This document shows, one piece after another, positions 1 to 64,000 of a stretch of 64,000 nt of DNA (the first letter of the stretch is position 1; every line of letters starts with the position of its first letter). The notes under the pieces were generated by a model that saw nothing but the letters and a program-made list of their open reading frames with translations, was not told where the DNA came from and searched no databases. The DNA is from Candidatus Bathyarchaeia archaeon (GTDB lineage: Archaea; Thermoproteota; Bathyarchaeia; Bathyarchaeales; Bathycorpusculaceae), in contig JBEKSS010000010.1 of assembly GCA_049516875.1 (NCBI GenBank), positions 54,371 through 118,370 of the forward strand, given 5' to 3'. Made by a program: the position numbers and the translations under genes.

Positions 1-2
1 GT

Positions 3-224
3 ATCCTGTTTGCTGCCACTGTGTTCGTGGTGCAGTTTGCGGCCGGCAAGGTTAAGAGAAGGATTTTCAGTTTTCCTTCTCCTCAACCGCTGAACGGAAT
101 GAGTGAACAGTTCTATCGTATGAAAATGTTCGTAGGAATTCAACATCATCATCCAACACTTCACCTACCTGAAGTGGAGCAGAAGAAGACAGATGAAAAA
201 GATGTTGAACAGACCGAAGCTTAA
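3..224 (+). CDS. 3' end of a hypothetical protein entering from the left edge
   Basis: Frame open from position 3 (ILFAATVFVVQF...) to TAA at 222-224; hydrophobic stretch then charged tail; no family recognised. Confidence 0.35.
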   Translation: MLFAATVFVVQFAAGKVKRRIFSFPSPQPLNGMSEQFYRMKMFVGIQHHHPTLHLPEVEQKKTDEKDVEQTEA

Positions 225-343
225 CTCATACTTCTATGCCAAGTGCTGGAACAGCCTTGGAAATCCTTAGACACACTTGATAGACTGCAAATCGGCTTTC
301 ATCGGCAAACACTTTTAAATATTGCTTAAAATATCAGTGAGCC

Positions 344-619
344 ATGCCAGACAAGGTTCACTGTGCCCACATCCTCGTGAAATCGGAACAGGAAGCCAAA
401 GCCATCTTGCAACGGTTGAACAAGGGTGAAAAATTCGCAAACATAGCCAAAGAAGTGTCACTCTGTCCATCTGGAAAGCGCGGTGGAGACCTCGGCACGT
501 TCACAAGAGGAAAAATGGTCAAAGAATTCGAGACATGCGCCTTCGCGCTTCAGAAAGGACAAGTTTCGCCCATCGTGAAAACAAAATTCGGATATCACAT
601 AATAAAAAGACTAGACTGA
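344..619 (+). CDS. Parvulin-type peptidyl-prolyl cis-trans isomerase
   Basis: HILVK, GGDLG, MVKEFE, KTKFGYHII motifs; TATA-like ttttaaat at 313-320. Confidence 0.95.
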   Translation: MPDKVHCAHILVKSEQEAKAILQRLNKGEKFANIAKEVSLCPSGKRGGDLGTFTRGKMVKEFETCAFALQKGQVSPIVKTKFGYHIIKRLD

Positions 620-676
620 ATAGCATCAACATCCCGATTGGCAATATGACTCCCAAAAGGGTGAGAAATCGCAGTT

Positions 677-1258
677 TCAACGGGACTTCGCGACGTTTGT
701 GAAATTCCGAAGGATTTCTTCCCCATGCTCAGTGTTGTTCACTTCAGGGTGAAATTGAACCCCATAATACGGCTTTTCCATATGCTTCACAGCTTGGACA
801 CTGCAATTCTCTGATACAGCAAGCACCGCGAACCCGTTTGCAACCTTCACCTCGTCGTTATGCGACTCCCAAACAAGAAACTCTTTAGGCAACCCCTTGA
901 ATAGGTCATCCTCTTCAATGACCGTTATCCTTGCCAGCCCGTATTCTGGAACCTCAGAAGGCCCAGCCTTTCCACCGCAATACACAGCCATCAGCTGAAG
1001 CCCTACACATATGCCCAGAATCGGTCCCTTGAAATCCTGCAAGTAATCAATACACTTGCCCAGTTTCGGAGACTCCCAAGCGATTCTAGGTGCTCCCCCA
1101 CTCAAAATCAACGCCTCAGCCTCTATTTCATCTACAGGCGTAGTGTTAGCTATGATCTTCGAATCGCAACCGAGTTCCTTCAAGACCCTCCAAATCCTGT
1201 GAGTCCATTGGCCACCGTTGTCAACAACGTGAACTCTGACAGGCCTACTCATACTCAA
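677..1258 (-). CDS. guaAA: GMP synthase subunit A (class I glutamine amidotransferase)
   Basis: DNGGQW, GICVGLQ catalytic Cys, QFHPEV; overlaps end of subunit B. Confidence 0.93.
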   Translation of the reverse strand: MSMSRPVRVHVVDNGGQWTHRIWRVLKELGCDSKIIANTTPVDEIEAEALILSGGAPRIAWESPKLGKCIDYLQDFKGPILGICVGLQLMAVYCGGKAGPSEVPEYGLARITVIEEDDLFKGLPKEFLVWESHNDEVKVANGFAVLAVSENCSVQAVKHMEKPYYGVQFHPEVNNTEHGEEILRNFTNVAKSR

Positions 1259-2198
1259 TCGTCCCCGGAGGTTTGTTCGTTACATCAAAAACAACTCTAC
1301 TTACATCATCCTTCAGAGTATTCGTAATTCTCACAGATATCCTCTCCAACACCGTATGAGGAATCTTTGAGTACGCAGCGCTCATTCCATCCAGACTCTC
1401 AACCGAGCGAACTGCAACGACGTTCCCGTAGACTCTCACATCACCATGAACCCCGACTGTTTTGCATGGCAGCAACACGGCAAAGTACTGCCATGGTCTG
1501 CTCATCTCCTTGTTAGCTACAGCTTTTTCGATCTCTTCTTCCACGATTGCGCATGCCTCTCTAACGATTCTCACGTTAATTGGAGTAGCTTCCCCAAGTA
1601 TCCTCACAGCCAAGCCGGGGCCCGGAAAAGGCTGACGCTCATAAAGCTCTGAAGGTAGACCCAACTCTTTCCCAACAATTCTCACTTCATCTTTGTACAA
1701 ATCTCTTAACGGTTCGACAATTTCAAATTCGATTTTTTCAGGCAGGCCTCCGACATTATGATGAGATTTAATTCTGTCCCTCAAACCGCCCCCGCTTTCT
1801 ATCCAATCTGGAGCGATTGTTCCTTGAACAAAAAACTTCGCACTCTCCGTTCTGGCAACTTCCTCAAAAACTCTAATGAACAATTCACCAATGATTTTCC
1901 TTTTCTGCTCTGGGTCAACTGCGCCCTGGAGCTTCTCATAGAATCGTTCCTTGGCATCCACAACGATGACGTTCAAACCGAGTTTTTTCAACATTTTTTC
2001 ATTGTTCCCTATCTCGTTCTTTCTCATGTAACCAGTATCCACCAGAACACAGCGCAAGTTCTCCCCAACGGCTTTGTTCACCAAAATCGCTGCTGCAGTT
2101 GAATCAACACCGCCAGAAACGCCTATGACAGCAACACCCTTTATCCTCTCAGCCAATTCCTTAACCGCCTCATCTATGAACTTTGCAGCATTGAACAT
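1245..2198 (-). CDS. guaAB: GMP synthase subunit B (ATP pyrophosphatase)
   Basis: SGGVDS PP-loop, IKSHHNVGGLP, RQPFPGPGLAVR, KPPGTIEYE; start re-set to ATG at 2198 (MFNAAKF). Confidence 0.95.
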   Translation of the reverse strand: MFNAAKFIDEAVKELAERIKGVAVIGVSGGVDSTAAAILVNKAVGENLRCVLVDTGYMRKNEIGNNEKMLKKLGLNVIVVDAKERFYEKLQGAVDPEQKRKIIGELFIRVFEEVARTESAKFFVQGTIAPDWIESGGGLRDRIKSHHNVGGLPEKIEFEIVEPLRDLYKDEVRIVGKELGLPSELYERQPFPGPGLAVRILGEATPINVRIVREACAIVEEEIEKAVANKEMSRPWQYFAVLLPCKTVGVHGDVRVYGNVVAVRSVESLDGMSAAYSKIPHTVLERISVRITNTLKDDVSRVVFDVTNKPPGTIEYE

Positions 2199-2377
2199 GC
2201 AGGTACCACACGGTAGGATTGAACAGGGCACGTATAAAAGTCTTGTAAACACTTTCAGGAATACACTCAGCCACGACACTAACATCATTATCGAGAAGAA
2301 AACTGGAAAAACTATAAAACACAGGTCACAGACTTACCTAGTCTCCATCAATAATCAAATCAAAACAGGCGAGTCTA

Positions 2378-4078
2378 GTGGAGAAATTGATTCATGACAT
2401 AATAATCGTCGGCGCCGGCTTAGCCGGCCTTAGGAGTGCGGTCGCCGCTGCCGAAGTTGACAGCAAACTGGACATAGCCGTCATCTCAAAGCACCATCCT
2501 TTACGATCGCACTCTGTTTGTGCACAGGGCGGAACAGGAGCCGTTATGAACGAAAAAGACTCTTTTGACCTCCATGCCTATGATACCGTGAAGGGCGCGG
2601 ATTTCCTCGCAGACCAAGACGTTGTGGAATTCTTCGCCAGAGGGGCACCGAAAGAAATAGTCCTCACAGAACACTGGGGATGTCCGTGGAGCAGAACGGC
2701 TGACGGAAAAATAGATCAAAGAGCATTCGGCGGGCACACTTTTCCAAGAGCATGCTTTGCAGCAGACATGACAGGCTTTCATGAAATGCACGCCGTCTAC
2801 GGAAAAGCGACATCTTATCATAACATAAAATTCTACGACGAATGGTTCGTCACCTCCCTTGTCGTAGAAAACGCAACAGCCATAGGCCTTACGGCTTTGG
2901 AAATGAGGACGGGCCGAATGTACGCGCTCCAAGCTAAATCAATTGTGATGGCAACTGGAGGACACGAACGCATCTACGAGTTCACCACGTTTTCGCACAC
3001 AACAACAGGCGACGGCATGGCAATGGCCTACCGCGCAGGTGCACCGCTGGAGGACATGGAGTTCGTCCAGTTCCACCCAACAGGCATGGTCCCCTCAGGC
3101 GTACTGATAACGGAAGGGGCAAGAGGAGAAGGAGGCTACCTAATCAACGCCAACGGCGAACGCTTCATGAAAAAATACGCACCTGAAAAAATGGAACTAG
3201 CTCCACGAGACGTGGTTTCACGTGCAGAACAAACAGAAATACTGAAAGGAAGGGGCTTGCAGGGACCCTACGGACCTTACATAGCTATAGACCTAAGACA
3301 CCTAGGAGAAGAGAAAATAAACCTAAGGCTACCGCTCATCAGAGACGTCGCGATAAAACTCGGCGGAGTAGACCCCGTCAAAGAACCGATACCGATCAGG
3401 CCAGCGGCTCACTACTCGATGGGAGGAATCAAGGCCAACATAAAAACCGAGACACCGATTTCAGGCTTATACGCCTCAGGAGAATGCTCATGCCTAAGCC
3501 TACACGGAGCAAACAGACTGGGCACAAACTCCACAGCAGAATGTCTAGTTTTCGGCGCAGTCTCAGGCGAACAAGCTGCCAAGCACGCGTTATCAACAGG
3601 CTTGCATGAACCCCCACAGGGAAAATTGGCTGCAGAAGAAAAGCGGGTCTTCGACCAGACATTGGGAAGCGAAGGCACCGAAAGGGTCCCGGACATCAGA
3701 GATGAAATGAGACGCATAATGAACGAGAAGGCATGGATATACAGAAGAGGAGACCAGCTTGAAAGCGGCCTGAAGGAAATCAGACAGCTTAAGCAAAGGT
3801 TCAAAAAGATAAGAGTCCAAGACAAAGGACGACCATTCAACACTGGAATGTTAAACGCACTGCAACTTAATTTCATGCTGGATCTTGCCGAAGTCACCAT
3901 GGTCGGTGCTCTGCCGCGTAATGAATCACGCGGAGCACATTCAAGAACCGACTATCCAAAACGCGATGACCAGAACTGGCTGAAACACACACTCGCCTAC
4001 TACACGAAAGACGGACCGAGACTCGAGTACATTCCAGTCACGATAACCAGATGGCCTCCTGTGGCCAGAACCTACTAG
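2378..4078 (+). CDS. sdhA: Succinate dehydrogenase/fumarate reductase flavoprotein (TfrA-like)
   Basis: GAGLAG, RSHSVCAQGG FAD-His, QFHPTG, TEGARGEGG, ELAPRDVVSR, HGANRLG. Confidence 0.93.
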   Translation: MEKLIHDIIIVGAGLAGLRSAVAAAEVDSKLDIAVISKHHPLRSHSVCAQGGTGAVMNEKDSFDLHAYDTVKGADFLADQDVVEFFARGAPKEIVLTEHWGCPWSRTADGKIDQRAFGGHTFPRACFAADMTGFHEMHAVYGKATSYHNIKFYDEWFVTSLVVENATAIGLTALEMRTGRMYALQAKSIVMATGGHERIYEFTTFSHTTTGDGMAMAYRAGAPLEDMEFVQFHPTGMVPSGVLITEGARGEGGYLINANGERFMKKYAPEKMELAPRDVVSRAEQTEILKGRGLQGPYGPYIAIDLRHLGEEKINLRLPLIRDVAIKLGGVDPVKEPIPIRPAAHYSMGGIKANIKTETPISGLYASGECSCLSLHGANRLGTNSTAECLVFGAVSGEQAAKHALSTGLHEPPQGKLAAEEKRVFDQTLGSEGTERVPDIRDEMRRIMNEKAWIYRRGDQLESGLKEIRQLKQRFKKIRVQDKGRPFNTGMLNALQLNFMLDLAEVTMVGALPRNESRGAHSRTDYPKRDDQNWLKHTLAYYTKDGPRLEYIPVTITRWPPVARTY

Positions 4079-4092
4079 AAAGATGAAGTAAC

Positions 4093-5658
4093 ATGAGCAC
4101 CAAAGTAGAGAAAACGGTTGAATTCAACATAAGCCGATTTGAACCAGAACAGAAAAGACACTACGTATCAACATTCAAAGTCCCCATTCACCAAGGAACA
4201 ACTCTCCTTGACGCCCTGCTTTATATCAAAGATCACTTTGACGATTCACTCACGTTTAGACAGTCATGCAGGATGGGCATCTGCGGAGACTGTGCAATCA
4301 ACGTTAACGGCAAGCCGATGCTAGCCTGCTACACGCAGGTGCTCGACCTCGGCGCAGACTCTCTGACCGTTGAACCGCTCTCAAATTCTCCTGTGATAAA
4401 AGACCTTGTTGTCGACATGCAACCGTTCTTCGAAACTTACAAGAGGATCAAACCGATCCTGATTAAGCCTGAAGAAGAATTCAAGAAACCTGATGAATTC
4501 TCTCAAAGTCCCGAGGATCTTAAAAAATACTGGGACCTGACACTATGTATCAAATGCTCCATTTGCAACTCAGCCTGTCCAGCAGTCATAGACGAGAAAT
4601 TCCTCGGACCCTCAGCGTTAACGGCTACTTACAGATTCCTCACAGATTCAAGGGATCAAGGCTTGGATCAACGGTTGAAACCAATGGCCGACAACATCTG
4701 GCTCTGCACCCAATGCAACTCGTGCACGATGTTCTGCCCCAAAAAACTAACCTGCGCAAACGCCATAGTTGACGATCACAGCCTCCTAGTCGAAGCCGGA
4801 GACATTCCAAGAACCGTCAAAGACGTGCTTGAAAGCGTATACAAATACCACAACCCCATGGGAACAACGCAGGCCAAAAGGATGGAATGGGCAAAAGATC
4901 TGAACGTTAAAACCTTTCCAACAACCACAAAAGCCGATGTCCTGTTTTTCACCTGCTGCTCAAATGTTTACGACCTGAGAAACCAAGAAGCAGCAAGAAC
5001 CATGGCCTCAATATTCAATCACATGCAGGTCTCCTTTGCGACACTGGGCACTGAAGAATGGTGCTGCGGAGACCACATGCTAAGACTCGGCGAAAAAGGA
5101 TTGTTCGAAGAACTCGCCGAACACAACATCTCAATGTTCAAGAAATTCAACCCAAAGAAAATCGTAACGTTATCACCACACTGTTACAACACGTTCAAGA
5201 ATGACAAGCCTTACAGCGACGCTGGCCTGAACGTCCAACACTACACCCAATTCCTCGCCGAGGCCCTTGAAAAAGGAAGCATCAAACTCTCGAAGCCCAT
5301 AAGGAAAAGAATCGTCTACCATGACCCCTGCTTCCTAGGCAAACGCAACGATGTATTTGACGCACCACGACAGATCTTGCAGTCAATAAAAGGCGTAGAA
5401 CTTATCGAAATGAGAAGGACAAAACAGAGCAGCTTCTGCTGCGGCGGAGGCGCTGGAAGGGTGTGGACAGAAGACGCGTTGCCTGAAAAGAGACCCAGCA
5501 CAAACCGACTTCAAGAGGCACTCAGCCTCAACGCTGACACTGTAGCTGTGGCCTGCCCATACTGCGTCACCACCTTAGAAGATGCGGTAAAAGTGCTAGA
5601 CGTAGAAAACAAGATTTCGGTAAAGGACATTCTGGAGCTCATTAAAGAAGCACTGTAA
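4093..5658 (+). CDS. SdhB/FrdB Fe-S domain fused to two CCG domains (TfrB/HdrD-like)
   Basis: SCRMGICGDC..C 2Fe-2S motif, two CxxCxxCxxxCP, then WCCG..SPHC and YHDPC..CCGGG..ACPYC; no adjacent membrane-anchor gene. Confidence 0.88.
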   Translation: MSTKVEKTVEFNISRFEPEQKRHYVSTFKVPIHQGTTLLDALLYIKDHFDDSLTFRQSCRMGICGDCAINVNGKPMLACYTQVLDLGADSLTVEPLSNSPVIKDLVVDMQPFFETYKRIKPILIKPEEEFKKPDEFSQSPEDLKKYWDLTLCIKCSICNSACPAVIDEKFLGPSALTATYRFLTDSRDQGLDQRLKPMADNIWLCTQCNSCTMFCPKKLTCANAIVDDHSLLVEAGDIPRTVKDVLESVYKYHNPMGTTQAKRMEWAKDLNVKTFPTTTKADVLFFTCCSNVYDLRNQEAARTMASIFNHMQVSFATLGTEEWCCGDHMLRLGEKGLFEELAEHNISMFKKFNPKKIVTLSPHCYNTFKNDKPYSDAGLNVQHYTQFLAEALEKGSIKLSKPIRKRIVYHDPCFLGKRNDVFDAPRQILQSIKGVELIEMRRTKQSSFCCGGGAGRVWTEDALPEKRPSTNRLQEALSLNADTVAVACPYCVTTLEDAVKVLDVENKISVKDILELIKEAL

Positions 5659-5813
5659 TCCCCAAGAATACCTGTATCCTATTCCTTTTTTCGGCGAAGA
5701 ATCCATCAGCAGAACGTTGATTTATCTTCGTTCAGAAATCAGATTTTTAAACGATAAATTAATATTAAACATGCAGGTTCGTTAAGAACAAGAATGGTGT
5801 AGAGGGAACAGTA

Positions 5814-7661
5814 TTGTTTGGTTATGCAGGGCGTGTACTTTATGTTGATTTAACATCAGGAAAAACTCACACCGAACCCCTGAACGAAGAGTATGCCAAG
5901 AAATACATAGGTGGAATAGGCTTGGGCATGCGACTGTGGCTAGACAATTCTAAACCCAAGATAGACCCGTTCGACCCGGAAAACCCGCTGGTCATTGCAA
6001 ATGGCCCGATATCGGGCACGATGTGGCCTACAGGCGGAAATGGACACGCTTTTGTTTCCAAGTCCCCGCAGTCCTTTGGAATAGGTGAAGCCAAAGCTCA
6101 CGGCACTTTTGGAACGGAATTGAAAAGAGCAGGATATGACGCTGTAGTGTTCAAGGGCAAAGCCGAAAAACCAGTTTACGTCTGGATTGATGATGATTCA
6201 GTTCAGCTTTTGGATGCTTCAGGCTTGATGGGAAAATCGCCCGGGGAGACTGAAGATGCCATAAGAGAAGAGCTGGGCGACTACTACATCCGCGTTGCCT
6301 CCATAGGTGTGGCTGGCGAAAAGCTTTCTCGAATGGCATGTATAATCAACGACAAGACCCGCGCGGCTGGAAGAACCGGCTTAGGCGCGGTTATGGGTTC
6401 AAAGAATCTCAAGGCGGTTGCTGTGCGTGGAACACACGATGTCACGGTTGCAAAACTCGATGAATTCATGGAGTACGTGAAGGAATTTCATGAAAGAATG
6501 AAAGGCCCTGCCACGCAGAAATACAGAACGCTCGGCACGTCTGAAAACGTCCTTGTGCACAATTCACTGTCTTGTATGCCTACAAGAAACTATAATAACT
6601 CAAGATTTGAAGGTGCGGAGAAGGTCAGCGGTGAATGTCTAAACGAGAAATACGTCGCAAAAATCATCGGATGCAGTTCTTGCGCGATGCGGTGTGAACA
6701 CATGTGTGTAGTCCCAGAGGGACCATACAAGAACACGATGACACGGATGGAGTATGAAACGTTGTGGGCGCTTGGTCCCTACTGTGGGGTAGATAGACTT
6801 GACGCCATCATAAAAGGAATGGAACTTACGAACTACTACGGCATGGATGCAATCAGCGCAGGCGTAACTGTCGGTTTTGCAATGGACTGCTACGAAAGAG
6901 GCATATTGACTCAGAAGGAACTCGACGGGATAGACGCGAAATTCGGCAACGCCGAAGCAATGGTTCAACTGGTTGAGAAAATCGGTAAACGTGAAGGCAT
7001 CGGCGATGTGCTGGCGGATGGAGCCAAGTTTGCAGCTGACCGCATAGGCAAGGATTCCTACAAGTTGGCGGCAACCATAAAAGGGGTTGAAATCACAGGT
7101 TATGACTTGAGATGCCTCAAGACAGCCGCGTTAGGTTTTGCTGTTTCATTCCGGGGAGCTGACCACAACAGGCATGGAGCCTACGCTTTTGACGTAAAAG
7201 GAAAAGTCAACAGGCTTATAGCTGAAAAAGGCAGAGGCAAGCTTGTCAAAGACATGGAAGATGTCTACAACCTCATCGACTCATTCATCGTCTGCAAGTT
7301 TTCAAGAGGCACATACTACAAAGAACTGCCGGATATGGCAAAGCTTTACACTTTGGTAACCGGATTCGAAATGACACCTGAAGAACTGAAGAAAACAGGC
7401 GAAAGAATACAAAACATTGCCAAACTAATCAACATCAGAGAAGGATTAGGAAGGAAAGACGACACGTTGCCATACAAGGTCATGCACGAACCAATTCCAG
7501 ACGAAGGCCCATCCAAAGGAGCCATGGTTACACAGCAAGAACTGGACCTGCTTCTAGACGATTATTATGAGTCCCGAGGATGGACAAAAGAAGGAGTACC
7601 AACCGTGGAAAAGCTCAAGGAGTTAGGAATTGACGACCTGATTCACGTCATCCACAAATAA
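5814..7661 (+). CDS. aor: Tungsten-dependent aldehyde:ferredoxin oxidoreductase family protein
   Basis: AAGRTGLGAVMGSKNLKAV, CxxCxxxC, EYET, GMDAIS, YYESRGW. Confidence 0.93.
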   Translation: MFGYAGRVLYVDLTSGKTHTEPLNEEYAKKYIGGIGLGMRLWLDNSKPKIDPFDPENPLVIANGPISGTMWPTGGNGHAFVSKSPQSFGIGEAKAHGTFGTELKRAGYDAVVFKGKAEKPVYVWIDDDSVQLLDASGLMGKSPGETEDAIREELGDYYIRVASIGVAGEKLSRMACIINDKTRAAGRTGLGAVMGSKNLKAVAVRGTHDVTVAKLDEFMEYVKEFHERMKGPATQKYRTLGTSENVLVHNSLSCMPTRNYNNSRFEGAEKVSGECLNEKYVAKIIGCSSCAMRCEHMCVVPEGPYKNTMTRMEYETLWALGPYCGVDRLDAIIKGMELTNYYGMDAISAGVTVGFAMDCYERGILTQKELDGIDAKFGNAEAMVQLVEKIGKREGIGDVLADGAKFAADRIGKDSYKLAATIKGVEITGYDLRCLKTAALGFAVSFRGADHNRHGAYAFDVKGKVNRLIAEKGRGKLVKDMEDVYNLIDSFIVCKFSRGTYYKELPDMAKLYTLVTGFEMTPEELKKTGERIQNIAKLINIREGLGRKDDTLPYKVMHEPIPDEGPSKGAMVTQQELDLLLDDYYESRGWTKEGVPTVEKLKELGIDDLIHVIHK

Positions 7662-8185
7662 TGGAGGAAAAGAAAATGGTGAAGATTCATGAGAAAAAAT
7701 TCGTTTCAGCAGACCCAGACAAGTGCGTAGGATGCCAAGTCTGCGAATACATCTGCTCATTAACTAAAGACAAGGCGTTCAACCCGCTGAAATCGAGAAT
7801 ACGAGTCGTCAGAATAAACCAGCTGATAAACATGGCTGTTACATGCAGACTGTGCGAAGACCCGCCCTGCGTTGCTGCCTGCCCAAGAGAAGCATTGACC
7901 CAGTCTGAAGAAACAGGGGTGATAAGCGTAGACAAAGACAAGTGCAACGGATGCGGATGGTGCATCGAAGCATGCGACTATGGAGCAATCATGCTGCACC
8001 CGGAAAACAAGGTCGTCTACGTCTGTGACCTGTGCAAAGAAAAAGGAGAACCGCAATGCGTCAAATGGTGCCCAGAGGAAGCCCTAGAAGTAACCACAAG
8101 CGACGTCCTAGCCCAAAAAGCAAGAATAACAGCCGTGAAAAAACTGTTCCAAGAAGCCGTGAAAGAAACCCAGAAAACCTCCTAG
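7661..8185 (+). CDS. 4x[4Fe-4S] electron-transfer protein (DmsB/CooF-like), AOR partner
   Basis: Four Cys cluster motifs; TAATG coupling to aor. Confidence 0.9.
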   Translation: MEEKKMVKIHEKKFVSADPDKCVGCQVCEYICSLTKDKAFNPLKSRIRVVRINQLINMAVTCRLCEDPPCVAACPREALTQSEETGVISVDKDKCNGCGWCIEACDYGAIMLHPENKVVYVCDLCKEKGEPQCVKWCPEEALEVTTSDVLAQKARITAVKKLFQEAVKETQKTS

Positions 8186-8327
8186 GCCTTTTTTCCCAGG
8201 ATAGCTCTGGGTCAATTTTCATAGCACGTGCGATTCATTAAGGACGCGTGCTCTAGAGGTTCTAATGTTAGGTAATATTGGTAGTACCGAAAAAAGATGG
8301 GACAGCTGATGTGCCAGTCTGTAGTGT

Positions 8328-9458
8328 TCACTCGAGGACGAAGATGTTCCTCGTGCGGCCCATTTCCTTCAGTATTTTCGGCCACACGGTGACGCTGACC
8401 TCGCCGAGGTGTGCTTTCTTAAGTATTGCCATTTGGGTGCGGGACTGCCCTATGCCGCCTCCGATGCTTAGCGGAATCTCGTTTTTCATTATGGCCTGGT
8501 GGTACGGGTACTTGAGAAAGTCGAGCTGGCCAGACATCTCTAGTTGCTTCTTAAGAGTGTCTGCGTTGACTCGTATGCCCATCGATGACAGTTCGTGGCG
8601 GCGCTTCGTGACAGGGTTCCAGACGAGGATGTCGCCGTTGAGACCGTGCATCGGTTTTCCGTCCTTTGACTTCGTCTCCGTTACCCAGTCATCATAGTCT
8701 GCCGCCCTCATTTCATGTGGATAACCGTCTTTGAGGGGCCAGCCGATTCCATAAATGAATATTCCGGGGTACTCCTGCAGAATTCTCGTCTCGCGCTGCT
8801 TGCGGGGTAAGTTGGGGTATTTGTCAAGGATCTCCTCGGCGTGAAGGAATGTAAGCTTGTCTGGGAGGTCGGGATACTTGTCTGTCTTCAATTGAGGACA
8901 GAGTTTCTGTACGTGTTTCTCGGCGCCCTTGATGACCTTCCAGATTCTCTCCACGGTTTCGGTGAGGTACTTGAGGTTACGCTCCTTCTCGGTTATCGCC
9001 TTTTCCCAGTCCCACTGGTCAACGTAGGCACTGTGGTCATGGTCGAGGAAATAGTCCTTGCGCACGGCACGCATGTCAGTGCACAGACCCTCGCCCGGCT
9101 TCATCCCGAATTCTTTCAGGGCCATCCGCTTCCACTTGGTCGCAGCCTGGACGATTTGAGCGTCGACCGGATGCTTGTCATAATCGTTTGAAATGTGGAA
9201 CTGAATGGGTGTACGCGAGCCATCACGATCCAAAAGGTCGTTGACGCCGCTCTCGACGTCCACGATGAGGGGAACCTGGACCATTATCAGATTGAGCTCT
9301 TTGCACAGGTTTTCCTCGATGTAGGTCTTCACTGCAGAGATCGCTTTCTGTGTGTCTTTCGGATTCAAAATAGAGTAGTAGTCTTTTGGCAGAATCTTCT
9401 CCAGCTCCTCGTAGCTGCCGATACCGGGGCCTGCGAGGTCGGCTTTCTTGTCCGACAT
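8328..9458 (-). CDS. asnA: Aspartate-ammonia ligase (bacterial-type AsnA)
   Basis: KWKR, DQWDWEK, RAADYDDW, GLNGDIL, ELSSMGIRV, IGGGIGQSR; start ATG 9458 or 9470. Confidence 0.92.
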   Translation of the reverse strand: MSDKKADLAGPGIGSYEELEKILPKDYYSILNPKDTQKAISAVKTYIEENLCKELNLIMVQVPLIVDVESGVNDLLDRDGSRTPIQFHISNDYDKHPVDAQIVQAATKWKRMALKEFGMKPGEGLCTDMRAVRKDYFLDHDHSAYVDQWDWEKAITEKERNLKYLTETVERIWKVIKGAEKHVQKLCPQLKTDKYPDLPDKLTFLHAEEILDKYPNLPRKQRETRILQEYPGIFIYGIGWPLKDGYPHEMRAADYDDWVTETKSKDGKPMHGLNGDILVWNPVTKRRHELSSMGIRVNADTLKKQLEMSGQLDFLKYPYHQAIMKNEIPLSIGGGIGQSRTQMAILKKAHLGEVSVTVWPKILKEMGRTRNIFVLE

Positions 9459-9581
9459 ATAATCACACATCGAATCCGATACTGAGCCCCATAATATAAG
9501 TTTTCAGTTGGGATCGCATGTGAATCCAACATTGCCATGGTAGTTGTGATCGGAATCAGAGGTCAACGCGCACTACTGTGA

Positions 9582-10079
9582 CTATCGCGGAAGCAGTTCA
9601 AGCAATGTCTGGACGATTTCCTTCTCAGACGCTTGAACACTGGGGGTCAGACCCTCTCCAAAATCACTTTTTTCAGGTTCCACCAATAACAGGGCGATTT
9701 TTGCTTGCGTCGTCTCCGTAACATGCTCACAGAATATCCGCAGTGGAAGCATGTGTGTCGAAAAAACAGGAGACATTGTTAATCGTTTAGGTTCAACAAG
9801 CTTGAAACTGCCAGGCTTCAAACCTAGAAGTGCAGCGTCTATCAGAAGGACATGCGTTGGACTGAAATCTATGATTTGTGGCATGAAATCTTCAGGAACC
9901 GTTTCGCATTCCATAAGGCAGACCTTTTCAGAAACCCTTCCCTGCAAATCTTGGACTACTCTGACTCCAACATAGTCGTCCATGCGAATGGGATTTCCAA
10001 CACCAGCAAGAGCGACTCTTTCCGCCTTTGAAAACCATCTCTCAAGCTGTTTTTGTGCACTGGACTTTCTTGCAACCAC
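9582..10079 (-). CDS. hycI: Hydrogenase maturation endopeptidase (HycI-type)
   Basis: GVGNPIRMDDYVG, ETVPE, IDAA, STHMLPL; downstream of mvhA. Confidence 0.9.
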   Translation of the reverse strand: MVARKSSAQKQLERWFSKAERVALAGVGNPIRMDDYVGVRVVQDLQGRVSEKVCLMECETVPEDFMPQIIDFSPTHVLLIDAALLGLKPGSFKLVEPKRLTMSPVFSTHMLPLRIFCEHVTETTQAKIALLLVEPEKSDFGEGLTPSVQASEKEIVQTLLELLPR

Positions 10080-10118
10080 TGGAAATCTCCATTAGAGTAT
10101 TACAGAAAGAAATAGGGC

Positions 10119-11573
10119 TTATCTCTGAACTTTTCTTAAAACTTTTCTGTCTGCATCGTAGATTTCTACAGTTAAAGGCATTTGTCCCACAGCGTAATGC
10201 GTGGCGCACCCGAAGCACGGGTCGTAAGCCCTGAAAGCCATTTCAACCATGTTAAGCAAGCCCTGATTCACTTTCCCGTCATGTATCAGACCTTTTGCCG
10301 CATCACGGATGGACATGCAGATCGCAGGATAGTTGTTGGTTGTCGCCACAATCAGGTTAACATCCTTGATAAGCGCGTCCTTGTCCAGCACGTAGTGGTG
10401 ATAAAGCGTGCCTCTTGCTGCCTCGACCACTCCCACGCCCTCGCCTGGCTCGCCCGGCTTGTTCCGCACGTCCGTGCTGGTTATCTCTGGATCTCTGACA
10501 AGCTCAAGCGCTCGTTCAGTGGCGTAAAGCAGCTCTATCAGCCTTGCCCAGTGGAAAGCCAAAGTTCCATGCACTGGTTTTCCGCCCAGAGTCTTGTACA
10601 TTACCTCATACTCTTCCTGTGCAAGCGGCGTTGCCATGCCGTCCGAAGCGTTGAGTCTTCCAAGCGGACCGACACGGTAGACTCCGCTGTCCGGGCCGTA
10701 GACTTGGCCTTTCCAGCCTACCTTCTTCAAGAACGGGAACTTTGAGTAGGTCCACTCTTCCACGTGCTCGCCGATATAGGTCAGGTAGTCTTTGGGTTCA
10801 AACTTCAGGAATTCGCCGCCGCTGGGATAGACAACTCTGATTTTGCCGTCGTAAAAGTTGACCTTGTTGTGTTCATCAACCAGACCCATGTAGTAGGTGT
10901 TCATCGTGTACGCGTCGCTCTTGATCATGTCAACGTACTTCGGGTTTCCAAGAACAATGTCATGGAATATCTTCAGGGTGAGCTTTGCGAACTCCAAGGA
11001 CGACGCTGCCATCTTCTCGATTTCCTGCCTGTTCTCTTCGCTCAACGGCTTCGAGATGCCGCCGGGCAACCCGCACACTGGATGCGTCGCTTTTCCGCCC
11101 AGAATCTCAGTTATCTTTTGTCCGTAGGCTCGGTGCTTAATGACTTCTTTGGCTACGTCCATTCCGACTTTTTCAATGACTCCTAGAATGTTCCTTTTCT
11201 CAGGCGGAGCGTCGGGCCCAACGATGAAGTCCGGTCCACCCAGATAGTAGAAGTGCAGTGTGTGGTCATAGATAATGTATCCAGCGTACATGAGTTCTCT
11301 GAGCTTCTTGGCGGCTGATGGAGGTTCAACGTTGAACGCCGCGTCCAAGGCTTTCGTTGCCGCAAAATGGTGAGCGACTGGGCAGACTCCGCAGATTCTG
11401 GTCGTCAGAATCGGCATGAGTTCAGCCCTTCTGCCGACGCAGAACTTCTCGAACCCCCTGAGTTCAGGTATCTTGAGATAGGCGTTTTCAACTTCGCCCT
11501 CGTTGTTCAGGAATATCGAAACGTTTCCATGGCCTTCCAGTCTTGTTATTGGATCTATCACTATTTCCTTCAT
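10119..11573 (-). CDS. mvhA: [NiFe] hydrogenase large subunit, group 3c (MvhA)
   Basis: [22 protein letters not shown] plus cleavable C-terminal extension. Confidence 0.93.
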
Positions 11574-12550
11574 TGTCCCATCACTTTCCTCCTGAGAATT
11601 GATGACGGTAAAGAGTACATGTAGAACGTTCCGAGAGGATCTTTGATTTGGTTCATCAGATTGTCAACATCCTCCTGAGTGTAGTGTTCTGTCTCTCCCT
11701 CTAACCCAAGTATTGAAGCTAACGCGCCTATCATGGCTGCTCCTTGTTCCGGCGAGTTGGGACAGGGCCCACCGCATCCCGTGCAGGGCATGTCAACCGT
11801 GAGGCATTGAGCCCCGCATCCACTGCGAGTTGCTGGTCCCATGCATATTATCCCCTGTTCGAGCAAGCACTTCTCCGGTTCGGGGACCTTCTCATGGACT
11901 CGGTATATCTTTGAGATTCTCTTGTTCTCCTTCTTTCTTGGGCATTCATCGCAGACAGATTTTAACGGTGCGAGTACGGAACCTTTGGGGGGAAGTTCGT
12001 TCTTTGCTATGGCGTCAACGGCGTTTAGGATGAGTTTGACTGGAGGTGGGCAACCTGGTAGGTAATAGTCAACTTCAACTGTCTGATCTAGGGTTTTGAC
12101 GGTGTCATAGAACTCTGGGAGCTTCAGGACGCCTTCTTTTGCTTCAAACCTGGTTTTGGGTTCGACTCTTTTTGGATTTGCGATTGACTTGCTTTCAAGG
12201 TAGACCTTGCTGAAAATCTCTTTCCGATCATGGAGATTCGCTAGGCCAGGTATGCATCCTTCTTGGGCGCAAGAGCCGAATGCAACGAGCACCTTGGCCT
12301 TTTGTCTCAAGAGTTTGGCCATGTGTTCCTGCTCTTCGCTCCTGACTGAGCCATTAAAGAAGCATATGTCCATGTACTTGTCGGGCATGGCTTCAACGTC
12401 TTTGTATTTGACGTCCATAGCAACAGGCCAGAACACTATGTCCGCAATCTTTACCACGTCCAGTATTTTCTCGTTTATGTCCAACACTGCGATTTCGCAT
12501 CCGCCACAGCTTGCAGCCCAGTAGAAACCCAGTTTCAATTTTTCAGCCAT
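11570..12550 (-). CDS. mvhG: [NiFe] hydrogenase small subunit (MvhG)
   Basis: SCGGC, FGSCA, PGCPP, VCDECPR, CMGPAT..C..C..CTGC. Confidence 0.92.
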   Translation of the reverse strand: MAEKLKLGFYWAASCGGCEIAVLDINEKILDVVKIADIVFWPVAMDVKYKDVEAMPDKYMDICFFNGSVRSEEQEHMAKLLRQKAKVLVAFGSCAQEGCIPGLANLHDRKEIFSKVYLESKSIANPKRVEPKTRFEAKEGVLKLPEFYDTVKTLDQTVEVDYYLPGCPPPVKLILNAVDAIAKNELPPKGSVLAPLKSVCDECPRKKENKRISKIYRVHEKVPEPEKCLLEQGIICMGPATRSGCGAQCLTVDMPCTGCGGPCPNSPEQGAAMIGALASILGLEGETEHYTQEDVDNLMNQIKDPLGTFYMYSLPSSILRRKVMGQ

Positions 12551-13441
12551 CTATTTTCCACCTTCACACACTTGTCCCAATATTTTTGAACAGTCAACGC
12601 GAAGCTCATTGAAAGCCAGTTCACCAGGCGACATCCCCATTGCCAAACCCAGCAGTTGGGGATAATGCAGAATCGGAATACCGTAAACCTCGTTGAACAT
12701 CTTTTCTATACGCAGCTCGTTCGTGTCGTACATGATGTGACAGAACGGGCAGATAGTTATCATCGCCTGTGCATCCACAGTTTTGATGTGGTTCAGCTTG
12801 TCCCTTGCAAGCTGCAGGGCGATCTTGTCGTTTACTCCAACGCTAGGAGCGCCGCAACATTCTGTCTCGTCCAAGTAATCCAAACATGTTGCTCCAGTTG
12901 TTTCGATCAGAGTTTTGAGTGTTTTAGGATCTTCAGGATCGTCAAAACCGATGTATTCTTTAGGCCTCAAAATGTGGCAACCGTTGTGCTCAGCGACTTT
13001 CACGTTTGTAAGCGGCTTAACAATCGTTTCTTTTATCTTCTCCAACCCAACGTCTTCAACCAGGACCTGCAACAAGTGCTTGGCTGTAACTGTTCCCTTG
13101 AACTCAAGTCCAGCTTCCTTCAAATGCTTGTTTATCTCTTCACGCATTTGCTCGTCTTCTTTCAACATCTTGCTGACTTTCTTCAGAGTTCCAGCACAGC
13201 CTGGGCACAGGGCCACGATGTCTAATCCCTTCTGCTCTGCCATAGCGAGGTTTCTGGCTGCCAAGATAAGCATCGTTTCGTGGCTTACAGGATCTAAGGG
13301 GAGACCACAACAGTTGAATTCGGGCATTTCAACTATTTCCACGCCGAGTCTTTTGAGGATTTTCCGTGCTGAAATCTCGTACGCAGCCACACGGTATGGA
13401 ATTGCGCATCCCAGAAACATGAGATATTTGCGTTCGGCCAC
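12551..13441 (-). CDS. hdrB: Heterodisulfide reductase subunit B
   Basis: Two CCG domains (GC..CCG..CPGC; GC..CCG..CPFC); GTG start at 13441 preferred. Confidence 0.92.
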   Translation of the reverse strand: MAERKYLMFLGCAIPYRVAAYEISARKILKRLGVEIVEMPEFNCCGLPLDPVSHETMLILAARNLAMAEQKGLDIVALCPGCAGTLKKVSKMLKEDEQMREEINKHLKEAGLEFKGTVTAKHLLQVLVEDVGLEKIKETIVKPLTNVKVAEHNGCHILRPKEYIGFDDPEDPKTLKTLIETTGATCLDYLDETECCGAPSVGVNDKIALQLARDKLNHIKTVDAQAMITICPFCHIMYDTNELRIEKMFNEVYGIPILHYPQLLGLAMGMSPGELAFNELRVDCSKILGQVCEGGK

Positions 13442-13442
13442 T

Positions 13443-13967
13443 CTAGCCTCCCTTCTTTTCAACGCATTTGAGGAAACCTATTTCGCGCAGTGTTTTGCCT
13501 ATGCTTTCGGGGTTGCCTTTCGGCAGTGGCGGCAGGCCTAGGGTTTCTCTTTTCTTTAATCTTAACTCTGGAATTCGGTAGGCGTATCCTGACTCGAGTA
13601 TGCTTGATGCTTCCTCTTTGAACACTTGAGGCACGATGCCCTTCTCAGCTGCTAGATTTCTCAGAACGCGTATGACGCTGGCTACTTCGACATCTTGTGG
13701 ACACCGGTCTGTACATGTGAAGCAAGCTGCACAAAGCCACAGTGTGTCGCTGTTCAGCACTCTGTTTCTAAGTCCGAGCTGTGCCATGCGGATTATCTGT
13801 CTCGGCCTGTAAGTTTCGCTGAACCTTGCAACCGGACAGTCTGATGTGCATGTTCCACACTGGAAGCAGCGCATCACTTTTTCTCCGCCGCGCATCTTTG
13901 AGATTTCGTACTTGAATTTGGGGTCGATTTCTGAAGCCTTTATCGGCTTTTCAGCTGTTTCTGCCAT
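13443..13967 (-). CDS. hdrC: Heterodisulfide reductase subunit C
   Basis: CFQCGTCTSDCP and WLCAACFTCTDRCPQ. Confidence 0.92.
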   Translation of the reverse strand: MAETAEKPIKASEIDPKFKYEISKMRGGEKVMRCFQCGTCTSDCPVARFSETYRPRQIIRMAQLGLRNRVLNSDTLWLCAACFTCTDRCPQDVEVASVIRVLRNLAAEKGIVPQVFKEEASSILESGYAYRIPELRLKKRETLGLPPLPKGNPESIGKTLREIGFLKCVEKKGG

Positions 13968-14404
13968 TAGGCTTCAGCTTCCATAGCTTTCACCGGGCTT
14001 GGACCAAGCTTCTTCAAGTCTTCCACCATGCTTCTGACCACGGCTGCCCATTTGTCTCCTTCACTTGCCGAGATCCATTCTAACCGTAAACGCTCAGGTT
14101 CAATTCCGAAGTCTTTCAAGACTCTCTTCAACAGGTTTATTCTTCTCATGGCCTTGAAGTTCCCGCTGATGTAGTGACAGTCTGATGGTAAGTGGCAACC
14201 TGCGACGAGCACGCCGTCCGCGCCGTCTTTGAATGCTTCTAACACGAACGCGGGGTCTATTCTGCCGCTGCACATCACACGTATGATTCTGATGTTTGGA
14301 GGATACTGAATTCTGCTTACGCCTGCCAGGTCTGCGCCTGCGTAGGCGCACCAGTTGCATAGAAAACCGATTATTTTCGGTTCAAACCCGTTGTTCTTGT
14401 TCAT
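13967..14404 (-). CDS. mvhD: MvhD [2Fe-2S] subunit
   Basis: [33 protein letters not shown]; start ATG 14404 coupled to hdrA stop. Confidence 0.93.
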
Positions 14405-17400
14405 TATTCTGCCTCCACTAGAGCTGCTTTGACTTGAGCAAGTATTTCCTGGTTGGTGAAGTGTCCCATCGTGATGGCTTTGGTTGGACAGGCCGTACCG
14501 CATGCGCCGCAACCTTTGCACAGGGCTTCAATCACGTGCGCAATTGGTTTTCCGTCCTTATCCTTCATTTCGAGTGCACCATATGGGCATAGATACTCAC
14601 AGATTCTGCAGCCACTACATAAATCTTCGTCAACGTTTGCGATGATTCCTTCCATCTCAAGCGTATTCTTGGAGAGTATCGTTGTTGCCCTTGAGGCGGC
14701 TGCGCATGCTTGTGCGATGCTTTCTTCGATGTACTTTGGCGAGTGAGCCATTCCGCACAGGAAAACGCCGTCCGTCGCGAAGTCCACTGGACGGAGTTTC
14801 ATGTGTGCTTCGAGGAATGAGCCGTCCTTTGTCAGTGGTACCTTGAGCATTTCTGCTATGTGCTTGTTCTCAGGGTTTGGAATTGTGGCGGCGCTTAGGA
14901 CCACGAGGTCGGGTTCAATCTCGACCTGCTGTTTCAGCACGGACTCCCAGAAAGTCATCTTGAGTTCGTTTCCTTCCTTGGTGAGCTCCGGCTTGCGTTC
15001 ATCGTCATAATTTATGAACGTGACCCCTTTCATTGCTGCGTCCCGGTAGTAGTCTTCCTTGAACCCGTAGGATCTGATGTCCTTGAACAGCACGTAGACT
15101 TCGGTCTGCGGGCTTACCTGCTTGATTTTCAGCGCGTTCTTTATGGCTTGTCCACAGCATATTCTTGAGCAGTTGGGTCTTTCCTTTGTCCTCGCGCCGA
15201 TGCATTGGACCATGACGACGTTTTTGGCGTTGAACTCTCCGTTGGCAAGGTCTTCTTCCAACTCATGCTGCGTCACGACCCTCGGGTCCTTGTCGTAGAA
15301 GTACTCTGTGGGTCTGTATTCCACCGCGCCGGTAGCAACTATTACTATGCCGTGCTCAACTTCTTTTTCACTGCCGCTCTGCTGGCGCATCTTTGACTTG
15401 TAGTTGCCCACGAAACCATAGATGTCGGTAACTTCTGCTCCGGTGTAAACGTGTATCTTGTCGTTTTTCATGACCTCGCTGACGAGGGCGTTCAGTTTTT
15501 CTTTCGGGTCTTCTTTTTCTCCGAGCAGGTAGTAGATGGTGCGAAGATGACCGCCCAGTTCTTTCTCTTTTTCAACCAAGTGAACTTCGAACCCCTGTTT
15601 TGCGAGCTCCAGGGCTGCGGTCATGCCTGAGACTCCGCCTCCTATGACGAGTCCGACTTGGGTGACGTTTATCACTGGTTTCTTCAATGGTTTCAACAGG
15701 GCGGATTTGGCGACTATTGATCTAACGAGATCTTTGGCTTTTTTCGTGGCCTCTTTCGGCTCGTGCATGTGCACCCAGCTGCACTGGTCTCGGATGTTTG
15801 TCATTTCGAACAGGTACGGGTTCAGTCCTGCTTCCTGGAGGGTTTCTTTGAACAAGGGTTCATGCGTCCTCGGCGTGCACGAAGCAACTATGACGCGGTT
15901 CAGCTTGTTCTGCTGGATTTTTTCACGGATAAGCTTCTGTGTGTCCTGTGAGCAGGTGTAAACGTTTGCCTCCGCATAGACCACGTTTGGCAGGGTCTTC
16001 GCATACTCCACGACTTGTGGCACGTTTACGACTCCGCCGATGTTGATTCCGCAGTGACAGACGAAGACGCCGATGCGAGGCTCTTCCTTGCTCACGTCTC
16101 TCTCAGGCGGATATTCTCTTGCACCGACTTGAGTTCCTCTTGCGTCTGCTATTATGCCCATGGCTCTTGCCGCTGCACCGCTCGCTTGGGCTACGCTTTC
16201 AGGTATGTCTTTCGGTGCTGAGAAGGCGCCGCAGACGAAGATGCCCGGTTTCGAAGTGTCCATTGGAGAAAAAGTCTGCGTTTCACAGAAATTGTACTTG
16301 TTAAGCTTGATTCCCAGGTTTTTGGCCAGTTCTTCAACGTCTTTCGGCGGCTTCATTCCGATTGAAAGAACGACCATGTCGAACTCTTCCGTCTTGGGCG
16401 TTTCGTCCTGTACGTAATGCACGAATAGATTGCCCGTCAACGGATCTTCGGTCACTCCGGCGACGCGTGATCGTGTGAATCTTATGCCGTACTCTTCTTC
16501 GGCGCGGTTGCGATAGGCGTCGAATTCCTTTCCGTAGGAACGCATGTCCATGTAGAAGATTGATGCGTCCATCTGGATGGGTGTGTGCTCTTTTGCTATG
16601 ACGGCTTCTTTCATGCCGTACATGCAGCAGGCTGCAGAGCAGTAGTTGTTTCCGAGCTGGTAGTCTCTTGAGCCGACGCATTGGATGAAGGCTACCCGTT
16701 TGGGTATTTCGCCGTCTGATGATCGCAGGACAAGTCCACCGTAGGGGCCGGAAGCACTCAGGATGCGTTCGAATTCGATGCTTGTGACGACGTTTTGGAA
16801 GCGTCCGTAACCGTATTCGCTTTTGAGTCTTGCATCGAAGGGTTCGAATCCGGGAGCGAGGATTATTGAGCCGACTTTCAGGGTTGTTTCGCTCTCTTTC
16901 TGGTCGTACGCGATTGCTCTTGCTTTGCAGATTTCGTAGCACGTTCCGCAGCCTATGCATTTTTCGCGGTCAATCTTGTACTTCAGCGGGACTGCCTGTG
17001 GATACTCTACGTAGACTGCGCCTCTGTTCGCGAGGCCTTCGTTAAACATGTCAACAGCTTCGATTGGACATTTCTGCGCGCAGATGCCGCAGCCGTTGCA
17101 CTTTTCTTCAATTATGTAGCGGCTGTTTTTTCGAATCTTTACTTCGAAGTTTCCAGCTTCACCGTTCAGTCCTGTGATGTCCGTGTTTGTAAGAATCGTG
17201 ATGTTCGGGTGTCTTCCGGTTGCAACAAGTTTGGGTGAGAGGATGCACATTGAACAATCGTTTGTTGGAAATGTCTTGTCGAGTTGAGCCATCACCCCGC
17301 CTATGCTTGGTCCCTTGTCAACTAGGTACACTTTGAATCCGGAGTCGGCTAGGTCTAGGGATGCTTGTATGCCAGCGACCCCTCCGCCGACAACCATTAC

Positions 17401-17424
17401 TGCTCCAACTTTCTGGTTTTCCAT
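14404..17424 (-). CDS. hdrA: Heterodisulfide reductase subunit A, long form with two FAD modules
   Basis: [40 protein letters not shown], second GGGVSG, C-terminal 2x[4Fe-4S]; start ATG 17424. Confidence 0.93.
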
Positions 17425-17425
17425 T

Positions 17426-18187
17426 CTACTCAACCTCCAACGCCTTGTAAAGGGGTGTTGTTCCTTCAATACTGTCTAGAGCTATCATATTTTTTCTGCG
17501 CATGTTCACGATCTGTTTGAGAACTGCTGCTGGCTTCATTTCGGTTACTTCTGCTAAGGCTTTAACTGAAAGCGGTTTGGTTTTTGTGAGAACGTGAATT
17601 TTGTATCTGATGAATTCATCTTCAACAACATCATCCATCAACGTGTCGAACTCTTCGCGTGTGAGTTTGTCGCCGTAAACGTTCACACCTTCTGTGAGCT
17701 CTTTCTCTCTTCCCAGCAAGACTCTCAGGCGAAACTCGCTGGCAGCGTTCTTGGCAGCTAGGAGATTCACCATTGGCATAGATTCGCTGTCTGCATCTTT
17801 CAGCGGGGAAGCTCCCAGTTTTCCTATTTCCCTGGAGAACTCTTTCGCTGAGCGTGTAAAACTCGTTTCTTCTAAGGGCGAGTACCAGAGCAGGTTTAAG
17901 CGTTCAGATTCCAAGCCTGCCAGTGCCAAGAGCTTCTTCAGCATTTTGACGGCGCGTTCTGCTTGCAGGTTGCCTTCAACGAAGTGGCAGTCTGGAGGTT
18001 TGCAGCCTGCCAGCATCACGGCGTCGGCGCCTTTTTTGAACATTTCGAGAACTATCGTCGGGTCTATTTCTCCGATGCAGTTTACGCGTGTTACGTTAAC
18101 GTTGGAGGGTACCGGGTTCTCGCTGTTGCAAAAAGCGAAATTGCACATCAAACAAACAATTCTGGGTTCTTTGTCTGTCATGTTCAT
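17426..18187 (-). CDS. Second MvhD-like protein with ~120-aa C-terminal extension
   Basis: RVNCIGEIDP, GADAVMLAGCKPPDCHFVEGN; tail LSVKALAEVTEMKPAAVLKQIVNMRRKNMI looks winged-helix-like. Confidence 0.82.
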   Translation of the reverse strand: MNMTDKEPRIVCLMCNFAFCNSENPVPSNVNVTRVNCIGEIDPTIVLEMFKKGADAVMLAGCKPPDCHFVEGNLQAERAVKMLKKLLALAGLESERLNLLWYSPLEETSFTRSAKEFSREIGKLGASPLKDADSESMPMVNLLAAKNAASEFRLRVLLGREKELTEGVNVYGDKLTREEFDTLMDDVVEDEFIRYKIHVLTKTKPLSVKALAEVTEMKPAAVLKQIVNMRRKNMIALDSIEGTTPLYKALEVE

Positions 18188-19906
18188 CTACTCCTTGGCT
18201 GTTGCCATGGCGAAGCTTACTATGCGCTCGTTGGTCACTTTCTTCATCGTTATCGCCCTTGTTGGACATCTTGCTGCACAGATTCCACAGCCCTTGCACA
18301 GGTCTTCATCTATTCGTGCGATGTTGTTCTCGTCTTTTACAGCTGCTCCGAATGGGCAGACGACCGCGCACACGTTGCAGCCTATGCAGAGTGCTTCGTC
18401 GACAACTGCTTTGTCGCCCTCGCACAGGTCTGTGGTTCCGAGGCATTCTGCGCAAGGTCCGCAGCCTAGGCAGCGGTAAGCTTCAAACTTGGCGTCTCTC
18501 TCCAGCTTTTCCAGAAAGTCTTGCACTTCTTCAAAAGTGGCGTGAGATTTCTCTGGGAGAGGATTGTACCGGCGTTCTTTTTTCGTTATTTGCTTCCGGT
18601 TTTTGGCCCAGCTTGTTTCTTCGATGTTTTCTTCTCTTCCTTTGTGCATGTCTTGTCCGCTAAGGTAGAGGTGAATTGACGCGGCTGCTCGTTTTCCTTG
18701 TCCCACGGCTTCGATTATGCTTGCAGGTCCAGTGGCTATGTCGCCGCCTGCGAAGACGCCGGGAACTTTGGTCTCGAGTGTTAATGGATCCGTGGTTATC
18801 GTTGGAACCCTTGCTTTCTCATCCTGCAGGGTCTTCGGGATGCATGAGGTCTCTGCCAGTTGGCCCAGGGCAGGGATGACCATGTCCACCTCGTACTTAT
18901 ACTCAGAACCTGGGATTGGCACTGGGCGCCTTCTGCCGCTTTCGTCAGGTTCACCCAGCTTCATCCTCAAGCAGTCTATAGCTGTGACTTCGCCGTTTTG
19001 CCCGATAATCTGTTTTGGTGCGACCAGAATCTCTATCTTGACACCGTCTTTTTCGGCTTCTGCCACTTCGCTGGGTAAGGCAGGCATTTCCTCGCGGGAA
19101 CGTCTGTACAGAAGGGTGACTTCTTTTGCACCCTGTCTTTTGGCTGTTCTGGCAGCGTCTATCGCGCTGTTCCCGCCTCCGACGACGGCTACTCTTTGTC
19201 CGACTTCCACTTGTTTTCCAAGGGCTATGTCCCTCAGGAAGTCAACGGCGTTTACCACGCCTTTCAGGTCTTCACCTGGAACGTTGAGCATCATGCCTTT
19301 CTGGGTGCCGATGGCCACAAAAATAGCCTTGTAGCCTTCTTGGCGTAGGCTCTCAATTGTGATGTCTTTTCCGAATTCTACGCCTGTTTTGATTTGCACG
19401 CCTAGATCTCTGATGTAGTTTGCTTCGTTTTCAACAACGAATTTTTCAAGGCGGAAATCGGGTATGCAGTAGCGCATCATTCCTCCGGGCTCGGACATGC
19501 GTTCAAAAACTGTCACGGGGTAACCGAGTTTTGCGAGTTCGTATGCTGCCGTTAGGCCTGCTGGACCTGCTCCGATGATGGCGACTTGCTCGGTGTGCCT
19601 TTTGGGTATGGGTTTGGGTTTGACCTTTCTTTGTTGGCGTTCAATGTCGGCGACGAATTTCTTTAATGCGCGTATGGCTACAGCTTGGTCGACATCGGTT
19701 CTTGCACACTCGTCCTCACACGGGCTGAAGCATACTCTTCCACAGATTGCTGGGAAGGGCATGTCGTTGCGTATGATGTCAACCGCTTCTTTGTACTTTC
19801 CTCTTTGAATCAGAGAGACGTATGCTTGAACGTTGACGTGTGCTGGGCATGCAGAGCGGCATGGCGGTAGCTTTCTTTTTACGCTTGTCACAGTCTCAGT
19901 TGCCAT
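18188..19906 (-). CDS. GltD/NfnL-like FAD/NAD(P)H oxidoreductase with C-terminal ferredoxin domain
   Basis: PCRSACP, CGRVC..CE..C, GAGPAGL, GGGNSAIDAAR, YRRS, FAGGD, RCLGCG, two C-terminal CxxCxxCxxxCP. Confidence 0.9.
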   Translation of the reverse strand: MATETVTSVKRKLPPCRSACPAHVNVQAYVSLIQRGKYKEAVDIIRNDMPFPAICGRVCFSPCEDECARTDVDQAVAIRALKKFVADIERQQRKVKPKPIPKRHTEQVAIIGAGPAGLTAAYELAKLGYPVTVFERMSEPGGMMRYCIPDFRLEKFVVENEANYIRDLGVQIKTGVEFGKDITIESLRQEGYKAIFVAIGTQKGMMLNVPGEDLKGVVNAVDFLRDIALGKQVEVGQRVAVVGGGNSAIDAARTAKRQGAKEVTLLYRRSREEMPALPSEVAEAEKDGVKIEILVAPKQIIGQNGEVTAIDCLRMKLGEPDESGRRRPVPIPGSEYKYEVDMVIPALGQLAETSCIPKTLQDEKARVPTITTDPLTLETKVPGVFAGGDIATGPASIIEAVGQGKRAAASIHLYLSGQDMHKGREENIEETSWAKNRKQITKKERRYNPLPEKSHATFEEVQDFLEKLERDAKFEAYRCLGCGPCAECLGTTDLCEGDKAVVDEALCIGCNVCAVVCPFGAAVKDENNIARIDEDLCKGCGICAARCPTRAITMKKVTNERIVSFAMATAKE

Positions 19907-20034
19907 TCTTGAACCCCGCTTTAATCATCAAGTATTGTTTCCAAGGCGAACTTATTAAAGCACCTAAGCCACGCTTGGCGCATGCGTGGCATATGTCAAA
20001 CGTGCTTATTTGATACGTCATCTTAAAATCGAGA

Positions 20035-20625
20035 TTACTCATGTGATCTTTCCTCCAGCTTATCGACCCATTTGTTGTATTCACGCGCACCCATCAGGCT
20101 GTCAAGCTCTTGCTTCAAGGTCAAGGAATTGTTCGGTTTGATTTCCACGATCCATCCTTGCCCGTACGGGTCTTCGTTGACCATGGTGGGCTTTTCTTTG
20201 AGTTTTTCGTTGATTTTGACTATTTGGCCGCTGATCGGTGAATAGAGGTCAAACAGCAGCATCCATGTTTCAGCGACTCCGAATGGATCCATTTTGTTGA
20301 ATTCTTTTCCAACCGGTTCTGTTCTGACTTGAGCCAGACCTCTGAGTCGTCTTTGTGCATAGTCAGATATGCCGACGCGCACGTTTCCTTCCGTTGTCGT
20401 TTGAGCCCACGTGTGTTTCGGCGTATACAACAACTGATCAGGCGTGGAAGGCATTTCTTGGCTCTTGCCTGAAGAGAATCCTTCCGTGCGCGTGAGCTCT
20501 TCCAGACGCAGGCGAATGGCTTCTGACACAAATTCTGAAATGCTTCGGTAACGACCTGTTTTAATGATTTTTTCGATTTCTTTTATGAGTTCCTGTCTGA
20601 TGCTGATTGTTTTCCACTCAGACAT
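20035..20625 (-). CDS. Ribbon-helix-helix domain fused to a glycine-cleavage H-like domain lacking the lipoyl Lys
   Basis: N-term WKTISIRQELIKEIEKI..YRSISEFVSEAIR (CopG/MetJ type); C-term YTPKHTW..VRVGISDYAQ..YSPISG..N..VNEDPYGQGWI (GcvH). Confidence 0.85.
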   Translation of the reverse strand: MSEWKTISIRQELIKEIEKIIKTGRYRSISEFVSEAIRLRLEELTRTEGFSSGKSQEMPSTPDQLLYTPKHTWAQTTTEGNVRVGISDYAQRRLRGLAQVRTEPVGKEFNKMDPFGVAETWMLLFDLYSPISGQIVKINEKLKEKPTMVNEDPYGQGWIVEIKPNNSLTLKQELDSLMGAREYNKWVDKLEERSHE

Positions 20626-20851
20626 TCATCAGCCCTCCCTAAGCTTTGAGTTAGGTGTGCATTAAACTTGAGTTATTTAGGGTTTTCCTTGACTGCTTAG
20701 GAAACAGTCCATAGTCTAGACACAAATCAAAATGGGCAAACTGGCGACTTTCAACACGGAGTGCGGTTGAAAACATGGCTTAAAAGTCGATGTGGATGCT
20801 TCGAAAAGCATGGCTAACTGAGTCTTCAGAACAGTTGTCAACGGTAATAGG

Positions 20852-23653
20852 TTAGCTTGGCATGGGTTCTGTTTTTTTCTGTCCTTTTGGTTCCAGTTGC
20901 GTTTCTGTCTGGTTCTTAGCCTGTGTTTCCTCGATCATCTTCGGTTCTGTGCACTTTGCTTCTTCTTCTCTGATGTTCAGTGTTCCTTTCACGGTTCCGT
21001 CGTCCATATATTTGACGGTGAAACCCATTTTCTTCATGAGGCCGATTGCCCTGTAATTGTCGGCAAGCATTATGGCGTAGATTGTTTCGAGTTTCATGTC
21101 TGCGCAGATTTCCAGCACGTAATCTACCATTTTGGTGCCCAGTCCTAGGCCTTGCCATGGGTCGGCGACGATGAAGGCGATTTCACCTGTTTTTCCGTCG
21201 GGTTCTATGCTCACCCGCGATACGCCGAGGATTCTTTTGCGTCCTTCCTCAGTTAGTTCTGCGACTATGGCGATTTCTCGGTCGTAGTCTATGTTGCAGT
21301 AGCGAACTCTGGTTTCGTGCGGTGTGTCTTTGAGTATCTGGAAGAATCTGTAGCGTATTGACTCTTCTGAGAAGTTCTGGAACATTTCCAACCACAATGG
21401 CTCGTCTTCAGGCTTTATCGGTCTCAGTATGACTGTTCGGCCGTCTCGGAGTTTCCACATGGTTTCGTATTTTGTCGGATATGGTGATATGACAAGATGC
21501 TGGTGAAGTTCAAACTTGGTGAACACCTTTTTTGCGTCAATCACCATGCGTGCATCTAAGGCGAAGGCCTCTTTTTCATTTATGAAAAGTGGGTTGATGT
21601 CAACTTCTTTGAGCTGCGGAAAATCAACGAGCATTTGGCTGAAGCGAACCAGTATCTCTTCAAGGAGTTTGATGTTGGCTGGAGGCACGTTTCGGTAGCC
21701 TTTAAGAAGCTGATAAACCTTGGTTTCTTCCATCATTCTTCTGACGAGAGTTTGGTTTAACGGTGGAATTCCTATGGCGAAGTCTTTGAAAAGCTCTACT
21801 CCGACTCCTCCCATCCCAAACAGCATGACCGGACCGAAGAGTGAGTCAGCTTTGGCTCCGATGATTAGTTCGTAGCCCTGCCCCTTTATCATGGGCTGGA
21901 CAGTCACACCCAGAATCTCAGCGTCCGGGTTGTATTCCTTTGCTTTCTGCGTTATCCGGTTGAATGCCTCTCGAACCTCAGCTTCGTTTGCTATGTTCAA
22001 CATGATGCCACTTGCTTCGGTCTTGTGTGCTATTTGGGGAGACAAAATCTTCAGAACGACCGGATAACCCATCTGCGAAGCCAGCTGAACTGCTTCGTTT
22101 TCCGTTTGTGCAGCTTTCGTTTTTACAACGGGAAAGTTGTAGTATTCCAGGAATGTTTTGGCTTCAGCTTCGGTGAGTATTTCACGGTTTTCAGATGCGA
22201 CGCTTCTCATTATGGTTAGGAGTGGTCGTTTTGGCGGTACCACGTCTACCGGAAGTTCTTCCGGCGTTTCATAGAGCAGTTCGAGGTTGCGTTTGTACTG
22301 GTACATGTATTGATATGTCTTTATTGCCTGTTCAGGCGTTGAGTACGTTGGAATGTTGTTCTCGATGAATATCCGGTTAGCTTCTTCCACTGCTCCATAG
22401 CCCATGAACGAAGTCAGTATCGTCTTGTTGTGATAAGTTCGGCTTCTTATCAGTTCAGCGAGGCTCTTGGCAACTTCCACGGGTTCTGCTACAGCTTGGG
22501 GAGTGTATATTATTACTATGCCGTCGACGTTATCGTCGTTGAGGCAGGCTTCAACTACTACCCTGTACCTGTCGGCCTTGGCGTCCCCGAGGATGTCAAT
22601 AGGGTTTCCTCTGCTCCAGAAATGGGGCAGAATGCTGTTAAGCGTATCCATTGTTTTTTCACTGAGCTTTGCAAGCGTTCCTCCCTGTGCGATTAAGGCG
22701 TCGGTCGCCATGACTCCTGGGCCGCCAGCGTTGGTGATTATGGCAAGGTTGGGACCTCTTGGTATGGGCTGCATGCCCAGGACTGCCGCGCTGTTGAAAA
22801 GGTCGGCGATTTCTTCTACTCTAACCATGCCTGCTCTTTTGAATGCCTTGTCGTAAATCATGTCCTCGCCGGTGAGCGAGCCAGTGTGAGAGGCAGCGGC
22901 TTTTGCGCTTTCGCTGAATTTTCCAGCCTTTACGACGATTATCGGTTTTGTTCTTGCGAAGTGTCTTGCAGCGCTCATGAATTTTCTGGCGTCAGTTATT
23001 CCTTCAATATACATGAGTATGCTTTTTGTTTTCGGATCAGTGCCGAAGTAGTCGATGAGGTCGCCGAAGTCCACGTCGATCATTGAGCCTAGGGATACGA
23101 AGTTGCTGAACCCTATGTTTTCGTGCATTGCCCAGTCGAGGATTGCTGAGCCTAAAGCGCCACTTTGAGAAATGAATGCTATGTTGCCTGGCTTCGGCAT
23201 CTTGCTTATGAAAGTCGCGTTTAAGCGCATGATTGGGCGAATTACCCCCAGGCAGTTTGGTCCAACGATTCGCATGCTGTATTTCTTTTTGATTTCAGTT
23301 ATCTTTTCCTCTAGCGCTCTGCCTTCAGGCCCGATTTCTTTGAAGCCTGCGGAGATTATGATTATGCCGTTTATGCTGGCTTTTCCGCACTGTTCAAGCA
23401 CGTCGGGCACTGTTCTCGCGGGTGTGGCAATCACGGCAAGGTCTATGGGTTCGGGGATTTGTTCCACACTCTGATATGCCGTTAAGCCGAAGACCTCAGT
23501 CTTCTTGAGGTTGACCGGGAAAACATGGCCTGCGAAATCTGATTCTGTGAAATTCTTGATCAACGCGCAGCCGACTGAACCCTCTTCATCGCTTGCTCCT
23601 ATGACGGCGACGCTTTTCGGGTTGAAAATCTTGTCAAGATTCAAGGTAACCAA
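20852..23653 (-). CDS. NDP-forming acyl-CoA synthetase alpha/beta fused to GNAT (Pat/YfiQ architecture)
   Basis: GPNCLG, SQSGAL, ASHTGSL, NAGGPG, NPIDILGD, ATP-grasp region, C-terminal WQGLGLG GNAT motif. Confidence 0.92.
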   Translation of the reverse strand: MVTLNLDKIFNPKSVAVIGASDEEGSVGCALIKNFTESDFAGHVFPVNLKKTEVFGLTAYQSVEQIPEPIDLAVIATPARTVPDVLEQCGKASINGIIIISAGFKEIGPEGRALEEKITEIKKKYSMRIVGPNCLGVIRPIMRLNATFISKMPKPGNIAFISQSGALGSAILDWAMHENIGFSNFVSLGSMIDVDFGDLIDYFGTDPKTKSILMYIEGITDARKFMSAARHFARTKPIIVVKAGKFSESAKAAASHTGSLTGEDMIYDKAFKRAGMVRVEEIADLFNSAAVLGMQPIPRGPNLAIITNAGGPGVMATDALIAQGGTLAKLSEKTMDTLNSILPHFWSRGNPIDILGDAKADRYRVVVEACLNDDNVDGIVIIYTPQAVAEPVEVAKSLAELIRSRTYHNKTILTSFMGYGAVEEANRIFIENNIPTYSTPEQAIKTYQYMYQYKRNLELLYETPEELPVDVVPPKRPLLTIMRSVASENREILTEAEAKTFLEYYNFPVVKTKAAQTENEAVQLASQMGYPVVLKILSPQIAHKTEASGIMLNIANEAEVREAFNRITQKAKEYNPDAEILGVTVQPMIKGQGYELIIGAKADSLFGPVMLFGMGGVGVELFKDFAIGIPPLNQTLVRRMMEETKVYQLLKGYRNVPPANIKLLEEILVRFSQMLVDFPQLKEVDINPLFINEKEAFALDARMVIDAKKVFTKFELHQHLVISPYPTKYETMWKLRDGRTVILRPIKPEDEPLWLEMFQNFSEESIRYRFFQILKDTPHETRVRYCNIDYDREIAIVAELTEEGRKRILGVSRVSIEPDGKTGEIAFIVADPWQGLGLGTKMVDYVLEICADMKLETIYAIMLADNYRAIGLMKKMGFTVKYMDDGTVKGTLNIREEEAKCTEPKMIEETQAKNQTETQLEPKGQKKTEPMPS

Positions 23654-23847
23654 GACTGTAACCTTCCTAGTGTACGAGTTGAGTCAGGGGTGGAAAAATT
23701 AAAGCTTTATGTATTGATACTACGGTTTCTTCCGAGAAACGCGAAGGCCCAGAGCGGGTTGAAGGTTGAAAAAAGCATCATGACTGCAAAAGGTTAATCC
23801 TTTATGCTAAGAACGCCAATAGGCGCTAGTGAGGATCGCGGATAGGA

Positions 23848-24237
23848 ATGTTTGCCCATACGAGTATTAGGACGTCGAACATGGACAGGTCTATTGACTT
23901 CTACACAAGATTGATGGGTTTGAAGCTTCAGAGTCGACGTGAGATAAAGCAGAACAACGCTGAAATAGCGTTTCTGCAGGATCCTGAAGAAAAAGGTGCC
24001 AAACTTGAGCTGACCTACTACAGAAACCAGAAGAAGTTCATCCAGGCAGACTATGAAGAGCGATTGTTCGATCACCTCGCTTTTGAGATTAAAGACATGG
24101 ACAAAACCATCTCCAAGTTGCGAAGTGAGAAAATCACGGTTACCGATGAACCTTTCAGGCTGGGGCCTGCAGGTCCACTCATAGCGTTCATTGAAGACCC
24201 TGATGGAATTCTGATAGAACTGATCGAGAAAAAATAG
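23848..24237 (+). CDS. VOC/glyoxalase family protein
   Basis: HTSIR..SIDFY, LELT, HLAF, FIEDPDG..IELIE. Confidence 0.88.
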   Translation: MFAHTSIRTSNMDRSIDFYTRLMGLKLQSRREIKQNNAEIAFLQDPEEKGAKLELTYYRNQKKFIQADYEERLFDHLAFEIKDMDKTISKLRSEKITVTDEPFRLGPAGPLIAFIEDPDGILIELIEKK

Positions 24238-24368
24238 GCGCGATAGATCATTCCAATGGAAGTTCTAGAAGAATGTTATAGAAGCATCTTCTATGAGCCT
24301 GCCAGTTGAGGTTCTCCTACGCGCTGAAGAGGAAGGAACGGAGAAAGTCTTTCGTTGCCTCAAGTTGC

Positions 24369-25169
24369 TTAAATGTATTTCAGTATCATTTGAACGCCTA
24401 CGATGACTATGACTAGGCCGAAGATTCGACGAAGGTTCTTACCTGAAGTCTTCTTGGAAAGGTAGGCTCCAACCTGAGCGCCGAGGACGGTTCCTAACGC
24501 TAGCAGCAGTGCGTATTCGAAGTTTGTTTGTTTTGCGAAGTAGTGTTGTATTGCTTCGGAGGTTGAGGTAAAAGTCATTGTAAACATGGAAGTTGCAGTG
24601 GCAAAATGTATCGGCATGCCTACGACAAGAGTTAAAATTGGCACTATTAGCACGCCACCTCCAATTCCCAACAGCCCTGAAGCAATTCCGCCTAGAAAGC
24701 TCAAGATTGCGCAAAGTAGCATCTTCCGTAAGGAACTAAACGAGGCACTATCAGATTTTGTAGCGGGCTTGCCAGCTCCAGAGGTGGACGAATGTTTCAG
24801 TCTGATGGAGTTTGGGTCAATAGACATCGGCAGAGCAACAAAGATAATCACAAAGAATCCGAAGAAGGCGCCTAACAGTTTTGCAGAGATCACCGTGGTC
24901 AAGTATACTCCTAGGATCCCTCCTGGTGCTGTTGCTACGGCAAGCAGCGCGCCAGTTCTGTAAGATATTCGTCTTTGTTTTGAATAGTTTAAAGTGGAAG
25001 CTAAGGCTGTGAAGACTATTACCGTGAGACTAGTTCCTGCGGCATTTGCAGGTGAAAAGGCGTAGAATAGAGTTAGTAGAGGAACTATGAAAACGCCTCC
25101 TCCGATTCCGGTCAAGGCTGCGACTGTTCCTATCAAGAACCCCAGGAACGGCAGCAGTATTTCCCACAT
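24369..25169 (-). CDS. TauE/SafE family sulfite exporter
   Basis: Duplicated GIGGG motif, A.GTS / ATATS, about 8 hydrophobic helices. Confidence 0.88.
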   Translation of the reverse strand: MWEILLPFLGFLIGTVAALTGIGGGVFIVPLLTLFYAFSPANAAGTSLTVIVFTALASTLNYSKQRRISYRTGALLAVATAPGGILGVYLTTVISAKLLGAFFGFFVIIFVALPMSIDPNSIRLKHSSTSGAGKPATKSDSASFSSLRKMLLCAILSFLGGIASGLLGIGGGVLIVPILTLVVGMPIHFATATSMFTMTFTSTSEAIQHYFAKQTNFEYALLLALGTVLGAQVGAYLSKKTSGKNLRRIFGLVIVIVGVQMILKYI

Positions 25170-25455
25170 TCACGTCACGTCGATGTTTTACTGCTGAACG
25201 ATGATATTCCCTTTAGCATAGTGAACTGACTCTGCTATTAAACCTGTTAACCCGATTACCGATACTTGTGACCAAATGAAAAGAGCTGCGGGCGCAGGTT
25301 TTTCGGAAAAACAGCCTCCGAGATATTCGGTCTAATCAATTTGCATGTGCCGTACATGTATATCTACAATTCGAAAATGAAGAATGCTATGCGTTGTTAG
25401 CTCAGCTTTGCATACGGCAAAGTCAGTGAGGAAGCTTTGCAGCGAAAAGCGAAAG

Positions 25456-25830
25456 TTAAAGTCTCTGCAGACAAGTGCTTCTGGAGTTTGCTTTTTTCAG
25501 GCTCTCCAGGTATGCTTTTTCACCAGTTGCTTTCATGATTTGCTGTTGCCCGTTTACAAAGTTCATTGTGTGGTAGATCGATTCTTCTCCCGTTAACTGC
25601 TGGCCAAAATAACAACCTTTCTCGATGCCCTTCAAGCTTTTCAGATGATCCAGGGCATATGTGCAGTGTCCAACGATTTCGCATGAAGCGCATTTTCCCC
25701 AATCCTCTGGATAGAGGCAAGGACCGCACGTCAAATGACATGCTCTTTTTCCCGGAGTCAGATTTAGGTTAGTGTCTCCTTCACAACGGCAACACTTGCT
25801 TTCCCAAGACTCATTCTCGTTCATTACCAT
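25456..25830 (-). CDS. Cys-rich hypothetical protein
   Basis: CCRC, CHLTCGPC, CASC...C; RBS-like GGGG upstream; divergent from Lrp gene. Confidence 0.55.
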   Translation of the reverse strand: MVMNENESWESKCCRCEGDTNLNLTPGKRACHLTCGPCLYPEDWGKCASCEIVGHCTYALDHLKSLKGIEKGCYFGQQLTGEESIYHTMNFVNGQQQIMKATGEKAYLESLKKANSRSTCLQRL

Positions 25831-26001
25831 TCAGCCCCTTAAGAAGCTACACATATATTAGCGTCGAAATACTGTTATAAGCCTTTCTCTTCTCGATTAT
25901 AAGCCGTCATGGTCGTGTCGCTTATATTTCAGAAGCCACTCATATATACTACCCTGTACTCTATTATGACACTGTTGCCGCACCTGAAAGGGGAAAAGAC
26001 T

Positions 26002-26565
26002 TTGACAGGTAAGTTGGATGATATGGACAAGAAGATTATGTCTTTGCTATCTCAGGATCCAGATGTTTCTCAAGGTGAACTTGCGAAACAGTTGAAGATT
26101 TCACAACCGGCTGTGAGTGCCAGAATACGCAAGCTCGAGGAAAAAGGAGCGTTAGCTTACATGGTAGGCACTGACGTTAAGAAGGCTCAGCTCTTCCTCG
26201 CCAACCTTGACGTTGCAACAAATCACGTTGAACAATTTTTGAAGTCTCTTGATGGGTGTCCTTTATACCTTAACAGCTTTTTGACATCTGGAAAAAACAA
26301 CCTGACTGTGTTGCTGGTAGGCGAAAACATCAGATCCATAATGTCCTGTGTAGATTCACACTTGAGGCAGAATCCTCTAGTAAAGGACACGGAACTCGAC
26401 TTGATAATAACGCCTGTTCGGCCTTTCATAATACCGATAAGATCCAGTGTGGAAAAGAAGAAGACAACGCCCTGTAACGCAGATTGTGGCAGTTGCACGT
26501 TGTACGCAAGTGATAGATGTCTAGGCTGTCCTGCCACCGTTTATTATAAGGGAGAATTGCTTTAA
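26002..26565 (+). CDS. Lrp/AsnC family regulator with Cys-rich C-terminal tail
   Basis: LDDMDKKI..ELAKQLKISQPAVSARIRKLEEKG HTH; tail CNADCGSC..RCLGCP; start TTG 26002 (track 25909). Confidence 0.85.
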   Translation: MTGKLDDMDKKIMSLLSQDPDVSQGELAKQLKISQPAVSARIRKLEEKGALAYMVGTDVKKAQLFLANLDVATNHVEQFLKSLDGCPLYLNSFLTSGKNNLTVLLVGENIRSIMSCVDSHLRQNPLVKDTELDLIITPVRPFIIPIRSSVEKKKTTPCNADCGSCTLYASDRCLGCPATVYYKGELL

Positions 26566-26689
26566 GATGCGTTGAAGAAGAGAAGTCCATTCCAGAATTT
26601 GATTGAAGCTGGATGAGTCTAACGTGTAGGAACTAGACGTTCGAAAAGCTGATTAACCAGAAATCTAGAGTATAGAAGGGGTTTAAGAT

Positions 26690-26926
26690 TTGACAGTTGC
26701 ATACGTGTTGGCAAAAGTCGAAGCAGGACTAGATCAGGAAGTCCTCATGGAAGTCAAGAAAATAGCCGGAGTCAAGCAAGCGACTCCAACTTACGGTGTG
26801 TATGACTTGCATGTTGAAGTTTCGTTTGACAAGATGGAAGATCTTGACAAGTTCATTTTTGAGGGCATCCGAAGGATCCGCGGGATAAAGGAAACTGCAA
26901 CATTGATAGCTTTCAAAGGGATATAG
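26690..26926 (+). CDS. Stand-alone Lrp/AsnC ligand-binding (RAM) domain
   Basis: AYVL..G..YGVYDL..IRRIRGIKETATLI. Confidence 0.85.
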   Translation: MTVAYVLAKVEAGLDQEVLMEVKKIAGVKQATPTYGVYDLHVEVSFDKMEDLDKFIFEGIRRIRGIKETATLIAFKGI

Positions 26927-27241
26927 ATGCCTAGGATGGGTTGCAGAGAAGTCCATTTTATCAAGGCAACGCAGCCGAGCCAAGTTGATTTCTTGATTGA
27001 CAAGGTCAAGGAAGCTGTGGAAGGAATGAAGCTTCCTCCAGAGTATGATGTGAGGATCTACAAGAATGTTTACACGTGCTGCGGAGTTGGAGGACTGGGC
27101 TTAATCATCGAAGTGGTTGGGCCTGAAGAAGAGAAGATAAAGGAGATTGACTTGAGAGCCGTTTCAAAGGTGCTGGAGTTCTGTGAGAAAGAAGGTTTGG
27201 ACGTAGGGCATCACACTCTGGAAAAACACGAATCCATCTAG
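26927..27241 (+). CDS. Hypothetical protein with YTCCG motif
   Basis: ATG directly after previous TAG; globular alpha/beta composition. Confidence 0.7.
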   Translation: MPRMGCREVHFIKATQPSQVDFLIDKVKEAVEGMKLPPEYDVRIYKNVYTCCGVGGLGLIIEVVGPEEEKIKEIDLRAVSKVLEFCEKEGLDVGHHTLEKHESI

Positions 27242-27365
27242 ACATGCAGTTGATCATTTATAGCATCTCTTGCATAGAGAACGAGTGCCGTTTTTGCTTG
27301 GGGTAAAATCAGCGCAACACGCGCACTGTTGAAAAGGGAAATATTCGTGGACATAAGAGCGTGCC

Positions 27366-27599
27366 CTATAGCTCGCGTTCAATCATTGTCGCTGTTGTCC
27401 TAACATTTCCAAGTTTTCTAATATGGGACACAATCTGGTTAAGCTCATCAATCGTGTTCGCGGTCACCTTTGCTATTATGTCGTAATCCCCAAGAACATA
27501 GAAGGCTTCGTCAAAGCCTTGAACCTTCTTTAGAGCTTTTAAGACGCCAGTTTCACAACCCAGATTCACGTTCATCATGATAAACGCCTTGAACTTCAC
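27366..27599 (-). CDS. Stand-alone Lrp/AsnC ligand-binding (RAM) domain
   Basis: AFIMMN..VLGDYDIIAKV..IRKLGNVRTTATMI; GGAGG RBS. Confidence 0.85.
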   Translation of the reverse strand: MKFKAFIMMNVNLGCETGVLKALKKVQGFDEAFYVLGDYDIIAKVTANTIDELNQIVSHIRKLGNVRTTATMIEREL

Positions 27600-27788
27600 T
27601 TGAATCCTCCACCATTATGCCTGCGTCTGCGTACAGATATTTAGAGCTTTTGTCTTTCCCAATTTAATGCTTGCTACTCTCGGGCGCGCGACACTGCAAA
27701 AGACTGCGGGATAGAACCGTTCAGGACGCCATACGGGGCACCGCAAGTTTCTGGAGCTTGGCTGTGCGCACAATGTAGCGCACTGGTT

Positions 27789-27860
27789 TTTCATGTTCCT
27801 TTCTGTGCAATAATTCCTTGGCTGGGTCTCCTAACATGCGTCATTCTGATGCTCTCTTGA
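27789..27860 (+). pseudogene. Possible C-terminal remnant of an APC amino-acid permease
   Basis: FHVPFCAIIPWLGLLTCVILMLS* resembles the F.VP..P.LG..C terminal motif of APC permeases; no upstream body. Confidence 0.3.
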
Positions 27861-27992
27861 AGACTTGAGAATCTTGGATCGCCGCGCGTGCCTTTGACGA
27901 AATCTCTCTATGATGCCCGCGCGCATGACGACTAGCGCGCTTCGTTGCGTTAATATAGCTTATGAGAAAGACATTGAGTGTAAATCTCGGCG

Positions 27993-28826
27993 ATGGTTGA
28001 TCTCATGGAGAAACTGCACGGGGAAAATCGAATTGAAGAATTCAGGAAAATTGCAGAGTTGCTCAAATCAAAGATTGCCTCGTATGAAGGTGTTTCTGGC
28101 ATTGTTTGTGCTGGCGGTTTGATTAGACGTTTTGCTGACAAGTATTCTGATGTGGACATTATTGTCTTGTTAGGCGAGAAGGACAAGGACTTGAGGAAGA
28201 AGGTTCGAAAGATTGGGAAGGAAGAACAGAGACGCTCGGGCGTTGACGTGGATTTGGAAGTTCACTTTCTTGAAGACTTCAGGACCCGGAAATGGGATGA
28301 GATGGCTAGGTGGGATTTTTCGCATTCGGAGATAGTCTTTGATCTTGAAGGAAAGGTGCGGAAGCTGTTCAAGAAGAAGTTGAGAGTTTCCAAGAGTTTT
28401 TGGCTGAAGCGGATTGTCATTTATGGAGAATACCTTAAGTGGTATTGTTTCCCGCCTCAGGATAATGTGGGAACTATCGTTGATGCATGGGTCGATAGAG
28501 GTGACTTGATCTCTGCCCATTACTGTCTGGACTATGCTTTGGGCCTCCTGATCAGGATAATATTCGCCTTGAACAGGGAGTTTCTGCCTCCTCCCAAATG
28601 GGAATTCTTCTACTCTTGCAATTTAAAGTGGCTGCCCTCGAATTACAAGAAACGTATCAGCGAAGCCTTGACCGTTAAGAACCTGTCAAAGAGCGACTTG
28701 GACCGAAGGCTAAGGGCAACTGGAGAACTTTGGCGTGAAGTTCTGCCCAAGATAAGAGAAGAAACAGGTTTGACCCCAGAATTGATGTCAAAACAGTATG
28801 CCAGACACGTGCTTAGGCAATCCTGA
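27993..28826 (+). CDS. Pol-beta-type nucleotidyltransferase with helical C-terminal domain
   Basis: GGLIRRFADKYSDVD motif; FALNREFLPPPKW (DUF4037-like). Confidence 0.8.
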   Translation: MVDLMEKLHGENRIEEFRKIAELLKSKIASYEGVSGIVCAGGLIRRFADKYSDVDIIVLLGEKDKDLRKKVRKIGKEEQRRSGVDVDLEVHFLEDFRTRKWDEMARWDFSHSEIVFDLEGKVRKLFKKKLRVSKSFWLKRIVIYGEYLKWYCFPPQDNVGTIVDAWVDRGDLISAHYCLDYALGLLIRIIFALNREFLPPPKWEFFYSCNLKWLPSNYKKRISEALTVKNLSKSDLDRRLRATGELWREVLPKIREETGLTPELMSKQYARHVLRQS

Positions 28827-28918
28827 TGTCTTGCGAGCGCTGAGAAGATATGTTTACATACTTCCCTCAACAAACAAGAGCATGAATCGAGAGTCAAGAC
28901 AGTGAAGGAGGTTGAAAT

Positions 28919-29098
28919 TTGGCGAAAGATCCGATTTGTGGAATGGAAGTGAATGAGAAGACGGCGAAACACAAGACGGAGTACAAGGGCAAAATCTACT
29001 ACTTCTGCACGCAGATGTGCAAGACAACGTTTGACAAGAGCCCTGCCGAGTACGCCAGTGGCCAAACGCAGCCTTCAGGTCACATGGGGCATTCCTAG
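28919..29098 (+). CDS. YHS-domain metal-binding microprotein (59 aa, below ORF-track cut-off)
   Basis: Hand translation: MAKDPICGMEVNEKTAKHKTEYKGKIYYFCTQMCKTTFDKSPAEY...HMGHS*; GGAGG RBS. Confidence 0.9.
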   Translation: MAKDPICGMEVNEKTAKHKTEYKGKIYYFCTQMCKTTFDKSPAEYASGQTQPSGHMGHS

Positions 29099-29231
29099 AT
29101 TGAAGAGACCCATGCCTTCAGAGCTAGGATGTTTCAACTGTGTTTCCTTTTTTTCAAGTTGATGTTTCAATGTTTTATATCGGCTTGCGCTTTTGAGAAT
29201 TGTTAGACCAGACGCTATTAAGGTGGGAGAC

Positions 29232-30017
29232 GTGAAAATAGGGGCAGGGTATCCGACCGTTGAGCATGAACGAGCTTCAAAGGCCATTGTGAACTTTTTC
29301 TCCAAGGCTCCAGATGTCGAAGCTGTGATACTCACTGGTTCTTGTGCACGTGGGAAAGCCACAAAAGACAGTTGTTTGGACATAATGGTCCTCTTGCCTC
29401 CGAAAGCGTCAATGAGCAAAAGGTCCAAGTTGGAACGTGGGTGGAGCGACTTCTATGAAAATAGTGCTGTTTTTGACAAATTGCGAAGAGTCGGCAGGTA
29501 CTCGCATGTGGATTTGGATTTTGTTGACGGCTGTCTTGTGCCCAAGACGCGCGGCTGGACCTCTGGACCGGATGAGTTTGAGCTGGAAATAGGCAACTTA
29601 CTGGTGTACAGCGTACCACTCTGGGAGCGCGGTGACTGCTTTAGGCGTCTTAAGACCAAGTGGCTACCCTATTATGACGAGAAACTTCGACAAGAAAGAT
29701 TAGCAACTGTACGTCAGTTCTGCCTCAATAACCTTGATCATGTTCCTCTGTATGTGGACAGAGGTCTATATTTTCAAGCCTTCGACCGCTTGTACAATGC
29801 ATTTCAAGAATTCCTTCAGGCTCTATTCATCGCGCGCCGAACCTACCCCATTGCATATGACAAGTGGATCAGAGAACAGATTGAAGAGATACTCGGCATG
29901 CCAGAGCTCTACAGGCAATTGCCCAAACTTTTCGAAATCAAACACTTTGAAAGTCAAGAGATTGCGCTAAAGGCAAGAGAACTAAACCGCCTCTTCGAAA
30001 AGTGTGTCCAAGAATAG
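29232..30017 (+). CDS. Pol-beta-type nucleotidyltransferase with helical C-terminal domain
   Basis: TGSCARGKATKDSCLD; LQALFIARRTYPIAYDKW; GTG start after GGTGGGAG. Confidence 0.8.
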   Translation: MKIGAGYPTVEHERASKAIVNFFSKAPDVEAVILTGSCARGKATKDSCLDIMVLLPPKASMSKRSKLERGWSDFYENSAVFDKLRRVGRYSHVDLDFVDGCLVPKTRGWTSGPDEFELEIGNLLVYSVPLWERGDCFRRLKTKWLPYYDEKLRQERLATVRQFCLNNLDHVPLYVDRGLYFQAFDRLYNAFQEFLQALFIARRTYPIAYDKWIREQIEEILGMPELYRQLPKLFEIKHFESQEIALKARELNRLFEKCVQE

Positions 30018-30137
30018 CATGGACTGACTCCTCTCCGGCGATATCTCCCGTATTCCCGTTTGACATAGATAGCGCCAAGAAGAGACGGGTCAAACCATCT
30101 TAAAAAGAGTGATGGAGAATTGTTCTATGGTGAAAAA

Positions 30138-30290
30138 ATGAGTGACGCTCGACCGGTAAGATGCCAAAAATGCGGAAAACCTTTGGGCTATGTGACTGTG
30201 TTAGCAAAAGGTCTAACATCGTTTCAGCAACCTATTCAAAACGTCAAAATAGTTGCTATCTGTATGGAATGTTTCCAAAAGAAAAAGTAG
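30138..30290 (+). CDS. 50-aa zinc-ribbon microprotein (CxxC...CxxC)
   Basis: Hand translation: MSDARPVRCQKCGKPLGYVTVLAKGLTSFQQPIQNVKIVAICMECFQKKK*; GGTGA RBS. Confidence 0.75.
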   Translation: MSDARPVRCQKCGKPLGYVTVLAKGLTSFQQPIQNVKIVAICMECFQKKK

Positions 30291-30369
30291 GCAACGGGTC
30301 AGAGTGCCTTAAAAAGAGTATTAGAAGTGTCTTCCAGTTGAGTTAGAGGTTTTAGTGTCAGTTTTCGTG

Positions 30370-30897
30370 CTAAGCAGTTTTTGTCAGTATCTTTGGTTCT
30401 TTCCATTCTTCTCTGAGAATACTGTACATATGAGCAATCGTCCATTTTCCCCTTATGAACGAGTATTTTCTCAAAGTTCCCTCTCTCAGGAAACCAACTT
30501 TCTCCACAACCTTCTGGGATGACTTGTTCTCAATGTTTATTATTGCTTGGATGCGAACTATGTCTTTAGACAGAAACAGAAAATCTACAAGGATTTGTGC
30601 CGCCTCAGTGCAGTATCCTTTTCTTCTCTCGCTTGGAATCAAGAAAGTGCCCAAAGTTGGCACCCTATCAATAAGGAAATGAGAAATGAGTCCAATCTTG
30701 CTTCCATCCTTCTTTTCGATAACAAAAGTCTGCTGTTCTGGATGGGCTTCGCCGTAACGTTTCTCCAACTCTGACCTTGAAATTTGCGTAAATCCTTCAT
30801 GTTCACCCAAAACATCTGGAGTATTCAGCCATTCCACAACCAGCGGCAAGTCCTCTTTCTCATCAGCCCTCAAATTCACATTTTTACCTTCAAGCAA
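30370..30897 (-). CDS. RimJ/RimL-type GNAT acetyltransferase
   Basis: LEGKNVNLR, RRKGYCTEA, N.SSQKVVEKVGF.REG.LR, YSILREEW; start TTG 30897. Confidence 0.88.
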   Translation of the reverse strand: MLEGKNVNLRADEKEDLPLVVEWLNTPDVLGEHEGFTQISRSELEKRYGEAHPEQQTFVIEKKDGSKIGLISHFLIDRVPTLGTFLIPSERRKGYCTEAAQILVDFLFLSKDIVRIQAIINIENKSSQKVVEKVGFLREGTLRKYSFIRGKWTIAHMYSILREEWKEPKILTKTA

Positions 30898-30964
30898 ATA
30901 CCTGCACCAGTCCAAAATGATTGAGTTGGTTCGGCTACAACTTTTCCGCAAAATCGAAACTGGC

Positions 30965-31960
30965 TTAATCCAATAGATAATATGGTAATTCTTGAAAAGA
31001 AACAGACCATTCTTTTCTGCAGGCAATTAGTGCGCACAGGAGCGTAAGAATGAACATTGAAGGGATAAGGATCGATGGAAATTCTGGAATAGCCTGTGGG
31101 CTGTTTTGAAAAGTCATCGATGTGCCGTCCGTTGACGCTATTATTGTTCCTGACTTGAAAGTGCCGTATATTGTTACTCCATGAGCTAGGAGCCTTTGCA
31201 CTGTCTCCGGGTGGGGGTGTCCGTAAGGATTGTCTTTTCCTGCGCTTATGATTCCATACGTTGGCTTGACCCTGTCTAGATATTCATCTGTCGTAGCGTA
31301 ACGGCTTCCATGATGCCCGACTTTCAAGACATTGCTCTTCAGGTCCAGTCCACAGTTGAGCATGCTCTGCTCGGCATTTGCCTCTGCATCGCCTTCCAGC
31401 AAGAAGCTTGTCTCACCCACCTGTAGCCTCATCACGATACTGTTTTCATTTTGATCAGTGAATTCGATTGGTTGAACTGGATTCAGTATAGTGAGGCTTG
31501 CTGTTGCAGTAAGATTGTAGACTTGCCCTCGCTGAGCCGCGAGAACTGTGTGACTTTTGGCGAGGTTCATGAAGTTCGTGTACACGAGCGTGCTGTCGGG
31601 TTGATTGTTGACCAGTATTTCGTCCACCTGAACAGTCGAACTCAAAATAGTGATTAGCCCGCCAATGTGGTCTTCGTGCATGTGGGTTGCCACCATCAGA
31701 CCAATACGTGTAATGTTTAAGCCGCTCACGTAGTTTAGCACTGTTGCTCCTGCCGCTTCTGTTCCACCGTCTATCAGTACGTCCACGCCCGATGTGTCAA
31801 TCAAAATCGAGTCGCCCTGCCCCACATCGATGAAGTGCACTGTGACGTTTGTATAAGTCGCCGCAAATGTGAAGCCGTCTGTTCTCATGTTTGATAATAT
31901 CAACATTGATACAAGAAGTATAGTGGACAGAGACAACTGAAAAACGCACTTTTTTCCCAT
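30965..31960 (-). CDS. Secreted ComEC/Rec2-type metallo-beta-lactamase-fold hydrolase with PEF-CTERM-like anchor
   Basis: Signal peptide; FIDVGQGDS, THMHEDHIGG, GDAE, KVGHHGS, NPYGHP; IPEFP + TM helix + RK. Confidence 0.88.
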   Translation of the reverse strand: MGKKCVFQLSLSTILLVSMLILSNMRTDGFTFAATYTNVTVHFIDVGQGDSILIDTSGVDVLIDGGTEAAGATVLNYVSGLNITRIGLMVATHMHEDHIGGLITILSSTVQVDEILVNNQPDSTLVYTNFMNLAKSHTVLAAQRGQVYNLTATASLTILNPVQPIEFTDQNENSIVMRLQVGETSFLLEGDAEANAEQSMLNCGLDLKSNVLKVGHHGSRYATTDEYLDRVKPTYGIISAGKDNPYGHPHPETVQRLLAHGVTIYGTFKSGTIIASTDGTSMTFQNSPQAIPEFPSILIPSMFILTLLCALIACRKEWSVSFQELPYYLLD

Positions 31961-32018
31961 AAATGTTGGTCTAGTGTAGCATACATAAAAGAGTTTTGCG
32001 TGCTTCGTTATCTATGTG

Positions 32019-34172
32019 CTACGGTTTCCATCTTCTCAGGAGCATGGAGTTTCCGACGACTGTGAGGTCGCTGAGTATCATCGAGGTTGCCGCAGCTTCG
32101 GGTGGGATTAGAATGTGAAGTGGCAAATAGAGCAGGCCTGCGGCCAAGGGAATCATTATGACGTTGTAGAAGAAGGCCCAGAACAGGTTTTGTTTGATTT
32201 TGCTCAGCGTTTTCTTGCTGAGGTCGATGCTGGTGGCCACATCTCTTGGGTCATCTTTGATTAAGACTATGTCTCCTGCTTCGATTGCTACGTCGGTTCC
32301 GCTTCCGATGGCTATGCCCACGTTGGCTTGCGTTATTGCTGGTGCATCGTTTATTCCGTCTCCGACCATGGCGACGAATCGGCCTTGGCTTTGCAGCTTC
32401 TTTATCTCTTCAACCTTCTGGGCTGGAACCACTTCGGCCAAGACTTCGGTTATGCCTAGCTGTCCGGCAATCGCCTCTGCCGTTCTTTTGGTATCACCGC
32501 TGAGCATTACAACTTTCAAGCCCATCTTATGGAGTGTTTCAACTGCCTCTTTCGAATGCTCCTTAAGCGTGTCAGAAACAGCTAACAACCCCACAGCATT
32601 ACTGGCTACGGCCACTACAAGCACCGTTTTGCCTTCGCCTTCCAATCTCTGAACATCGCTTTCAAAGCGTTCGATCGGAATTCCGTTGTTCTTCATCAAG
32701 GCGCGGTTCCCTATCAGAACCTTCTTGCCTTCAACCTCAGCTACTACGCCGAAGCCTGGTAAAGCTTCAAAAGACTCCGGTTCGCCGAAACTGATTTTTT
32801 CAGCTTCAGCCTTTTTGACTATGGCCTGACCTATTGGGTGTTCAGACCATTTTTCCGCGGCGCCTGCAACCTGCAGGATGAAGTTCTTGTCTCCTGCAAC
32901 GATGTCGGTGACTTCCAGTTTGCCCCTAGTCAACGTACCGGTCTTGTCAAAAACCACCGTGTCCAGATTTCTAACAACCTCCAAGATGGCGTTATTCTTG
33001 ATGAGAATTCCGTTTTCAGCACCGTTGCCTACTCCAATCATGATGGCCGCTGGAGTTGCTATCCCCAGAGCACATGGACACGAGATGGCGAGGACGGAAA
33101 CCATGGTTGTCAAAGCCAGCGCGTCGTCTACGACGAAATGCCATATGAGAAAAACGGCTACTGCAATTGAGACAACGACTGGGACGAATATGTTGACAAC
33201 CTTGTCTGCGATTCTTTGGATTGGCGCTTTGCTCGCCTGGACTTCTCTTGCCAGTCTGACTATTTGAGCCAAAGTGGTTTCGAGTCCCACCTTTTCTGCC
33301 GTGAACTTCAAGGTGCCGGTTTTGTTTATCGTACCGCTGAAAACCGTGTCTCCCAAAACTTTTTCAACTGGAACTGACTCGCCGGTGATCATCGACTCAT
33401 CTATAAACGTGCGACCTTCAAAAACTGCCCCGTCAACAGGAATTCTTTCGCCGGGTTTTACGATGACTGTGTCGCCAACCTGAACTTCGTCGACTGGAAT
33501 TTCCTTTTCTTCGCTGTCACGGACAACGAATGCTGTTTTGGGTTGAAGAGCCATGAGCTTCTTTATCGTCTCACCCGTCCGTTCGACAGCCATGTCTTCC
33601 AACAACATGCCCAACGTTATTGTCGTGATAACGACGGCTGAAGCATCAAAGAACACCATGCCCTGCAGGATGAAGATCGAATAAACAGAGTAGACATATG
33701 CTGCCGTAGCGCTTAGAGCTACCAGCACGTTCATGTCGGCAAACCTGTTTCTGATCGAAGAGTACGCGCCTCGATAGAAGTGCCAGCCCACGACAAACTG
33801 AACTGGGGTCGCCAAAGCCAGCAGAACGTAGCTCTTTCCTGGAAAATCAAGAAGATAAGAAATTAGCACGATGGGAATTGTCAGGGCGAGGCCCAGCAAG
33901 AAAAGCAGCATCCTGTTCCTGACATGTTTTCGGCGTTTTTCAGTCGTGTCCTCAACCTGCTCAACAGCTTCGTACCCGCCTCTCTTTATCACCGCCTTGA
34001 TCTTGTCCAAGCCTATCTTGTCTTCATCAAACCTGACAATGGCTTCTTTTGAAGCGAAATTCACCTTTGCCTCTATGACACCGTCCATTCTGGCTAAGCC
34101 TGTCTGAATTCCTTCCGAACAGGATGGACAACTCATGCCCAGGATTTGGAGAACGACTTCTCTTTCTTTCAT
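32019..34172 (-). CDS. copA: P1B-type heavy-metal (Cu+) ATPase
   Basis: GMSCPSC HMA, TGES, CPCAL, DKTGT, SEHP, GDGINDAP, YN. Confidence 0.93.
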   Translation of the reverse strand: MKEREVVLQILGMSCPSCSEGIQTGLARMDGVIEAKVNFASKEAIVRFDEDKIGLDKIKAVIKRGGYEAVEQVEDTTEKRRKHVRNRMLLFLLGLALTIPIVLISYLLDFPGKSYVLLALATPVQFVVGWHFYRGAYSSIRNRFADMNVLVALSATAAYVYSVYSIFILQGMVFFDASAVVITTITLGMLLEDMAVERTGETIKKLMALQPKTAFVVRDSEEKEIPVDEVQVGDTVIVKPGERIPVDGAVFEGRTFIDESMITGESVPVEKVLGDTVFSGTINKTGTLKFTAEKVGLETTLAQIVRLAREVQASKAPIQRIADKVVNIFVPVVVSIAVAVFLIWHFVVDDALALTTMVSVLAISCPCALGIATPAAIMIGVGNGAENGILIKNNAILEVVRNLDTVVFDKTGTLTRGKLEVTDIVAGDKNFILQVAGAAEKWSEHPIGQAIVKKAEAEKISFGEPESFEALPGFGVVAEVEGKKVLIGNRALMKNNGIPIERFESDVQRLEGEGKTVLVVAVASNAVGLLAVSDTLKEHSKEAVETLHKMGLKVVMLSGDTKRTAEAIAGQLGITEVLAEVVPAQKVEEIKKLQSQGRFVAMVGDGINDAPAITQANVGIAIGSGTDVAIEAGDIVLIKDDPRDVATSIDLSKKTLSKIKQNLFWAFFYNVIMIPLAAGLLYLPLHILIPPEAAATSMILSDLTVVGNSMLLRRWKP

Positions 34173-34208
34173 CTCACGTCAACCTTAACGCTCCAGATTC
34201 ATTCGAGC

Positions 34209-34853
34209 TCAAATAGTGGCCTTCAACACTTGCTCCAGAAACATGTCCTCTGGAACCGCTCCCACGAATTCGATTTTTTCGTTGACCACTATTTTTGGGA
34301 CGCCCATGACGCCATACTTTATGGCCATATCTGAAAATTCGTTAGCATCGATCACTTCGGCAGTTATGAGGCTGTTTTCTATGGCAAACTTGTGAGCCAT
34401 GGTTGCAGCCGTTGGGCAGTGTGGGCACGTCAGGGTCGTGAAAACCTTTATATTGATTGGAATTTTGATTTCTCGCAGCTTCTGCTTTGTTTGTTCTGAA
34501 AGGTTAGTTTGGCCTCTGGAAACTGAAGCCAACGCCTCCATCAATGTTTGGAACTCGTAGCCGTATGGGAACCCGTAGAACCTTATTCCATAATCTTTTT
34601 CGCTTCTGATGACGATTGCTGGAATCTTGTCAACGCCGTACTGTTGAGCCAGTTGAGTGTCAGCCACAAAATCATGAACTTCAGCTTGAATCTTCTCGTT
34701 TAATTCTGCCAGTTCATAAATCAGTTGTTTGGTGTCCGCGCAGAACTTGCATTCCATCACCTGTGTGAACATTATGACTCTCACTGGACCAACCAGTTTT
34801 TCCACAAGTTCACTTCTGATACGCTCTCTCTGTTCGTCAGGTATCAAACTCAT
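34209..34853 (-). CDS. Protein disulfide oxidoreductase (two thioredoxin folds)
   Basis: CKFC and CPHC, G.P.GYEF, GVP. Confidence 0.9.
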   Translation of the reverse strand: MSLIPDEQRERIRSELVEKLVGPVRVIMFTQVMECKFCADTKQLIYELAELNEKIQAEVHDFVADTQLAQQYGVDKIPAIVIRSEKDYGIRFYGFPYGYEFQTLMEALASVSRGQTNLSEQTKQKLREIKIPINIKVFTTLTCPHCPTAATMAHKFAIENSLITAEVIDANEFSDMAIKYGVMGVPKIVVNEKIEFVGAVPEDMFLEQVLKATI

Positions 34854-35287
34854 CTTTCATTCACTTCATAACTGGTCTTTTCAGCTTTTCCTGAAGCAAT
34901 GCGGGACAGATTCCTTTCACTCCTTCCATAGATTCAATTCTCTCCGATAATATTAGCCTTGTCAGTCCCCGTCCGTCATGCGTCCATGTTTCAGTCATCA
35001 CCACACGCTCTCCGCCTAAAGTGGCAACACATCTTGCCTAGTCTAATTCACAGAGTCTCTGAGCCGCTTCAAGCAGGTTCGGGGGGTCGAACTCCGCTCC
35101 AACGTTGCGAAGAAATATAAGACAGTACCAAAATGAAAGGATTTTGTCCAAGAATGAGAAAAAAGGTGTCAAGAATGGAAACAAAAACTGGCCTATCCAA
35201 TGCAAATATCGCACGCTGTGCAGAGAGAGACTCTCATGGAAATTCCCCCTTTTCCTTGACCAAATGGCTTGCGGGAGGTGATAGGTT

Positions 35288-35707
35288 TTGACGAAGTTGA
35301 ATGCAACCGCAAGGCTGGTCAAGAATTACAGGATAGATGTTGACGACGGCAGGGCTCACGCAATATGTCTTGATCTTGAACAGGACGATGGAGGAACTGA
35401 CATGGGACCTTCAGCTCTTGAACTAGCATTGATGAGCTTTGCGGGATGCTATGCAGCAATATTCATGCTCACAGCAAACAAGATGCGGAAGACCATAAAG
35501 GACTTGGAGGTAAAGGCGGAAGCAGTCAAGTCCGAAGAGGCAGGAACCATAATAGAAACAAAATTTGACATTACAATAAAAGCAGACATGCCAGAAGACA
35601 GAGTACACAGACTACATGAATTAACAGTAAAAGGCTGCCCAGTTGGAAAAATCTTTGAAAAGGCCGGAGTCAAAATAAAGTACAACATCAAAATAGAAAA
35701 GCAGTAG
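35288..35707 (+). CDS. OsmC/Ohr-like family protein
   Basis: GG.D.GPSALE...AGC ... CPV. Confidence 0.85.
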   Translation: MTKLNATARLVKNYRIDVDDGRAHAICLDLEQDDGGTDMGPSALELALMSFAGCYAAIFMLTANKMRKTIKDLEVKAEAVKSEEAGTIIETKFDITIKADMPEDRVHRLHELTVKGCPVGKIFEKAGVKIKYNIKIEKQ

Positions 35708-36032
35708 CGCGATATTTTCTTTTTGGAACATCTCTTGCTTGAGTTCTTGGTAGCGGCGACAATGAAAACAGACGAATTACGATTAGTGGCGAAAGGCAAA
35801 TTGGAGCGCGCGCGCTAGTTGCTGTAGCGTGCTCTGCAGTAATTCACGAAATCAGGAGCGAACAATACTAGAAAACAGATTGCCCCAAAGATTTCATCTC
35901 TGCTTGAGCAAGAATGACGAAGCCTGCGAAAGTTTCTCCTTAAGCCCTAATAAATGGGCGAAAGACTCTTAACAGTCCTTCAAGATTTGTCTGTGCTTAT
36001 GCCCTGTATTGCGGTCTGCGTAGTATGGAGAT

Positions 36033-37316
36033 ATGTGTGGCGTAATGGATGTTCAAACGAAAAGCTCGAAGTTCAAAATAGCGATAAGTCAGCGGTTGCG
36101 CCGCGTCTCCTCTAAGCTTGGACTCTCAGGCCACCCGTTTCAGATATACGTCATGCTGACTGCAAGCCTCCTCTTCTCGTTTGGAAGAAACATCGCTTTT
36201 CCGTATCTTGCCATGTTTCTCAACGGAAAAACTCAGGACGGAGGACTGGGGTTTGACTCGTCGCTCGTGGGCTTCATGATAATGATTGGAGGGCTGAGCT
36301 CTACTCTCGCGTTGCTGGTGACGGGAAGCCTGTGCGACAGGTTTGGAAGAAAAAGAATGATGATATTCTCGATAATCCCGCAGACCATACTGACAGCTGG
36401 CTTCGCATATTCTCATGCTTATACTGAATTCCTGCTGCTTTACGCTGCAACGGGAGTGATTGGAGCTTTCTACGATCCGGCTTACAGCGCCATGGTAGCA
36501 GACCTTGTACAACCTGAAAGAAGAGAACAGGTCTACGGTTTGAGTTACATGATAGGCAACGTCGGCACGATGATCGGCCCGCCAATTGGCGGTATAATCG
36601 CGAGCATGAACGGCTACTCCGTGTTGTTTCTCTACGCGGCCTTCTTTGCCGCTGGAGCCGCAGTAACGGTTACGCTTCTGGTCAAGGAAACACAGCCCAA
36701 AGACGCCTGCTACGCGTCCTTCTCTCAGTTCGCGGGAATCTTCAAGGACAGGATATTCATTTTCTTCTGCTTCTTGGGCGCCATGACAAGCCTTGTCTAC
36801 AGCCAACTATACGGGCTGCTTTCCGTGTACACGCAGTACATCGGCTTTGAACCCTACGTTTTCGGCATCTTCTTCTCAGTCAACGGGCTGATGGTGGTTC
36901 TTCTGCAGATCCCACTGAGGTTGGGAACGATGAGAATCGGTGCCACCAAAGCGTTCATTATTGCCCAAACACTCTACGCTGTGGGCTTTACATCCTTCAT
37001 GTTTGCCACGAGCTTCCAGCAGTTTTTGGCAGGCGTAGTCGTTCTGACACTGGGCGAAATAGTATTCGTCCCTGCAAGCTCGGCCTTCGTCGCGAACATC
37101 GCACCTGCAGATATGAGAGGAAGATACATGGCTATGGCAGGACTGTTCTTCGGCATCGGAAGCTCAGCGGGTTCACAAATCGCCTTCAGCATCTTCGGAG
37201 CACTGACTGACAAGCAGCTCACGTGGGGAATCTTGGGAATCATAGGGTTTGCCACATCCATCGGCTACGCTCTAATGCTCAAAATGACTCGCAAAAAGCA
37301 ACCACAGACCTGTTAA
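36033..37316 (+). CDS. MFS transporter
   Basis: GSLCDRFGRKR motif A, GPPIGG, MRGRYM, about 12 TM helices. Confidence 0.9.
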   Translation: MCGVMDVQTKSSKFKIAISQRLRRVSSKLGLSGHPFQIYVMLTASLLFSFGRNIAFPYLAMFLNGKTQDGGLGFDSSLVGFMIMIGGLSSTLALLVTGSLCDRFGRKRMMIFSIIPQTILTAGFAYSHAYTEFLLLYAATGVIGAFYDPAYSAMVADLVQPERREQVYGLSYMIGNVGTMIGPPIGGIIASMNGYSVLFLYAAFFAAGAAVTVTLLVKETQPKDACYASFSQFAGIFKDRIFIFFCFLGAMTSLVYSQLYGLLSVYTQYIGFEPYVFGIFFSVNGLMVVLLQIPLRLGTMRIGATKAFIIAQTLYAVGFTSFMFATSFQQFLAGVVVLTLGEIVFVPASSAFVANIAPADMRGRYMAMAGLFFGIGSSAGSQIAFSIFGALTDKQLTWGILGIIGFATSIGYALMLKMTRKKQPQTC

Positions 37317-37477
37317 TCACTACTATACACACTACCGCAAACATAAGTGTCGAAGACAGTTTGTTACAATCGCCCCAGTAGTTCACGCGATTAGCGTAGA
37401 GTTGTTCTTTTACCGTCGCGATAGTCAATGCTGCAAAACCCTTCGTGGAACTAGAATTCTCTACAGCCGAGCGTCGC

Positions 37478-37532
37478 AAGCGAGCCATGAAAAGGCTTTT
37501 CAGAGACTTGTTGGTAACTCTCTAGTGGTTTG
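37478..37532 (+). promoter_or_regulatory. Conserved upstream element, copy 1, with TGAAAAG-N-CTTTTCA palindrome
   Basis: Aligns with 42125-42179 and 56849-56902 (minus). Confidence 0.75.
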
Positions 37533-37536
37533 TAGG

Positions 37537-40500
37537 TTGTCGAAGGCATCAAGTGTGGAAGAAACTCTGCATCAGGCTGAAGAACTGGAAAAAGAGTACG
37601 ATTGGTGTGGAGCTGCCAAGTGCTATGAGAAAGCGATAGGCTTGATGTCTGCCGAAGACTTCTCAAGGATGAGCGAGACTCAGGAGCGGTTGGGTTATGC
37701 GTTCTATCGTGCCGCCTTTCAAGTTGAAAGCAATAATGAGTTTATGGAAAGGATGCGTCAGGCTGTCGCAGCTTATGAGAATGCCAGAAAATTCTATGGA
37801 AGATTGAATGGGTTGGTAAAGACGCCCAGAATATTGCGTTGCAATGCGATGACCGCCTACATGAGTTATTGGCTTGCATCCGAAGTGCCTGAGAAGAAGA
37901 GGCTGATCAACGAGTGTTGGAGACTGACGAAGGAGTCACTAAAGACCTTCGAGGAAGCTGGCGCCACTTTGGAATATGGAAAAACGTACAACCAACTTTC
38001 AGCGAGCGCTTGTTTTGGATTCTTCTTTGAACGAGATCTTCAACCCCGAGAAAAAGTCGTGAAAGAGGCTATAGAACGAGGAGAAAGGGCAATCCAGTTC
38101 CTTTCCAAGTTAGAGGACTCTCATGAACTTGCGAAAGCTCTTGTCAGGACGGCTGGTTTCCTTGAACTGTTTGGCTACTATTTCCTTGACTCAGATGAGC
38201 GGGAGAGGTATTCTGAAAGAGCCAAAAGCTGCTGGCAGAGAGCCAAAGAACTTTCTGAAATGACAGCCATGATTGAATTATTGTGTATTCTGGCGCCGCT
38301 TGGTCTGAGTTGGGGTGTTGGTACAGATGAGACTTTGACGATTTTTCACAAAGCGTTAGAGTACGCTAGCAAAACGAAAGACAGGTTCATCGTTGGGTGC
38401 GCGCTTGAGTGGCTATCACTTAATACTTTTTGGAAGACTAGTCTTAGTGAAGATCCAGATGAACGGATGGAACTCGGAAAGAGGGCTTTACAGTATGCTG
38501 AAGACGCGAAACGTCACTATTCTTTAGTTTCTTTCATAAGTCCACTTGGTGATGTGCTCTGGGTAGAGGCACCTTACACTGAGTACTATTGGGCATCGGC
38601 CGGGGCGGAGACGAATCTGGCCAAGAGACGACAACTTTTGGAAAAAGCACTCGAGACCGCCCCTGACACGTTGAGGCGAGCTGAAAATTCTGGAATCCCA
38701 CAAAACATGCTTTATGCGCATCATGTATTCGCCAAAGTACTGGCATCTTTGGCCCTAACGGAAACTGACTCCGATGAGAAAAAAAGGCTCTTGGAAAAAG
38801 CTCTAATGCACAGGAAGGAATCTATTGAATTCACCGAATTACTCGGACCGTTCGACTATTGGAATCGGGGGGTTATGCAGAGCTACCTCGCTGAGATAAA
38901 ATCTGGGCTAGCCGACTTGTCTAAGGACAATGAGACGAAAAAGAGCATGTTACAAGAGGCTATACTTGACAAGGAAAACTCCTTGAAACTCTGCATTAAG
39001 GGAGTGGCATTCTTTGGAGGAAAAGGCCCATCCGCGCAATTGTGGAACATAGCGTTTTGGCAGATTGAATGTGGCACGTGGCTGAAGCGTCTTTATCAGT
39101 TAACTCACAACAATGAGGATCTGAGAAATGCCATAGGAGCCTTTGAGAACGCAGCTGAAACCAGTCAGAAGGCAAAAATGGAAAGCGGTATGGCTTGGTG
39201 CTACTGGAAAGCGGCTCAAGCCTATGATGATCTGGGCGAGCATCCAGAGGCGGCAAAAAGATTCATCCTTGCCGCGAGCAACTTCAGGAACGCCGCAGAC
39301 AAGATTCCTCAGTTGAAAGATCTTTACCACGACCAGGCCCTCTATATGCAGGCTTGGAGCGAAATCGAAGAAGCAAGACATCATCATGAACGACAAGAAT
39401 ACGCTATGGCAAAAGAGCATTTTCAGAAAGCTGCCGAACTCCACAAGCCGCTGAAAAAATGGAACTATCTGGTGCCCAACTATTCCGCTTGGGCAAGGGT
39501 CGAAAATGCAGAAGAGCTTAGCAGGAAAGAACAGAGTGAAGAGGCAATCAAAGCGTTTGAGGACGCAGCAACGCTCTTCGGGGAAACTAGAGACTCGCTG
39601 CAAACACAGCTTAGCAAGATTGAGGATACGGATGAAAAGCAAATGGTCTCCAGCATGATAAAGGCCTCAGGCCTGAGACAGGATTACTGCGACGTCAGGA
39701 TAGCCCTTGAAGAGGCGAAAATCCTGGACAAGAAAGGCAACCACTATTCCAGCTCAGAAAAATATGGTTCAGCAGCCGAAGCTTTCGAGAAAATTGGCCA
39801 AGCCTTGGAGTCAGAACAGGAGCGAAGGGAATTCAGATTTATTATCAATCTCTCTCGGGCTTGGCAGAAAATGACGTTGGCCGAAGCAGAATCGGCACCG
39901 GCGCTGTTTTTAGAAGCCTCTCAGCTTTTTGAGCAGGCGAAGGATTTTAGCCCAAACGAGAAGACGAAAATGCTGGTCTTAGGACACAGCAGATTCTGTA
40001 GGGCACTTGAGGCGGGAACGAGATTTGCCGACACGGCGGATGCAACGTTGCATGCGACCGCCATCCAGCAACTGGAAAGTGCTGCCAAGTACTATGTGAG
40101 GGCGGAATTCCAGAACGCTTCTGAATATGCCAGAGCTACTAAACTGCTCTTCGATGCTTATCTCTACATGGACAATGCTGGAAAGGAAAGCGACCCTGAG
40201 AAGAAAGCCAAACTCTACGTGATGGCCGAGAAGGTCCTGCAAACGTCAGCCGGCTCATACATGAAAGCAGAGCATCCTGAGAAGATGGAGCAAGTCTCGA
40301 AACTGCTGGAAAAGACAAAAGAAGAACGAGAACTCGCAACTTCACTGACTGAAGTGTTGCACGCTCCGCCGATCCTCTCGACAACGAAGGCTTTCACCAT
40401 TCCAACCCCGACCAGTGAAGAAGCGGTCGGCTCAGAAAGGTTTGAAAACGCCGATGTACAAGCAAACCTGATAGTCAGACAAAAGGAACTGAAGATCGGC

Positions 40501-40842
40501 GAACCCCTCAGCCTAGAAATAGAACTTGTCAACGCTGGAAAAGGCCCTGCTCTTCTGATCAAGATCAATGAAGCCATCCCTGAAGGTTTCGAACTGATCG
40601 AAAAACCGGAAAATTGCCGAGTAGAAGACAGCTTCATCAACATGAAGGGAAAACGGCTTGATCCCTTGAAGACTGAAGAGCTGAAACTGATTCTCAAACC
40701 GAAGGTTCAGGGCACGTTCACTCTGAAACCCACGATTTTGTATCTCGATGAGAACGGCAAATACAAGTCTCATGAACCAGAACCGATAAACATAACAGTC
40801 AAAGAACTCGGAATCAAGGGCTGGCTCAAAGGAGAAAGATGA
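37537..40842 (+). CDS. Large TPR/alpha-solenoid protein with C-terminal Ig-like beta domain, paralogue 1
   Basis: Helical A..F.KAA repeats; beta-rich last ~130 aa ending ELGIKGWLKGER; start re-set to TTG 37537 by alignment with paralogues. Confidence 0.85.
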   Translation: MSKASSVEETLHQAEELEKEYDWCGAAKCYEKAIGLMSAEDFSRMSETQERLGYAFYRAAFQVESNNEFMERMRQAVAAYENARKFYGRLNGLVKTPRILRCNAMTAYMSYWLASEVPEKKRLINECWRLTKESLKTFEEAGATLEYGKTYNQLSASACFGFFFERDLQPREKVVKEAIERGERAIQFLSKLEDSHELAKALVRTAGFLELFGYYFLDSDERERYSERAKSCWQRAKELSEMTAMIELLCILAPLGLSWGVGTDETLTIFHKALEYASKTKDRFIVGCALEWLSLNTFWKTSLSEDPDERMELGKRALQYAEDAKRHYSLVSFISPLGDVLWVEAPYTEYYWASAGAETNLAKRRQLLEKALETAPDTLRRAENSGIPQNMLYAHHVFAKVLASLALTETDSDEKKRLLEKALMHRKESIEFTELLGPFDYWNRGVMQSYLAEIKSGLADLSKDNETKKSMLQEAILDKENSLKLCIKGVAFFGGKGPSAQLWNIAFWQIECGTWLKRLYQLTHNNEDLRNAIGAFENAAETSQKAKMESGMAWCYWKAAQAYDDLGEHPEAAKRFILAASNFRNAADKIPQLKDLYHDQALYMQAWSEIEEARHHHERQEYAMAKEHFQKAAELHKPLKKWNYLVPNYSAWARVENAEELSRKEQSEEAIKAFEDAATLFGETRDSLQTQLSKIEDTDEKQMVSSMIKASGLRQDYCDVRIALEEAKILDKKGNHYSSSEKYGSAAEAFEKIGQALESEQERREFRFIINLSRAWQKMTLAEAESAPALFLEASQLFEQAKDFSPNEKTKMLVLGHSRFCRALEAGTRFADTADATLHATAIQQLESAAKYYVRAEFQNASEYARATKLLFDAYLYMDNAGKESDPEKKAKLYVMAEKVLQTSAGSYMKAEHPEKMEQVSKLLEKTKEERELATSLTEVLHAPPILSTTKAFTIPTPTSEEAVGSERFENADVQANLIVRQKELKIGEPLSLEIELVNAGKGPALLIKINEAIPEGFELIEKPENCRVEDSFINMKGKRLDPLKTEELKLILKPKVQGTFTLKPTILYLDENGKYKSHEPEPINITVKELGIKGWLKGER

Positions 40843-40893
40843 CCAAGCAAGGATGTTTTGCCAAATCCTTTGTGCGTGCATGAATAGCGCGCG

Positions 40894-41049
40894 CGAACAC
40901 TTCTTGAGAAAGCCCAGAGCTATTGTCGAGAAAAAGGTTATTCAAGAATTCTGCTCATAGTATCTGTGAATAATGCGAATGCCATAGGACTATACAACAA
41001 GATGAGTTTCAGAGTAGAACAGATGTACATGGGAAAAGTACTAAGCTGA
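40894..41049 (+). pseudogene. C-terminal fragment of a GNAT acetyltransferase
   Basis: RTLLEKAQSYCREKGYSRILLIVSVNNANAIGLYNKMSF...*; no start; 5' break inside TAGCGCGCGCG. Confidence 0.75.
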
Positions 41050-41235
41050 AAGCACATCAATGAACAGCATAACTCTGCTGACATTTTTCTATGTGTCAAA
41101 GTTGCTGTCTGTTAGACTTGAGCTTCTTTTCTATCTGATATTCTTTTCATGATGCAGTCTTTAATACTAATTCACCTAATCTTATCTTTTGGGTGTCAAT
41201 GGTGGTTGACATACAGACTGTTTCTGGCGCGCGTG

Positions 41236-42003
41236 ATGAAGGGGGCAGGCGGATTGGACCTTAGAGGAAAAACGCTTATAGTAACAGGAGCTTCAAGGGG
41301 AATAGGCCGAGCTCTAGCTTCAGAACTGGCTCAAAATGGTGTCAACCTTGTCTTGAACGCCCGAAGCGAAGCACCCCTCGAGGAAGTGGCTATTGCTGCC
41401 CGAGGGAAAGGTGTGAACGCATTGACAGTAGTGGGCGATGCCGCGTTAGCCCGCAACGCCCGGGAGATGGTGAAAGCCGCGGTTGGCATTGGCGAATTCA
41501 TTGGTTTCATTCACAACGCGGGAACCGCTCATCCAGGTCCATTCTTGTACGAACTACCTGAAGCCACGTTCGAGGATGTCTGGCGATCCAACGTGTTAGC
41601 TGGTTACCAGATAGTGCGCTTCTCCTATCCAGAGCTGCGCCAAAGGAAGAGTAGCCTAGCGGTCTTCTTTGGGTCGGGAGCCGCAGAGATGAACGTAGAA
41701 GGCATCGGAGCCTACTGCCTGTCCAAGGCAGCGGAAGAACATTTGGCGAGACAACTCGCCGCCGAGGTCCCAGAAATCACTTGTTTCGTGTATCGACCTG
41801 GGGCTGTCGAGACTGAGATGCAGAAGAGTGGTCGGGAAGCAAAAGGCAGCGGGGCTAAGGTGTTACACCGAGTCTTCGGAGAGTTGAAGGAGCGAGGAAC
41901 CCTCCTAACTCCCGAAACAGCTGCGCGAGCATTAGTGCAGATAATCCAGAGAGACCCGCGCCACTTTCACGGCAAGACAGCTACCTATAAGGACGGATTG
42001 TGA
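41236..42003 (+). CDS. Short-chain dehydrogenase/reductase
   Basis: TGASRGIG, HNAG, YCLSK, PGAVETEM; start ATG 41236 or TTG 41254. Confidence 0.9.
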   Translation: MKGAGGLDLRGKTLIVTGASRGIGRALASELAQNGVNLVLNARSEAPLEEVAIAARGKGVNALTVVGDAALARNAREMVKAAVGIGEFIGFIHNAGTAHPGPFLYELPEATFEDVWRSNVLAGYQIVRFSYPELRQRKSSLAVFFGSGAAEMNVEGIGAYCLSKAAEEHLARQLAAEVPEITCFVYRPGAVETEMQKSGREAKGSGAKVLHRVFGELKERGTLLTPETAARALVQIIQRDPRHFHGKTATYKDGL

Positions 42004-42124
42004 AAGTAGCGCGAGCTCAAATCTAGTGGCGATATTTCCCGCAGCGCGCTACAGAATCAATTGACTATGACATAACTTTTATGTGTTCATTGTGAACTAG
42101 TGAAGCGCGCGCTAAGGGTGGGGC

Positions 42125-42179
42125 AAGCGAATCATGAAAAGCCTTTTCAGAGACTTGCTGATAACTTGTTAGTGGTTTG
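42125..42179 (+). promoter_or_regulatory. Conserved upstream element, copy 2
   Basis: aagcgaatcatgaaaagccttttcagagacttgctgataacttgttagtggtttg. Confidence 0.75.
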
Positions 42180-42184
42180 CCGGT

Positions 42185-45100
42185 ATGTCAGATATGTCAA
42201 GTCTAGAGGCAATTCTGAGTAGTGCTGAAGGAAAGGAGAAAGAGTACGATTGGTTGGGGGCAGCTGAGTCTTACAAGAACGCCTTGGGCTTGGTGCCCGA
42301 GCAAGATTCTTTGAGGATGAGTGAGGTTCACGAGCGGTTGGGCTATGCTCTTCACCGTTTTGCGTTTCAGGCTGAAAGCAATGACGAGTTCAGGCAAAGA
42401 TTGCATCAGTCTATTCTGAGCTATGAGAAGAGTAAGGAACTTTATGGAAGGTTAAATGAGTCCGTGAAGATGCCGAGGATGTTGCGTTGCGACGGCTTAA
42501 TCACATATCTGAACCATTGGCTCGCAGTCGAAGCAGGTGAAAAGAAGAGGCTGCTTGATGAATGTTGGAGATTGACAAAGGATGCTTTGAAAGCCTTTGA
42601 GGAGGTGGAGGATGCTTTGGAATATGGGAAAACGTACAACCAACTCGCCTCAAGCGCTTTTTTAGCCTATGTCCTTGAATGGAATTTTCAAGTCGGTGAG
42701 AAGATAATTAGAGAGGCGATGGAGCTCGGAGAGCGAGCAGTCACTTTGCTGTCCAGCGTCGGTGACCCTTACGAACTTGCAAGAGCATACGTAAAAGCAG
42801 CCTTTTACCTAACTACGTTCAGCCTTTATTTCGTTCCTGACTTGGATGAGAGGGAAAGACTTCGCCAAAAGGGTCAAGGTTATCTGCAGAAAGCCATCGA
42901 GCTTTCGGAAGAAACAGCGTTGCTTGCGCTGGCGGGCACACCTGGCGTCACTGGCGATGAAACAGGCTTGAGCATTGATGACATGCTCGTGCACTTTGAG
43001 AAAGCATTAGGCTACGCAAAGAAAACCAAAGACAAATATCTGATCGGAACCGCACTCGACTGGCTAACATATGCTGCTGGGTGGAAATCCATGCTAATCG
43101 AAGACCCGGACAAAAGGTTGGAGGCTGGGCAAAGAGCTCTGCAGTACGCTGAAGACGCCAAACATCAGTTCTCGTCAATCTCATTCGTGAGCCCACGTGG
43201 TGACGTATTGTGGACGGAAGCACCTCACGCCCAGCTCTACATGCAAAAGGCTCTCTTTGAGACTGATTCGAGGAAAAAACGCGATTTGCTGGAAAAGGCA
43301 GTGATAGATGGTGCCCCCACGATAAGATTGGCCGAGAGCACAGGCTACCCTGGAATCACAGCGCATGCGTATCAAATATTGAGCGTGGCGCTGGGGCGTT
43401 TGGCAGAAATTGAACCGAGCCTTGAAGAGAAAAAGAGCCTCTTGGAAAAAGCTATGGAACACGGGACGAAGACTGAAAAAATCGTGGAGCAACAGTATCC
43501 CTTCCTTTACTGGAACCGAGGCTTTAGACTGTTCTTCTTCGCTAATTTGAAGGCTGAAATGTCGAATTCAGAAAAAGACTCTGGGAAAAAAAGGAACATG
43601 CTTGAAGAAGCTATCTCAGACAAAGAGCGTGCCCTGCAGCTGTGCATCAAGGAGAGTTTGCAGTTTGAAAGGAGAGGTGACCTATCACTTTCCACTACTC
43701 TTGCGTTTTTCCAGTATTCTTATGGAGAGTTGCTTAACCGTCTTTACGGGTTAACCAACAGCAACGGGTATCAGAGAAAGGCAATAAAGACCTTCGAGGA
43801 GGCCGCCGAATCATATCAAAAAGCAAATCTGTTAAGCCGTGTGGCTGAGTGCTGCTGGAAAACTGCGAGAGGCTATGGCGCTCTCGGCGAACATCTAAAC
43901 GCTGCTAAAAACTTCAACTTGGCCTCAAACAACTACACGAGTGCCGCCGAAAAGATTCCTCAACTCAAATCCTTCTACCAAGACCACGCCCTTTACATGC
44001 AGGCTTGGAGCGAAATCGAGAAGGCAAGACATCATCATGACAGACAAGAGTATGGTTCAGCAAAGGAACATTTTGAAAAGGCTGCTGAACTACACAAGTC
44101 GTTGAAACGGTGGGGCTATCTAGAGCCCAACTATTCTGCTTGGGCTCAAGTCGAAAACGGAGAAGAACTGAGCAGGAAAGAGCAGAGCGAGGAAGCAATC
44201 GAAGCATTTAAACAAGCTGCAACGCTATTCAGCGAGAGCAAGAAATCGCTACAAACACAGCTCAGCAAGATTGAAGACGAGGATGAAAGGCAGATGGCGA
44301 CCAGTATGATCAAAGCCTCAGATTTGAGACAGGAATACTGCGACGCTAGAATTGCCCTTGAAGAAGCGAAAATTCTCGACAAGAAAGGTGAGCACTTCGC
44401 TAGCTCTGGGAAATATGGCTTCGCAGCCGAGACTTTTGAGAAAATAGGTCAGAATTTGGAGTCAGAACAGGAGCGAAAGGAATTCAAATTCATCATTAAT
44501 CTTTCCCGAGCTTGGCAGAAAATGATGTTGGCCGACGCCAAAGCTTCACCAGAGTTGTACTTGGAGGCATCTGCACTCTTTGAACAGGCGAGCAAAGAGA
44601 GTAACAACGAAATGACAGGTCTCCTTGCGTTGGGGCACAGTCGTTTCTGCAGAGCTCTTGAGGCGGGAACGAAATTTGCGGACACAGGAGACGCGGTGTT
44701 GCACAAGGTTGCTATACAGCACTTAGAAAGTGCCGCCAAATACTATGTGAAAGCTGGCTTCCAGAGCGCTTCAGAATACGCTAAAGCGACAGGACTGCTC
44801 TTTGATGCTTATGTGCACATGGATAACGCTAAGAGGGAAGAAGACCCGGAAAAAAAGGCTAAACTCTACACGATTGCTGAAAAAGTTCTGCAAACATCCG
44901 CTGGTTTCTACATGAAGGCAGAGCACCCAGAGAAAAGGGAACAAGTGATGAGACTGCTCGACAAGGTAAGGGAGGAAAGAGAATTGGCTGTATCAATTGC
45001 TGAGGTCTTGCACGCCCCAACTGTCATTTCAACAACGACATCTTTTGTTGCCCCGACTCCAACCAGCGAAGAAGCCGTCGGCTCAGAAAGATTTGAGCAT

Positions 45101-45493
45101 GCAGACGTACAGGCAAACCTGATAATCCGTCAAAAGGATTTGAAAGTTGGCGAAAGCCTTGACATAGAGTTGGAACTCGTGAACGCTGGAAAGGGGCCTG
45201 CGCTTCTGACTAAAGTCACTGACATTATCCCCAATGGTTTCGAGCTGACAGAAAAACCCGAAGCCTACCGAGTAGAAGATAGCTACCTCAACATGAAAGG
45301 AAAACGACTTGACCCGCTCAAAACAGAAGAAGTGAAACTCGTTCTTAAGCCCACATTACAAGGCATGTTTTCATTCAAACCGACAGTACTGTACCTAGAC
45401 GAGAGGGGGAAGTACAAGTCACACGAACCGGAACCCGTGACGATAGTGGTCAAAGAGCTCGGAATCAAGGGATGGCTCAAAGGAGAAAGATGA
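42185..45493 (+). CDS. Large TPR/alpha-solenoid protein with C-terminal Ig-like beta domain, paralogue 2
   Basis: Collinear with paralogues 1 and 3; identical terminus KELGIKGWLKGER. Confidence 0.88.
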   Translation: MSDMSSLEAILSSAEGKEKEYDWLGAAESYKNALGLVPEQDSLRMSEVHERLGYALHRFAFQAESNDEFRQRLHQSILSYEKSKELYGRLNESVKMPRMLRCDGLITYLNHWLAVEAGEKKRLLDECWRLTKDALKAFEEVEDALEYGKTYNQLASSAFLAYVLEWNFQVGEKIIREAMELGERAVTLLSSVGDPYELARAYVKAAFYLTTFSLYFVPDLDERERLRQKGQGYLQKAIELSEETALLALAGTPGVTGDETGLSIDDMLVHFEKALGYAKKTKDKYLIGTALDWLTYAAGWKSMLIEDPDKRLEAGQRALQYAEDAKHQFSSISFVSPRGDVLWTEAPHAQLYMQKALFETDSRKKRDLLEKAVIDGAPTIRLAESTGYPGITAHAYQILSVALGRLAEIEPSLEEKKSLLEKAMEHGTKTEKIVEQQYPFLYWNRGFRLFFFANLKAEMSNSEKDSGKKRNMLEEAISDKERALQLCIKESLQFERRGDLSLSTTLAFFQYSYGELLNRLYGLTNSNGYQRKAIKTFEEAAESYQKANLLSRVAECCWKTARGYGALGEHLNAAKNFNLASNNYTSAAEKIPQLKSFYQDHALYMQAWSEIEKARHHHDRQEYGSAKEHFEKAAELHKSLKRWGYLEPNYSAWAQVENGEELSRKEQSEEAIEAFKQAATLFSESKKSLQTQLSKIEDEDERQMATSMIKASDLRQEYCDARIALEEAKILDKKGEHFASSGKYGFAAETFEKIGQNLESEQERKEFKFIINLSRAWQKMMLADAKASPELYLEASALFEQASKESNNEMTGLLALGHSRFCRALEAGTKFADTGDAVLHKVAIQHLESAAKYYVKAGFQSASEYAKATGLLFDAYVHMDNAKREEDPEKKAKLYTIAEKVLQTSAGFYMKAEHPEKREQVMRLLDKVREERELAVSIAEVLHAPTVISTTTSFVAPTPTSEEAVGSERFEHADVQANLIIRQKDLKVGESLDIELELVNAGKGPALLTKVTDIIPNGFELTEKPEAYRVEDSYLNMKGKRLDPLKTEEVKLVLKPTLQGMFSFKPTVLYLDERGKYKSHEPEPVTIVVKELGIKGWLKGER

Positions 45494-45603
45494 CCTAACA
45501 ACGCAGTTTTGTCCAATCCTTTATGCGCGCATAAACACTTGACAACGCCCGCAAGTTTAGCAGTCATAAGAAGCGGTGCGCGAAGGAGGACCAAGCATTG
45601 AGG

Positions 45604-47697
45604 CTAGCTAGGGAAAGGACAGTTCAACGTGGGACACCCGCCTGAATATTCCGGTTCGAGGGACACGAACTTGCCCTTGTCAGTTTTTATCTCTCCAATG
45701 TACAACACTTGCTCAGGTTTGCTGCCGTACCTGAACACGGTGACGCCTTTGCATTTCAGCTTCCAGGCCAGCTCATAGATTTTCCTAACATCTTCAACCT
45801 TGGCTTCCGAAGGCAAGTTAACGGTCTTTGAAACAGCGTTGTCAGTGTACTTCTGGAAAACAGCCTGCATTCGCACGTGCCATTCGGGCGCGATGTCTAA
45901 AGCCGTAGCGAAGAGCCTCATCACTTCCTCAGGAACCCCTTCAATCTTCTGCACAGAACCCGTGTGGGCTATCTCTTCAAGCAGTTTTGCGCTGTAGAAC
46001 CCGCGCTCCTTAGACATCACCTCAAACAACGGATTCGTTTCAAACAGCCTCGTCCCGCTTAGAACGTTCCTTATGAAGGATATCGCGAAGATAGGCTCTA
46101 TGCCCGAAGAACAGCCGGCAATTATGCTTATGGTTCCTGTGGGTGCAACGGTTGTGACCGTGGAGTTTCTGAGTGCAGAATGCCTGTCTTTCCAGATGCT
46201 GCCTTCAAAGTTAGGGAAAGAACCCCGTTCCTGACCCAACTCCTCAGACCGCTTGTGCCCCTCCTCCTCGATGAACTTCATTATCTCATCGCCCTGCCTC
46301 AAAGCCTGCTCAGAATCGTACGGAATTCCAAGCTTGACAAGCATGTCCGCGAAACCCATCACGCCCAAACCTATCTTCCTATTAGCCAACGTAATCTCCT
46401 CGATCTCCTTCAAGGGATACCTGTTCGCGTCAATCACATTGTCAAGAAAATGCACCGCGTTCCTAACAGTCTCCCCGAGCTTCCTCCAATCTATCTTCCC
46501 GTCCACGACCATCTGGGACAAGTTGATAGAACCCAAGTTGCAAGACTCGTAAGGAAGCAACGGCTGCTCCCCGCAAGGATTCGTGGACTCTATTCTTCCC
46601 ACTTGTGGAGTGGGATTGTGTCTGTTGATTTCGTCGATGAATATGACGCCTGGGTCGCCGCTCATCCAGGCTGACTTTGCCATCAAATCCCAAACCTCTT
46701 TCGCGTTGAGCTTCTTGGTCTTCTCCTTGTTCCGCGGGTTCACAAGCCAGTACTCGCCGTTTTCCTCAACGGCCTTCATAAAGTCATCAGTCACCGCGAC
46801 TGAAATGTTGAAGTTTGAGAGAAACCCAGGCTGCTGTTTGGAGGTTATGAACTCGACAACGTCCGGGTGGTCGACTCTCAAGACTGCCATCATCGCTCCC
46901 CTGCGTTTTCCGCCAGCCTTTATGATTTCTGTGCCAGTGTCAAAAATCCTCATGAAACTGACTGGTCCAGACGCTACTCCCTTGGTTGACTTGACTATGT
47001 CGCCTTTAGGCCTCAGCCTCGAAAAATCGAAGCCGACGCCTCCACCACTCTGCTCTATCAAGGCCATATTCTTTGCTGAAGTGAAGATGCCACCGAGCGA
47101 GTCCTCAACCGGCAGGACAAAACACGCTGACAGCTGACCAAGCCGCGTGCCAGCGTTGAACAGAGTCGGTGTGTTAGGGATGAACTCAAGCCTTGACATC
47201 ATCCCGTAGAACACTTTTTCAATTTCGTTCGGGTTCGCACCGTAGTTACTGTCTGCAGCTGCTACTGCCCGAGCTACTCTCTTGAACAGTTCAGCCGGGG
47301 ACTCTACGATTCTTTCATCTTCATCCCTCAGAAGGTATCTCTGCCTTAAGACTTCAAGCGCGTTTACAGTTAGCTTGGGCTCCTCAAATTCCAGCTTTTG
47401 TCTTAACTTCCTGATTTCCTGCTTTTTCTCCCTGTAGGCCTGATAGCTTTCAGCAACTTTTCCGCACCCTTTCTCCTTCAAAACCCTTACAACAGCGTCC
47501 TGTGCATCCTCGACAGAGGGAACCTTTCCCTCGAACTTCTGCTCTAGAAGCTTGACAACCTCAATCGTAATGCTTTCAGCTTTCTCCCCATCGTGAAGTT
47601 CCACAGCGATGAAAGCCTTGTATACTGCATCTCTGATTCTCCGTGGCTCAAAATCAACGACTCTCCCGTCCCTTTTTGTAATCTTCAAAATGGGCAT
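45604..47697 (-). CDS. nrdJ: Class II (B12-dependent) ribonucleotide reductase with N-terminal ATP cone
   Basis: ITKRDG ATP cone, [38 protein letters not shown]-terminal Cys pair. Confidence 0.93.
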
Positions 47698-47775
47698 GCT
47701 TTATCAACTCAAACTTGCTGCCGTTGGAATATAAGGTTTATAAGAAAAATTTCAGCAAAAAAGAGTTACGTTTTT

Positions 47776-47937
47776 TCATTCTTTTTTGACAAACTGGTCC
47801 TTCGAAACTCCGCAGACTGGACAGACCCAGTCATCGGGCAGAGCCTCAAACGGCGTTCCAGCTTTCATGCCGTGCTCGGGATCTCCCATTGCTGAATCGT
47901 AAATGTAACCGCAAACTGAGCATTCCCATTTCTCCAC
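47776..47937 (-). CDS. Rubredoxin (53 aa, missed by ORF track)
   Basis: Hand translation: [53 protein letters not shown]. Confidence 0.95.
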
Positions 47938-48046
47938 GGTCAAGCCTCACATTTGTGAGAAATCATCAACTCACCGTATTTAAAGCCTACCGTGCAGTGA
48001 GCGTTTTCTGGAACGTCTCCTGAGCACATGATGTTTGGAAAGAATG

Positions 48047-48274
48047 TCATATCGCAGTTTGGAGTTGCTCGATGAGCTCCTTCTTCATCGCATCATCGTC
48101 TTGAATCTCTTTTCGAGCCTTACGCCAGTCTGCTGAGCAGCGTCCGTAGCTCGATTGTTCGCCAACATAGCAGTGGATGACCTTGTCAACTTTGTCTTTG
48201 TTTTTGTCGGTTACCTTTACTCCGGCTTCTTTCAACATCCCGTCAAACCATTTCCAACAAGTCATTCCTAGCAC
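48047..48274 (-). CDS. Small hypothetical protein
   Basis: MTCW..LKEAGV..KVDKVIH..CSADWRK helical pattern; TTTATAA box upstream. Confidence 0.65.
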   Translation of the reverse strand: MLGMTCWKWFDGMLKEAGVKVTDKNKDKVDKVIHCYVGEQSSYGRCSADWRKARKEIQDDDAMKKELIEQLQTAI

Positions 48275-48379
48275 CGAATACGCTTTTTCCTGTTTGGCTT
48301 ATAAAGATTGTCAAATCTTCAAATCTGGCATTGTCAAGAAGAATGGAAAGAAAAAAGGAAAATCTTCTGAACGTTTGCG

Positions 48380-48535
48380 TCACTTTTTCTTTGTCTGTCC
48401 GTATCGCTCGGCACATTTTGCGCAGCAGAAAACGTATTCTTTGCCCTCAATCACCGTGCGGTGAGAGGCGAGTTTGCATGCTTCCTGCGGCATTTCTGCT
48501 TTGCAGAATTCACAACGGACAAACTGTGGCTTCAT
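48380..48535 (-). CDS. TRASH/YHS-like metal-binding microprotein (51 aa, missed by ORF track)
   Basis: Hand translation: MKPQFVRCEFCKAEMPQEACKLASHRTVIEGKEYVFCCAKCAERYGQTKKK*; ATGA overlap with iscU stop. Confidence 0.85.
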   Translation of the reverse strand: MKPQFVRCEFCKAEMPQEACKLASHRTVIEGKEYVFCCAKCAERYGQTKKK

Positions 48536-48921
48536 TTTTTGACATCTCCCCCTTTTCCATGCTTCTTATAATAATCTTCAATTGCGGCGTGCAACGCGTC
48601 TGCGGCAAGGTTGGAGCAGTGCATCTTGATGGCAGGAAGTCCGCCCAGCTCATCTGCAACGTTTGCCCGCGTGATTTTCAAGCCTTCTTCCAACGTTTTT
48701 CCCTTGGCCAGTTCGGTAATCATGCTGCTCGTCGCGATTGCTGAGCCACAGCCAAACGTTTTGAACTTGATGTCGACCAAACGGTTGTCTTTGACTTTAA
48801 TGTAAATTGTCATCAAGTCACCACACACGGGGTTTCCCACCGTGCCGACGCCGTCAGCATCCGGGATTTCGCCGACGTTGCGAGGGTTTTTGAAGTGTTC
48901 CATGACCTTTTCGGTGTACAT
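48532..48921 (-). CDS. iscU: Fe-S scaffold IscU/NifU
   Basis: HFKNPRNVG, PVCGD, FGCGSAIA, LPAIKMHCS. Confidence 0.95.
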   Translation of the reverse strand: MYTEKVMEHFKNPRNVGEIPDADGVGTVGNPVCGDLMTIYIKVKDNRLVDIKFKTFGCGSAIATSSMITELAKGKTLEEGLKITRANVADELGGLPAIKMHCSNLAADALHAAIEDYYKKHGKGGDVKK

Positions 48922-50105
48922 TATGTTTTCAACTCCTTTGGTGTCAGAGGTGACATACCTCTTAGTCTCTTAACGATGTCTGGCATTAAGCTTGCTGCGT
49001 AGTCAACATCTTCTTCCGTGTTGTTCCTGCCCAGAGTAAACATCAGGGAGCCATGAGCCTCCTCGTGCTTCAGTCCGATTGCCAAGAGCACGTGTGACGG
49101 TTCTAGGGTCTTGGCCGTGCAGGCGGAACCAGATGATGCGTACACGCCCATCATGTCTAGGCTGAGCAGCATAGACTCTCCTTCTATGAAGCTGTATCTT
49201 ACGGAGACGTTGTCGGGCAGACGTGTGGTCGGATGCCCGTTCAAGAAAGAATACGGAATCGGCTTCAGCAAACCGTCGATGAACATGTCTCTCAGTCTGG
49301 TGAGCCGCGCACTCTCAGTCTGCATTTCCTTCTTGGCTATTTCCGCAGCCTCTCCAAACCCTACGATGGCCGCCACGTTCTCTGTCCCTGATCTGAGACC
49401 TCTTTCCTGGCCGCCACCGTGCAACAGAGGTTCGAAGCGCACCCCTTCTTTTATGTAGAGCGCGCCTAGGCCCCTTGGGCCGTACATGTCGTTCGAAGAG
49501 ATTGTTAGCAGGTCTATGCCTTCATTCTTGACGTCCACTGGGATCTGGCCACAAGCGGCCGTGGCATCAACGTGTAGATAAGCGTTCTTGGCGTGCACTA
49601 TTTTGCTGATTTCTTTTATGGGTTCGATTGTTCCTATTTCCCCGTTTGCGTACACTATGGACACGAGGACCGTTTTGTCGGTTAATTCTTTCTGCAAGCT
49701 CTCAAGGTTCAAGAAGCCATACTTGTCAACTGGAACAAAAACGACTTCAAACCCTTTTGTAGTCAAGAACTTGCATGGGTTAACGACGGACATGTGCTCC
49801 ACACTGGAGGTAAGGACACGATTCCCTCGATCCTTGTTGCGGTTGACCACGCCTTTGATGGCCAAGTTGTTGCTCTCTGTTGCTCCTGAAGTGAAGATTA
49901 TCGATTCTTTTTTCTCAGCGTTAATTAATCCTGCAACCTTTGCTCTTGCTTCTTCGACTGCACGCTTTGCTTCTTGGCCAAACACGTGTAGTGATGATGG
50001 GTTTCCATAGGACGATTTCATGTAAGGCAGCATGGCTTCTATCACGCGAGATTCCACGGGTCTGCCCGCCGCATGATCCATATAGATTCGCTTTGTTGCG
50101 GACAA
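48921..50105 (-). CDS. iscS: Cysteine desulfurase IscS/NifS-like
   Basis: GNPSS, FTSGATE, RSGTEN, SSGSACT; usual PLP motif SxHK reads SSND here. Confidence 0.88.
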   Translation of the reverse strand: MSATKRIYMDHAAGRPVESRVIEAMLPYMKSSYGNPSSLHVFGQEAKRAVEEARAKVAGLINAEKKESIIFTSGATESNNLAIKGVVNRNKDRGNRVLTSSVEHMSVVNPCKFLTTKGFEVVFVPVDKYGFLNLESLQKELTDKTVLVSIVYANGEIGTIEPIKEISKIVHAKNAYLHVDATAACGQIPVDVKNEGIDLLTISSNDMYGPRGLGALYIKEGVRFEPLLHGGGQERGLRSGTENVAAIVGFGEAAEIAKKEMQTESARLTRLRDMFIDGLLKPIPYSFLNGHPTTRLPDNVSVRYSFIEGESMLLSLDMMGVYASSGSACTAKTLEPSHVLLAIGLKHEEAHGSLMFTLGRNNTEEDVDYAASLMPDIVKRLRGMSPLTPKELKT

Positions 50106-50116
50106 GGCCTGCTCAC

Positions 50117-50482
50117 TTAGAAACAGAGAACACCGTCAGCATTAAGGGCCAAATCATTAAGGGTTGCCGCGCCCACAATCTGCGCCTCTTTCGTGAAGTC
50201 GCCCCGCGGAATGCCCATTAACCCACAGCTCTGCTCGCATACGACAAGCTTGACTCCAGCTTTCACTGCCTGATCCATTACCTCTTTAAGCGACGGAAAA
50301 CTGCCAACCTTGATTTTCTCAGCTTCCCCTTTCTTGACAAGCGTGATACCCTTGATTACAAAGTAGACGGTGGCGTCAACGTTCATCATCGCAGCTGTGG
50401 TAGCCAGAATGAACGGTGCATAGGCTCTTTCAGGGGTGTCAACGCCGCTAGTTTGCACGTACAGCATCTTCTTAGCACTCAT
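50117..50482 (-). CDS. DsrE family sulfur-relay protein
   Basis: APFILA..A, AGVKLVVCEQS, VGAAT. Confidence 0.85.
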   Translation of the reverse strand: MSAKKMLYVQTSGVDTPERAYAPFILATTAAMMNVDATVYFVIKGITLVKKGEAEKIKVGSFPSLKEVMDQAVKAGVKLVVCEQSCGLMGIPRGDFTKEAQIVGAATLNDLALNADGVLCF

Positions 50483-50505
50483 TTCATTTCACTTCCTGAT
50501 AATCC

Positions 50506-50742
50506 TCATCTAACCTTCCTTACTAATATACGAACCGCATTACCCTCCTTGCTAACGCTCACCAATTCTTGCTCCAGGTTCTTCACGAGGCTACGTATAT
50601 CGGATTCCGCCGCAGGATCGTCCGCCAGAACCTCCAAAGTCTCGCCAACCTTCAGCTCATCCAGCTCTAATCTTGTCTTGAAAACGGGTTCAGGACAGTA
50701 CAAGCCCAGGCAGTCCAACGTTCTGTCAGGCTTAACCTTCAT
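50506..50742 (-). CDS. tusA: TusA/SirA sulfur carrier
   Basis: LDCLGLYCPEPV, GETLEVLADDP. Confidence 0.92.
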   Translation of the reverse strand: MKVKPDRTLDCLGLYCPEPVFKTRLELDELKVGETLEVLADDPAAESDIRSLVKNLEQELVSVSKEGNAVRILVRKVR

Positions 50743-50815
50743 GATATATCCTCTCATCAACAGTCCAAAAAGGGGAATAAATAAGTTACTGAGTCTGTAA
50801 CGCCGTACAATTCGT

Positions 50816-51068
<253 letters not shown>

Positions 51069-51132
51069 TCACCCAAGCTAGAGTAAAAACCTGGAAATAT
51101 TAACTCTTCTGTCTCTCCAAGATGCTTCAACC

Positions 51133-51687
51133 TTAGCGCGTGGGCCTCTTCCTCTTTCTTCTGCGTTGCAGCTTAGGAACGTTGTCAACCTGTTCTGTTG
51201 GGAAATACCAGGGCATCGTGACGTAAGAGCTTGGTGGAATATGCCTGCCGTGTTTTCTGGCTCTTTCTTGGAGTTTGACCGTGCGCTTTTTGATGATGCG
51301 TTCCCATTCTTTTTTCTTTGAATTTGGGATCAACTCGTTCAGTTTGTCCGCAAGCTTCTCTGCGTCTTTGAGTTCAAGCGGAATGAGGATGTCGCGACGA
51401 TGTAGAAGGCTTATCTTGACTTTTCCTGTTTCATTCACACGAACCTTCTCTATGTCGGTGAGGCGTATGTGCAAAGGAACAAACACGCTGAGAATGCCGC
51501 CGATGGTTTCTTTGAGAATCGGCTTGTTTTCAAGCGCTTCCTCAATGTCGTTCTTCAAGCTCCCCTTCAAGTCTATCTTGAGCTGATTCTCATCAAGCCT
51601 TACTGTGAAATGCTGCGTTTCAAATTCCAGAATTGCAGTTGCTTCAGGCATACCCACATCCTCTGGGAGCACGCGTTCATCAATCAA
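51133..51687 (-). CDS. Hypothetical protein (beta-rich core, basic tail)
   Basis: 184-aa ORF with normal composition; no family recognised. Confidence 0.65.
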   Translation of the reverse strand: MIDERVLPEDVGMPEATAILEFETQHFTVRLDENQLKIDLKGSLKNDIEEALENKPILKETIGGILSVFVPLHIRLTDIEKVRVNETGKVKISLLHRRDILIPLELKDAEKLADKLNELIPNSKKKEWERIIKKRTVKLQERARKHGRHIPPSSYVTMPWYFPTEQVDNVPKLQRRRKRKRPTR

Positions 51688-51908
51688 TCTGCATTGGAAG
51701 TCTCATATTTGACTTGTGCCACGTGGTCATTCAATCTCGACTCCGAGCGTGGGAAAGATTTTCTGCAGTGTTTATGATTGACGGCTAACGTAAGCTGACC
51801 CTGCGAGATCGAAGAATATCTGGCGGCCATTCTTGGGATGACGAATTCGTGACGAAAGGCAAAGTCTTATCTAAACATGGGTTCATGTTGAGAAAGGAGT
51901 TTGCGATC

Positions 51909-52346
51909 ATGAGGGAAGGCTCAGGAAGGAAATCTAACGTACTCGGTGTCCGCTTCTGGTACACTGGCATCCGCGTGAAAGACCTCGAGGAATCGATCAG
52001 GTTCTACAGGGAAGCGCTCGGATTCCACATCGTGTTGAAAGGCAGGATGGTCGCTCACGAAGGGACATACGTCCACATGAGGACTCCAACCGGCAAGCAG
52101 ATTCTTGAACTGAACTATTATCCGAAGACGAGCAAGTTCTACGAAGACTATGTGAACGGCTCGGAGCTAGACCACATCGGGTTGTACGTGAGCAACGTTA
52201 GAGAACAATACAAAAGGTTAATCGAACTTGGATGCCAACCCGCAGTAGAGCCATTCAACCAAGGTTCTTGGGTTCTAGCCTTCGTCAAGGATCCCAACGG
52301 CATCTGGCTGGAACTCATCGGCAGAGAACACAAGAAAAAGGCGTAG
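51909..52346 (+). CDS. VOC/glyoxalase family protein
   Basis: YTGIRVKDLEESIRFY, LELNYY, DHIG, FVKDPNGIWLEL. Confidence 0.87.
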   Translation: MREGSGRKSNVLGVRFWYTGIRVKDLEESIRFYREALGFHIVLKGRMVAHEGTYVHMRTPTGKQILELNYYPKTSKFYEDYVNGSELDHIGLYVSNVREQYKRLIELGCQPAVEPFNQGSWVLAFVKDPNGIWLELIGREHKKKA

Positions 52347-52651
52347 AACGCCCGAAGACTCTTCAGGTCTATTCGTATACACTTGACTACAGACCTGACA
52401 TGTCCAACAGCTCGGTTAGCGCGCGCAGAAAAAATCATTTAACAACTGAAATCTTTCAAAACGTAGTTGTCTAAGGAGTGGTCAGTTGGCGTGGGGGCGT
52501 AGGATTTGATGCTATGGGGCCATTGCTCATGCTGCGTGTCAGAAACTGCTATGATGTCCTGCAATATGCCAGTTACGCGTTTGATTCTTGTCTTCAGGTC
52601 GAAGGGCAACTGTTATTATCGCACGTTGATGAATACGTACTACTGGTAAGA

Positions 52652-53068
52652 ATGCCCGTAAACACAGAGCATCTTAAGCAAAGAATCAGTGAAATTCTTG
52701 AGGCGAAATCAGAACTGGTAAGACTCACCTCAAAGCCCTTCTCAAAGCTGAGTCTGGAAGAGAAATACGCGGTTAGGTACCAGATCATAGTGCTGGCTGA
52801 GGGTTTGGGAAGCATATGTGTACAAGTGGCAACTGAAGACTTCAAGCTTGAACCCAAGTCTTATTCCGAGTGCTTCAAGCTTCTAGAAGAGAGGCGAGTG
52901 CATGAGTGCGCCAAGGATCTTACAGTAATAACAAGACTGAGAAACCTGCTGACTCACCATTACTGGACCATAGATGACAAGCAGGTGTACGAGTCTATCA
53001 GGGATGACTTCAAGAGTGTTGATGAATTCACCAAGAATGTGAAGCAACGATATGCGATTGTCCTATGA
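52652..53068 (+). CDS. HEPN (DUF86/HepT-like) RNase toxin
   Basis: P.SY.ECF..L, RNLLTHHYW (Rx4HxY); start re-set to ATG 52652. Confidence 0.87.
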   Translation: MPVNTEHLKQRISEILEAKSELVRLTSKPFSKLSLEEKYAVRYQIIVLAEGLGSICVQVATEDFKLEPKSYSECFKLLEERRVHECAKDLTVITRLRNLLTHHYWTIDDKQVYESIRDDFKSVDEFTKNVKQRYAIVL

Positions 53069-53450
53069 CACAATACGATTCTACAAGCTCGATTCTGAGA
53101 GAAGGAAGAGTATCATCAGAAGACTAAAGGAAGATCTTGCCAGAGAAGAAAAGATCAAGCTCGGATTAGTCTTTGGCAGTTTGACAACAAGGCATTCTGT
53201 AAGAGACGTAGACGTCTGCATCTACTCTGTTCCTATCATGGACTTCAAGGAACTCTTGGACATCAATGCACGTGTAGAACTCGACATAGGCATCCCAGTT
53301 GACATTTCAGAACTCTCGAACCTTCCCCCTTCGCTCAGAATAGACATCCTCAGGCACGGTATTCTAGCGAAGGGTTCGAGAAGTTTCTCCTATCAACTTC
53401 TAGACCAAGCCTACGCGGAACTCATGGCGATTAAAACAATCATCAGTTAA
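53052..53450 (+). CDS. Minimal nucleotidyltransferase antitoxin (MntA-like)
   Basis: VFGS..RDVDV, PVDI..L..LPP; overlaps HEPN gene. Confidence 0.87.
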   Translation: MRLSYDTIRFYKLDSERRKSIIRRLKEDLAREEKIKLGLVFGSLTTRHSVRDVDVCIYSVPIMDFKELLDINARVELDIGIPVDISELSNLPPSLRIDILRHGILAKGSRSFSYQLLDQAYAELMAIKTIIS

Positions 53451-53555
53451 ACGCGCGTGCAGGCCGAGTTCGTCTGTAGTGGACGGGTGGGACTTGCACT
53501 CCGCGAGGCCAAATCCTACAATTATCGTATCAAGTCTCAAAACAGGCTTACGCGT

Positions 53556-56500
53556 TCATCTTTCTCCTTTGAGCCAGCCTTTGATTCCCAGTTCCTTAAC
53601 GGTCACTGTTACCGGTTCGGCTTCGTGTGACTTGTACTTGCCGTTCTCGTCGAGATACAGTATCGTCGGTTTCAGCGGAAAAACGCCTTGAACCTTCGGC
53701 CTGAGGATGAGTCTGATCTCCTCCGTCTTTAGAGGGTCGAGACGTTTTCCCTTCATGTTGATGAAGCTGTCCTCCACGCGGTAGATTTCCGGTTTTTCAG
53801 CCACTTCAAAGTCTTTCGACACTACGCCCGTCACCTTGATAAGCAAGGCAGGACCTTTTCCGGCATTCACGAGTTCTATTTCCATGTCGAGGTTTTCACC
53901 GACCCTCAGCTCTTTCTGGTGCACTATCAGGTTTGCTTGTATGTCTGCGTGCTCGAACCTTTCTGACCCAACGGCCTCTTCGCGGGTTGGTGTTGGCGTA
54001 GTGAAGGAACTTGTAGCAGAAACGATGGTCGGAGCATGCAAAACCTCAGTGATGGACAATGCGAGTTCCCGTTCCTTTCTTGTCTTTTCCAGCAATCCCA
54101 GCACCTGCTCTCTCTTCTCAGGATGCTCCGCTTTCATGAAAGAGCCAGCCGATGTCTGCAAAACCTTCTCAGCCGCTGCATAAAGCCTAGCCTTCTTCTC
54201 AGGATCATCTTCTCTTGCTGCGTTATCCATTTGCAGGTAAGCATCAAGAAGCAGCTTCGTGGCCTCACAGTATTCCGAGGCCTTCGGGAAGCCCGCCCTT
54301 ATGTAGTAGTTAGAAGCGCTTTCCAAGCATTTTATTGCCTCAGAGTGCATCTCCCTGTTCCTAGAATCAACGAATTCCGTTCCCGCTTCCAGTGCTTTAC
54401 AGAAACGGCTGTGGCCCAAGACTAACATCTTCGTTTTCTCATTCGGGCTAGACTCCTTGGTTTCCTCGAAAATTCTGGAAGCCTCCGCGTACGATTCAGG
54501 TGAGGCCCCTGCCTCAGCGTAGGTCATTTTTTGCCATGCTCTGGAAAGCCCGATAATGAGTTTGAACTCCCTGCGTTCTTGTTCCGTGTCCAGTGTTTGG
54601 CTTATTTTCTCAAAGCTTTCAGCTGCTGACCCGTATTCCTCGGAGCTGGAGTAGTGATCGCCTTTCTTGTCGAGGATCCTTGCCTCTTCGACCGCAACTC
54701 TGGCCATGCAATACTTCTCTCTAGTGTCAGTTGCCTTGATCATGCCACTGGCCATTAGCTTCTCCTCTGGGTTTTCAATGTTGGCTAGCTGTGTCTGAAG
54801 TAGTTCTCTGCTTTCGTTGAAGAGCCTAGCCGCCTGTTGGAATAGTGTGATTGCTTCTTCACTCTCCTCGTTTCTGCTCAGTTCTTCTCCGTTTTCAACC
54901 TGCGCCCATGCGAAGTAGTTAGGTGCAAGATAACTCCAGTGCTTAAGCGACCTGTGTATGTTGGCGGCTTTTTCGAAGTGATCTTTTGCTGAGCCGTATT
55001 CCTGTTTTCCATGATGGTTTCTTGCTTTTTCAATCTCGCTCCAAGCCTGCATGTAAAGCCGGTAATCTTGGAAGAGATCCTTGAACTGAGGAATCTTCTC
55101 CGCAACAAGTTCATAGTTTTTTGAGGCAAGCTCAAAGTGTTCTGCGGCCTTAGCGTGCTCACCACGTTGGTCGAGGAGTTTTGCAGCTTTCCAGTAGGCC
55201 TCAGCTACCCGGCTTGGCATTCCCGCCTTTATATAGACGTGGGCCGCACCCTCATGCACTTCTACCGCCTTTCGAGTGACTCTTTCGTCTTTTGAAAGTG
55301 AATACAGTTGGCCAAGGATGCGGCCGAACCAGTCATAGTACCATCCTAAAACTGCATAGTTCCTTGGCAAACGAGCAACATCTTTTTGCAGCCATGCCGT
55401 GCATATTCCAATACACTTTTCCATGCGTTGAACGGCTTCTTCAAGAAGATGCCTTTTCCGACCCACGTTCTCTTCGATTTCAGCCAAATCAGCGTATATC
55501 AGAGCCAAATAGTTCTGGTAAACGCCGCAATCCCACTCACCAGGACGAATCAGCTGATCAGATATCCTGATTGTTATCTCTCTGAGATGTAGCGCTTCTT
55601 CAAGCAGTCTCTTTTTTTCGTTGATGTCCCCCTCGATTTCGGAGAGAAACAACTCAGCCTTGCTGAGCGAATGAGAAATACCTACGATGGATCCTGCAGA
55701 ACCGGAAAGTCTGGCGTATTCGGAACCTTTGAGGCCCACTTTGACTGCTTGTTCCAGAAAAGCATGCTTTTTTTCGTGCCCAGTTTCAAGTTCTGCAAGC
55801 CTGATACAGTTTTCAACGAGCGATTGGTGCGAATTGGCAACCCTGTCGTAACGATGAATCGTCAGGTCTAACGGGATACACTGCTCGTCGAATCGTATTG
55901 CCAGCTTATACTTTTCTTTCAGTCTGTCCGGATCCTCTTCTGTGGTCGCTTCCCAGCTTATCATGGTAGACTTTACGGCATACGCCGTTTCTGCCAAGAA
56001 GCGGTCCTTTGACTTCTTGCTTTGCTGAATGACCTCTTCAACGTACTTTGATACCCCCTGCCAATCTCCCGTAACCAAAAAACTGTTTCCGCCAAGTGTC
56101 ATATAAACGAAGAAAAGAAGATACGCGTCTCCTGTTTTCTCCACAAGTTTTGAGGCTTTTCCCAGATAACTCGAAATCAGCGAGACAAATTCTGTTCTTC
56201 TTTCTTCAAATAAATCTAACCAAAAGACCATGAAATATGACACTAAAGCGTAGGTCCATGCCAGCTCGCTCGGGCTCAAATCATTCGAGAACTTGGTGAT
56301 AATGTTCTGCCCATAACCTATCACTTCTTCAGCGATGCGTTTGCGCTCATGCCAGTCTCCCTCCAAAACATCCTTGTCCATGAGACAGAACGACAGCCCG
56401 TGAAAGGCTTTCCAGTAGCCCAAGTAATCTCCTGTGCCCTCAGAAACCTCAAGAACCTCTTTCAGCAACTTTGAACATTCATCTAACAACTTCTTTTTCT

Positions 56501-56843
56501 GTGTGGAATCTTCTTCGGACCAAGAATCAGAGTAACTAGCCATAGCCCTGCAATACAAGCCTCTCGCCGAGCTAGTCTTTTCCAATAGTTCCGCAGCCCG
56601 TTGGTAAGACTGAGCCGATAGCTGCATACGCTTTTCAAACTCTTCTGCCGTCTCTGCCTGAAAAGCAGCTCTGAAGAAAATGTGACCAATCCTCTCGTGC
56701 AGCTCGCCCCTCTTCAAGTAGTCCAGCTCTGAAAACAATTCTGAAGCCTTACCGTAGGAGTCAGCAGCTCCTAACCAATCATAATCCTCTTCCTGTTTCG
56801 CTGCACGACTGAGAATTGATTCTGCATCCGACGACTCCGACAT
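53556..56843 (-). CDS. Large TPR/alpha-solenoid protein with C-terminal Ig-like beta domain, paralogue 3
   Basis: Collinear with paralogues 1 and 2; same C-terminus. Confidence 0.88.
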   Translation of the reverse strand: MSESSDAESILSRAAKQEEDYDWLGAADSYGKASELFSELDYLKRGELHERIGHIFFRAAFQAETAEEFEKRMQLSAQSYQRAAELLEKTSSARGLYCRAMASYSDSWSEEDSTQKKKLLDECSKLLKEVLEVSEGTGDYLGYWKAFHGLSFCLMDKDVLEGDWHERKRIAEEVIGYGQNIITKFSNDLSPSELAWTYALVSYFMVFWLDLFEERRTEFVSLISSYLGKASKLVEKTGDAYLLFFVYMTLGGNSFLVTGDWQGVSKYVEEVIQQSKKSKDRFLAETAYAVKSTMISWEATTEEDPDRLKEKYKLAIRFDEQCIPLDLTIHRYDRVANSHQSLVENCIRLAELETGHEKKHAFLEQAVKVGLKGSEYARLSGSAGSIVGISHSLSKAELFLSEIEGDINEKKRLLEEALHLREITIRISDQLIRPGEWDCGVYQNYLALIYADLAEIEENVGRKRHLLEEAVQRMEKCIGICTAWLQKDVARLPRNYAVLGWYYDWFGRILGQLYSLSKDERVTRKAVEVHEGAAHVYIKAGMPSRVAEAYWKAAKLLDQRGEHAKAAEHFELASKNYELVAEKIPQFKDLFQDYRLYMQAWSEIEKARNHHGKQEYGSAKDHFEKAANIHRSLKHWSYLAPNYFAWAQVENGEELSRNEESEEAITLFQQAARLFNESRELLQTQLANIENPEEKLMASGMIKATDTREKYCMARVAVEEARILDKKGDHYSSSEEYGSAAESFEKISQTLDTEQERREFKLIIGLSRAWQKMTYAEAGASPESYAEASRIFEETKESSPNEKTKMLVLGHSRFCKALEAGTEFVDSRNREMHSEAIKCLESASNYYIRAGFPKASEYCEATKLLLDAYLQMDNAAREDDPEKKARLYAAAEKVLQTSAGSFMKAEHPEKREQVLGLLEKTRKERELALSITEVLHAPTIVSATSSFTTPTPTREEAVGSERFEHADIQANLIVHQKELRVGENLDMEIELVNAGKGPALLIKVTGVVSKDFEVAEKPEIYRVEDSFINMKGKRLDPLKTEEIRLILRPKVQGVFPLKPTILYLDENGKYKSHEAEPVTVTVKELGIKGWLKGER

Positions 56844-56848
56844 ACAAG

Positions 56849-56902
56849 CATACCACTAGGAAATATCACCAAGTCTCTGAAAAGGTTTTTCATGACTCGC
56901 TT
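56849..56902 (-). promoter_or_regulatory. Conserved upstream element, copy 3
   Basis: Reverse complement: aagcgagtcatgaaaaaccttttcagagacttggtgatatttcctagtggtatg. Confidence 0.75.
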
Positions 56903-56959
56903 TCTTCACCATTGCGCGAGGATTTTTGGTTATGTAAATGTTGCCATAGTTTTGCGCGG

Positions 56960-57250
56960 CTAGAAAGACACGACTTTTTGACTTTCGATTATCCACTTGG
57001 AAAGCCCCGTTATCGTGCCCATTTCCGTTCCTTTGACCAGGTCCTGCTCCCTCAACCCTCTCAGGTTCATACTCGTGTGACAAACATTGATGCACACGCC
57101 CGCCTTGACAAGGTCCTCCAGCATTCTTTCAATGTTGTAGAAACCCTTCGCCGGCTTCTATCCCTTCTTGGCTGCGTCACAGCGTCTCCAATCAGGAAAA
57201 TGTTCACTCTTATGCCCTGACCGGAGCTTGACAACGCCTCAGCCAACCTG
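56960..57250 (-). pseudogene. Decayed 5'-truncated duplicate of the DsrE gene at 59699-60055
   Basis: Continuous nucleotide similarity (e.g. tctccaatcaggaaaatgttcact identical); 1-nt deletion near 57178, CAG>TAG near 57159, N-terminus missing. Confidence 0.88.
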
Positions 57251-57370
57251 GCGTGCGCCAGTTTAAAAAATCTGAAGGAAAATGAACTTATGCGAACGAT
57301 TGGGCGCATAACAAGGCCTCATCCCCGAACCCAAAAAAACTTTCAAAAAAAGCAGCAACTCAAGCGTGCT

Positions 57371-59194
57371 CTACAATTCTTTCAAGACTCGCTCATTGTT
57401 CCTCTGTTTTTCCAGCGTTGATAGTGGATGTTCTGGAATAGCCATGAAGATTTCGGGATCTCCTTGTTTGGTTCTTGGATCGGTTGGGATTGTAACGGTG
57501 AATGTGGAGCCTTTTCCTACGGAGCTTTCCGCCGAGATTGTGCCTCCATGCGCTTCTACTATGCGCTTGCAGATTGTCAGCCCGAGGCCCATTCCCTTAG
57601 CCTTGGTTGTGAAAAGGGGTGACCAAAGTTTTGTCATGACCTCGCTGGGCATTCCGACTCCCGTGTCAGAGAAACTGATCGCAACACCTTCTTTCACTTT
57701 TGTGCTCTCCACTTTGAGCATTCCGCCGTTGGGCATCGCGTCAAACGCGTTTTCTACTAGTTTGGCGAAGGCGACTTTCATTTTTTCTTGATCACATTTG
57801 ATCCTTTGTGTTTCTCGAGTCTTGTCCAATATTCTAACGTTGTTTGGAACCTTCACATGGGACAAGACTTCACTCAGGATATATCTTGGTTCGGTTTCGG
57901 ATATGTCAAGCTTCATCTCCTCTGCGTATTTCAAGAGGTCAGTTATGATTTTATCCGAGTGAGCGATTGCCCCCTCAATGGTTGAGACCATTTCCTTTGC
58001 TCGGGTATCCATTTTTGCTTCCAACTTTGTTTTCAAGTAGTATGTGGCCCCAGCGATTCCTGTCAGGGGATTTCGCAAATCGTGTCCAACCATCGCTGCC
58101 AACTGACCGATGGCTGCAAGATGCTCTGCTTTTCGCAATCTTGCAGTTTTATCCTCGATATCAGTCAACATTTCGTTTATCGACTTCCCTAGGCCTGATA
58201 ATTCGTCATTTCCATCGGTTGGCACACGTGTTTTGAGATCTCTGTTTCTTCCTATGCTCCGCACGGCCCTAGTAAGCTTGACTACTCGATACAAAACTGT
58301 TCTTTCCATAAGTAACATGATGGCTGCTACAAACATCACCGTCAGACCAAGGAGCGACAAGAGGAAGTAGTTGATTGTACTTAGTCCTTGTTTGTAAATG
58401 TCTCTGGGCATGTCAATCCTTGACACGAGGATTGGATTTCCATAAACATCCTTTATCAAAGCATATCCAGCAACATCATCTGCGTTCAAGGGTTGGACGA
58501 AGACTGTTTCGTTATTCGAAAATGACAAAAGAGCGTTTTGAAAATCTGGAAGCACAGGCGAATCATTGTAACGCTGCAAGGTGATAGACAAGTCCGTCAT
58601 TCGAGCCAATTGTCCGATTTCATCAGAGTCAAGGTAGCGTGCCATAATCAGTGCTCCATGAACAGGACCTTCACCCTGACTTGTCAAAATGGGCCTCGAG
58701 CAAATCAGCAACGGATTCTCTGGCAGAAGAATGATCCCGTTTGTACTACTGTCGGTTGTGAGGTTACGCCAAAGAACGTCATGAGAAGAGAGTTCATTTT
58801 CTATGGTCTCTGGAACTGGCACTTCCGTCATGTTATGCAAGTCGTAGGCCCTGCCGCATACAATCTGACCCGAGAGGTTCACAAACAGCAGAATGTTGAT
58901 CTTCAAAGCAGTGAAAGCTGTATCCCCGAGGTTTGAGTTAATGTAGTTTGCGTTCGGCGCAACAATGAATGCATACGTGTCGTCCCATACTGCCCAATCA
59001 CCCGATTTGCTGTGCAAGTCAGAGACATCATCGGCTAGGGCGCTTTGAAATCTACCGACGTTTTGGTGAACATTGGTTATTTCTAGTTCTTTAAAGCTAT
59101 TCAGCAATAGAGATTGAGAAAAGAAGTACACTGTTACCATCATGCTGATGGCTAAGATGCCAATCATGGTCAATGTTCTCTTCCGCATTCCCAT
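57371..59194 (-). CDS. Membrane sensor histidine kinase (CHASE4-HAMP-HisKA-HATPase)
   Basis: DWAVWDDTY CHASE4 motif, two TMs, DELSGL HAMP, HDLRNPL, DTGVGM, GMGLGL. Confidence 0.92.
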   Translation of the reverse strand: MGMRKRTLTMIGILAISMMVTVYFFSQSLLLNSFKELEITNVHQNVGRFQSALADDVSDLHSKSGDWAVWDDTYAFIVAPNANYINSNLGDTAFTALKINILLFVNLSGQIVCGRAYDLHNMTEVPVPETIENELSSHDVLWRNLTTDSSTNGIILLPENPLLICSRPILTSQGEGPVHGALIMARYLDSDEIGQLARMTDLSITLQRYNDSPVLPDFQNALLSFSNNETVFVQPLNADDVAGYALIKDVYGNPILVSRIDMPRDIYKQGLSTINYFLLSLLGLTVMFVAAIMLLMERTVLYRVVKLTRAVRSIGRNRDLKTRVPTDGNDELSGLGKSINEMLTDIEDKTARLRKAEHLAAIGQLAAMVGHDLRNPLTGIAGATYYLKTKLEAKMDTRAKEMVSTIEGAIAHSDKIITDLLKYAEEMKLDISETEPRYILSEVLSHVKVPNNVRILDKTRETQRIKCDQEKMKVAFAKLVENAFDAMPNGGMLKVESTKVKEGVAISFSDTGVGMPSEVMTKLWSPLFTTKAKGMGLGLTICKRIVEAHGGTISAESSVGKGSTFTVTIPTDPRTKQGDPEIFMAIPEHPLSTLEKQRNNERVLKEL

Positions 59195-59698
59195 TGTCTC
59201 GCCTGCTGTCTACTTGATTCATGTACTCTGCACCAGGCGTACTCGAGAGTAAGCCCAATTCACAGGGAGTCTAACTACAGGGACCATAGATAAGTCGTTT
59301 ATGAACGAACGCTACTTAGTGGCACACTGTGCGAGACAGAAGCAGAATCTGAACAAGAACAAAATCAAGTTTGGGAATAAAACCTCAACCCGAAACGTTC
59401 TTGCGATTCAAACACAGCTTTCCACAGAGTATCAATATTCTTCCTGTCTTCACAAGCCCAAAATGCAAGCAAAGCGCCACCTCCGCAAAACCAATACCCG
59501 CATAGTGTAACACAGAGTGTAAATCTTGGCACTATACCGTATGCTAACAAAGAAGGAAATCGAACCCATTATGAGGTTAAAGGTAGCGTTGCAGACCCAT
59601 GATTCAAAGCATGAAAGACAATATCGTAGAGTACGCTAATACTTGACGTTTCATTCAAACCCAGACGTTCCAAAGCGCGCGACGAATGTCAAGGACTC

Positions 59699-60055
59699 TT
59701 AGAAAGATAGAACTTTTTGGCTTACTTCTATCCACTTGGAAAGCCCTGTTATCGTGCCCATCCTTGTTCCTTCGACCAAGTCTTGCTCTGTTAATCCTCT
59801 CAGGTTCATACTCGTGTGGCAAACACTGACGCACACGCCTACCCTGACAAGGTCTGCAAGCATTTTTTCTATGTTATAGAAGCCTTTAGCAGGTTTCTGT
59901 CCCTTCTTGGCTGCGTTTACAGCATCTCCAATCAGGAAAATGTTCACTTTCATCTTTACACTGGAACAACATAATGCTTCTGCCAATCTCAAAGCATTCC
60001 AGATTCTCTCATCTCCATAAGGAGAACTGCTAATAACCATCGTTAAGGTCTCCAT
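59699..60055 (-). CDS. DsrE/YchN family protein
   Basis: PYGDER.WNALRLA, IFLIGDAV..AKKGQ, VCHTS..RGL. Confidence 0.88.
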   Translation of the reverse strand: METLTMVISSSPYGDERIWNALRLAEALCCSSVKMKVNIFLIGDAVNAAKKGQKPAKGFYNIEKMLADLVRVGVCVSVCHTSMNLRGLTEQDLVEGTRMGTITGLSKWIEVSQKVLSF

Positions 60056-60555
60056 GCACTCAGCTTCCCAATCATCCCTAAATCATTCCTAACTCATGCG
60101 CAATGCTTAAACATGTTGTCTTCCATCGATGAATCTTAAGATAAACGCTATTCTACTGCATTAAAATAAATGTGGAATAATATAACACCAAAGACTTTCT
60201 TGGGTTGGGGTTGTGTGAAAGGGAGGTTTTATCCCAAACCCAAAAAATGACTGAACGAATGCGATAGAGCAGCGCGCGCCAGTCAAGTTAAGTGAAAACA
60301 AGCCTCTGCATTCGCCAATACTTAGCCCAATAATGTCATTTAAGTTTTCTGAAACGAAGTTTAGGCCGTTGAAAGAGCTTCAAGAATAGAAAAAGAGGGA
60401 GTTTGCGGGAGATGTCGCCACTGGTCTAGGGTTCAACTCCACCCCGGCTTCAGGGCATAAACTTGCCTAGTTTTAGAAGAAAATTCTAGCCCTCTTGCAA
60501 AAAACAGAAAAAGAGGGAGAAAGCTAGAAAAGTGCGCGCTAATTACACGTGTCCA

Positions 60556-62025
60556 TTAATCCAAAGGTACACTTCTGTATACATTCCATTTTTCTTCACG
60601 TATCTTTCCCATGTCAAGTAGACGGTCTATAGATTCCATGAGTTTGAATGTGTCTTGATTGAAGAAATGCTCTTCTATCAAGTGGTAGTCAACACCTACT
60701 TCTTTTGTCTCGTTATCTGTTATGAATCTGAGAATCTGCTTATCTAATTCATTTTTCAAGGTTGCTATTTCAATTCCTTTAGAAGTGAAGAGATTGGGCC
60801 ATTCCTCGTAGAGTATCTTGAAATTCTCCAGATAGTAGTCGTTGAATGCTTTCATTGCAGAGGTGTTGTCGACCTCAGTACGAGATGATGCTCTTGCCCC
60901 CGCCAAGGCAAGTCGCAAAATGGACTGGGGTTTTCCGTACGAGTTTGGGTCAAAAATGCCATGTCTTCGGACCTCTGGTGTAAGGTCATAACTCTTGGCT
61001 ACTTCAACGATTCTAGAGCTTGCCTCGTTTAGAATTTTCATGGAATCTTGTTCCGTCTTGCCGACCGTTGGATAGAGCATTTGTGTAGTTGTAAGATATT
61101 TCGTCACATCGAGTGGTGGATCGGCGTTTATTTTTCGCATTTCTGCACTTGACAATAGTAATGTCGGTTGATCAACCATTCCAATTAGGGGGTCATAAAG
61201 TGTTGGAGGCGCGTTTTTATCACTACCTAAGCCTATGGAAATCTCGGAAAACTTATCAGATTTACGGTATTGAAGAAGCTTTTTCATAGACTCATCAAGT
61301 GGCTTATCAGCATCAGCTGACTTGAACGCCCACGAATAGGGTGGGAGACTTGTGCGTATCTGCATTTCTGGCACATAGAGCGAGCAAGATTTCCCGCGTC
61401 CTAGCGCTGTTGGGATTATATTGCCAAGATTCTGGAGCAATTTCTTGCTGAGTCTCGATTCCGTTCCGTCGTACAAAGAGACATTGAGCCCGCCGACTTG
61501 ACCCAGGGCGAAAAGAGGCGGGGAGCTCACCATTTCAAACGCTAGTAACTCTCTGAGCGGCGAGTTTATCCCTGCCCATTGTATTAGGAGCAAGTCTTGA
61601 AAGTCCTTGAAATCTATCTCAGGTTTTAGGGGCATTTTCATTTTCGCGGGTGATATGCTTTCTACAAATATTTCATAGCGATTCCCAAAACAGCGTCTTC
61701 TACCAGACACTTTTACATACGACCAGTTTGCTGGCGCTGGAAGTCCTGAAGGACAGACGCAAAGGACGTAATCTTGAGTTAGGTATGGTGCAGGAATGAG
61801 TATGAATTGTCCTCTTCCCAACTTTCGGTCCGCAACGACAGTTCCAAAGATAACAGTTTGAACGGCTCTTTTCGCCTGCGCAAAGTCCCGCAAGAGTTGC
61901 ATTTCCCATCGATTGAACTCACTGCCAAATTCTCGTTCCCAAAAACGAGGCTTGATAGGCTTGAATTTTTGAGGACTTGGGGTGAAAGTCATGAATTGAA
62001 CGCTCAATGTAATAATATTGCCCAC
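60556..62025 (-). CDS. Highly divergent MCM-like protein, probably ATPase-dead
   Basis: OB-fold-like N-term; GGLNVSLYDG at Walker A position; SILRLALAGARAS..EVD..A lid motif; C-terminal winged helix IDRLLDMGKIRE..VYRSV. Confidence 0.65.
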   Translation of the reverse strand: MGNIITLSVQFMTFTPSPQKFKPIKPRFWEREFGSEFNRWEMQLLRDFAQAKRAVQTVIFGTVVADRKLGRGQFILIPAPYLTQDYVLCVCPSGLPAPANWSYVKVSGRRRCFGNRYEIFVESISPAKMKMPLKPEIDFKDFQDLLLIQWAGINSPLRELLAFEMVSSPPLFALGQVGGLNVSLYDGTESRLSKKLLQNLGNIIPTALGRGKSCSLYVPEMQIRTSLPPYSWAFKSADADKPLDESMKKLLQYRKSDKFSEISIGLGSDKNAPPTLYDPLIGMVDQPTLLLSSAEMRKINADPPLDVTKYLTTTQMLYPTVGKTEQDSMKILNEASSRIVEVAKSYDLTPEVRRHGIFDPNSYGKPQSILRLALAGARASSRTEVDNTSAMKAFNDYYLENFKILYEEWPNLFTSKGIEIATLKNELDKQILRFITDNETKEVGVDYHLIEEHFFNQDTFKLMESIDRLLDMGKIREEKWNVYRSVPLD

Positions 62026-62322
62026 AGAGATTTAAGAACTGCAGTCAAAAAAATTTGGCCCGAGCGCGCTATCCGTACTGTGGAAGGGTTGGGAGTAAGC
62101 CCAGGTTTTTTGATGAGCCTGAATGCCGAAACTGTGTTTTAAGGGGCGGTAGCTACTGTTGGAACCAATGCCCATACAATGTTTGGCGGAGAGAACCATT
62201 CTAAATCATAGTGCGCGCTCACAGAAAAAAAGGGAATGTGCAGGAGGCCTCTGTACACTGGCAACATAAGGCTCTTATAAAGGGTATTTAAGCATCCGCT
62301 ACGCTATAAGAAGCGGTGTTTA

Positions 62323-62822
62323 ATGCCGAAGACCAAAGCCATAATACACATTCAAAACGTTGTTGCCACTGCCACTCTCAACCAAAGAGTTGACCTGAAC
62401 GCAGTTGTGAAGAGTTATCCAGGTGTCGAGTATCGACCGGAACAGTTTCCCGGACTAGTATTTAGGCTTAAGAGACCGAAGACAGCCACGCTGATTTTCA
62501 ACTCTGGAAAAATGGTGAACTGAAAAAAGGCGGAATAATCATCATCAGCAAGCCGGACTTGAAGGTCGTGAACATCGTTGCTTCTGCAAGCTTAGGCGGA
62601 AAAATAGATTTGGAAGCAGTTTCCACGCTTGGAAAAACCATGTATGAGCCGGAGCAGTTTCCAGGATTGATCTATAGGATGGACGAGCCTAAGGTGGTCA
62701 TACTGATATTCGCAACCGGGAATCTTGTTTGCACAGGAGCTAAGAAAGAACAGGACGTTTATGACGCGGTGCATAAGCTTCACGAAAGATTGGAGGAACA
62801 AAACCTCATATTCTACGAATAA
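62323..62822 (+). pseudogene. tbp: TATA-binding protein with internal deletion and frameshift
   Basis: Two TBP repeats ([14 protein letters not shown]; NIVAS..YEPEQFPGL); after SGKMV the sequence jumps out of frame to ELKKGGI at 62516/62517. Confidence 0.9.
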
Positions 62823-62896
62823 AAGCTTCATACGTTAATCGCCTAGCGCGCGCTAAGATCCTAAAACCCAAGAAAGGTTCCATGTTGAAGCAAGAG

Positions 62897-63037
62897 TCAC
62901 CCGAACGATCGATCGACTTCAAGGTTTGTTGGCATAAAATGAAGCCTAAATGTTTTTGCAGCCTTCAACTTGGCTTGTTTGTACTCCTTCTCATCTCCAT
63001 AATAAAGCAGATTGGCCGCTTCTCTCGCAACTCTTTT
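62897..63037 (-). pseudogene. N-terminal fragment of a conserved protein (resembles the N-terminus of a nucleotidyltransferase-domain family)
   Basis: KRVAREAANLLYYGDEKEYKQAKLKAAKTFRLHFMPTNLEV then premature stop; family assignment from memory. Confidence 0.55.
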
Positions 63038-63101
63038 TGTGAACTGATAGAATCGACTGTCACGATTTCACCGAAAAACTCGGGGGCTAGGCGTCGGACT
63101 A

Positions 63102-63581
63102 GCGCGCATGCCTGTTCCGAAAATGGCCAAAAATGGTTTTAAATCCGTTTTCGTACAGTTAGATTATGGATTTGTTTGACGAGCGTATTTTGACTGTGCT
63201 CAACGACGGCAAGCCTAGATTTTTCACCCAACTTCTAGACGAGGTGGGTTTCAGTCGCAACACGCTGAAGCTGCACCTCAAGCGCCTAACAGCTCAGAGC
63301 TTGGTGGTGAAGGAAAAAACGGTTTCAAATGGACGAGGAAGACCAAAATACACCTATTACACATCGCCAAGAGCCCGACGGCAAGTCTCCGCTGCCCTCT
63401 CAGACCCGGCAATAACGATTGTGACCCTACCGTTCAGCCGCCTAAAATACCTCTGCAGGTTCGAGAAAGGCGGATACTGCAAACAAGCCAGAAACAAGTG
63501 TGACCCAGGAAACTGCCCACAAATCCCAAGAAGCAAAGAATAAAAGCCAATTTTGGCCAATTTAGGAACACACATGCGCGC
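63102..63581. mobile_element. 480-bp putative non-autonomous element bounded by ~41-bp terminal inverted repeats
   Basis: 63102-63141 versus reverse complement of 63541-63581: 35 of 41 positions identical by hand alignment; both start GCGCGCATG. Confidence 0.7.
63166..63543 (+). CDS. Winged-HTH protein with Cys-rich C-terminal tail
   Basis: FTQLLDEVGFSRNTLKLHLKRL..LV..GRGRPKYTY; CRFEKGGYC..C...C. Confidence 0.88.
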   Translation: MDLFDERILTVLNDGKPRFFTQLLDEVGFSRNTLKLHLKRLTAQSLVVKEKTVSNGRGRPKYTYYTSPRARRQVSAALSDPAITIVTLPFSRLKYLCRFEKGGYCKQARNKCDPGNCPQIPRSKE

Positions 63582-63586
63582 CAAGC

Positions 63587-64000
63587 TTAGCGTTTGATGA
63601 TGTGTTCATAAAGCCCCAGTGTTTTTTCAGCTATGTTTTCCCACGTGAACTCGTTCAGGACTCTGCGTCTCCCGTTTTTGCCCAGCCACTTTCTTTTCTC
63701 ATCGTTTTCCAAGACGCAGTTTATGCCCCAAGCTATGTCTGACGGGTTGCTTGGATCTACGTGATAACCGCACTGTTCCTCGCCGCGATACACGACTATC
63801 TCCCGCATACCGCTGATGCCAGCTGCACCGATGACAACCGGCCGCTCCATACTCATTGCCTCGAGAACCACTATTCCGAAGGGTTCATAGAAGCTTGGGA
63901 AAACTGCGACGTCGCATGCTGCGTAGTGAAGGATACGTTCCTCTTCTGGGATGAACTCGAAACGGAACTTCACAAAATCGCTCATTTTCGTGGCTTTGAC
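63587..64000 (-). CDS. GT4 family glycosyltransferase, 3' part (runs off window)
   Basis: FPSFYEPFGIVVLEAM, FTWENIA; frame open to right edge. Confidence 0.9.
   Translation of the reverse strand, partial: VKATKMSDFVKFRFEFIPEEERILHYAACDVAVFPSFYEPFGIVVLEAMSMERPVVIGAAGISGMREIVVYRGEEQCGYHVDPSNPSDIAWGINCVLENDEKRKWLGKNGRRRVLNEFTWENIAEKTLGLYEHIIKR

Follow-up and report, generated by a model that had tools for sequence, protein, structure and literature searches.

Short alternating G/C tracts, as (GC)3, make up the tips (6-7 bases) of the terminal inverted repeats (TIRs) in a genus-specific IS5/IS1182-like insertion sequence (IS) and its MITE derivatives, and these IS and MITE tips are the only role of the tracts that could be demonstrated. 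The tract excess is limited to one genus of Bathyarchaeia, with about 1,100 tracts per genome, nearly all of them non-coding. For the tracts accumulated across the genus, we give about even chances to an origin in which a few are IS or MITE tips and the solitary ones were left as by-products by mobile DNA and recombination.

The window, a 64-kb stretch of a 2.43 Mb Bathyarchaeia MAG, had been read in the first-pass annotation as an accessory region punctuated by oriented motifs, TAGCGCGC (L) and its reverse complement (R), resembling cassette ends. All positions given there were correct (+ strand 27933, 40885, 52417, 62844 and 63100; - strand 35810, 42044, 42107, 60534, 62064 and 62848), and the nine additional GCGCGC or CGCGCG runs were all found (9/9). 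TAGCGCGC occurs 11 times in the window against 0.91 expected from dinucleotide shuffles (maximum 4; 0 of 100 shuffles reach 11), and GCGCGC 30 times against 13.4 expected. The first 27 kb contains no TAGCGCGC 8-mer, as had been stated, and just three 6-nt runs (6360, 17076 and 24947), each within a long ORF; positions 305-19999 form a single collinear block with two congeners. The description of the sites as all intergenic holds approximately, the exceptions being 63100, within an 86-aa ORF for which a Pfam search gave no match, and 41227, which falls within the opening 27 codons of the SDR gene's longest ORF and upstream of the Pfam domain start. The TAGCGCGC sites are real but not a peculiarity of the window, where their density is 0.17 per kb against 0.15 per kb in the whole genome (367 in 2.43 Mb).

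The genome contains 1,123 alternating G/C tracts of at least 6 nt, about 0.5 per kb in either orientation. The TAGCGCGC 8-mer is about 10 times denser in intergenic than in coding DNA (0.67 against 0.058 per kb, the split being based on crude longest-ORF gene calls). The suggested genome-wide count against a Markov background gave a strong intergenic excess over the first-order model, 13.4 times for GCGCGC, 33 times for TAGCGCGC and 86 times for (GC)4, and the maximal-order model ranked GCGC, GCGCG and GCGCGC as the most over-represented intergenic words. What is read as TAGCGCGC or GCGCGCTA is one side of a short alternating palindrome, (GC)3-5, for which A or TA is the preferred flank. The GC phase is favoured ((GC)4 212 against (CG)4 28 in the genome), TA flanks exceed expectation about 4-fold, and the lengths are 6-10 nt, with only 5 tracts longer than 10 nt. 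Across the 367 TAGCGCGC sites the information content is zero more than 3 nt past the 8-mer, and no conserved flank, stem-loop or hairpin accompanying the tract was found, the conserved unit being 8-12 nt. The flank belongs to any repeat family in only 71 of 1,121 tracts. More than 90% are solitary, with flanking sequence common to no other tract, and therefore they are not brackets of gene cassettes.

All five congeneric genomes carry TAGCGCGC in 123-432 copies against 32-64 for reversed-pattern controls, while 16 other genera have 0-31 copies against 1-23 for controls, with an excess in none (0/16). The MITE end pattern gave 46, 54, 34, 6 and 3 matches in the same five genomes and was present in 0 of the 16 other genera. 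Below, G000 is the genome holding the window and G001-G004 are the congeners compared.

The search for a transposase flanked by the same motif led to a DDE transposase gene outside the window, at G000:C7:36829-37749, which matches PF01609 (DDE_Tnp_1; 52.7 bits, cut-off 23) and PF05598 (DUF772). The best NCBIfam matches are IS1182 (80.6 bits, cut-off 270) and IS5_4 (65.5 bits, cut-off 140). The enzyme of what had been proposed as an undescribed recombination or transposition system is an ordinary IS5/IS1182-like DDE transposase. The location of its gene fits the earlier statement that the window encodes no recombinase; Pfam searches of 20 of the larger ORFs agree with it, and no genome-wide integrase or transposase match falls inside. 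Only one full transposase copy exists in G000. The ~1.1-kb IS occupies four different loci in G000, G001, G003 and G004 (86-89% aa identity), and its TIRs, GCGCGCTGGCTTGTCCC and CGCGCGCTGCCTTGTC, lie 1,102-1,113 bp apart in the four genomes; the flanks are unrelated, and homology begins and stops exactly at the tract. TA stands beside one end in 3 of 4 full-length copies and beside the other in 0 of 4, with no direct repeat seen. There are 42 MITE ends in the genome, with unique flanks and mostly in inverted pairs 160-200 bp apart, giving about 20 MITE copies; all 42 begin with GCGCGC, and TA precedes most of them, on both sides. The suspected transposable termini of GCGCGC, often with a TA flank, therefore proved to be genuine.

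This family resembles IS5/IS1182 ISs and their MITEs in the DDE_Tnp_1 plus DUF772 transposase, the ~1.1-kb unit with TIRs, the short non-autonomous internal-deletion copies (160-200 bp), the occupation of unrelated loci and the insertion differences between genomes. It differs in that the transposase reaches none of the NCBIfam equivalog cut-offs, the ends start with a (GC)3 palindrome that also occurs alone about 1,000 times in the genome, the four full-length copies show no evident target duplication, and the gene inside the longest MITE-type element encodes a wHTH protein, not a transposase.

Table 1. Tracts and associated features in the window (window coordinates)
Feature	Coordinates	Strand	Context
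GCGCGCG	27684..27690		3 nt past homology break 27681; opens 1,163-bp insert (27682-28844) found in G000 only, with the first NTase gene
Three-tract cluster (27883, 27918, 27935)	27883..27940		Last read as TAGCGCGC at 27933; inside the G000-only insert, upstream of NTase gene 27993-28826
(GC)5 then TA	35806..35817		About 100 nt past OsmC anchor (35251-35709), end of congener homology
TA + GCGCGCGCG	40885..40895		43 nt past stop of 1146-aa ORF; within 35710-45605, missing at this locus from G002-G004
GCGCGCG	41227..41233		Near SDR ORF start
Two tracts, TA after each (42044-42051, 42105-42114)	42044..42114		Between SDR gene and 1102-aa ORF
GCGCGC	45525..45530		74 nt past ribonucleotide reductase stop; conserved block 45606+ starts there
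TA + (GC)4	52417..52426		52 nt upstream of HepT-like gene; inside 8.5-kb segment 51117-59670, missing from G003 and G004
CGCGCG	53452..53457		Directly past MNT-like (Polbeta NTase) gene
GCGCGCG	59675..59681		Right edge of the 8.5-kb variable segment; conserved in G004, CGCGCG in G002, GCCCGCG in G003; DNA on left differs per genome
(GC)4	60272..60279		One substitution in close strain
GCGCGC + TA	60534..60541		14 nt past stop of 489-aa ORF, which matches no family; two close strains have it unchanged
GCGCGC + TA	62064..62071		38 nt upstream of 489-aa ORF start; two metagenome loci and run X5 have (GC)4 here, a length difference of one GC unit
GCGCGC	62213..62218		Upstream edge of multi-copy TBP-paralogue module (62219-62853)
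TAGCGCGCGCTA palindrome	62844..62855		Downstream edge of TBP-paralogue module
TIR-bounded element	63100..63583	+	Ends TA GCGCGC ATGCCTGTTCCGAAAATGG... (63100) and inverted copy finishing GCGCGC at 63576-63581
125-aa winged-helix gene	63166..63543	+	Weak HTH_20 and Lrs14-like matches; Cys-rich C-terminus; cargo of element 63100-63583

Among the blocks that had been proposed as bracketed by the motifs, the last one (63.1-63.6 kb) is a genuine TIR-bounded element, the long form of the MITE family with 42 genomic ends (Table 1). The 170-185-bp MITEs retain only the last ~35 codons of its winged-helix gene. Many different flanks join at 63100 and 63581 in metagenome contigs, and 62849-63572 is absent from G002 and run X5. 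In G004:C21 and G004:C39 a tract closes the TBP-paralogue module and the DNA that follows is different; in G001 and G004:C32 the module continues without a tract. None of the other three blocks (27.9-35.8, 40.9-42.1 and 52.4-60.5 kb) forms a unit; each is a mosaic in which conserved anchors stand among pieces that vary independently, and the ends of these pieces are mostly free of tracts.

Tract frequency differs between core and variable intergenic DNA, being lowest in syntenic regions (0.64 per kb) and higher at junctions (1.48), in rearranged regions (2.04) and in islands (2.24); the tract density of variable intergenic DNA is 3-4 times that of syntenic intergenic DNA. Among length-matched intergenic regions of 101-400 bp, a tract was present in 71 of 226 variable and 9 of 96 syntenic ones (P=1.7e-5). 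At intergenic homology ends, 25 of 281 had a tract at -8..+12 nt against 11.2 +/- 2.9 expected when tracts were shuffled inside their own intergenic region, an enrichment of about 2 times which may be inflated, as a lineage-specific tract could end a BLAST extension as a technical artefact. Within-genome repeat boundaries had a tract in 21 of 291 cases against 13.5 +/- 2.1. The prediction that synteny breaks fall on the motif held at 27681/27684, 59671/59675, 62845/62846 and 63576, but most indels had no tract at their ends: neither insert end had a tract nearby in 25 of 32 simple insertions (for 2 of these 25 a tract lies on the empty-site side instead). A tract was present in only 1 of 35 G000 sites where G003 carries an insert, yet at 59675 and 63576 the tract is common to the genome without the insert; therefore neither "always brought in" nor "always target" fits.

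The tracts are conserved no more than chance predicts, and there is no sign of site-specific selection. In G003, 3 of 16 tracts in aligned intergenic DNA and 27 of 116 in aligned coding DNA were conserved, both fractions being near the ~26% that, by our own arithmetic, is expected for a 6-mer at 80% identity. Clean tract insertions of 5-12 nt were found in DNA that otherwise aligns.

The solitary tracts may be left-over element ends, small insertions or scars, and some could reflect microhomology at rearrangement joints. Such a by-product origin would explain the pile-up in variable intergenic DNA and the roughly 2-fold breakpoint excess, together with the one-GC-unit strain variation and the non-conservation between species. 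Since few tracts have repeat-family flanks and the solitary ones show no TIR residue beyond the tract, their link to the IS is drawn from the joint presence of both in a single genus (one lineage, n=1) and from the shared 6-8 nt. A simple excision footprint would predict TA on both sides, but TA...TA was found at 36 of ~606 (GC)n tracts, just the expectation for two independent sides at 25% each. The first-pass annotation is thus supported in part: the transposon ends, the bias to variable DNA and several synteny breaks on tracts stand, and the paired gene-cassette ends do not.

The tracts might alternatively be functional host elements, whose sites the IS and MITE ends borrow; they could be bound by an abundant chromatin or other DNA-binding protein, or could serve, in a REP-like role, as structural elements or boundaries between transcription units. 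We regard this as rather unlikely. It would suit the strong and specific over-representation confined to non-coding DNA, and the palindromic consensus TA(GC)nTA has independent half-site preferences, as in a dimer site. Each of the three kinds of intergenic region contains tracts, which are commoner 0-40 nt from stop codons than near starts; the gene at 60556-62025 is tract-flanked in two species in non-homologous contexts, and the 59675 tract is retained in three of four congeners. The chance-level conservation in aligned DNA argues against host elements, as does the scarcity in syntenic core intergenic regions, where regulatory sites should persist, and neither an orientation nor a fixed distance relative to starts or stops was found. 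REP sequences, described in part in two accounts (PMC2817692, PMC8450116), are hundreds to more than 1,000 extragenic G+C-rich palindromes, lineage-specific, near gene ends in either orientation and sometimes used as IS insertion sites. The tracts are like REP/REPIN-RAYT elements in being high-copy, extragenic and lineage-specific, but their unit is 8-12 nt without a stem-loop, compared with a REP palindrome of about 20-40 nt, and adjacent tracts come within 40 nt of one another in only 57 pairs. A PF01797 search of the 97%-complete genome for a Y1 (RAYT-type) transposase gave no match at E<=0.01.

We judge it improbable that the tracts are a neutral mutational product, in which a genus-specific replication or repair bias seeds and enlarges (GC)n microsatellites under weak selection, unrelated to transposons. 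The length polymorphism of one GC unit among strains, the clean short insertions, the absence of above-chance conservation and the depletion in coding DNA and constrained core spacers are all in line with such a bias. However, the remaining dinucleotide repeats reach merely 1.2-2.6 times their first-order Markov expectation in intergenic DNA, the GC-over-CG phase and the TA flank are sequence-specific features unpredicted by slippage, the lengths stay at 6-10 nt, and the breakpoint enrichment survives shuffling within each intergenic region.

That the oriented motifs are paired gene-cassette ends of a dedicated, integron-like site-specific recombination system is very improbable, and this reading is already largely refuted by the insert-end and L/R pairing results. 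Besides the synteny breaks that coincide with tracts, it could draw on one 11.3-kb insert with a tract at each end, a 1.1-kb segment with a truncated tyrosine-recombinase gene and (GC)4 on both sides, and about 10 Phage_integrase matches in the genome, but none of these matches is in the window. The site order in the window is as had been claimed (L R, L R R, L R R, L R, L), but the closure of each L before the next L is no more than chance allows, as ~7% of the orders obtained by shuffling these sites show it too. The proposed permutation test, on consecutive one-sided sites genome-wide, placed L/R pairing at chance (LR 56, RL 54, LL 44, RR 56; P=0.24). The tract-free insert ends, the mosaic structure of the first three blocks and the lack of a conserved sequence or hairpin beside the tract also speak against cassettes. 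Like integron attC sites, the tracts are a short palindromic signal near gene 3' ends in variable DNA on which some homology breaks fall; unlike attC, they lack a long imperfect inverted repeat (tens of bases), there are no same-orientation arrays, and most indels are unbounded by a tract.

A role as DNA uptake or self-recognition sequences marking the genus's own DNA would suit a short, over-represented, genus-specific motif present in either orientation at this density, but the tracts are enriched in variable and not core DNA, with the lowest density in coding and syntenic core intergenic DNA, and the supposed ComEC of the window matches only a metallo-beta-lactamase domain, so we give this reading almost no credence.

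Judged by their letters, the tracts belong to the same sequence class as the Z-DNA-prone GC6/GC8 patterns, alternating G-C of 6-10 bp. [quoted passage not shown]

All eleven copies of TAGCGCGC that the first-pass annotation had reported in the window were recovered with exactly the claimed coordinates and strands, against 0.91 expected from dinucleotide-preserving shuffles (the largest of which gave 4), and GCGCGC occurred 30 times against 13.4 expected. Its further intergenic GC runs were all present, and the 8-mer was absent from the first 27 kb as it said; three 6-nt runs lay there (6360, 17076 and 24947), each within a long ORF. The order of the sites, L R, L R R, L R R, L R, L (L and R being the motif on the plus and minus strand), was read correctly, but the closing of each L before the next arises in about 7% of random orderings, and no L/R pairing was found. 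Through alignment of all 367 genomic copies of TAGCGCGC, we found no flanking conservation besides a tendency toward GC and then G/T, and when the 60-nt flanks of every tract were clustered, a single sizeable family (47 ends) and a few pairs emerged, with unique flanks at 1,050 of 1,121 tracts. It was therefore ruled out that each site belongs to a longer motif or a MITE.

The real unit is the maximal alternating G/C run and not the 8-mer. The 2.43-Mb genome contained 1,123 such tracts of at least 6 nt, of which (GC)3 (345), (GC)4 (212) and 7-mers (204) formed the majority and only five exceeded 10 nt; the GC phase was strongly favoured over CG. A preceded the tract on 57% of tract sides and TA on 25%. 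TA flanked both sides in 36 of about 606 cases, the two sides being independent, so "L" and "R" merely record which side has TA.

The window spans positions 54371-118370 of contig C10. The MAG is composed of 20 contigs with 47% G+C, and its nearest ribonucleotide-reductase loci were all from Bathyarchaeia MAGs. With the crude gene calls behind every coding and intergenic figure given here (longest ORFs of at least 70 aa, chosen greedily; 2,605 ORFs, 85% coding), the 8-mer reached 0.67/kb in intergenic against 0.058/kb in coding DNA, and GCGCGC 2.33/kb against 0.27/kb; five other G+C-rich 6-bp palindromes lacked a bias of this kind. The intergenic excess over a first-order Markov model was 13.4-fold for GCGCGC, 11-fold for CGCGCG, 86-fold for (GC)4 and 33-fold for TAGCGCGC, and under maximal-order models (k=4-6) GCGC-type words ranked at the top. 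The 8-mer density of the window (0.17/kb) was taken as equal to that of the genome (0.15/kb).

Tracts occupied tandem (1.62/kb), divergent (1.43/kb) and convergent (2.12/kb) spacers, the last most densely. The side bearing TA showed no orientation preference relative to the flanking genes, the distance to the upstream stop codon was flat across 0-40 nt, and the distance to start codons was broad and not fixed, which ruled out a role as promoter element or classical terminator. Terminator hairpins from paired tracts were rejected since adjacent pairs at most 40 nt apart made up only 57 of 1,103 gaps, and the TAG of the motif could serve as a stop codon in only 11-12 cases or so. No Rfam family reached its gathering score in the window; tRNA genes were absent, and thus tRNA-type attachment sites as well.

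In a comparison of 21 genomes, the five from the genus of the window held 123-432 copies against 32-64 for reversed-pattern controls, and those of 16 further genera in that family and order 0-31 against 1-23. The excess of (GC)3-5 tracts is genus-wide, non-coding and sequence-specific. It is deemed unusual because, according to a survey (PMC4060949), GC6 and GC8 patterns are generally suppressed in prokaryotes; alternating G-C runs are normally avoided there, and this genus has about 1,100 in its spacers. The literature titles and abstract openings that were searched made no mention of GCGCGC tracts or MITEs in Bathyarchaeia, and the available text of PMC12306157 does not contain "Bathyarchae", "GCGC" or "RAYT".

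Searching with the sequence adjoining the 63100 tract revealed 42 related ends, most of them in inverted pairs with 160-200 bp between the two. All start GCGCGC ATGC.TGTTCC.AAAATGG, with TA before most of them. The copy in the window contains a winged-helix gene (Table), of which only the last 35 codons or so are left in the short MITE copies, indicating that these are internal-deletion derivatives. The protein had 477 metagenome relatives, mostly of 125 aa, and its profile matches (HTH_20 and Lrs14-like) were both weak. In contigs from four independent peat and wetland metagenome runs, many different flanks met positions 63100 and 63581, internal-deletion joints of the MITEs were present, and summed depth across 62.0-63.3 kb was 4-5 times higher.

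One transposase with DDE_Tnp_1 and DUF772 domains (307 aa; C7:36829-37749) was found in the genome, with IS1182 and IS5 as the closest NCBIfam models, both under cut-off. Its unit of about 1.1 kb ends in GCGCGCTGGCTTGTCCC and CGCGCGCTGCCTTGTC, to which the MITE ends align in register. Orthologues (86-89% amino-acid identity) occupied four unrelated loci in this genome and the congeners G001, G003 and G004, and conservation began exactly at the tract; the MITE-end pattern had 46, 54, 34, 6 and 3 matches in the five congeners and none in the 16 other genera. Some tracts are thus shown to form the ends of an IS5/IS1182-like element with MITEs, a family confined to the same genus, and for this family the earlier suggestion of GCGCGC termini holds. 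TA, also suggested as a target, is plausible as a target duplication for the MITEs, but at the full IS it stood at one end in three of four copies and at the other in none, with no direct repeat. As a DDE IS with MITEs the element is divergent yet ordinary; the unusual point is that the (GC)3 palindrome of its tips also occurs solitarily some 1,000 times, in a sequence class usually avoided. Two longer elements with like ends were found on other contigs (Table).

No DDE_3 (IS630/Tc1-type) and no Y1/RAYT transposase was found in the genome, TnpB-like sequence was limited to a single partial match, and ten among the 25 largest multi-copy gene families listed, searched with Pfam through representatives, gave no transposase. 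That the window encodes no recombinase, as first annotated, fits the searches made: about ten tyrosine-recombinase matches were found in the genome, none of them within it. One 1.1-kb segment with GCGCGCGC at either side (Table) encodes the C-terminal portion of a tyrosine recombinase, the gene being truncated exactly at the left tract, and the two flanks of the segment lie about 370 kb apart in G003. The REP/RAYT model fails in its tested defining feature, there being no Y1 transposase and nothing conserved past the tract.

Conserved anchors, tract-ended elements and other features (window positions unless a contig is named)
Feature	Position	Remarks
Anchor	26641-27681	
Anchor	28845-29135	
Anchor	32019-35108	not in G004
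Anchor	35251-35709	
Anchor	45606-51116	
Anchor	59671-60124	
Window element	63100 and 63576-63581	ends 484 bp apart; 125-aa winged-helix gene inside (63166-63543)
Longer element	C15:16976-17905	CGGC-domain gene as cargo
Longer element	C1:76833-78803	HTH_45 winged-helix gene adjoining one end; ORFs without family matches
Tract-flanked segment	C1:185766-186858	
GNAT acetyltransferase gene	30370-31026	
ORFs of about 1,100 aa	37402-40842, 42185-45493, 53556-56843	

Positions 305-19999 of the window form a single collinear block with G003 and G004, and beyond 27.7 kb variable pieces are interleaved with conserved anchors (Table). Synteny breaks were expected on the motif, which is true at 27681/27684, 59671/59675, 62845/62846 and 63576, but those at 28844, 29135-29152, 32019, 35108/35251 and 51116 are free of tracts. 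Since anchors and variable pieces alternate and several breaks carry no tract, the proposed bracketed blocks (27.9-35.8, 40.9-42.1 and 52.4-60.5 kb) are not units. The tract at 59671/59675 is retained in G004 and G002, with unlike DNA leftward of it in each genome. A module encoding a TATA-binding protein (TBP) paralogue ends in ...cgccTA and the tract in the window and on contigs C21 and C39 of G004, and what follows differs among the three; in G001 and on contig C32 of G004 the ancestral sequence continues without a tract. This protein has five paralogues in the genome (window 62219-62853; contigs C1, C7, C14 and C16), and the module is multi-copy in every congener at 85-96% nucleotide identity, with a copy within about 0.5 kb of the IS in G001 and G004.

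Genome-wide orthology and synteny were analysed against contig C1 of G003 only (1.44 of about 2.2 Mb), so 1,317 of 2,155 intergenic regions were classed as "unknown" and excluded. Tract density was 0.64/kb in syntenic spacers, 1.48 at island junctions, 2.24 within islands and 2.04 at rearrangements, and spacers with the extra DNA in G003 had 1 tract in 35. Among length-matched spacers (101-400 bp), 9 of 96 syntenic and 71 of 226 variable ones held a tract (P=1.7e-5). Tracts accumulated 0-20 nt past BLAST block ends, with a tract in the window's genome only at 66 ends, in G003 only at 37, in both at 8 and in neither at 585. Tracts stood at 25 of 281 block ends against 11.2 +/- 2.9 when shuffled inside their own spacers, and at 21 of 291 within-genome repeat boundaries against 13.5 +/- 2.1, two-fold effects that may be inflated where a lineage-specific tract itself halts the alignment. 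Tracts are biased to variable DNA and breakpoints.

As a rule for cassette ends the motif failed: among 32 simple insertions, 25 had no tract at either insert end, six had one and one had both, and two of those 25 had a tract on the empty-site side. The integron model likewise fails in its tested defining features (no conserved flank, no L/R pairing, most insertions unbounded). For annotation, the motif is no cassette boundary and the "accessory region" of the window is a mosaic of independent indels.

Solitary tracts may be by-products of mobile DNA and recombination, and neither host signals nor cassette ends, a reading to which we give about an even chance; its main weakness is that 6-8 nt are all that they have in common with the elements and that the prediction of a simple footprint fails. 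A simple excision-footprint model was rejected, TA on both sides being at the level of independence only. If solitary tracts are scars or joints, they would provide a cheap sequence marker of rearrangement in uncultured archaeal genomes. The genus is composed of abundant peat and wetland Bathyarchaeia, and its tracts concentrate in the variable genome and are shared with the ends of the single evident active transposon family in this genus.

We consider it unlikely that the tract functions as a binding or structural site. In blocks aligned with G003, conservation was seen for 3 of 16 tracts in intergenic and 27 of 116 in coding DNA, near the 26% or so expected by our own arithmetic for six bases at 80% identity, so tract positions are not conserved above chance; a few tracts there were clean insertions of 5-12 nt. 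In strains 96-97% identical the tracts stay put, the changes being an extra GC at 62064 and one substitution each at 60272 and 62846. In a species 86% identical, the gene at 60556-62025 lies between other tracts amid unrelated sequence, one tract being a MITE-type end. If an enzyme or host protein uses the tracts, the recombination or binding signal would be unusually small.

Pure mutational bias appears quite improbable as the source of the tracts; general microsatellite slippage was dismissed because other dinucleotide repeats are hardly enriched (ten of them, only 1.2-2.6-fold over first-order Markov in intergenic DNA). A further improbable reading takes the (GC)3-5 tract as a minimal palindromic site of recombination, repeatedly broken and rejoined by an enzyme of the genus, either the IS5/IS1182-like transposase or a partner not yet recognised. 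Segments of gene size would be exchanged beside a tract that persists, as at 59675, 62846 and 63576, where at least three different sequences adjoin the same conserved tract. If true, this would be site-directed shuffling of archaeal genomes for which 6-10 bp suffice.

Several other observations concern the window and its assembly. Contigs C18 (59% G+C) and C19 (39% G+C), about 5 kb each, may be mis-binned, the remaining MAG having 46-49%. At 50961/50962, 62 nt are absent from the window and present in G002-G004 and in contigs of the metagenome runs X3, X4 and X5; judged by conservation, this gap in conserved, apparently coding DNA would be either a frameshifting deletion in the MAG or an assembly error. 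At 62517, an otherwise 100% identical metagenome contig (L196) carries 57 extra nt and G002 about 61; without them the frame of the TBP paralogue is broken, leaving an ORF of only 87 aa (62559-62822), which may be an assembly artefact or a pseudogene. Metagenome joints at 57428->59173 and several near 62516-62633 had short sides or lay within multi-copy DNA.

The CHASE4 histidine-kinase segment 57209-59699 is missing in metagenome locus L197 (92-96% identical) and thinly covered in run X5. Direct repeats of about 250 bp lie on either side of it (56961-57208 and about 59700-59948, with 83.5% similarity), suggesting loss through homologous recombination unrelated to tracts. Two earlier gene names were not borne out: "ComEC" (30965-31960) has a metallo-beta-lactamase domain only, the competence domain being absent, and the 489-aa "MCM-like" ORF (60556-62025) had zero Pfam or NCBIfam matches. 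The GNAT acetyltransferase belongs to a five-member family in the genome and has many paralogous matches in all four congeners, several grouped on contig C7 of G002. The three ORFs of about 1,100 aa are among six paralogues in one family; their sole matches were weak C-terminal TRAP_beta/BatD-like ones, plus TPR in one, and all three lie in the variable part of the window.

Follow-up and report, generated by a model that had tools for sequence, protein, structure and literature searches.

Bathyarchaeia are abundant and mostly uncultured archaea, and to our knowledge it is largely an open subject how archaea transduce signals when the modules familiar from bacteria and eukaryotes are missing. 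In the PEP-CTERM/exosortase and PGF-CTERM/archaeosortase systems a C-terminal tag is paired with a cognate membrane protein. MinD-type membrane-targeting sequences are short terminal segments of Gly, Lys and aromatic residues with a helical moment, STAND/NLR-like receptors such as Avs and the fungal NLRs work with membrane effectors, and the DUF11, BatD and TRAP-beta Ig domains are mostly extracellular or lumenal. An archaeal signalling network of KaiC-like ATPases, including inactivated iKaiC domains, is cited in the accessible part of PMC5847659, and some of the KaiC-fused architectures described below may already appear in Makarova, Galperin and Koonin 2017.

The window analysed here (the whole stretch of 64,000 nt) carries three genes for solenoid-Ig proteins that end in a short tail (Table 1). 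As in the CTERM/sortase systems, a brief tag, here the tail, recurs on numerous proteins of different origin and goes together, from genome to genome, with a single dedicated membrane protein, but the tail lacks a transmembrane helix and can be internal, its carriers are cytoplasmic and without signal peptides, and its 98-aa partner matches no enzyme family; the hydrophobic segment of a sorting signal (transmembrane helix plus basic cluster on a secreted protein) was not found in the three proteins. The tail also resembles a MinD-type sequence in being short, terminal, rich in Gly, Lys and aromatic residues and endowed with a helical moment, yet differs in its residue-level conservation, which includes a Glu, in its internal and membrane-anchored occurrences and in its coupling to a protein partner. 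With the STAND/NLR receptors the locus shares a variable TPR-like region that is presumed to sense, recombination, a small membrane partner and the occurrence of the tail on STAND-TPR proteins, whereas the window proteins have neither an NTPase nor a convincing defence-library match and most alternative outputs of their family are regulatory. As far as the KaiC/iKaiC network is described in the accessible text, the likeness is that many inputs converge on a single hub and that relatives of the window proteins use KaiC outputs devoid of Walker A, often beside an active KaiC gene (10/39 non-tail loci). In the window proteins, by contrast, the tail replaces the KaiC domain, such a gene adjoins 0/58 tail loci, and the gene coupled to the tail is that of a small membrane protein. 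A literature search, whose coverage mostly stopped short of subscription journals, returned nothing on the solenoid-Ig-tail family, the tag or the 98-aa membrane protein.

Table 1. Positions of the features discussed, in window coordinates unless a contig is given.
Feature	Position	Strand	Basis or remark
Copy 1, solenoid-Ig-tail protein, 1101 aa, TTG start	37537..40842	+	ORF, end-to-end alignment
Copy 2, solenoid-Ig-tail protein, 1102 aa, used for modelling	42185..45493	+	ORF, alignment, AlphaFold2
Copy 3, solenoid-Ig-tail protein, 1095 aa, chimera	53556..56843	-	N-half from another lineage
Copy 2 variable N-terminal solenoid, aa 1-585, presumed sensing half	42185..43939	+	pN, helical model
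Copy 2 conserved C-terminal solenoid, aa 586-942	43940..45010	+	alignment, AlphaFold2
Copy 2 Ig-like beta-sandwich, aa 975-1089, DUF11/TRAP-beta/BatD type	45107..45451	+	Pfam, Foldseek
Copy 3 swapped-in N-half, aa 1 to about 570	55134..56843	-	sliding identity
Tail ELGIKGWLKGER, copy 1	40804..40839	+	
Tail ELGIKGWLKGER, copy 2	45455..45490	+	
Tail ELGIKGWLKGER, copy 3	53559..53594	-	
15-bp palindrome about 35 nt 5' of copy 1, promoter or operator candidate	37488..37502	+	
Identical 15-bp palindrome 5' of copy 2	42135..42149	+	
15-bp palindrome 5' of copy 3, one arm mismatch	56878..56892	-	
Unannotated 184-aa protein, possible accessory component	51133..51687	-	relatives near three-helix membrane gene
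Unannotated 98-aa three-helix membrane protein	G000:C2:214523-214819	-	host genome, outside window

Architecture and divergence of the window proteins

The original prediction described three collinear paralogues of about 1100 aa with a solenoid and Ig-fold layout, a shared terminus and neither a transmembrane helix nor an NTPase motif, and our results agree with it. The three proteins align over their full lengths, VKELGIKGWLKGER closes all of them, and the AlphaFold2 model of copy 2 (mean pLDDT 89) consists of a helical array at residues 2-942, a low-confidence linker at 942-970 and one beta-sandwich at 975-1089, after which comes a tail whose pLDDT stays under 50. The 19-residue hydropathy maxima of copies 1 to 3 are 1.69, 1.15 and 1.48, all below 1.8, and no hydrophobic segment was found in the three proteins. 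The cytoplasmic location proposed for them is supported. A single Walker-A-like regex match lies within a predicted helix of copy 1, copies 2 and 3 have none, and neither a STAND NTPase domain (Pfam and motif search) nor a KaiC-like domain (Pfam) was found in the three proteins.

The beta-sandwich is an Ig domain of the DUF11/TRAP-beta/BatD type. PF05753 matches it in copy 2 (E 3.7e-6, 26.9 bits against a cut-off of 22.4) and scores under the cut-off in copies 1 and 3, its best Foldseek match is a TRAP-complex chain (E 3.6e-8, TM 0.68, 22% identity), a VIA search returned many tied Ig folds at Z 10-12, and the profile of the domain also picks up DUF11 repeat proteins. Domains of the three types (PF01345, PF13584 and PF05753) resemble residues 975-1089 in both sequence and fold, although the window domain is cytoplasmic and the known ones are mostly not. 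It is likewise cytoplasmic in receptors, where its place is after the transmembrane helix and a basic cluster. As a side observation, we took the TRAP-complex chain to be the beta subunit on the strength of the Pfam assignment.

Pairwise identities among the three copies are 48, 31 and 34% over alignment columns 1-590 and 76, 70 and 69% over columns 591-1109. Divergence is uneven along the length, with a step near residue 550-600 and copy 3 furthest off. The host genome holds three further intact copies (six in total) and two remnants, and across the six paralogues pN is 0.42 in the N-half versus 0.19 in the C-half while synonymous sites are saturated in both. This saturation rules out that the C-halves were made alike by recent gene conversion, and their similarity is thus due to selection. 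The pN contrast and the AlphaFold2 model together bear out the proposal of a variable N-half joined to a constrained C-half. The sliding identity of copy 3 switches from L099 to the paralogues of its own genome at aa 511-630, and N-halves are swapped by recombination near residue 570. The conserved C-terminal solenoid also sits behind another short N-domain in relatives. The solenoid-Ig family is large and patchily spread across Bathyarchaeia (32/251 genomes); no relative was found on viral contigs, and the matches listed contained no RNA holder and, as shorter homologues, contig-end fragments.

Genomic coupling of the tail to a small membrane protein

The tail follows the pattern ExGIxGW[LI][KR]G and forms the C-terminus of FIST-like, STAND-TPR-Ig, stand-alone KaiC-like, TPR, alpha/beta-hydrolase, CBS-Ig and FHA proteins as well as of single-pass receptors. 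It also occurs internally, within a STAND domain, and precedes a further domain in P0319. The tail is common to unrelated families of signalling proteins. Bacterial matches to the pattern, in what we take to be PQQ dehydrogenase- and kynureninase-like proteins, were internal, lay in unrelated proteins and were judged to be chance.

The pattern was found in 16/251 genomes and its reversed control in none; tail counts from such a scan are biased to the pattern itself, and totals from the two collection scans are to be read as "at least". The 98-aa membrane protein is present in 17/251 genomes, namely all 16 tail genomes and G050, in which a gene 6 kb from that of the membrane protein encodes an FHA protein whose tail is a variant (picked up by a relaxed pattern that gave equally many matches in the reversed control). 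It is present in 0/20 genomes that have a solenoid or Ig match but no tail. In a second genome set 18/24 tail genomes have the membrane protein; the query alignment already included sequences from three of these 18, one of the 18 is apparently a first-set genome, and the other six of the 24, whose completeness was not given, have no match. As the 1.5-kb flanks of the membrane protein gene are free of tail genes in 11 of the 17 genomes, the coupling is not mere linkage; elsewhere the gene stands immediately behind tail genes, which belong to three families, and does so in either orientation. Because the 17 genomes are related (five families and the host genome), they represent fewer independent events.

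Tail and membrane protein are genomically coupled, and the membrane link originally proposed for the window proteins is likely. The co-occurrence speaks for a shared pathway and not for direct contact, and a third protein could bridge the two. The solenoid itself is unlikely to be the receptor of the tail, as 4/16 tail genomes have no solenoid match. In the membrane protein, helix 1 contains invariant Pro, Ala, Ser, Gly and Thr residues. MscL was rejected as its identity (E 0.16, not significant).

Alternative readings and the proposed role of the tail

The slot that follows the solenoid-Ig region is occupied in relatives by the tail, by one or two KaiC-like domains or by a winged helix, and in others by a CN-hydrolase (nitrilase), an AAA+ domain or a class III nucleotide cyclase. 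Tail, KaiC and winged helix also alternate in FIST-like and STAND-TPR proteins, and the tail belongs to a set of outputs that can replace one another. An intact Walker A occurs in 0/43 KaiC-like output domains, and the host genome's sole KaiC-like match likewise lacks the Walker A lysine. The KaiC-fused forms are not one clade, requiring at least 3-4 changes (AU p 6e-112). That a single slot takes either the tag or inactive KaiC domains is relevant to the KaiC-hub proposal.

We think it probable that the three genes encode cytoplasmic sensor-output proteins and that their tail is a portable tag that would dock on the 98-aa membrane protein. The original prediction had seen in the tail an invariant amphipathic helix of the MinD kind. 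The tail is indeed identical in the three copies, yet it is not strictly invariant in the family and is weakly amphipathic. Direct lipid binding, with the membrane protein in the same pathway and not contacting the tail, would suit the frequent C-terminal position, the Gly/Lys/Trp-rich composition, the basic residues that often follow, a low-confidence prediction of a short helix and a best hydrophobic moment of 0.60 over 8 core residues, but only three hydrophobic residues lie on the helix face and the Glu is near-invariant (92/93 motif-selected tails). Because the tail is found on proteins whose own transmembrane helix already anchors them, occurs within a STAND domain and ahead of a further domain in P0319, and tracks a specific membrane protein genome by genome, which direct lipid binding does not predict, we regard a lipid anchor as improbable. 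It is more improbable still that the tail is a PIP-box-like motif by which the sensors are bound to PCNA, the sliding clamp, or to another universal protein. Its spacing (x-x-x-hydrophobic-x-x-W-L) matches the consensus Qxxhxxaa as given in the accessible part of PMC4858679, the Gln is dispensable according to the accessible part of PMC7101311, and Gln occurs in only 1/47 motifs at the FEN1 and PolB3 C-termini of the host's class. Against this, Glu occupies position 1 in 0/47 of these native motifs, position 4 is Leu in 45/47 and mostly Ile in the tail, and PCNA, being near universal (30/31 genomes), cannot account for the way in which tail and membrane protein are coupled.

An immune function is unlikely, though better placed than the lipid and clamp readings. 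On this view the solenoids would form a diversifying set of pattern receptors, and the membrane protein would be an effector of death or dormancy that is opened or oligomerised when the tail docks. The patchy spread, the several intact and broken copies per genome, the shuffled N-halves, the STAND-TPR carriers, the invariant first-helix residues and the weak MscL match of the membrane protein are compatible with it. However, copies 1 and 2 and the membrane protein have no PADLOC family, copy 3 has one weak Csx1 match (E 1.6e-4) with no stretch passing, the recurrent neighbours listed are not recognisable as defence genes (judged from sequence starts), the winged-helix, cyclase and KaiC outputs are regulatory and not toxic, and positive selection left no trace in the comparison of the paralogues, whose synonymous sites are saturated. 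We give almost no credence to scaffolds akin to adaptin, coatomer, TRAPP or SNAP subunits and active in membrane remodelling, a kinship suggested by the layout of solenoid plus beta-sandwich, by Asgard clusters (feature scores 0.81-0.88, under the lead threshold) and by an alpha-SNAP match (PF14938) in copy 3 that is below the cut-off (19.3 bits against 25, 56 residues). No adaptin trunk profile matched the three proteins in Pfam at E 0.01, whole-model Foldseek returned only generic TPR arrays among the matches listed (TM-score at most 0.24), the three copies, when compared by sequence with solved structures, matched only designed repeat proteins, and no adaptin, coatomer or large TRAPP subunit was among the Foldseek or VIA matches listed. 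The copy 2 model ends in a single beta-sandwich and a 12-residue tail, without the platform subdomain of an adaptin-type appendage (Ig plus platform); it has one Ig domain, of the DUF11/TRAP-beta type, and a few relatives have two, while large TRAPP subunits have several. The relatives, moreover, are fused to signalling domains. No support was found for a remodelling role, and the solenoid-Ig family drops off the list of coat-like candidates for eukaryotic signatures.

For the docking tag that we favour, the recombining N-terminal solenoid would recognise a ligand, probably a protein, and the constrained C-terminal solenoid and Ig domain would relay or present the output. The tail would be that output, bringing the sensor to the membrane protein, which may in turn serve as an anchor or a gated effector. 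The tag and the membrane protein point to an undescribed tag-and-receptor signalling hub, and form a small, testable pair of 10 residues and 98 aa that joins many unannotated sensor families. More tentatively, and with some doubt, such a hub may be a peptide-coded alternative to the KaiC hub in which unrelated cytoplasmic sensors and surface receptors gain the 10-residue tag and through it bind and switch one very small membrane protein, which would be a death effector or a gated channel, with the solenoids making up a recombining receptor repertoire.

Neighbouring features of the window

The 184-aa protein encoded between copies 2 and 3 matched no Pfam family. It has relatives in 13/251 genomes, among them 10/16 tail genomes, so that its distribution partly follows that of the tail, and in 8 genomes no more than 5 kb separates these relatives from the gene of the three-helix membrane protein. 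Palindromes precede all three copies, and the TTG start of copy 1 is consistent with its distance to the one upstream.

Constant and variable halves of the three giant proteins

The end-to-end alignment of the three giant proteins of the window (copies 1, 2 and 3; 1101, 1102 and 1095 aa) gives pairwise identities of 48, 31 and 34% over the first 590 columns versus 76, 70 and 69% beyond column 590, which bears out the original prediction of collinear paralogues with a variable N-half and a conserved C-half. The absence of a transmembrane helix, also predicted, agrees with the lack of any hydrophobic segment in the three proteins. Among the six paralogues of this genome synonymous sites are saturated (pS 0.79 and 0.78 in the two halves), and because pN is 0.42 in the N-half versus 0.19 in the C-half at this equal saturation, the C-half is under stronger purifying selection.

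Trees built separately from the two halves of 48 family members conflict. The N-half of copy 3 groups with that of the relative L099 (SH-aLRT 95), a pairing rejected on the C-half tree (AU p 6.5e-14), while the C-half grouping of copy 3 is rejected on the N-half tree (p 1e-36); these p-values are generous since the groups were named after the first trees had been seen. The sliding identity of copy 3 switches at about residue 570, and in one lineage the C-half is preceded by another, short N-domain. Taken together, the conflicting trees, the identity switch and the alternative N-domain argue that the N-half is an exchangeable module.

An AlphaFold2 model computed on 111 sequences comprises a helical solenoid (residues 2-942), a flexible linker and a beta-sandwich (975-1089), with the tail unresolved. 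A likeness to eukaryotic coats had been proposed; it is not supported, and the whole-model matches listed are generic TPR arrays only (Ctr9, IFT-A and Ski3 among them; TM ≤0.24). The best match of the sandwich alone is a TRAP-complex chain (E 3.6e-8, TM 0.68, 22% identity), consistent with Pfam TRAP_beta and BatD, and its profile retrieves DUF11 repeat proteins in keeping with this assignment. Many Ig folds tied in a wider VIA search with the sandwich, and the TRAP link is therefore at the family level only. Homologues of TRAP and of the adaptors in Asgard archaea have been reported, the adaptor domains there being unfused to one another (PMC10307638); no link of the present family to them was found beyond sub-threshold Atlas scores.

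Positions of features (bare coordinates refer to the window)
Feature	Position	Strand	Remark
Copy 1 ORF	37537-40842	+	aligns with copies 2 and 3 end to end
Copy 2 ORF	42185-45493	+	aligns with copies 1 and 3 end to end
Copy 3 ORF	56843-53556	-	aligns with copies 1 and 2 end to end
12-codon ORFs	37487-37525, 42134-42172		before copies 1 and 2; ATG overlapped by palindrome
SDR oxidoreductase gene	41149-42003		in the interval separating copy 1 from copy 2
Second gene, representative	51133-51687
HepT/MntA-like toxin-antitoxin pair	52478-53450	+	converges on copy 3 end; below NCBIfam cut-offs
Membrane sensor histidine kinase	57371-59194	-	directly upstream of copy 3, same strand
489-aa protein	60556-62025	-	no match in Pfam, NCBIfam or PADLOC
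Membrane-protein gene	C2:214523-214819 (L466:2024-2320)	-	outside window; directly behind decayed seventh copy
Tail-bearing FIST-like gene	C4:7055-8629	-	outside window
Tail-bearing FIST-like gene	C1:60086-61634	+	outside window; disrupted, three frames

Output slot and tail

Behind the same solenoid and Ig domain, relatives carry either the tail (ExGIxGW[LI][KR]G) or one or two KaiC-like domains; other occupants are a CN-hydrolase, an AAA+ domain, a class III cyclase and what we take, from a weak Pfam match, to be a winged helix. The C-half tree requires at least three to four switches for the KaiC-fused forms, and Walker A is kept in none of the 43 KaiC-like domains of the fused type. Inactivated KaiC domains of this sort and a proposed KaiC hub appear in PMC5847659, and PMC6393860 cites a 2017 KaiC paper. 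An active KaiC gene is adjacent at 10/39 non-tail loci versus 0/58 tail loci, counts taken over unequal flank lengths and non-independent loci. FIST-like proteins, gathered by homology irrespective of the tail, show the same choice: among seven intact genes the tail occurs in three, a KaiC-like domain in two, a winged helix in one and both in one. The KaiC-fused loci L020, L023, L024, L033, L212, L213 and L217 have a recurrent bactofilin-zinc-ribbon gene and HTH_45-iKaiC regulators.

Tail carriers among the matches listed (pattern scans and profile hits) include STAND-TPR-Ig, FIST-like, TPR and CBS-Ig proteins, alpha/beta-hydrolases, at least two KaiC-like families and one FHA protein. Five proteins that also terminate in the tail combine a transmembrane helix, a basic cluster, a zinc ribbon and the Ig domain; in four of them the N-terminus is signal-like and the ectodomains differ. 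In one STAND subfamily it is internal to the NTPase domain, and in the relative P0319 it precedes a further domain. Because the tail sits on already anchored proteins and is conserved at the residue level, a protein-binding motif fits it better than a lipid anchor.

Single-pass receptors (P0303, P0304, P0309, P0310, P0318 and the product of L358:1284-2717) combine varied ectodomains with a Ser/Thr stalk, zinc ribbon, Ig domain and tail; the L358 gene lies tail to tail with the membrane-protein gene described below. The bacterial matches listed for the tail pattern are internal, lie in unrelated proteins and were not accepted as true tails.

The tail is coupled to a membrane-protein gene

Clustering of neighbours revealed a gene for a ~98-aa protein that immediately follows tail genes belonging to three families and occurs in either orientation. 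It is next to tail genes in 32 rows (~20 distinct loci) and beside 0/39 non-tail loci. The protein has 844 homologues, no match in Pfam or PADLOC and no significant one in the PDB. Three membrane helices are probable, with a basic loop after the second; helix 1 has only weak hydrophobicity, and its Pro and small residues include invariant ones.

The tail pattern occurs in 16 of 251 genomes of the class sample and the membrane-protein gene in 17, namely those 16 and G050, where an FHA protein with a variant tail is encoded 6 kb away; this variant came from a relaxed pattern whose control matched equally often. The gene is present in 0/20 genomes that have a solenoid or Ig match without the tail. 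In 11 of the 17 genomes its 1.5-kb flanks hold no tail gene. Against this, in a second set of possibly incomplete genomes 18 of 24 with the tail have the gene and six gave no match to it; three of the positives had supplied part of the query, and one is apparently a first-set genome counted again. Tail and membrane-protein gene are coupled across genomes. A second gene, represented in the window, is often near the membrane-protein gene and occurs in 10/16 tail genomes and three others.

On the preferred interpretation the three genes encode modular sensors and the tail is a portable tag, which we infer to bind the membrane protein. In this scheme, which we regard as the most likely and as fairly probable, ligand binding would fall to the N-half, the constant part (solenoid and Ig domain) would relay or display the tail, and docking would bring the tail to the membrane protein, which may be an anchor or a gated effector. 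An immune version of it would agree with the patchy distribution and the shuffling, but support from defence libraries is absent and we think it unlikely. The idea that the tail is a direct lipid anchor is more doubtful still, as it leaves the coupling to the membrane-protein gene unexplained. So does a PIP-box tether to PCNA, which seems less probable again: the tail has matching spacing (PMC4858679) and Gln is dispensable (PMC7101311), yet Glu is at position 1 in 0/47 native FEN1 and PolB3 motifs (60 loci, 57 of them with a complete C-terminus, were drawn on).

Sensors with a swappable output, and inactive KaiC outputs, are already known in outline. Tag and membrane-partner systems are known for secreted proteins. 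Literature titles and abstract openings gave no description of a cytoplasmic tag that unrelated sensors have in common and that is coupled to a membrane protein of 98 aa, and we tentatively raise the possibility that tag and membrane protein form a new kind of hub.

Family spread and genomic surroundings

The C-half search found 1797 proteins among 7998 scored candidates, and the tail ends 119 of the best 120 of these 1797. In the class sample 32/251 genomes have a family match, part of them in the Ig region only. Named records among the matches listed are mostly Bathyarchaeia, with a few Thermoplasmata or Methanobacteriota MAGs; a search for viral relatives found none. Three typical copies (L093, L110 and L150) in a MAG labelled Acidiferrales bacterium suggest a mislabelled archaeal bin. 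In a Methanobacteriota-labelled MAG the gene at L146:3982-7316 consists of two ORFs that part at the N/C junction, through either a natural split or breakage of the gene.

The window's genome holds six intact copies and one C-terminal remnant; an N-terminal remnant on contig C2, the decayed seventh copy, keeps the palindrome and the first ~25 codons. This 15-bp palindrome lies ~35 nt upstream of all six intact copies and of the C2 remnant, which account for 7 of its 11 distinct genome sites (≤1 mismatch). Since its ATG is absent or in other frames at the remaining copies, the palindrome is more likely a DNA site than part of a leader peptide. The C-terminal part of the 489-aa protein may resemble a degenerate MCM-type ATPase. 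Octamers GCGCGCGC stand at 40887 and 42105, either side of the SDR oxidoreductase gene, and the window has seven matches to this octamer versus 0.72 expected.
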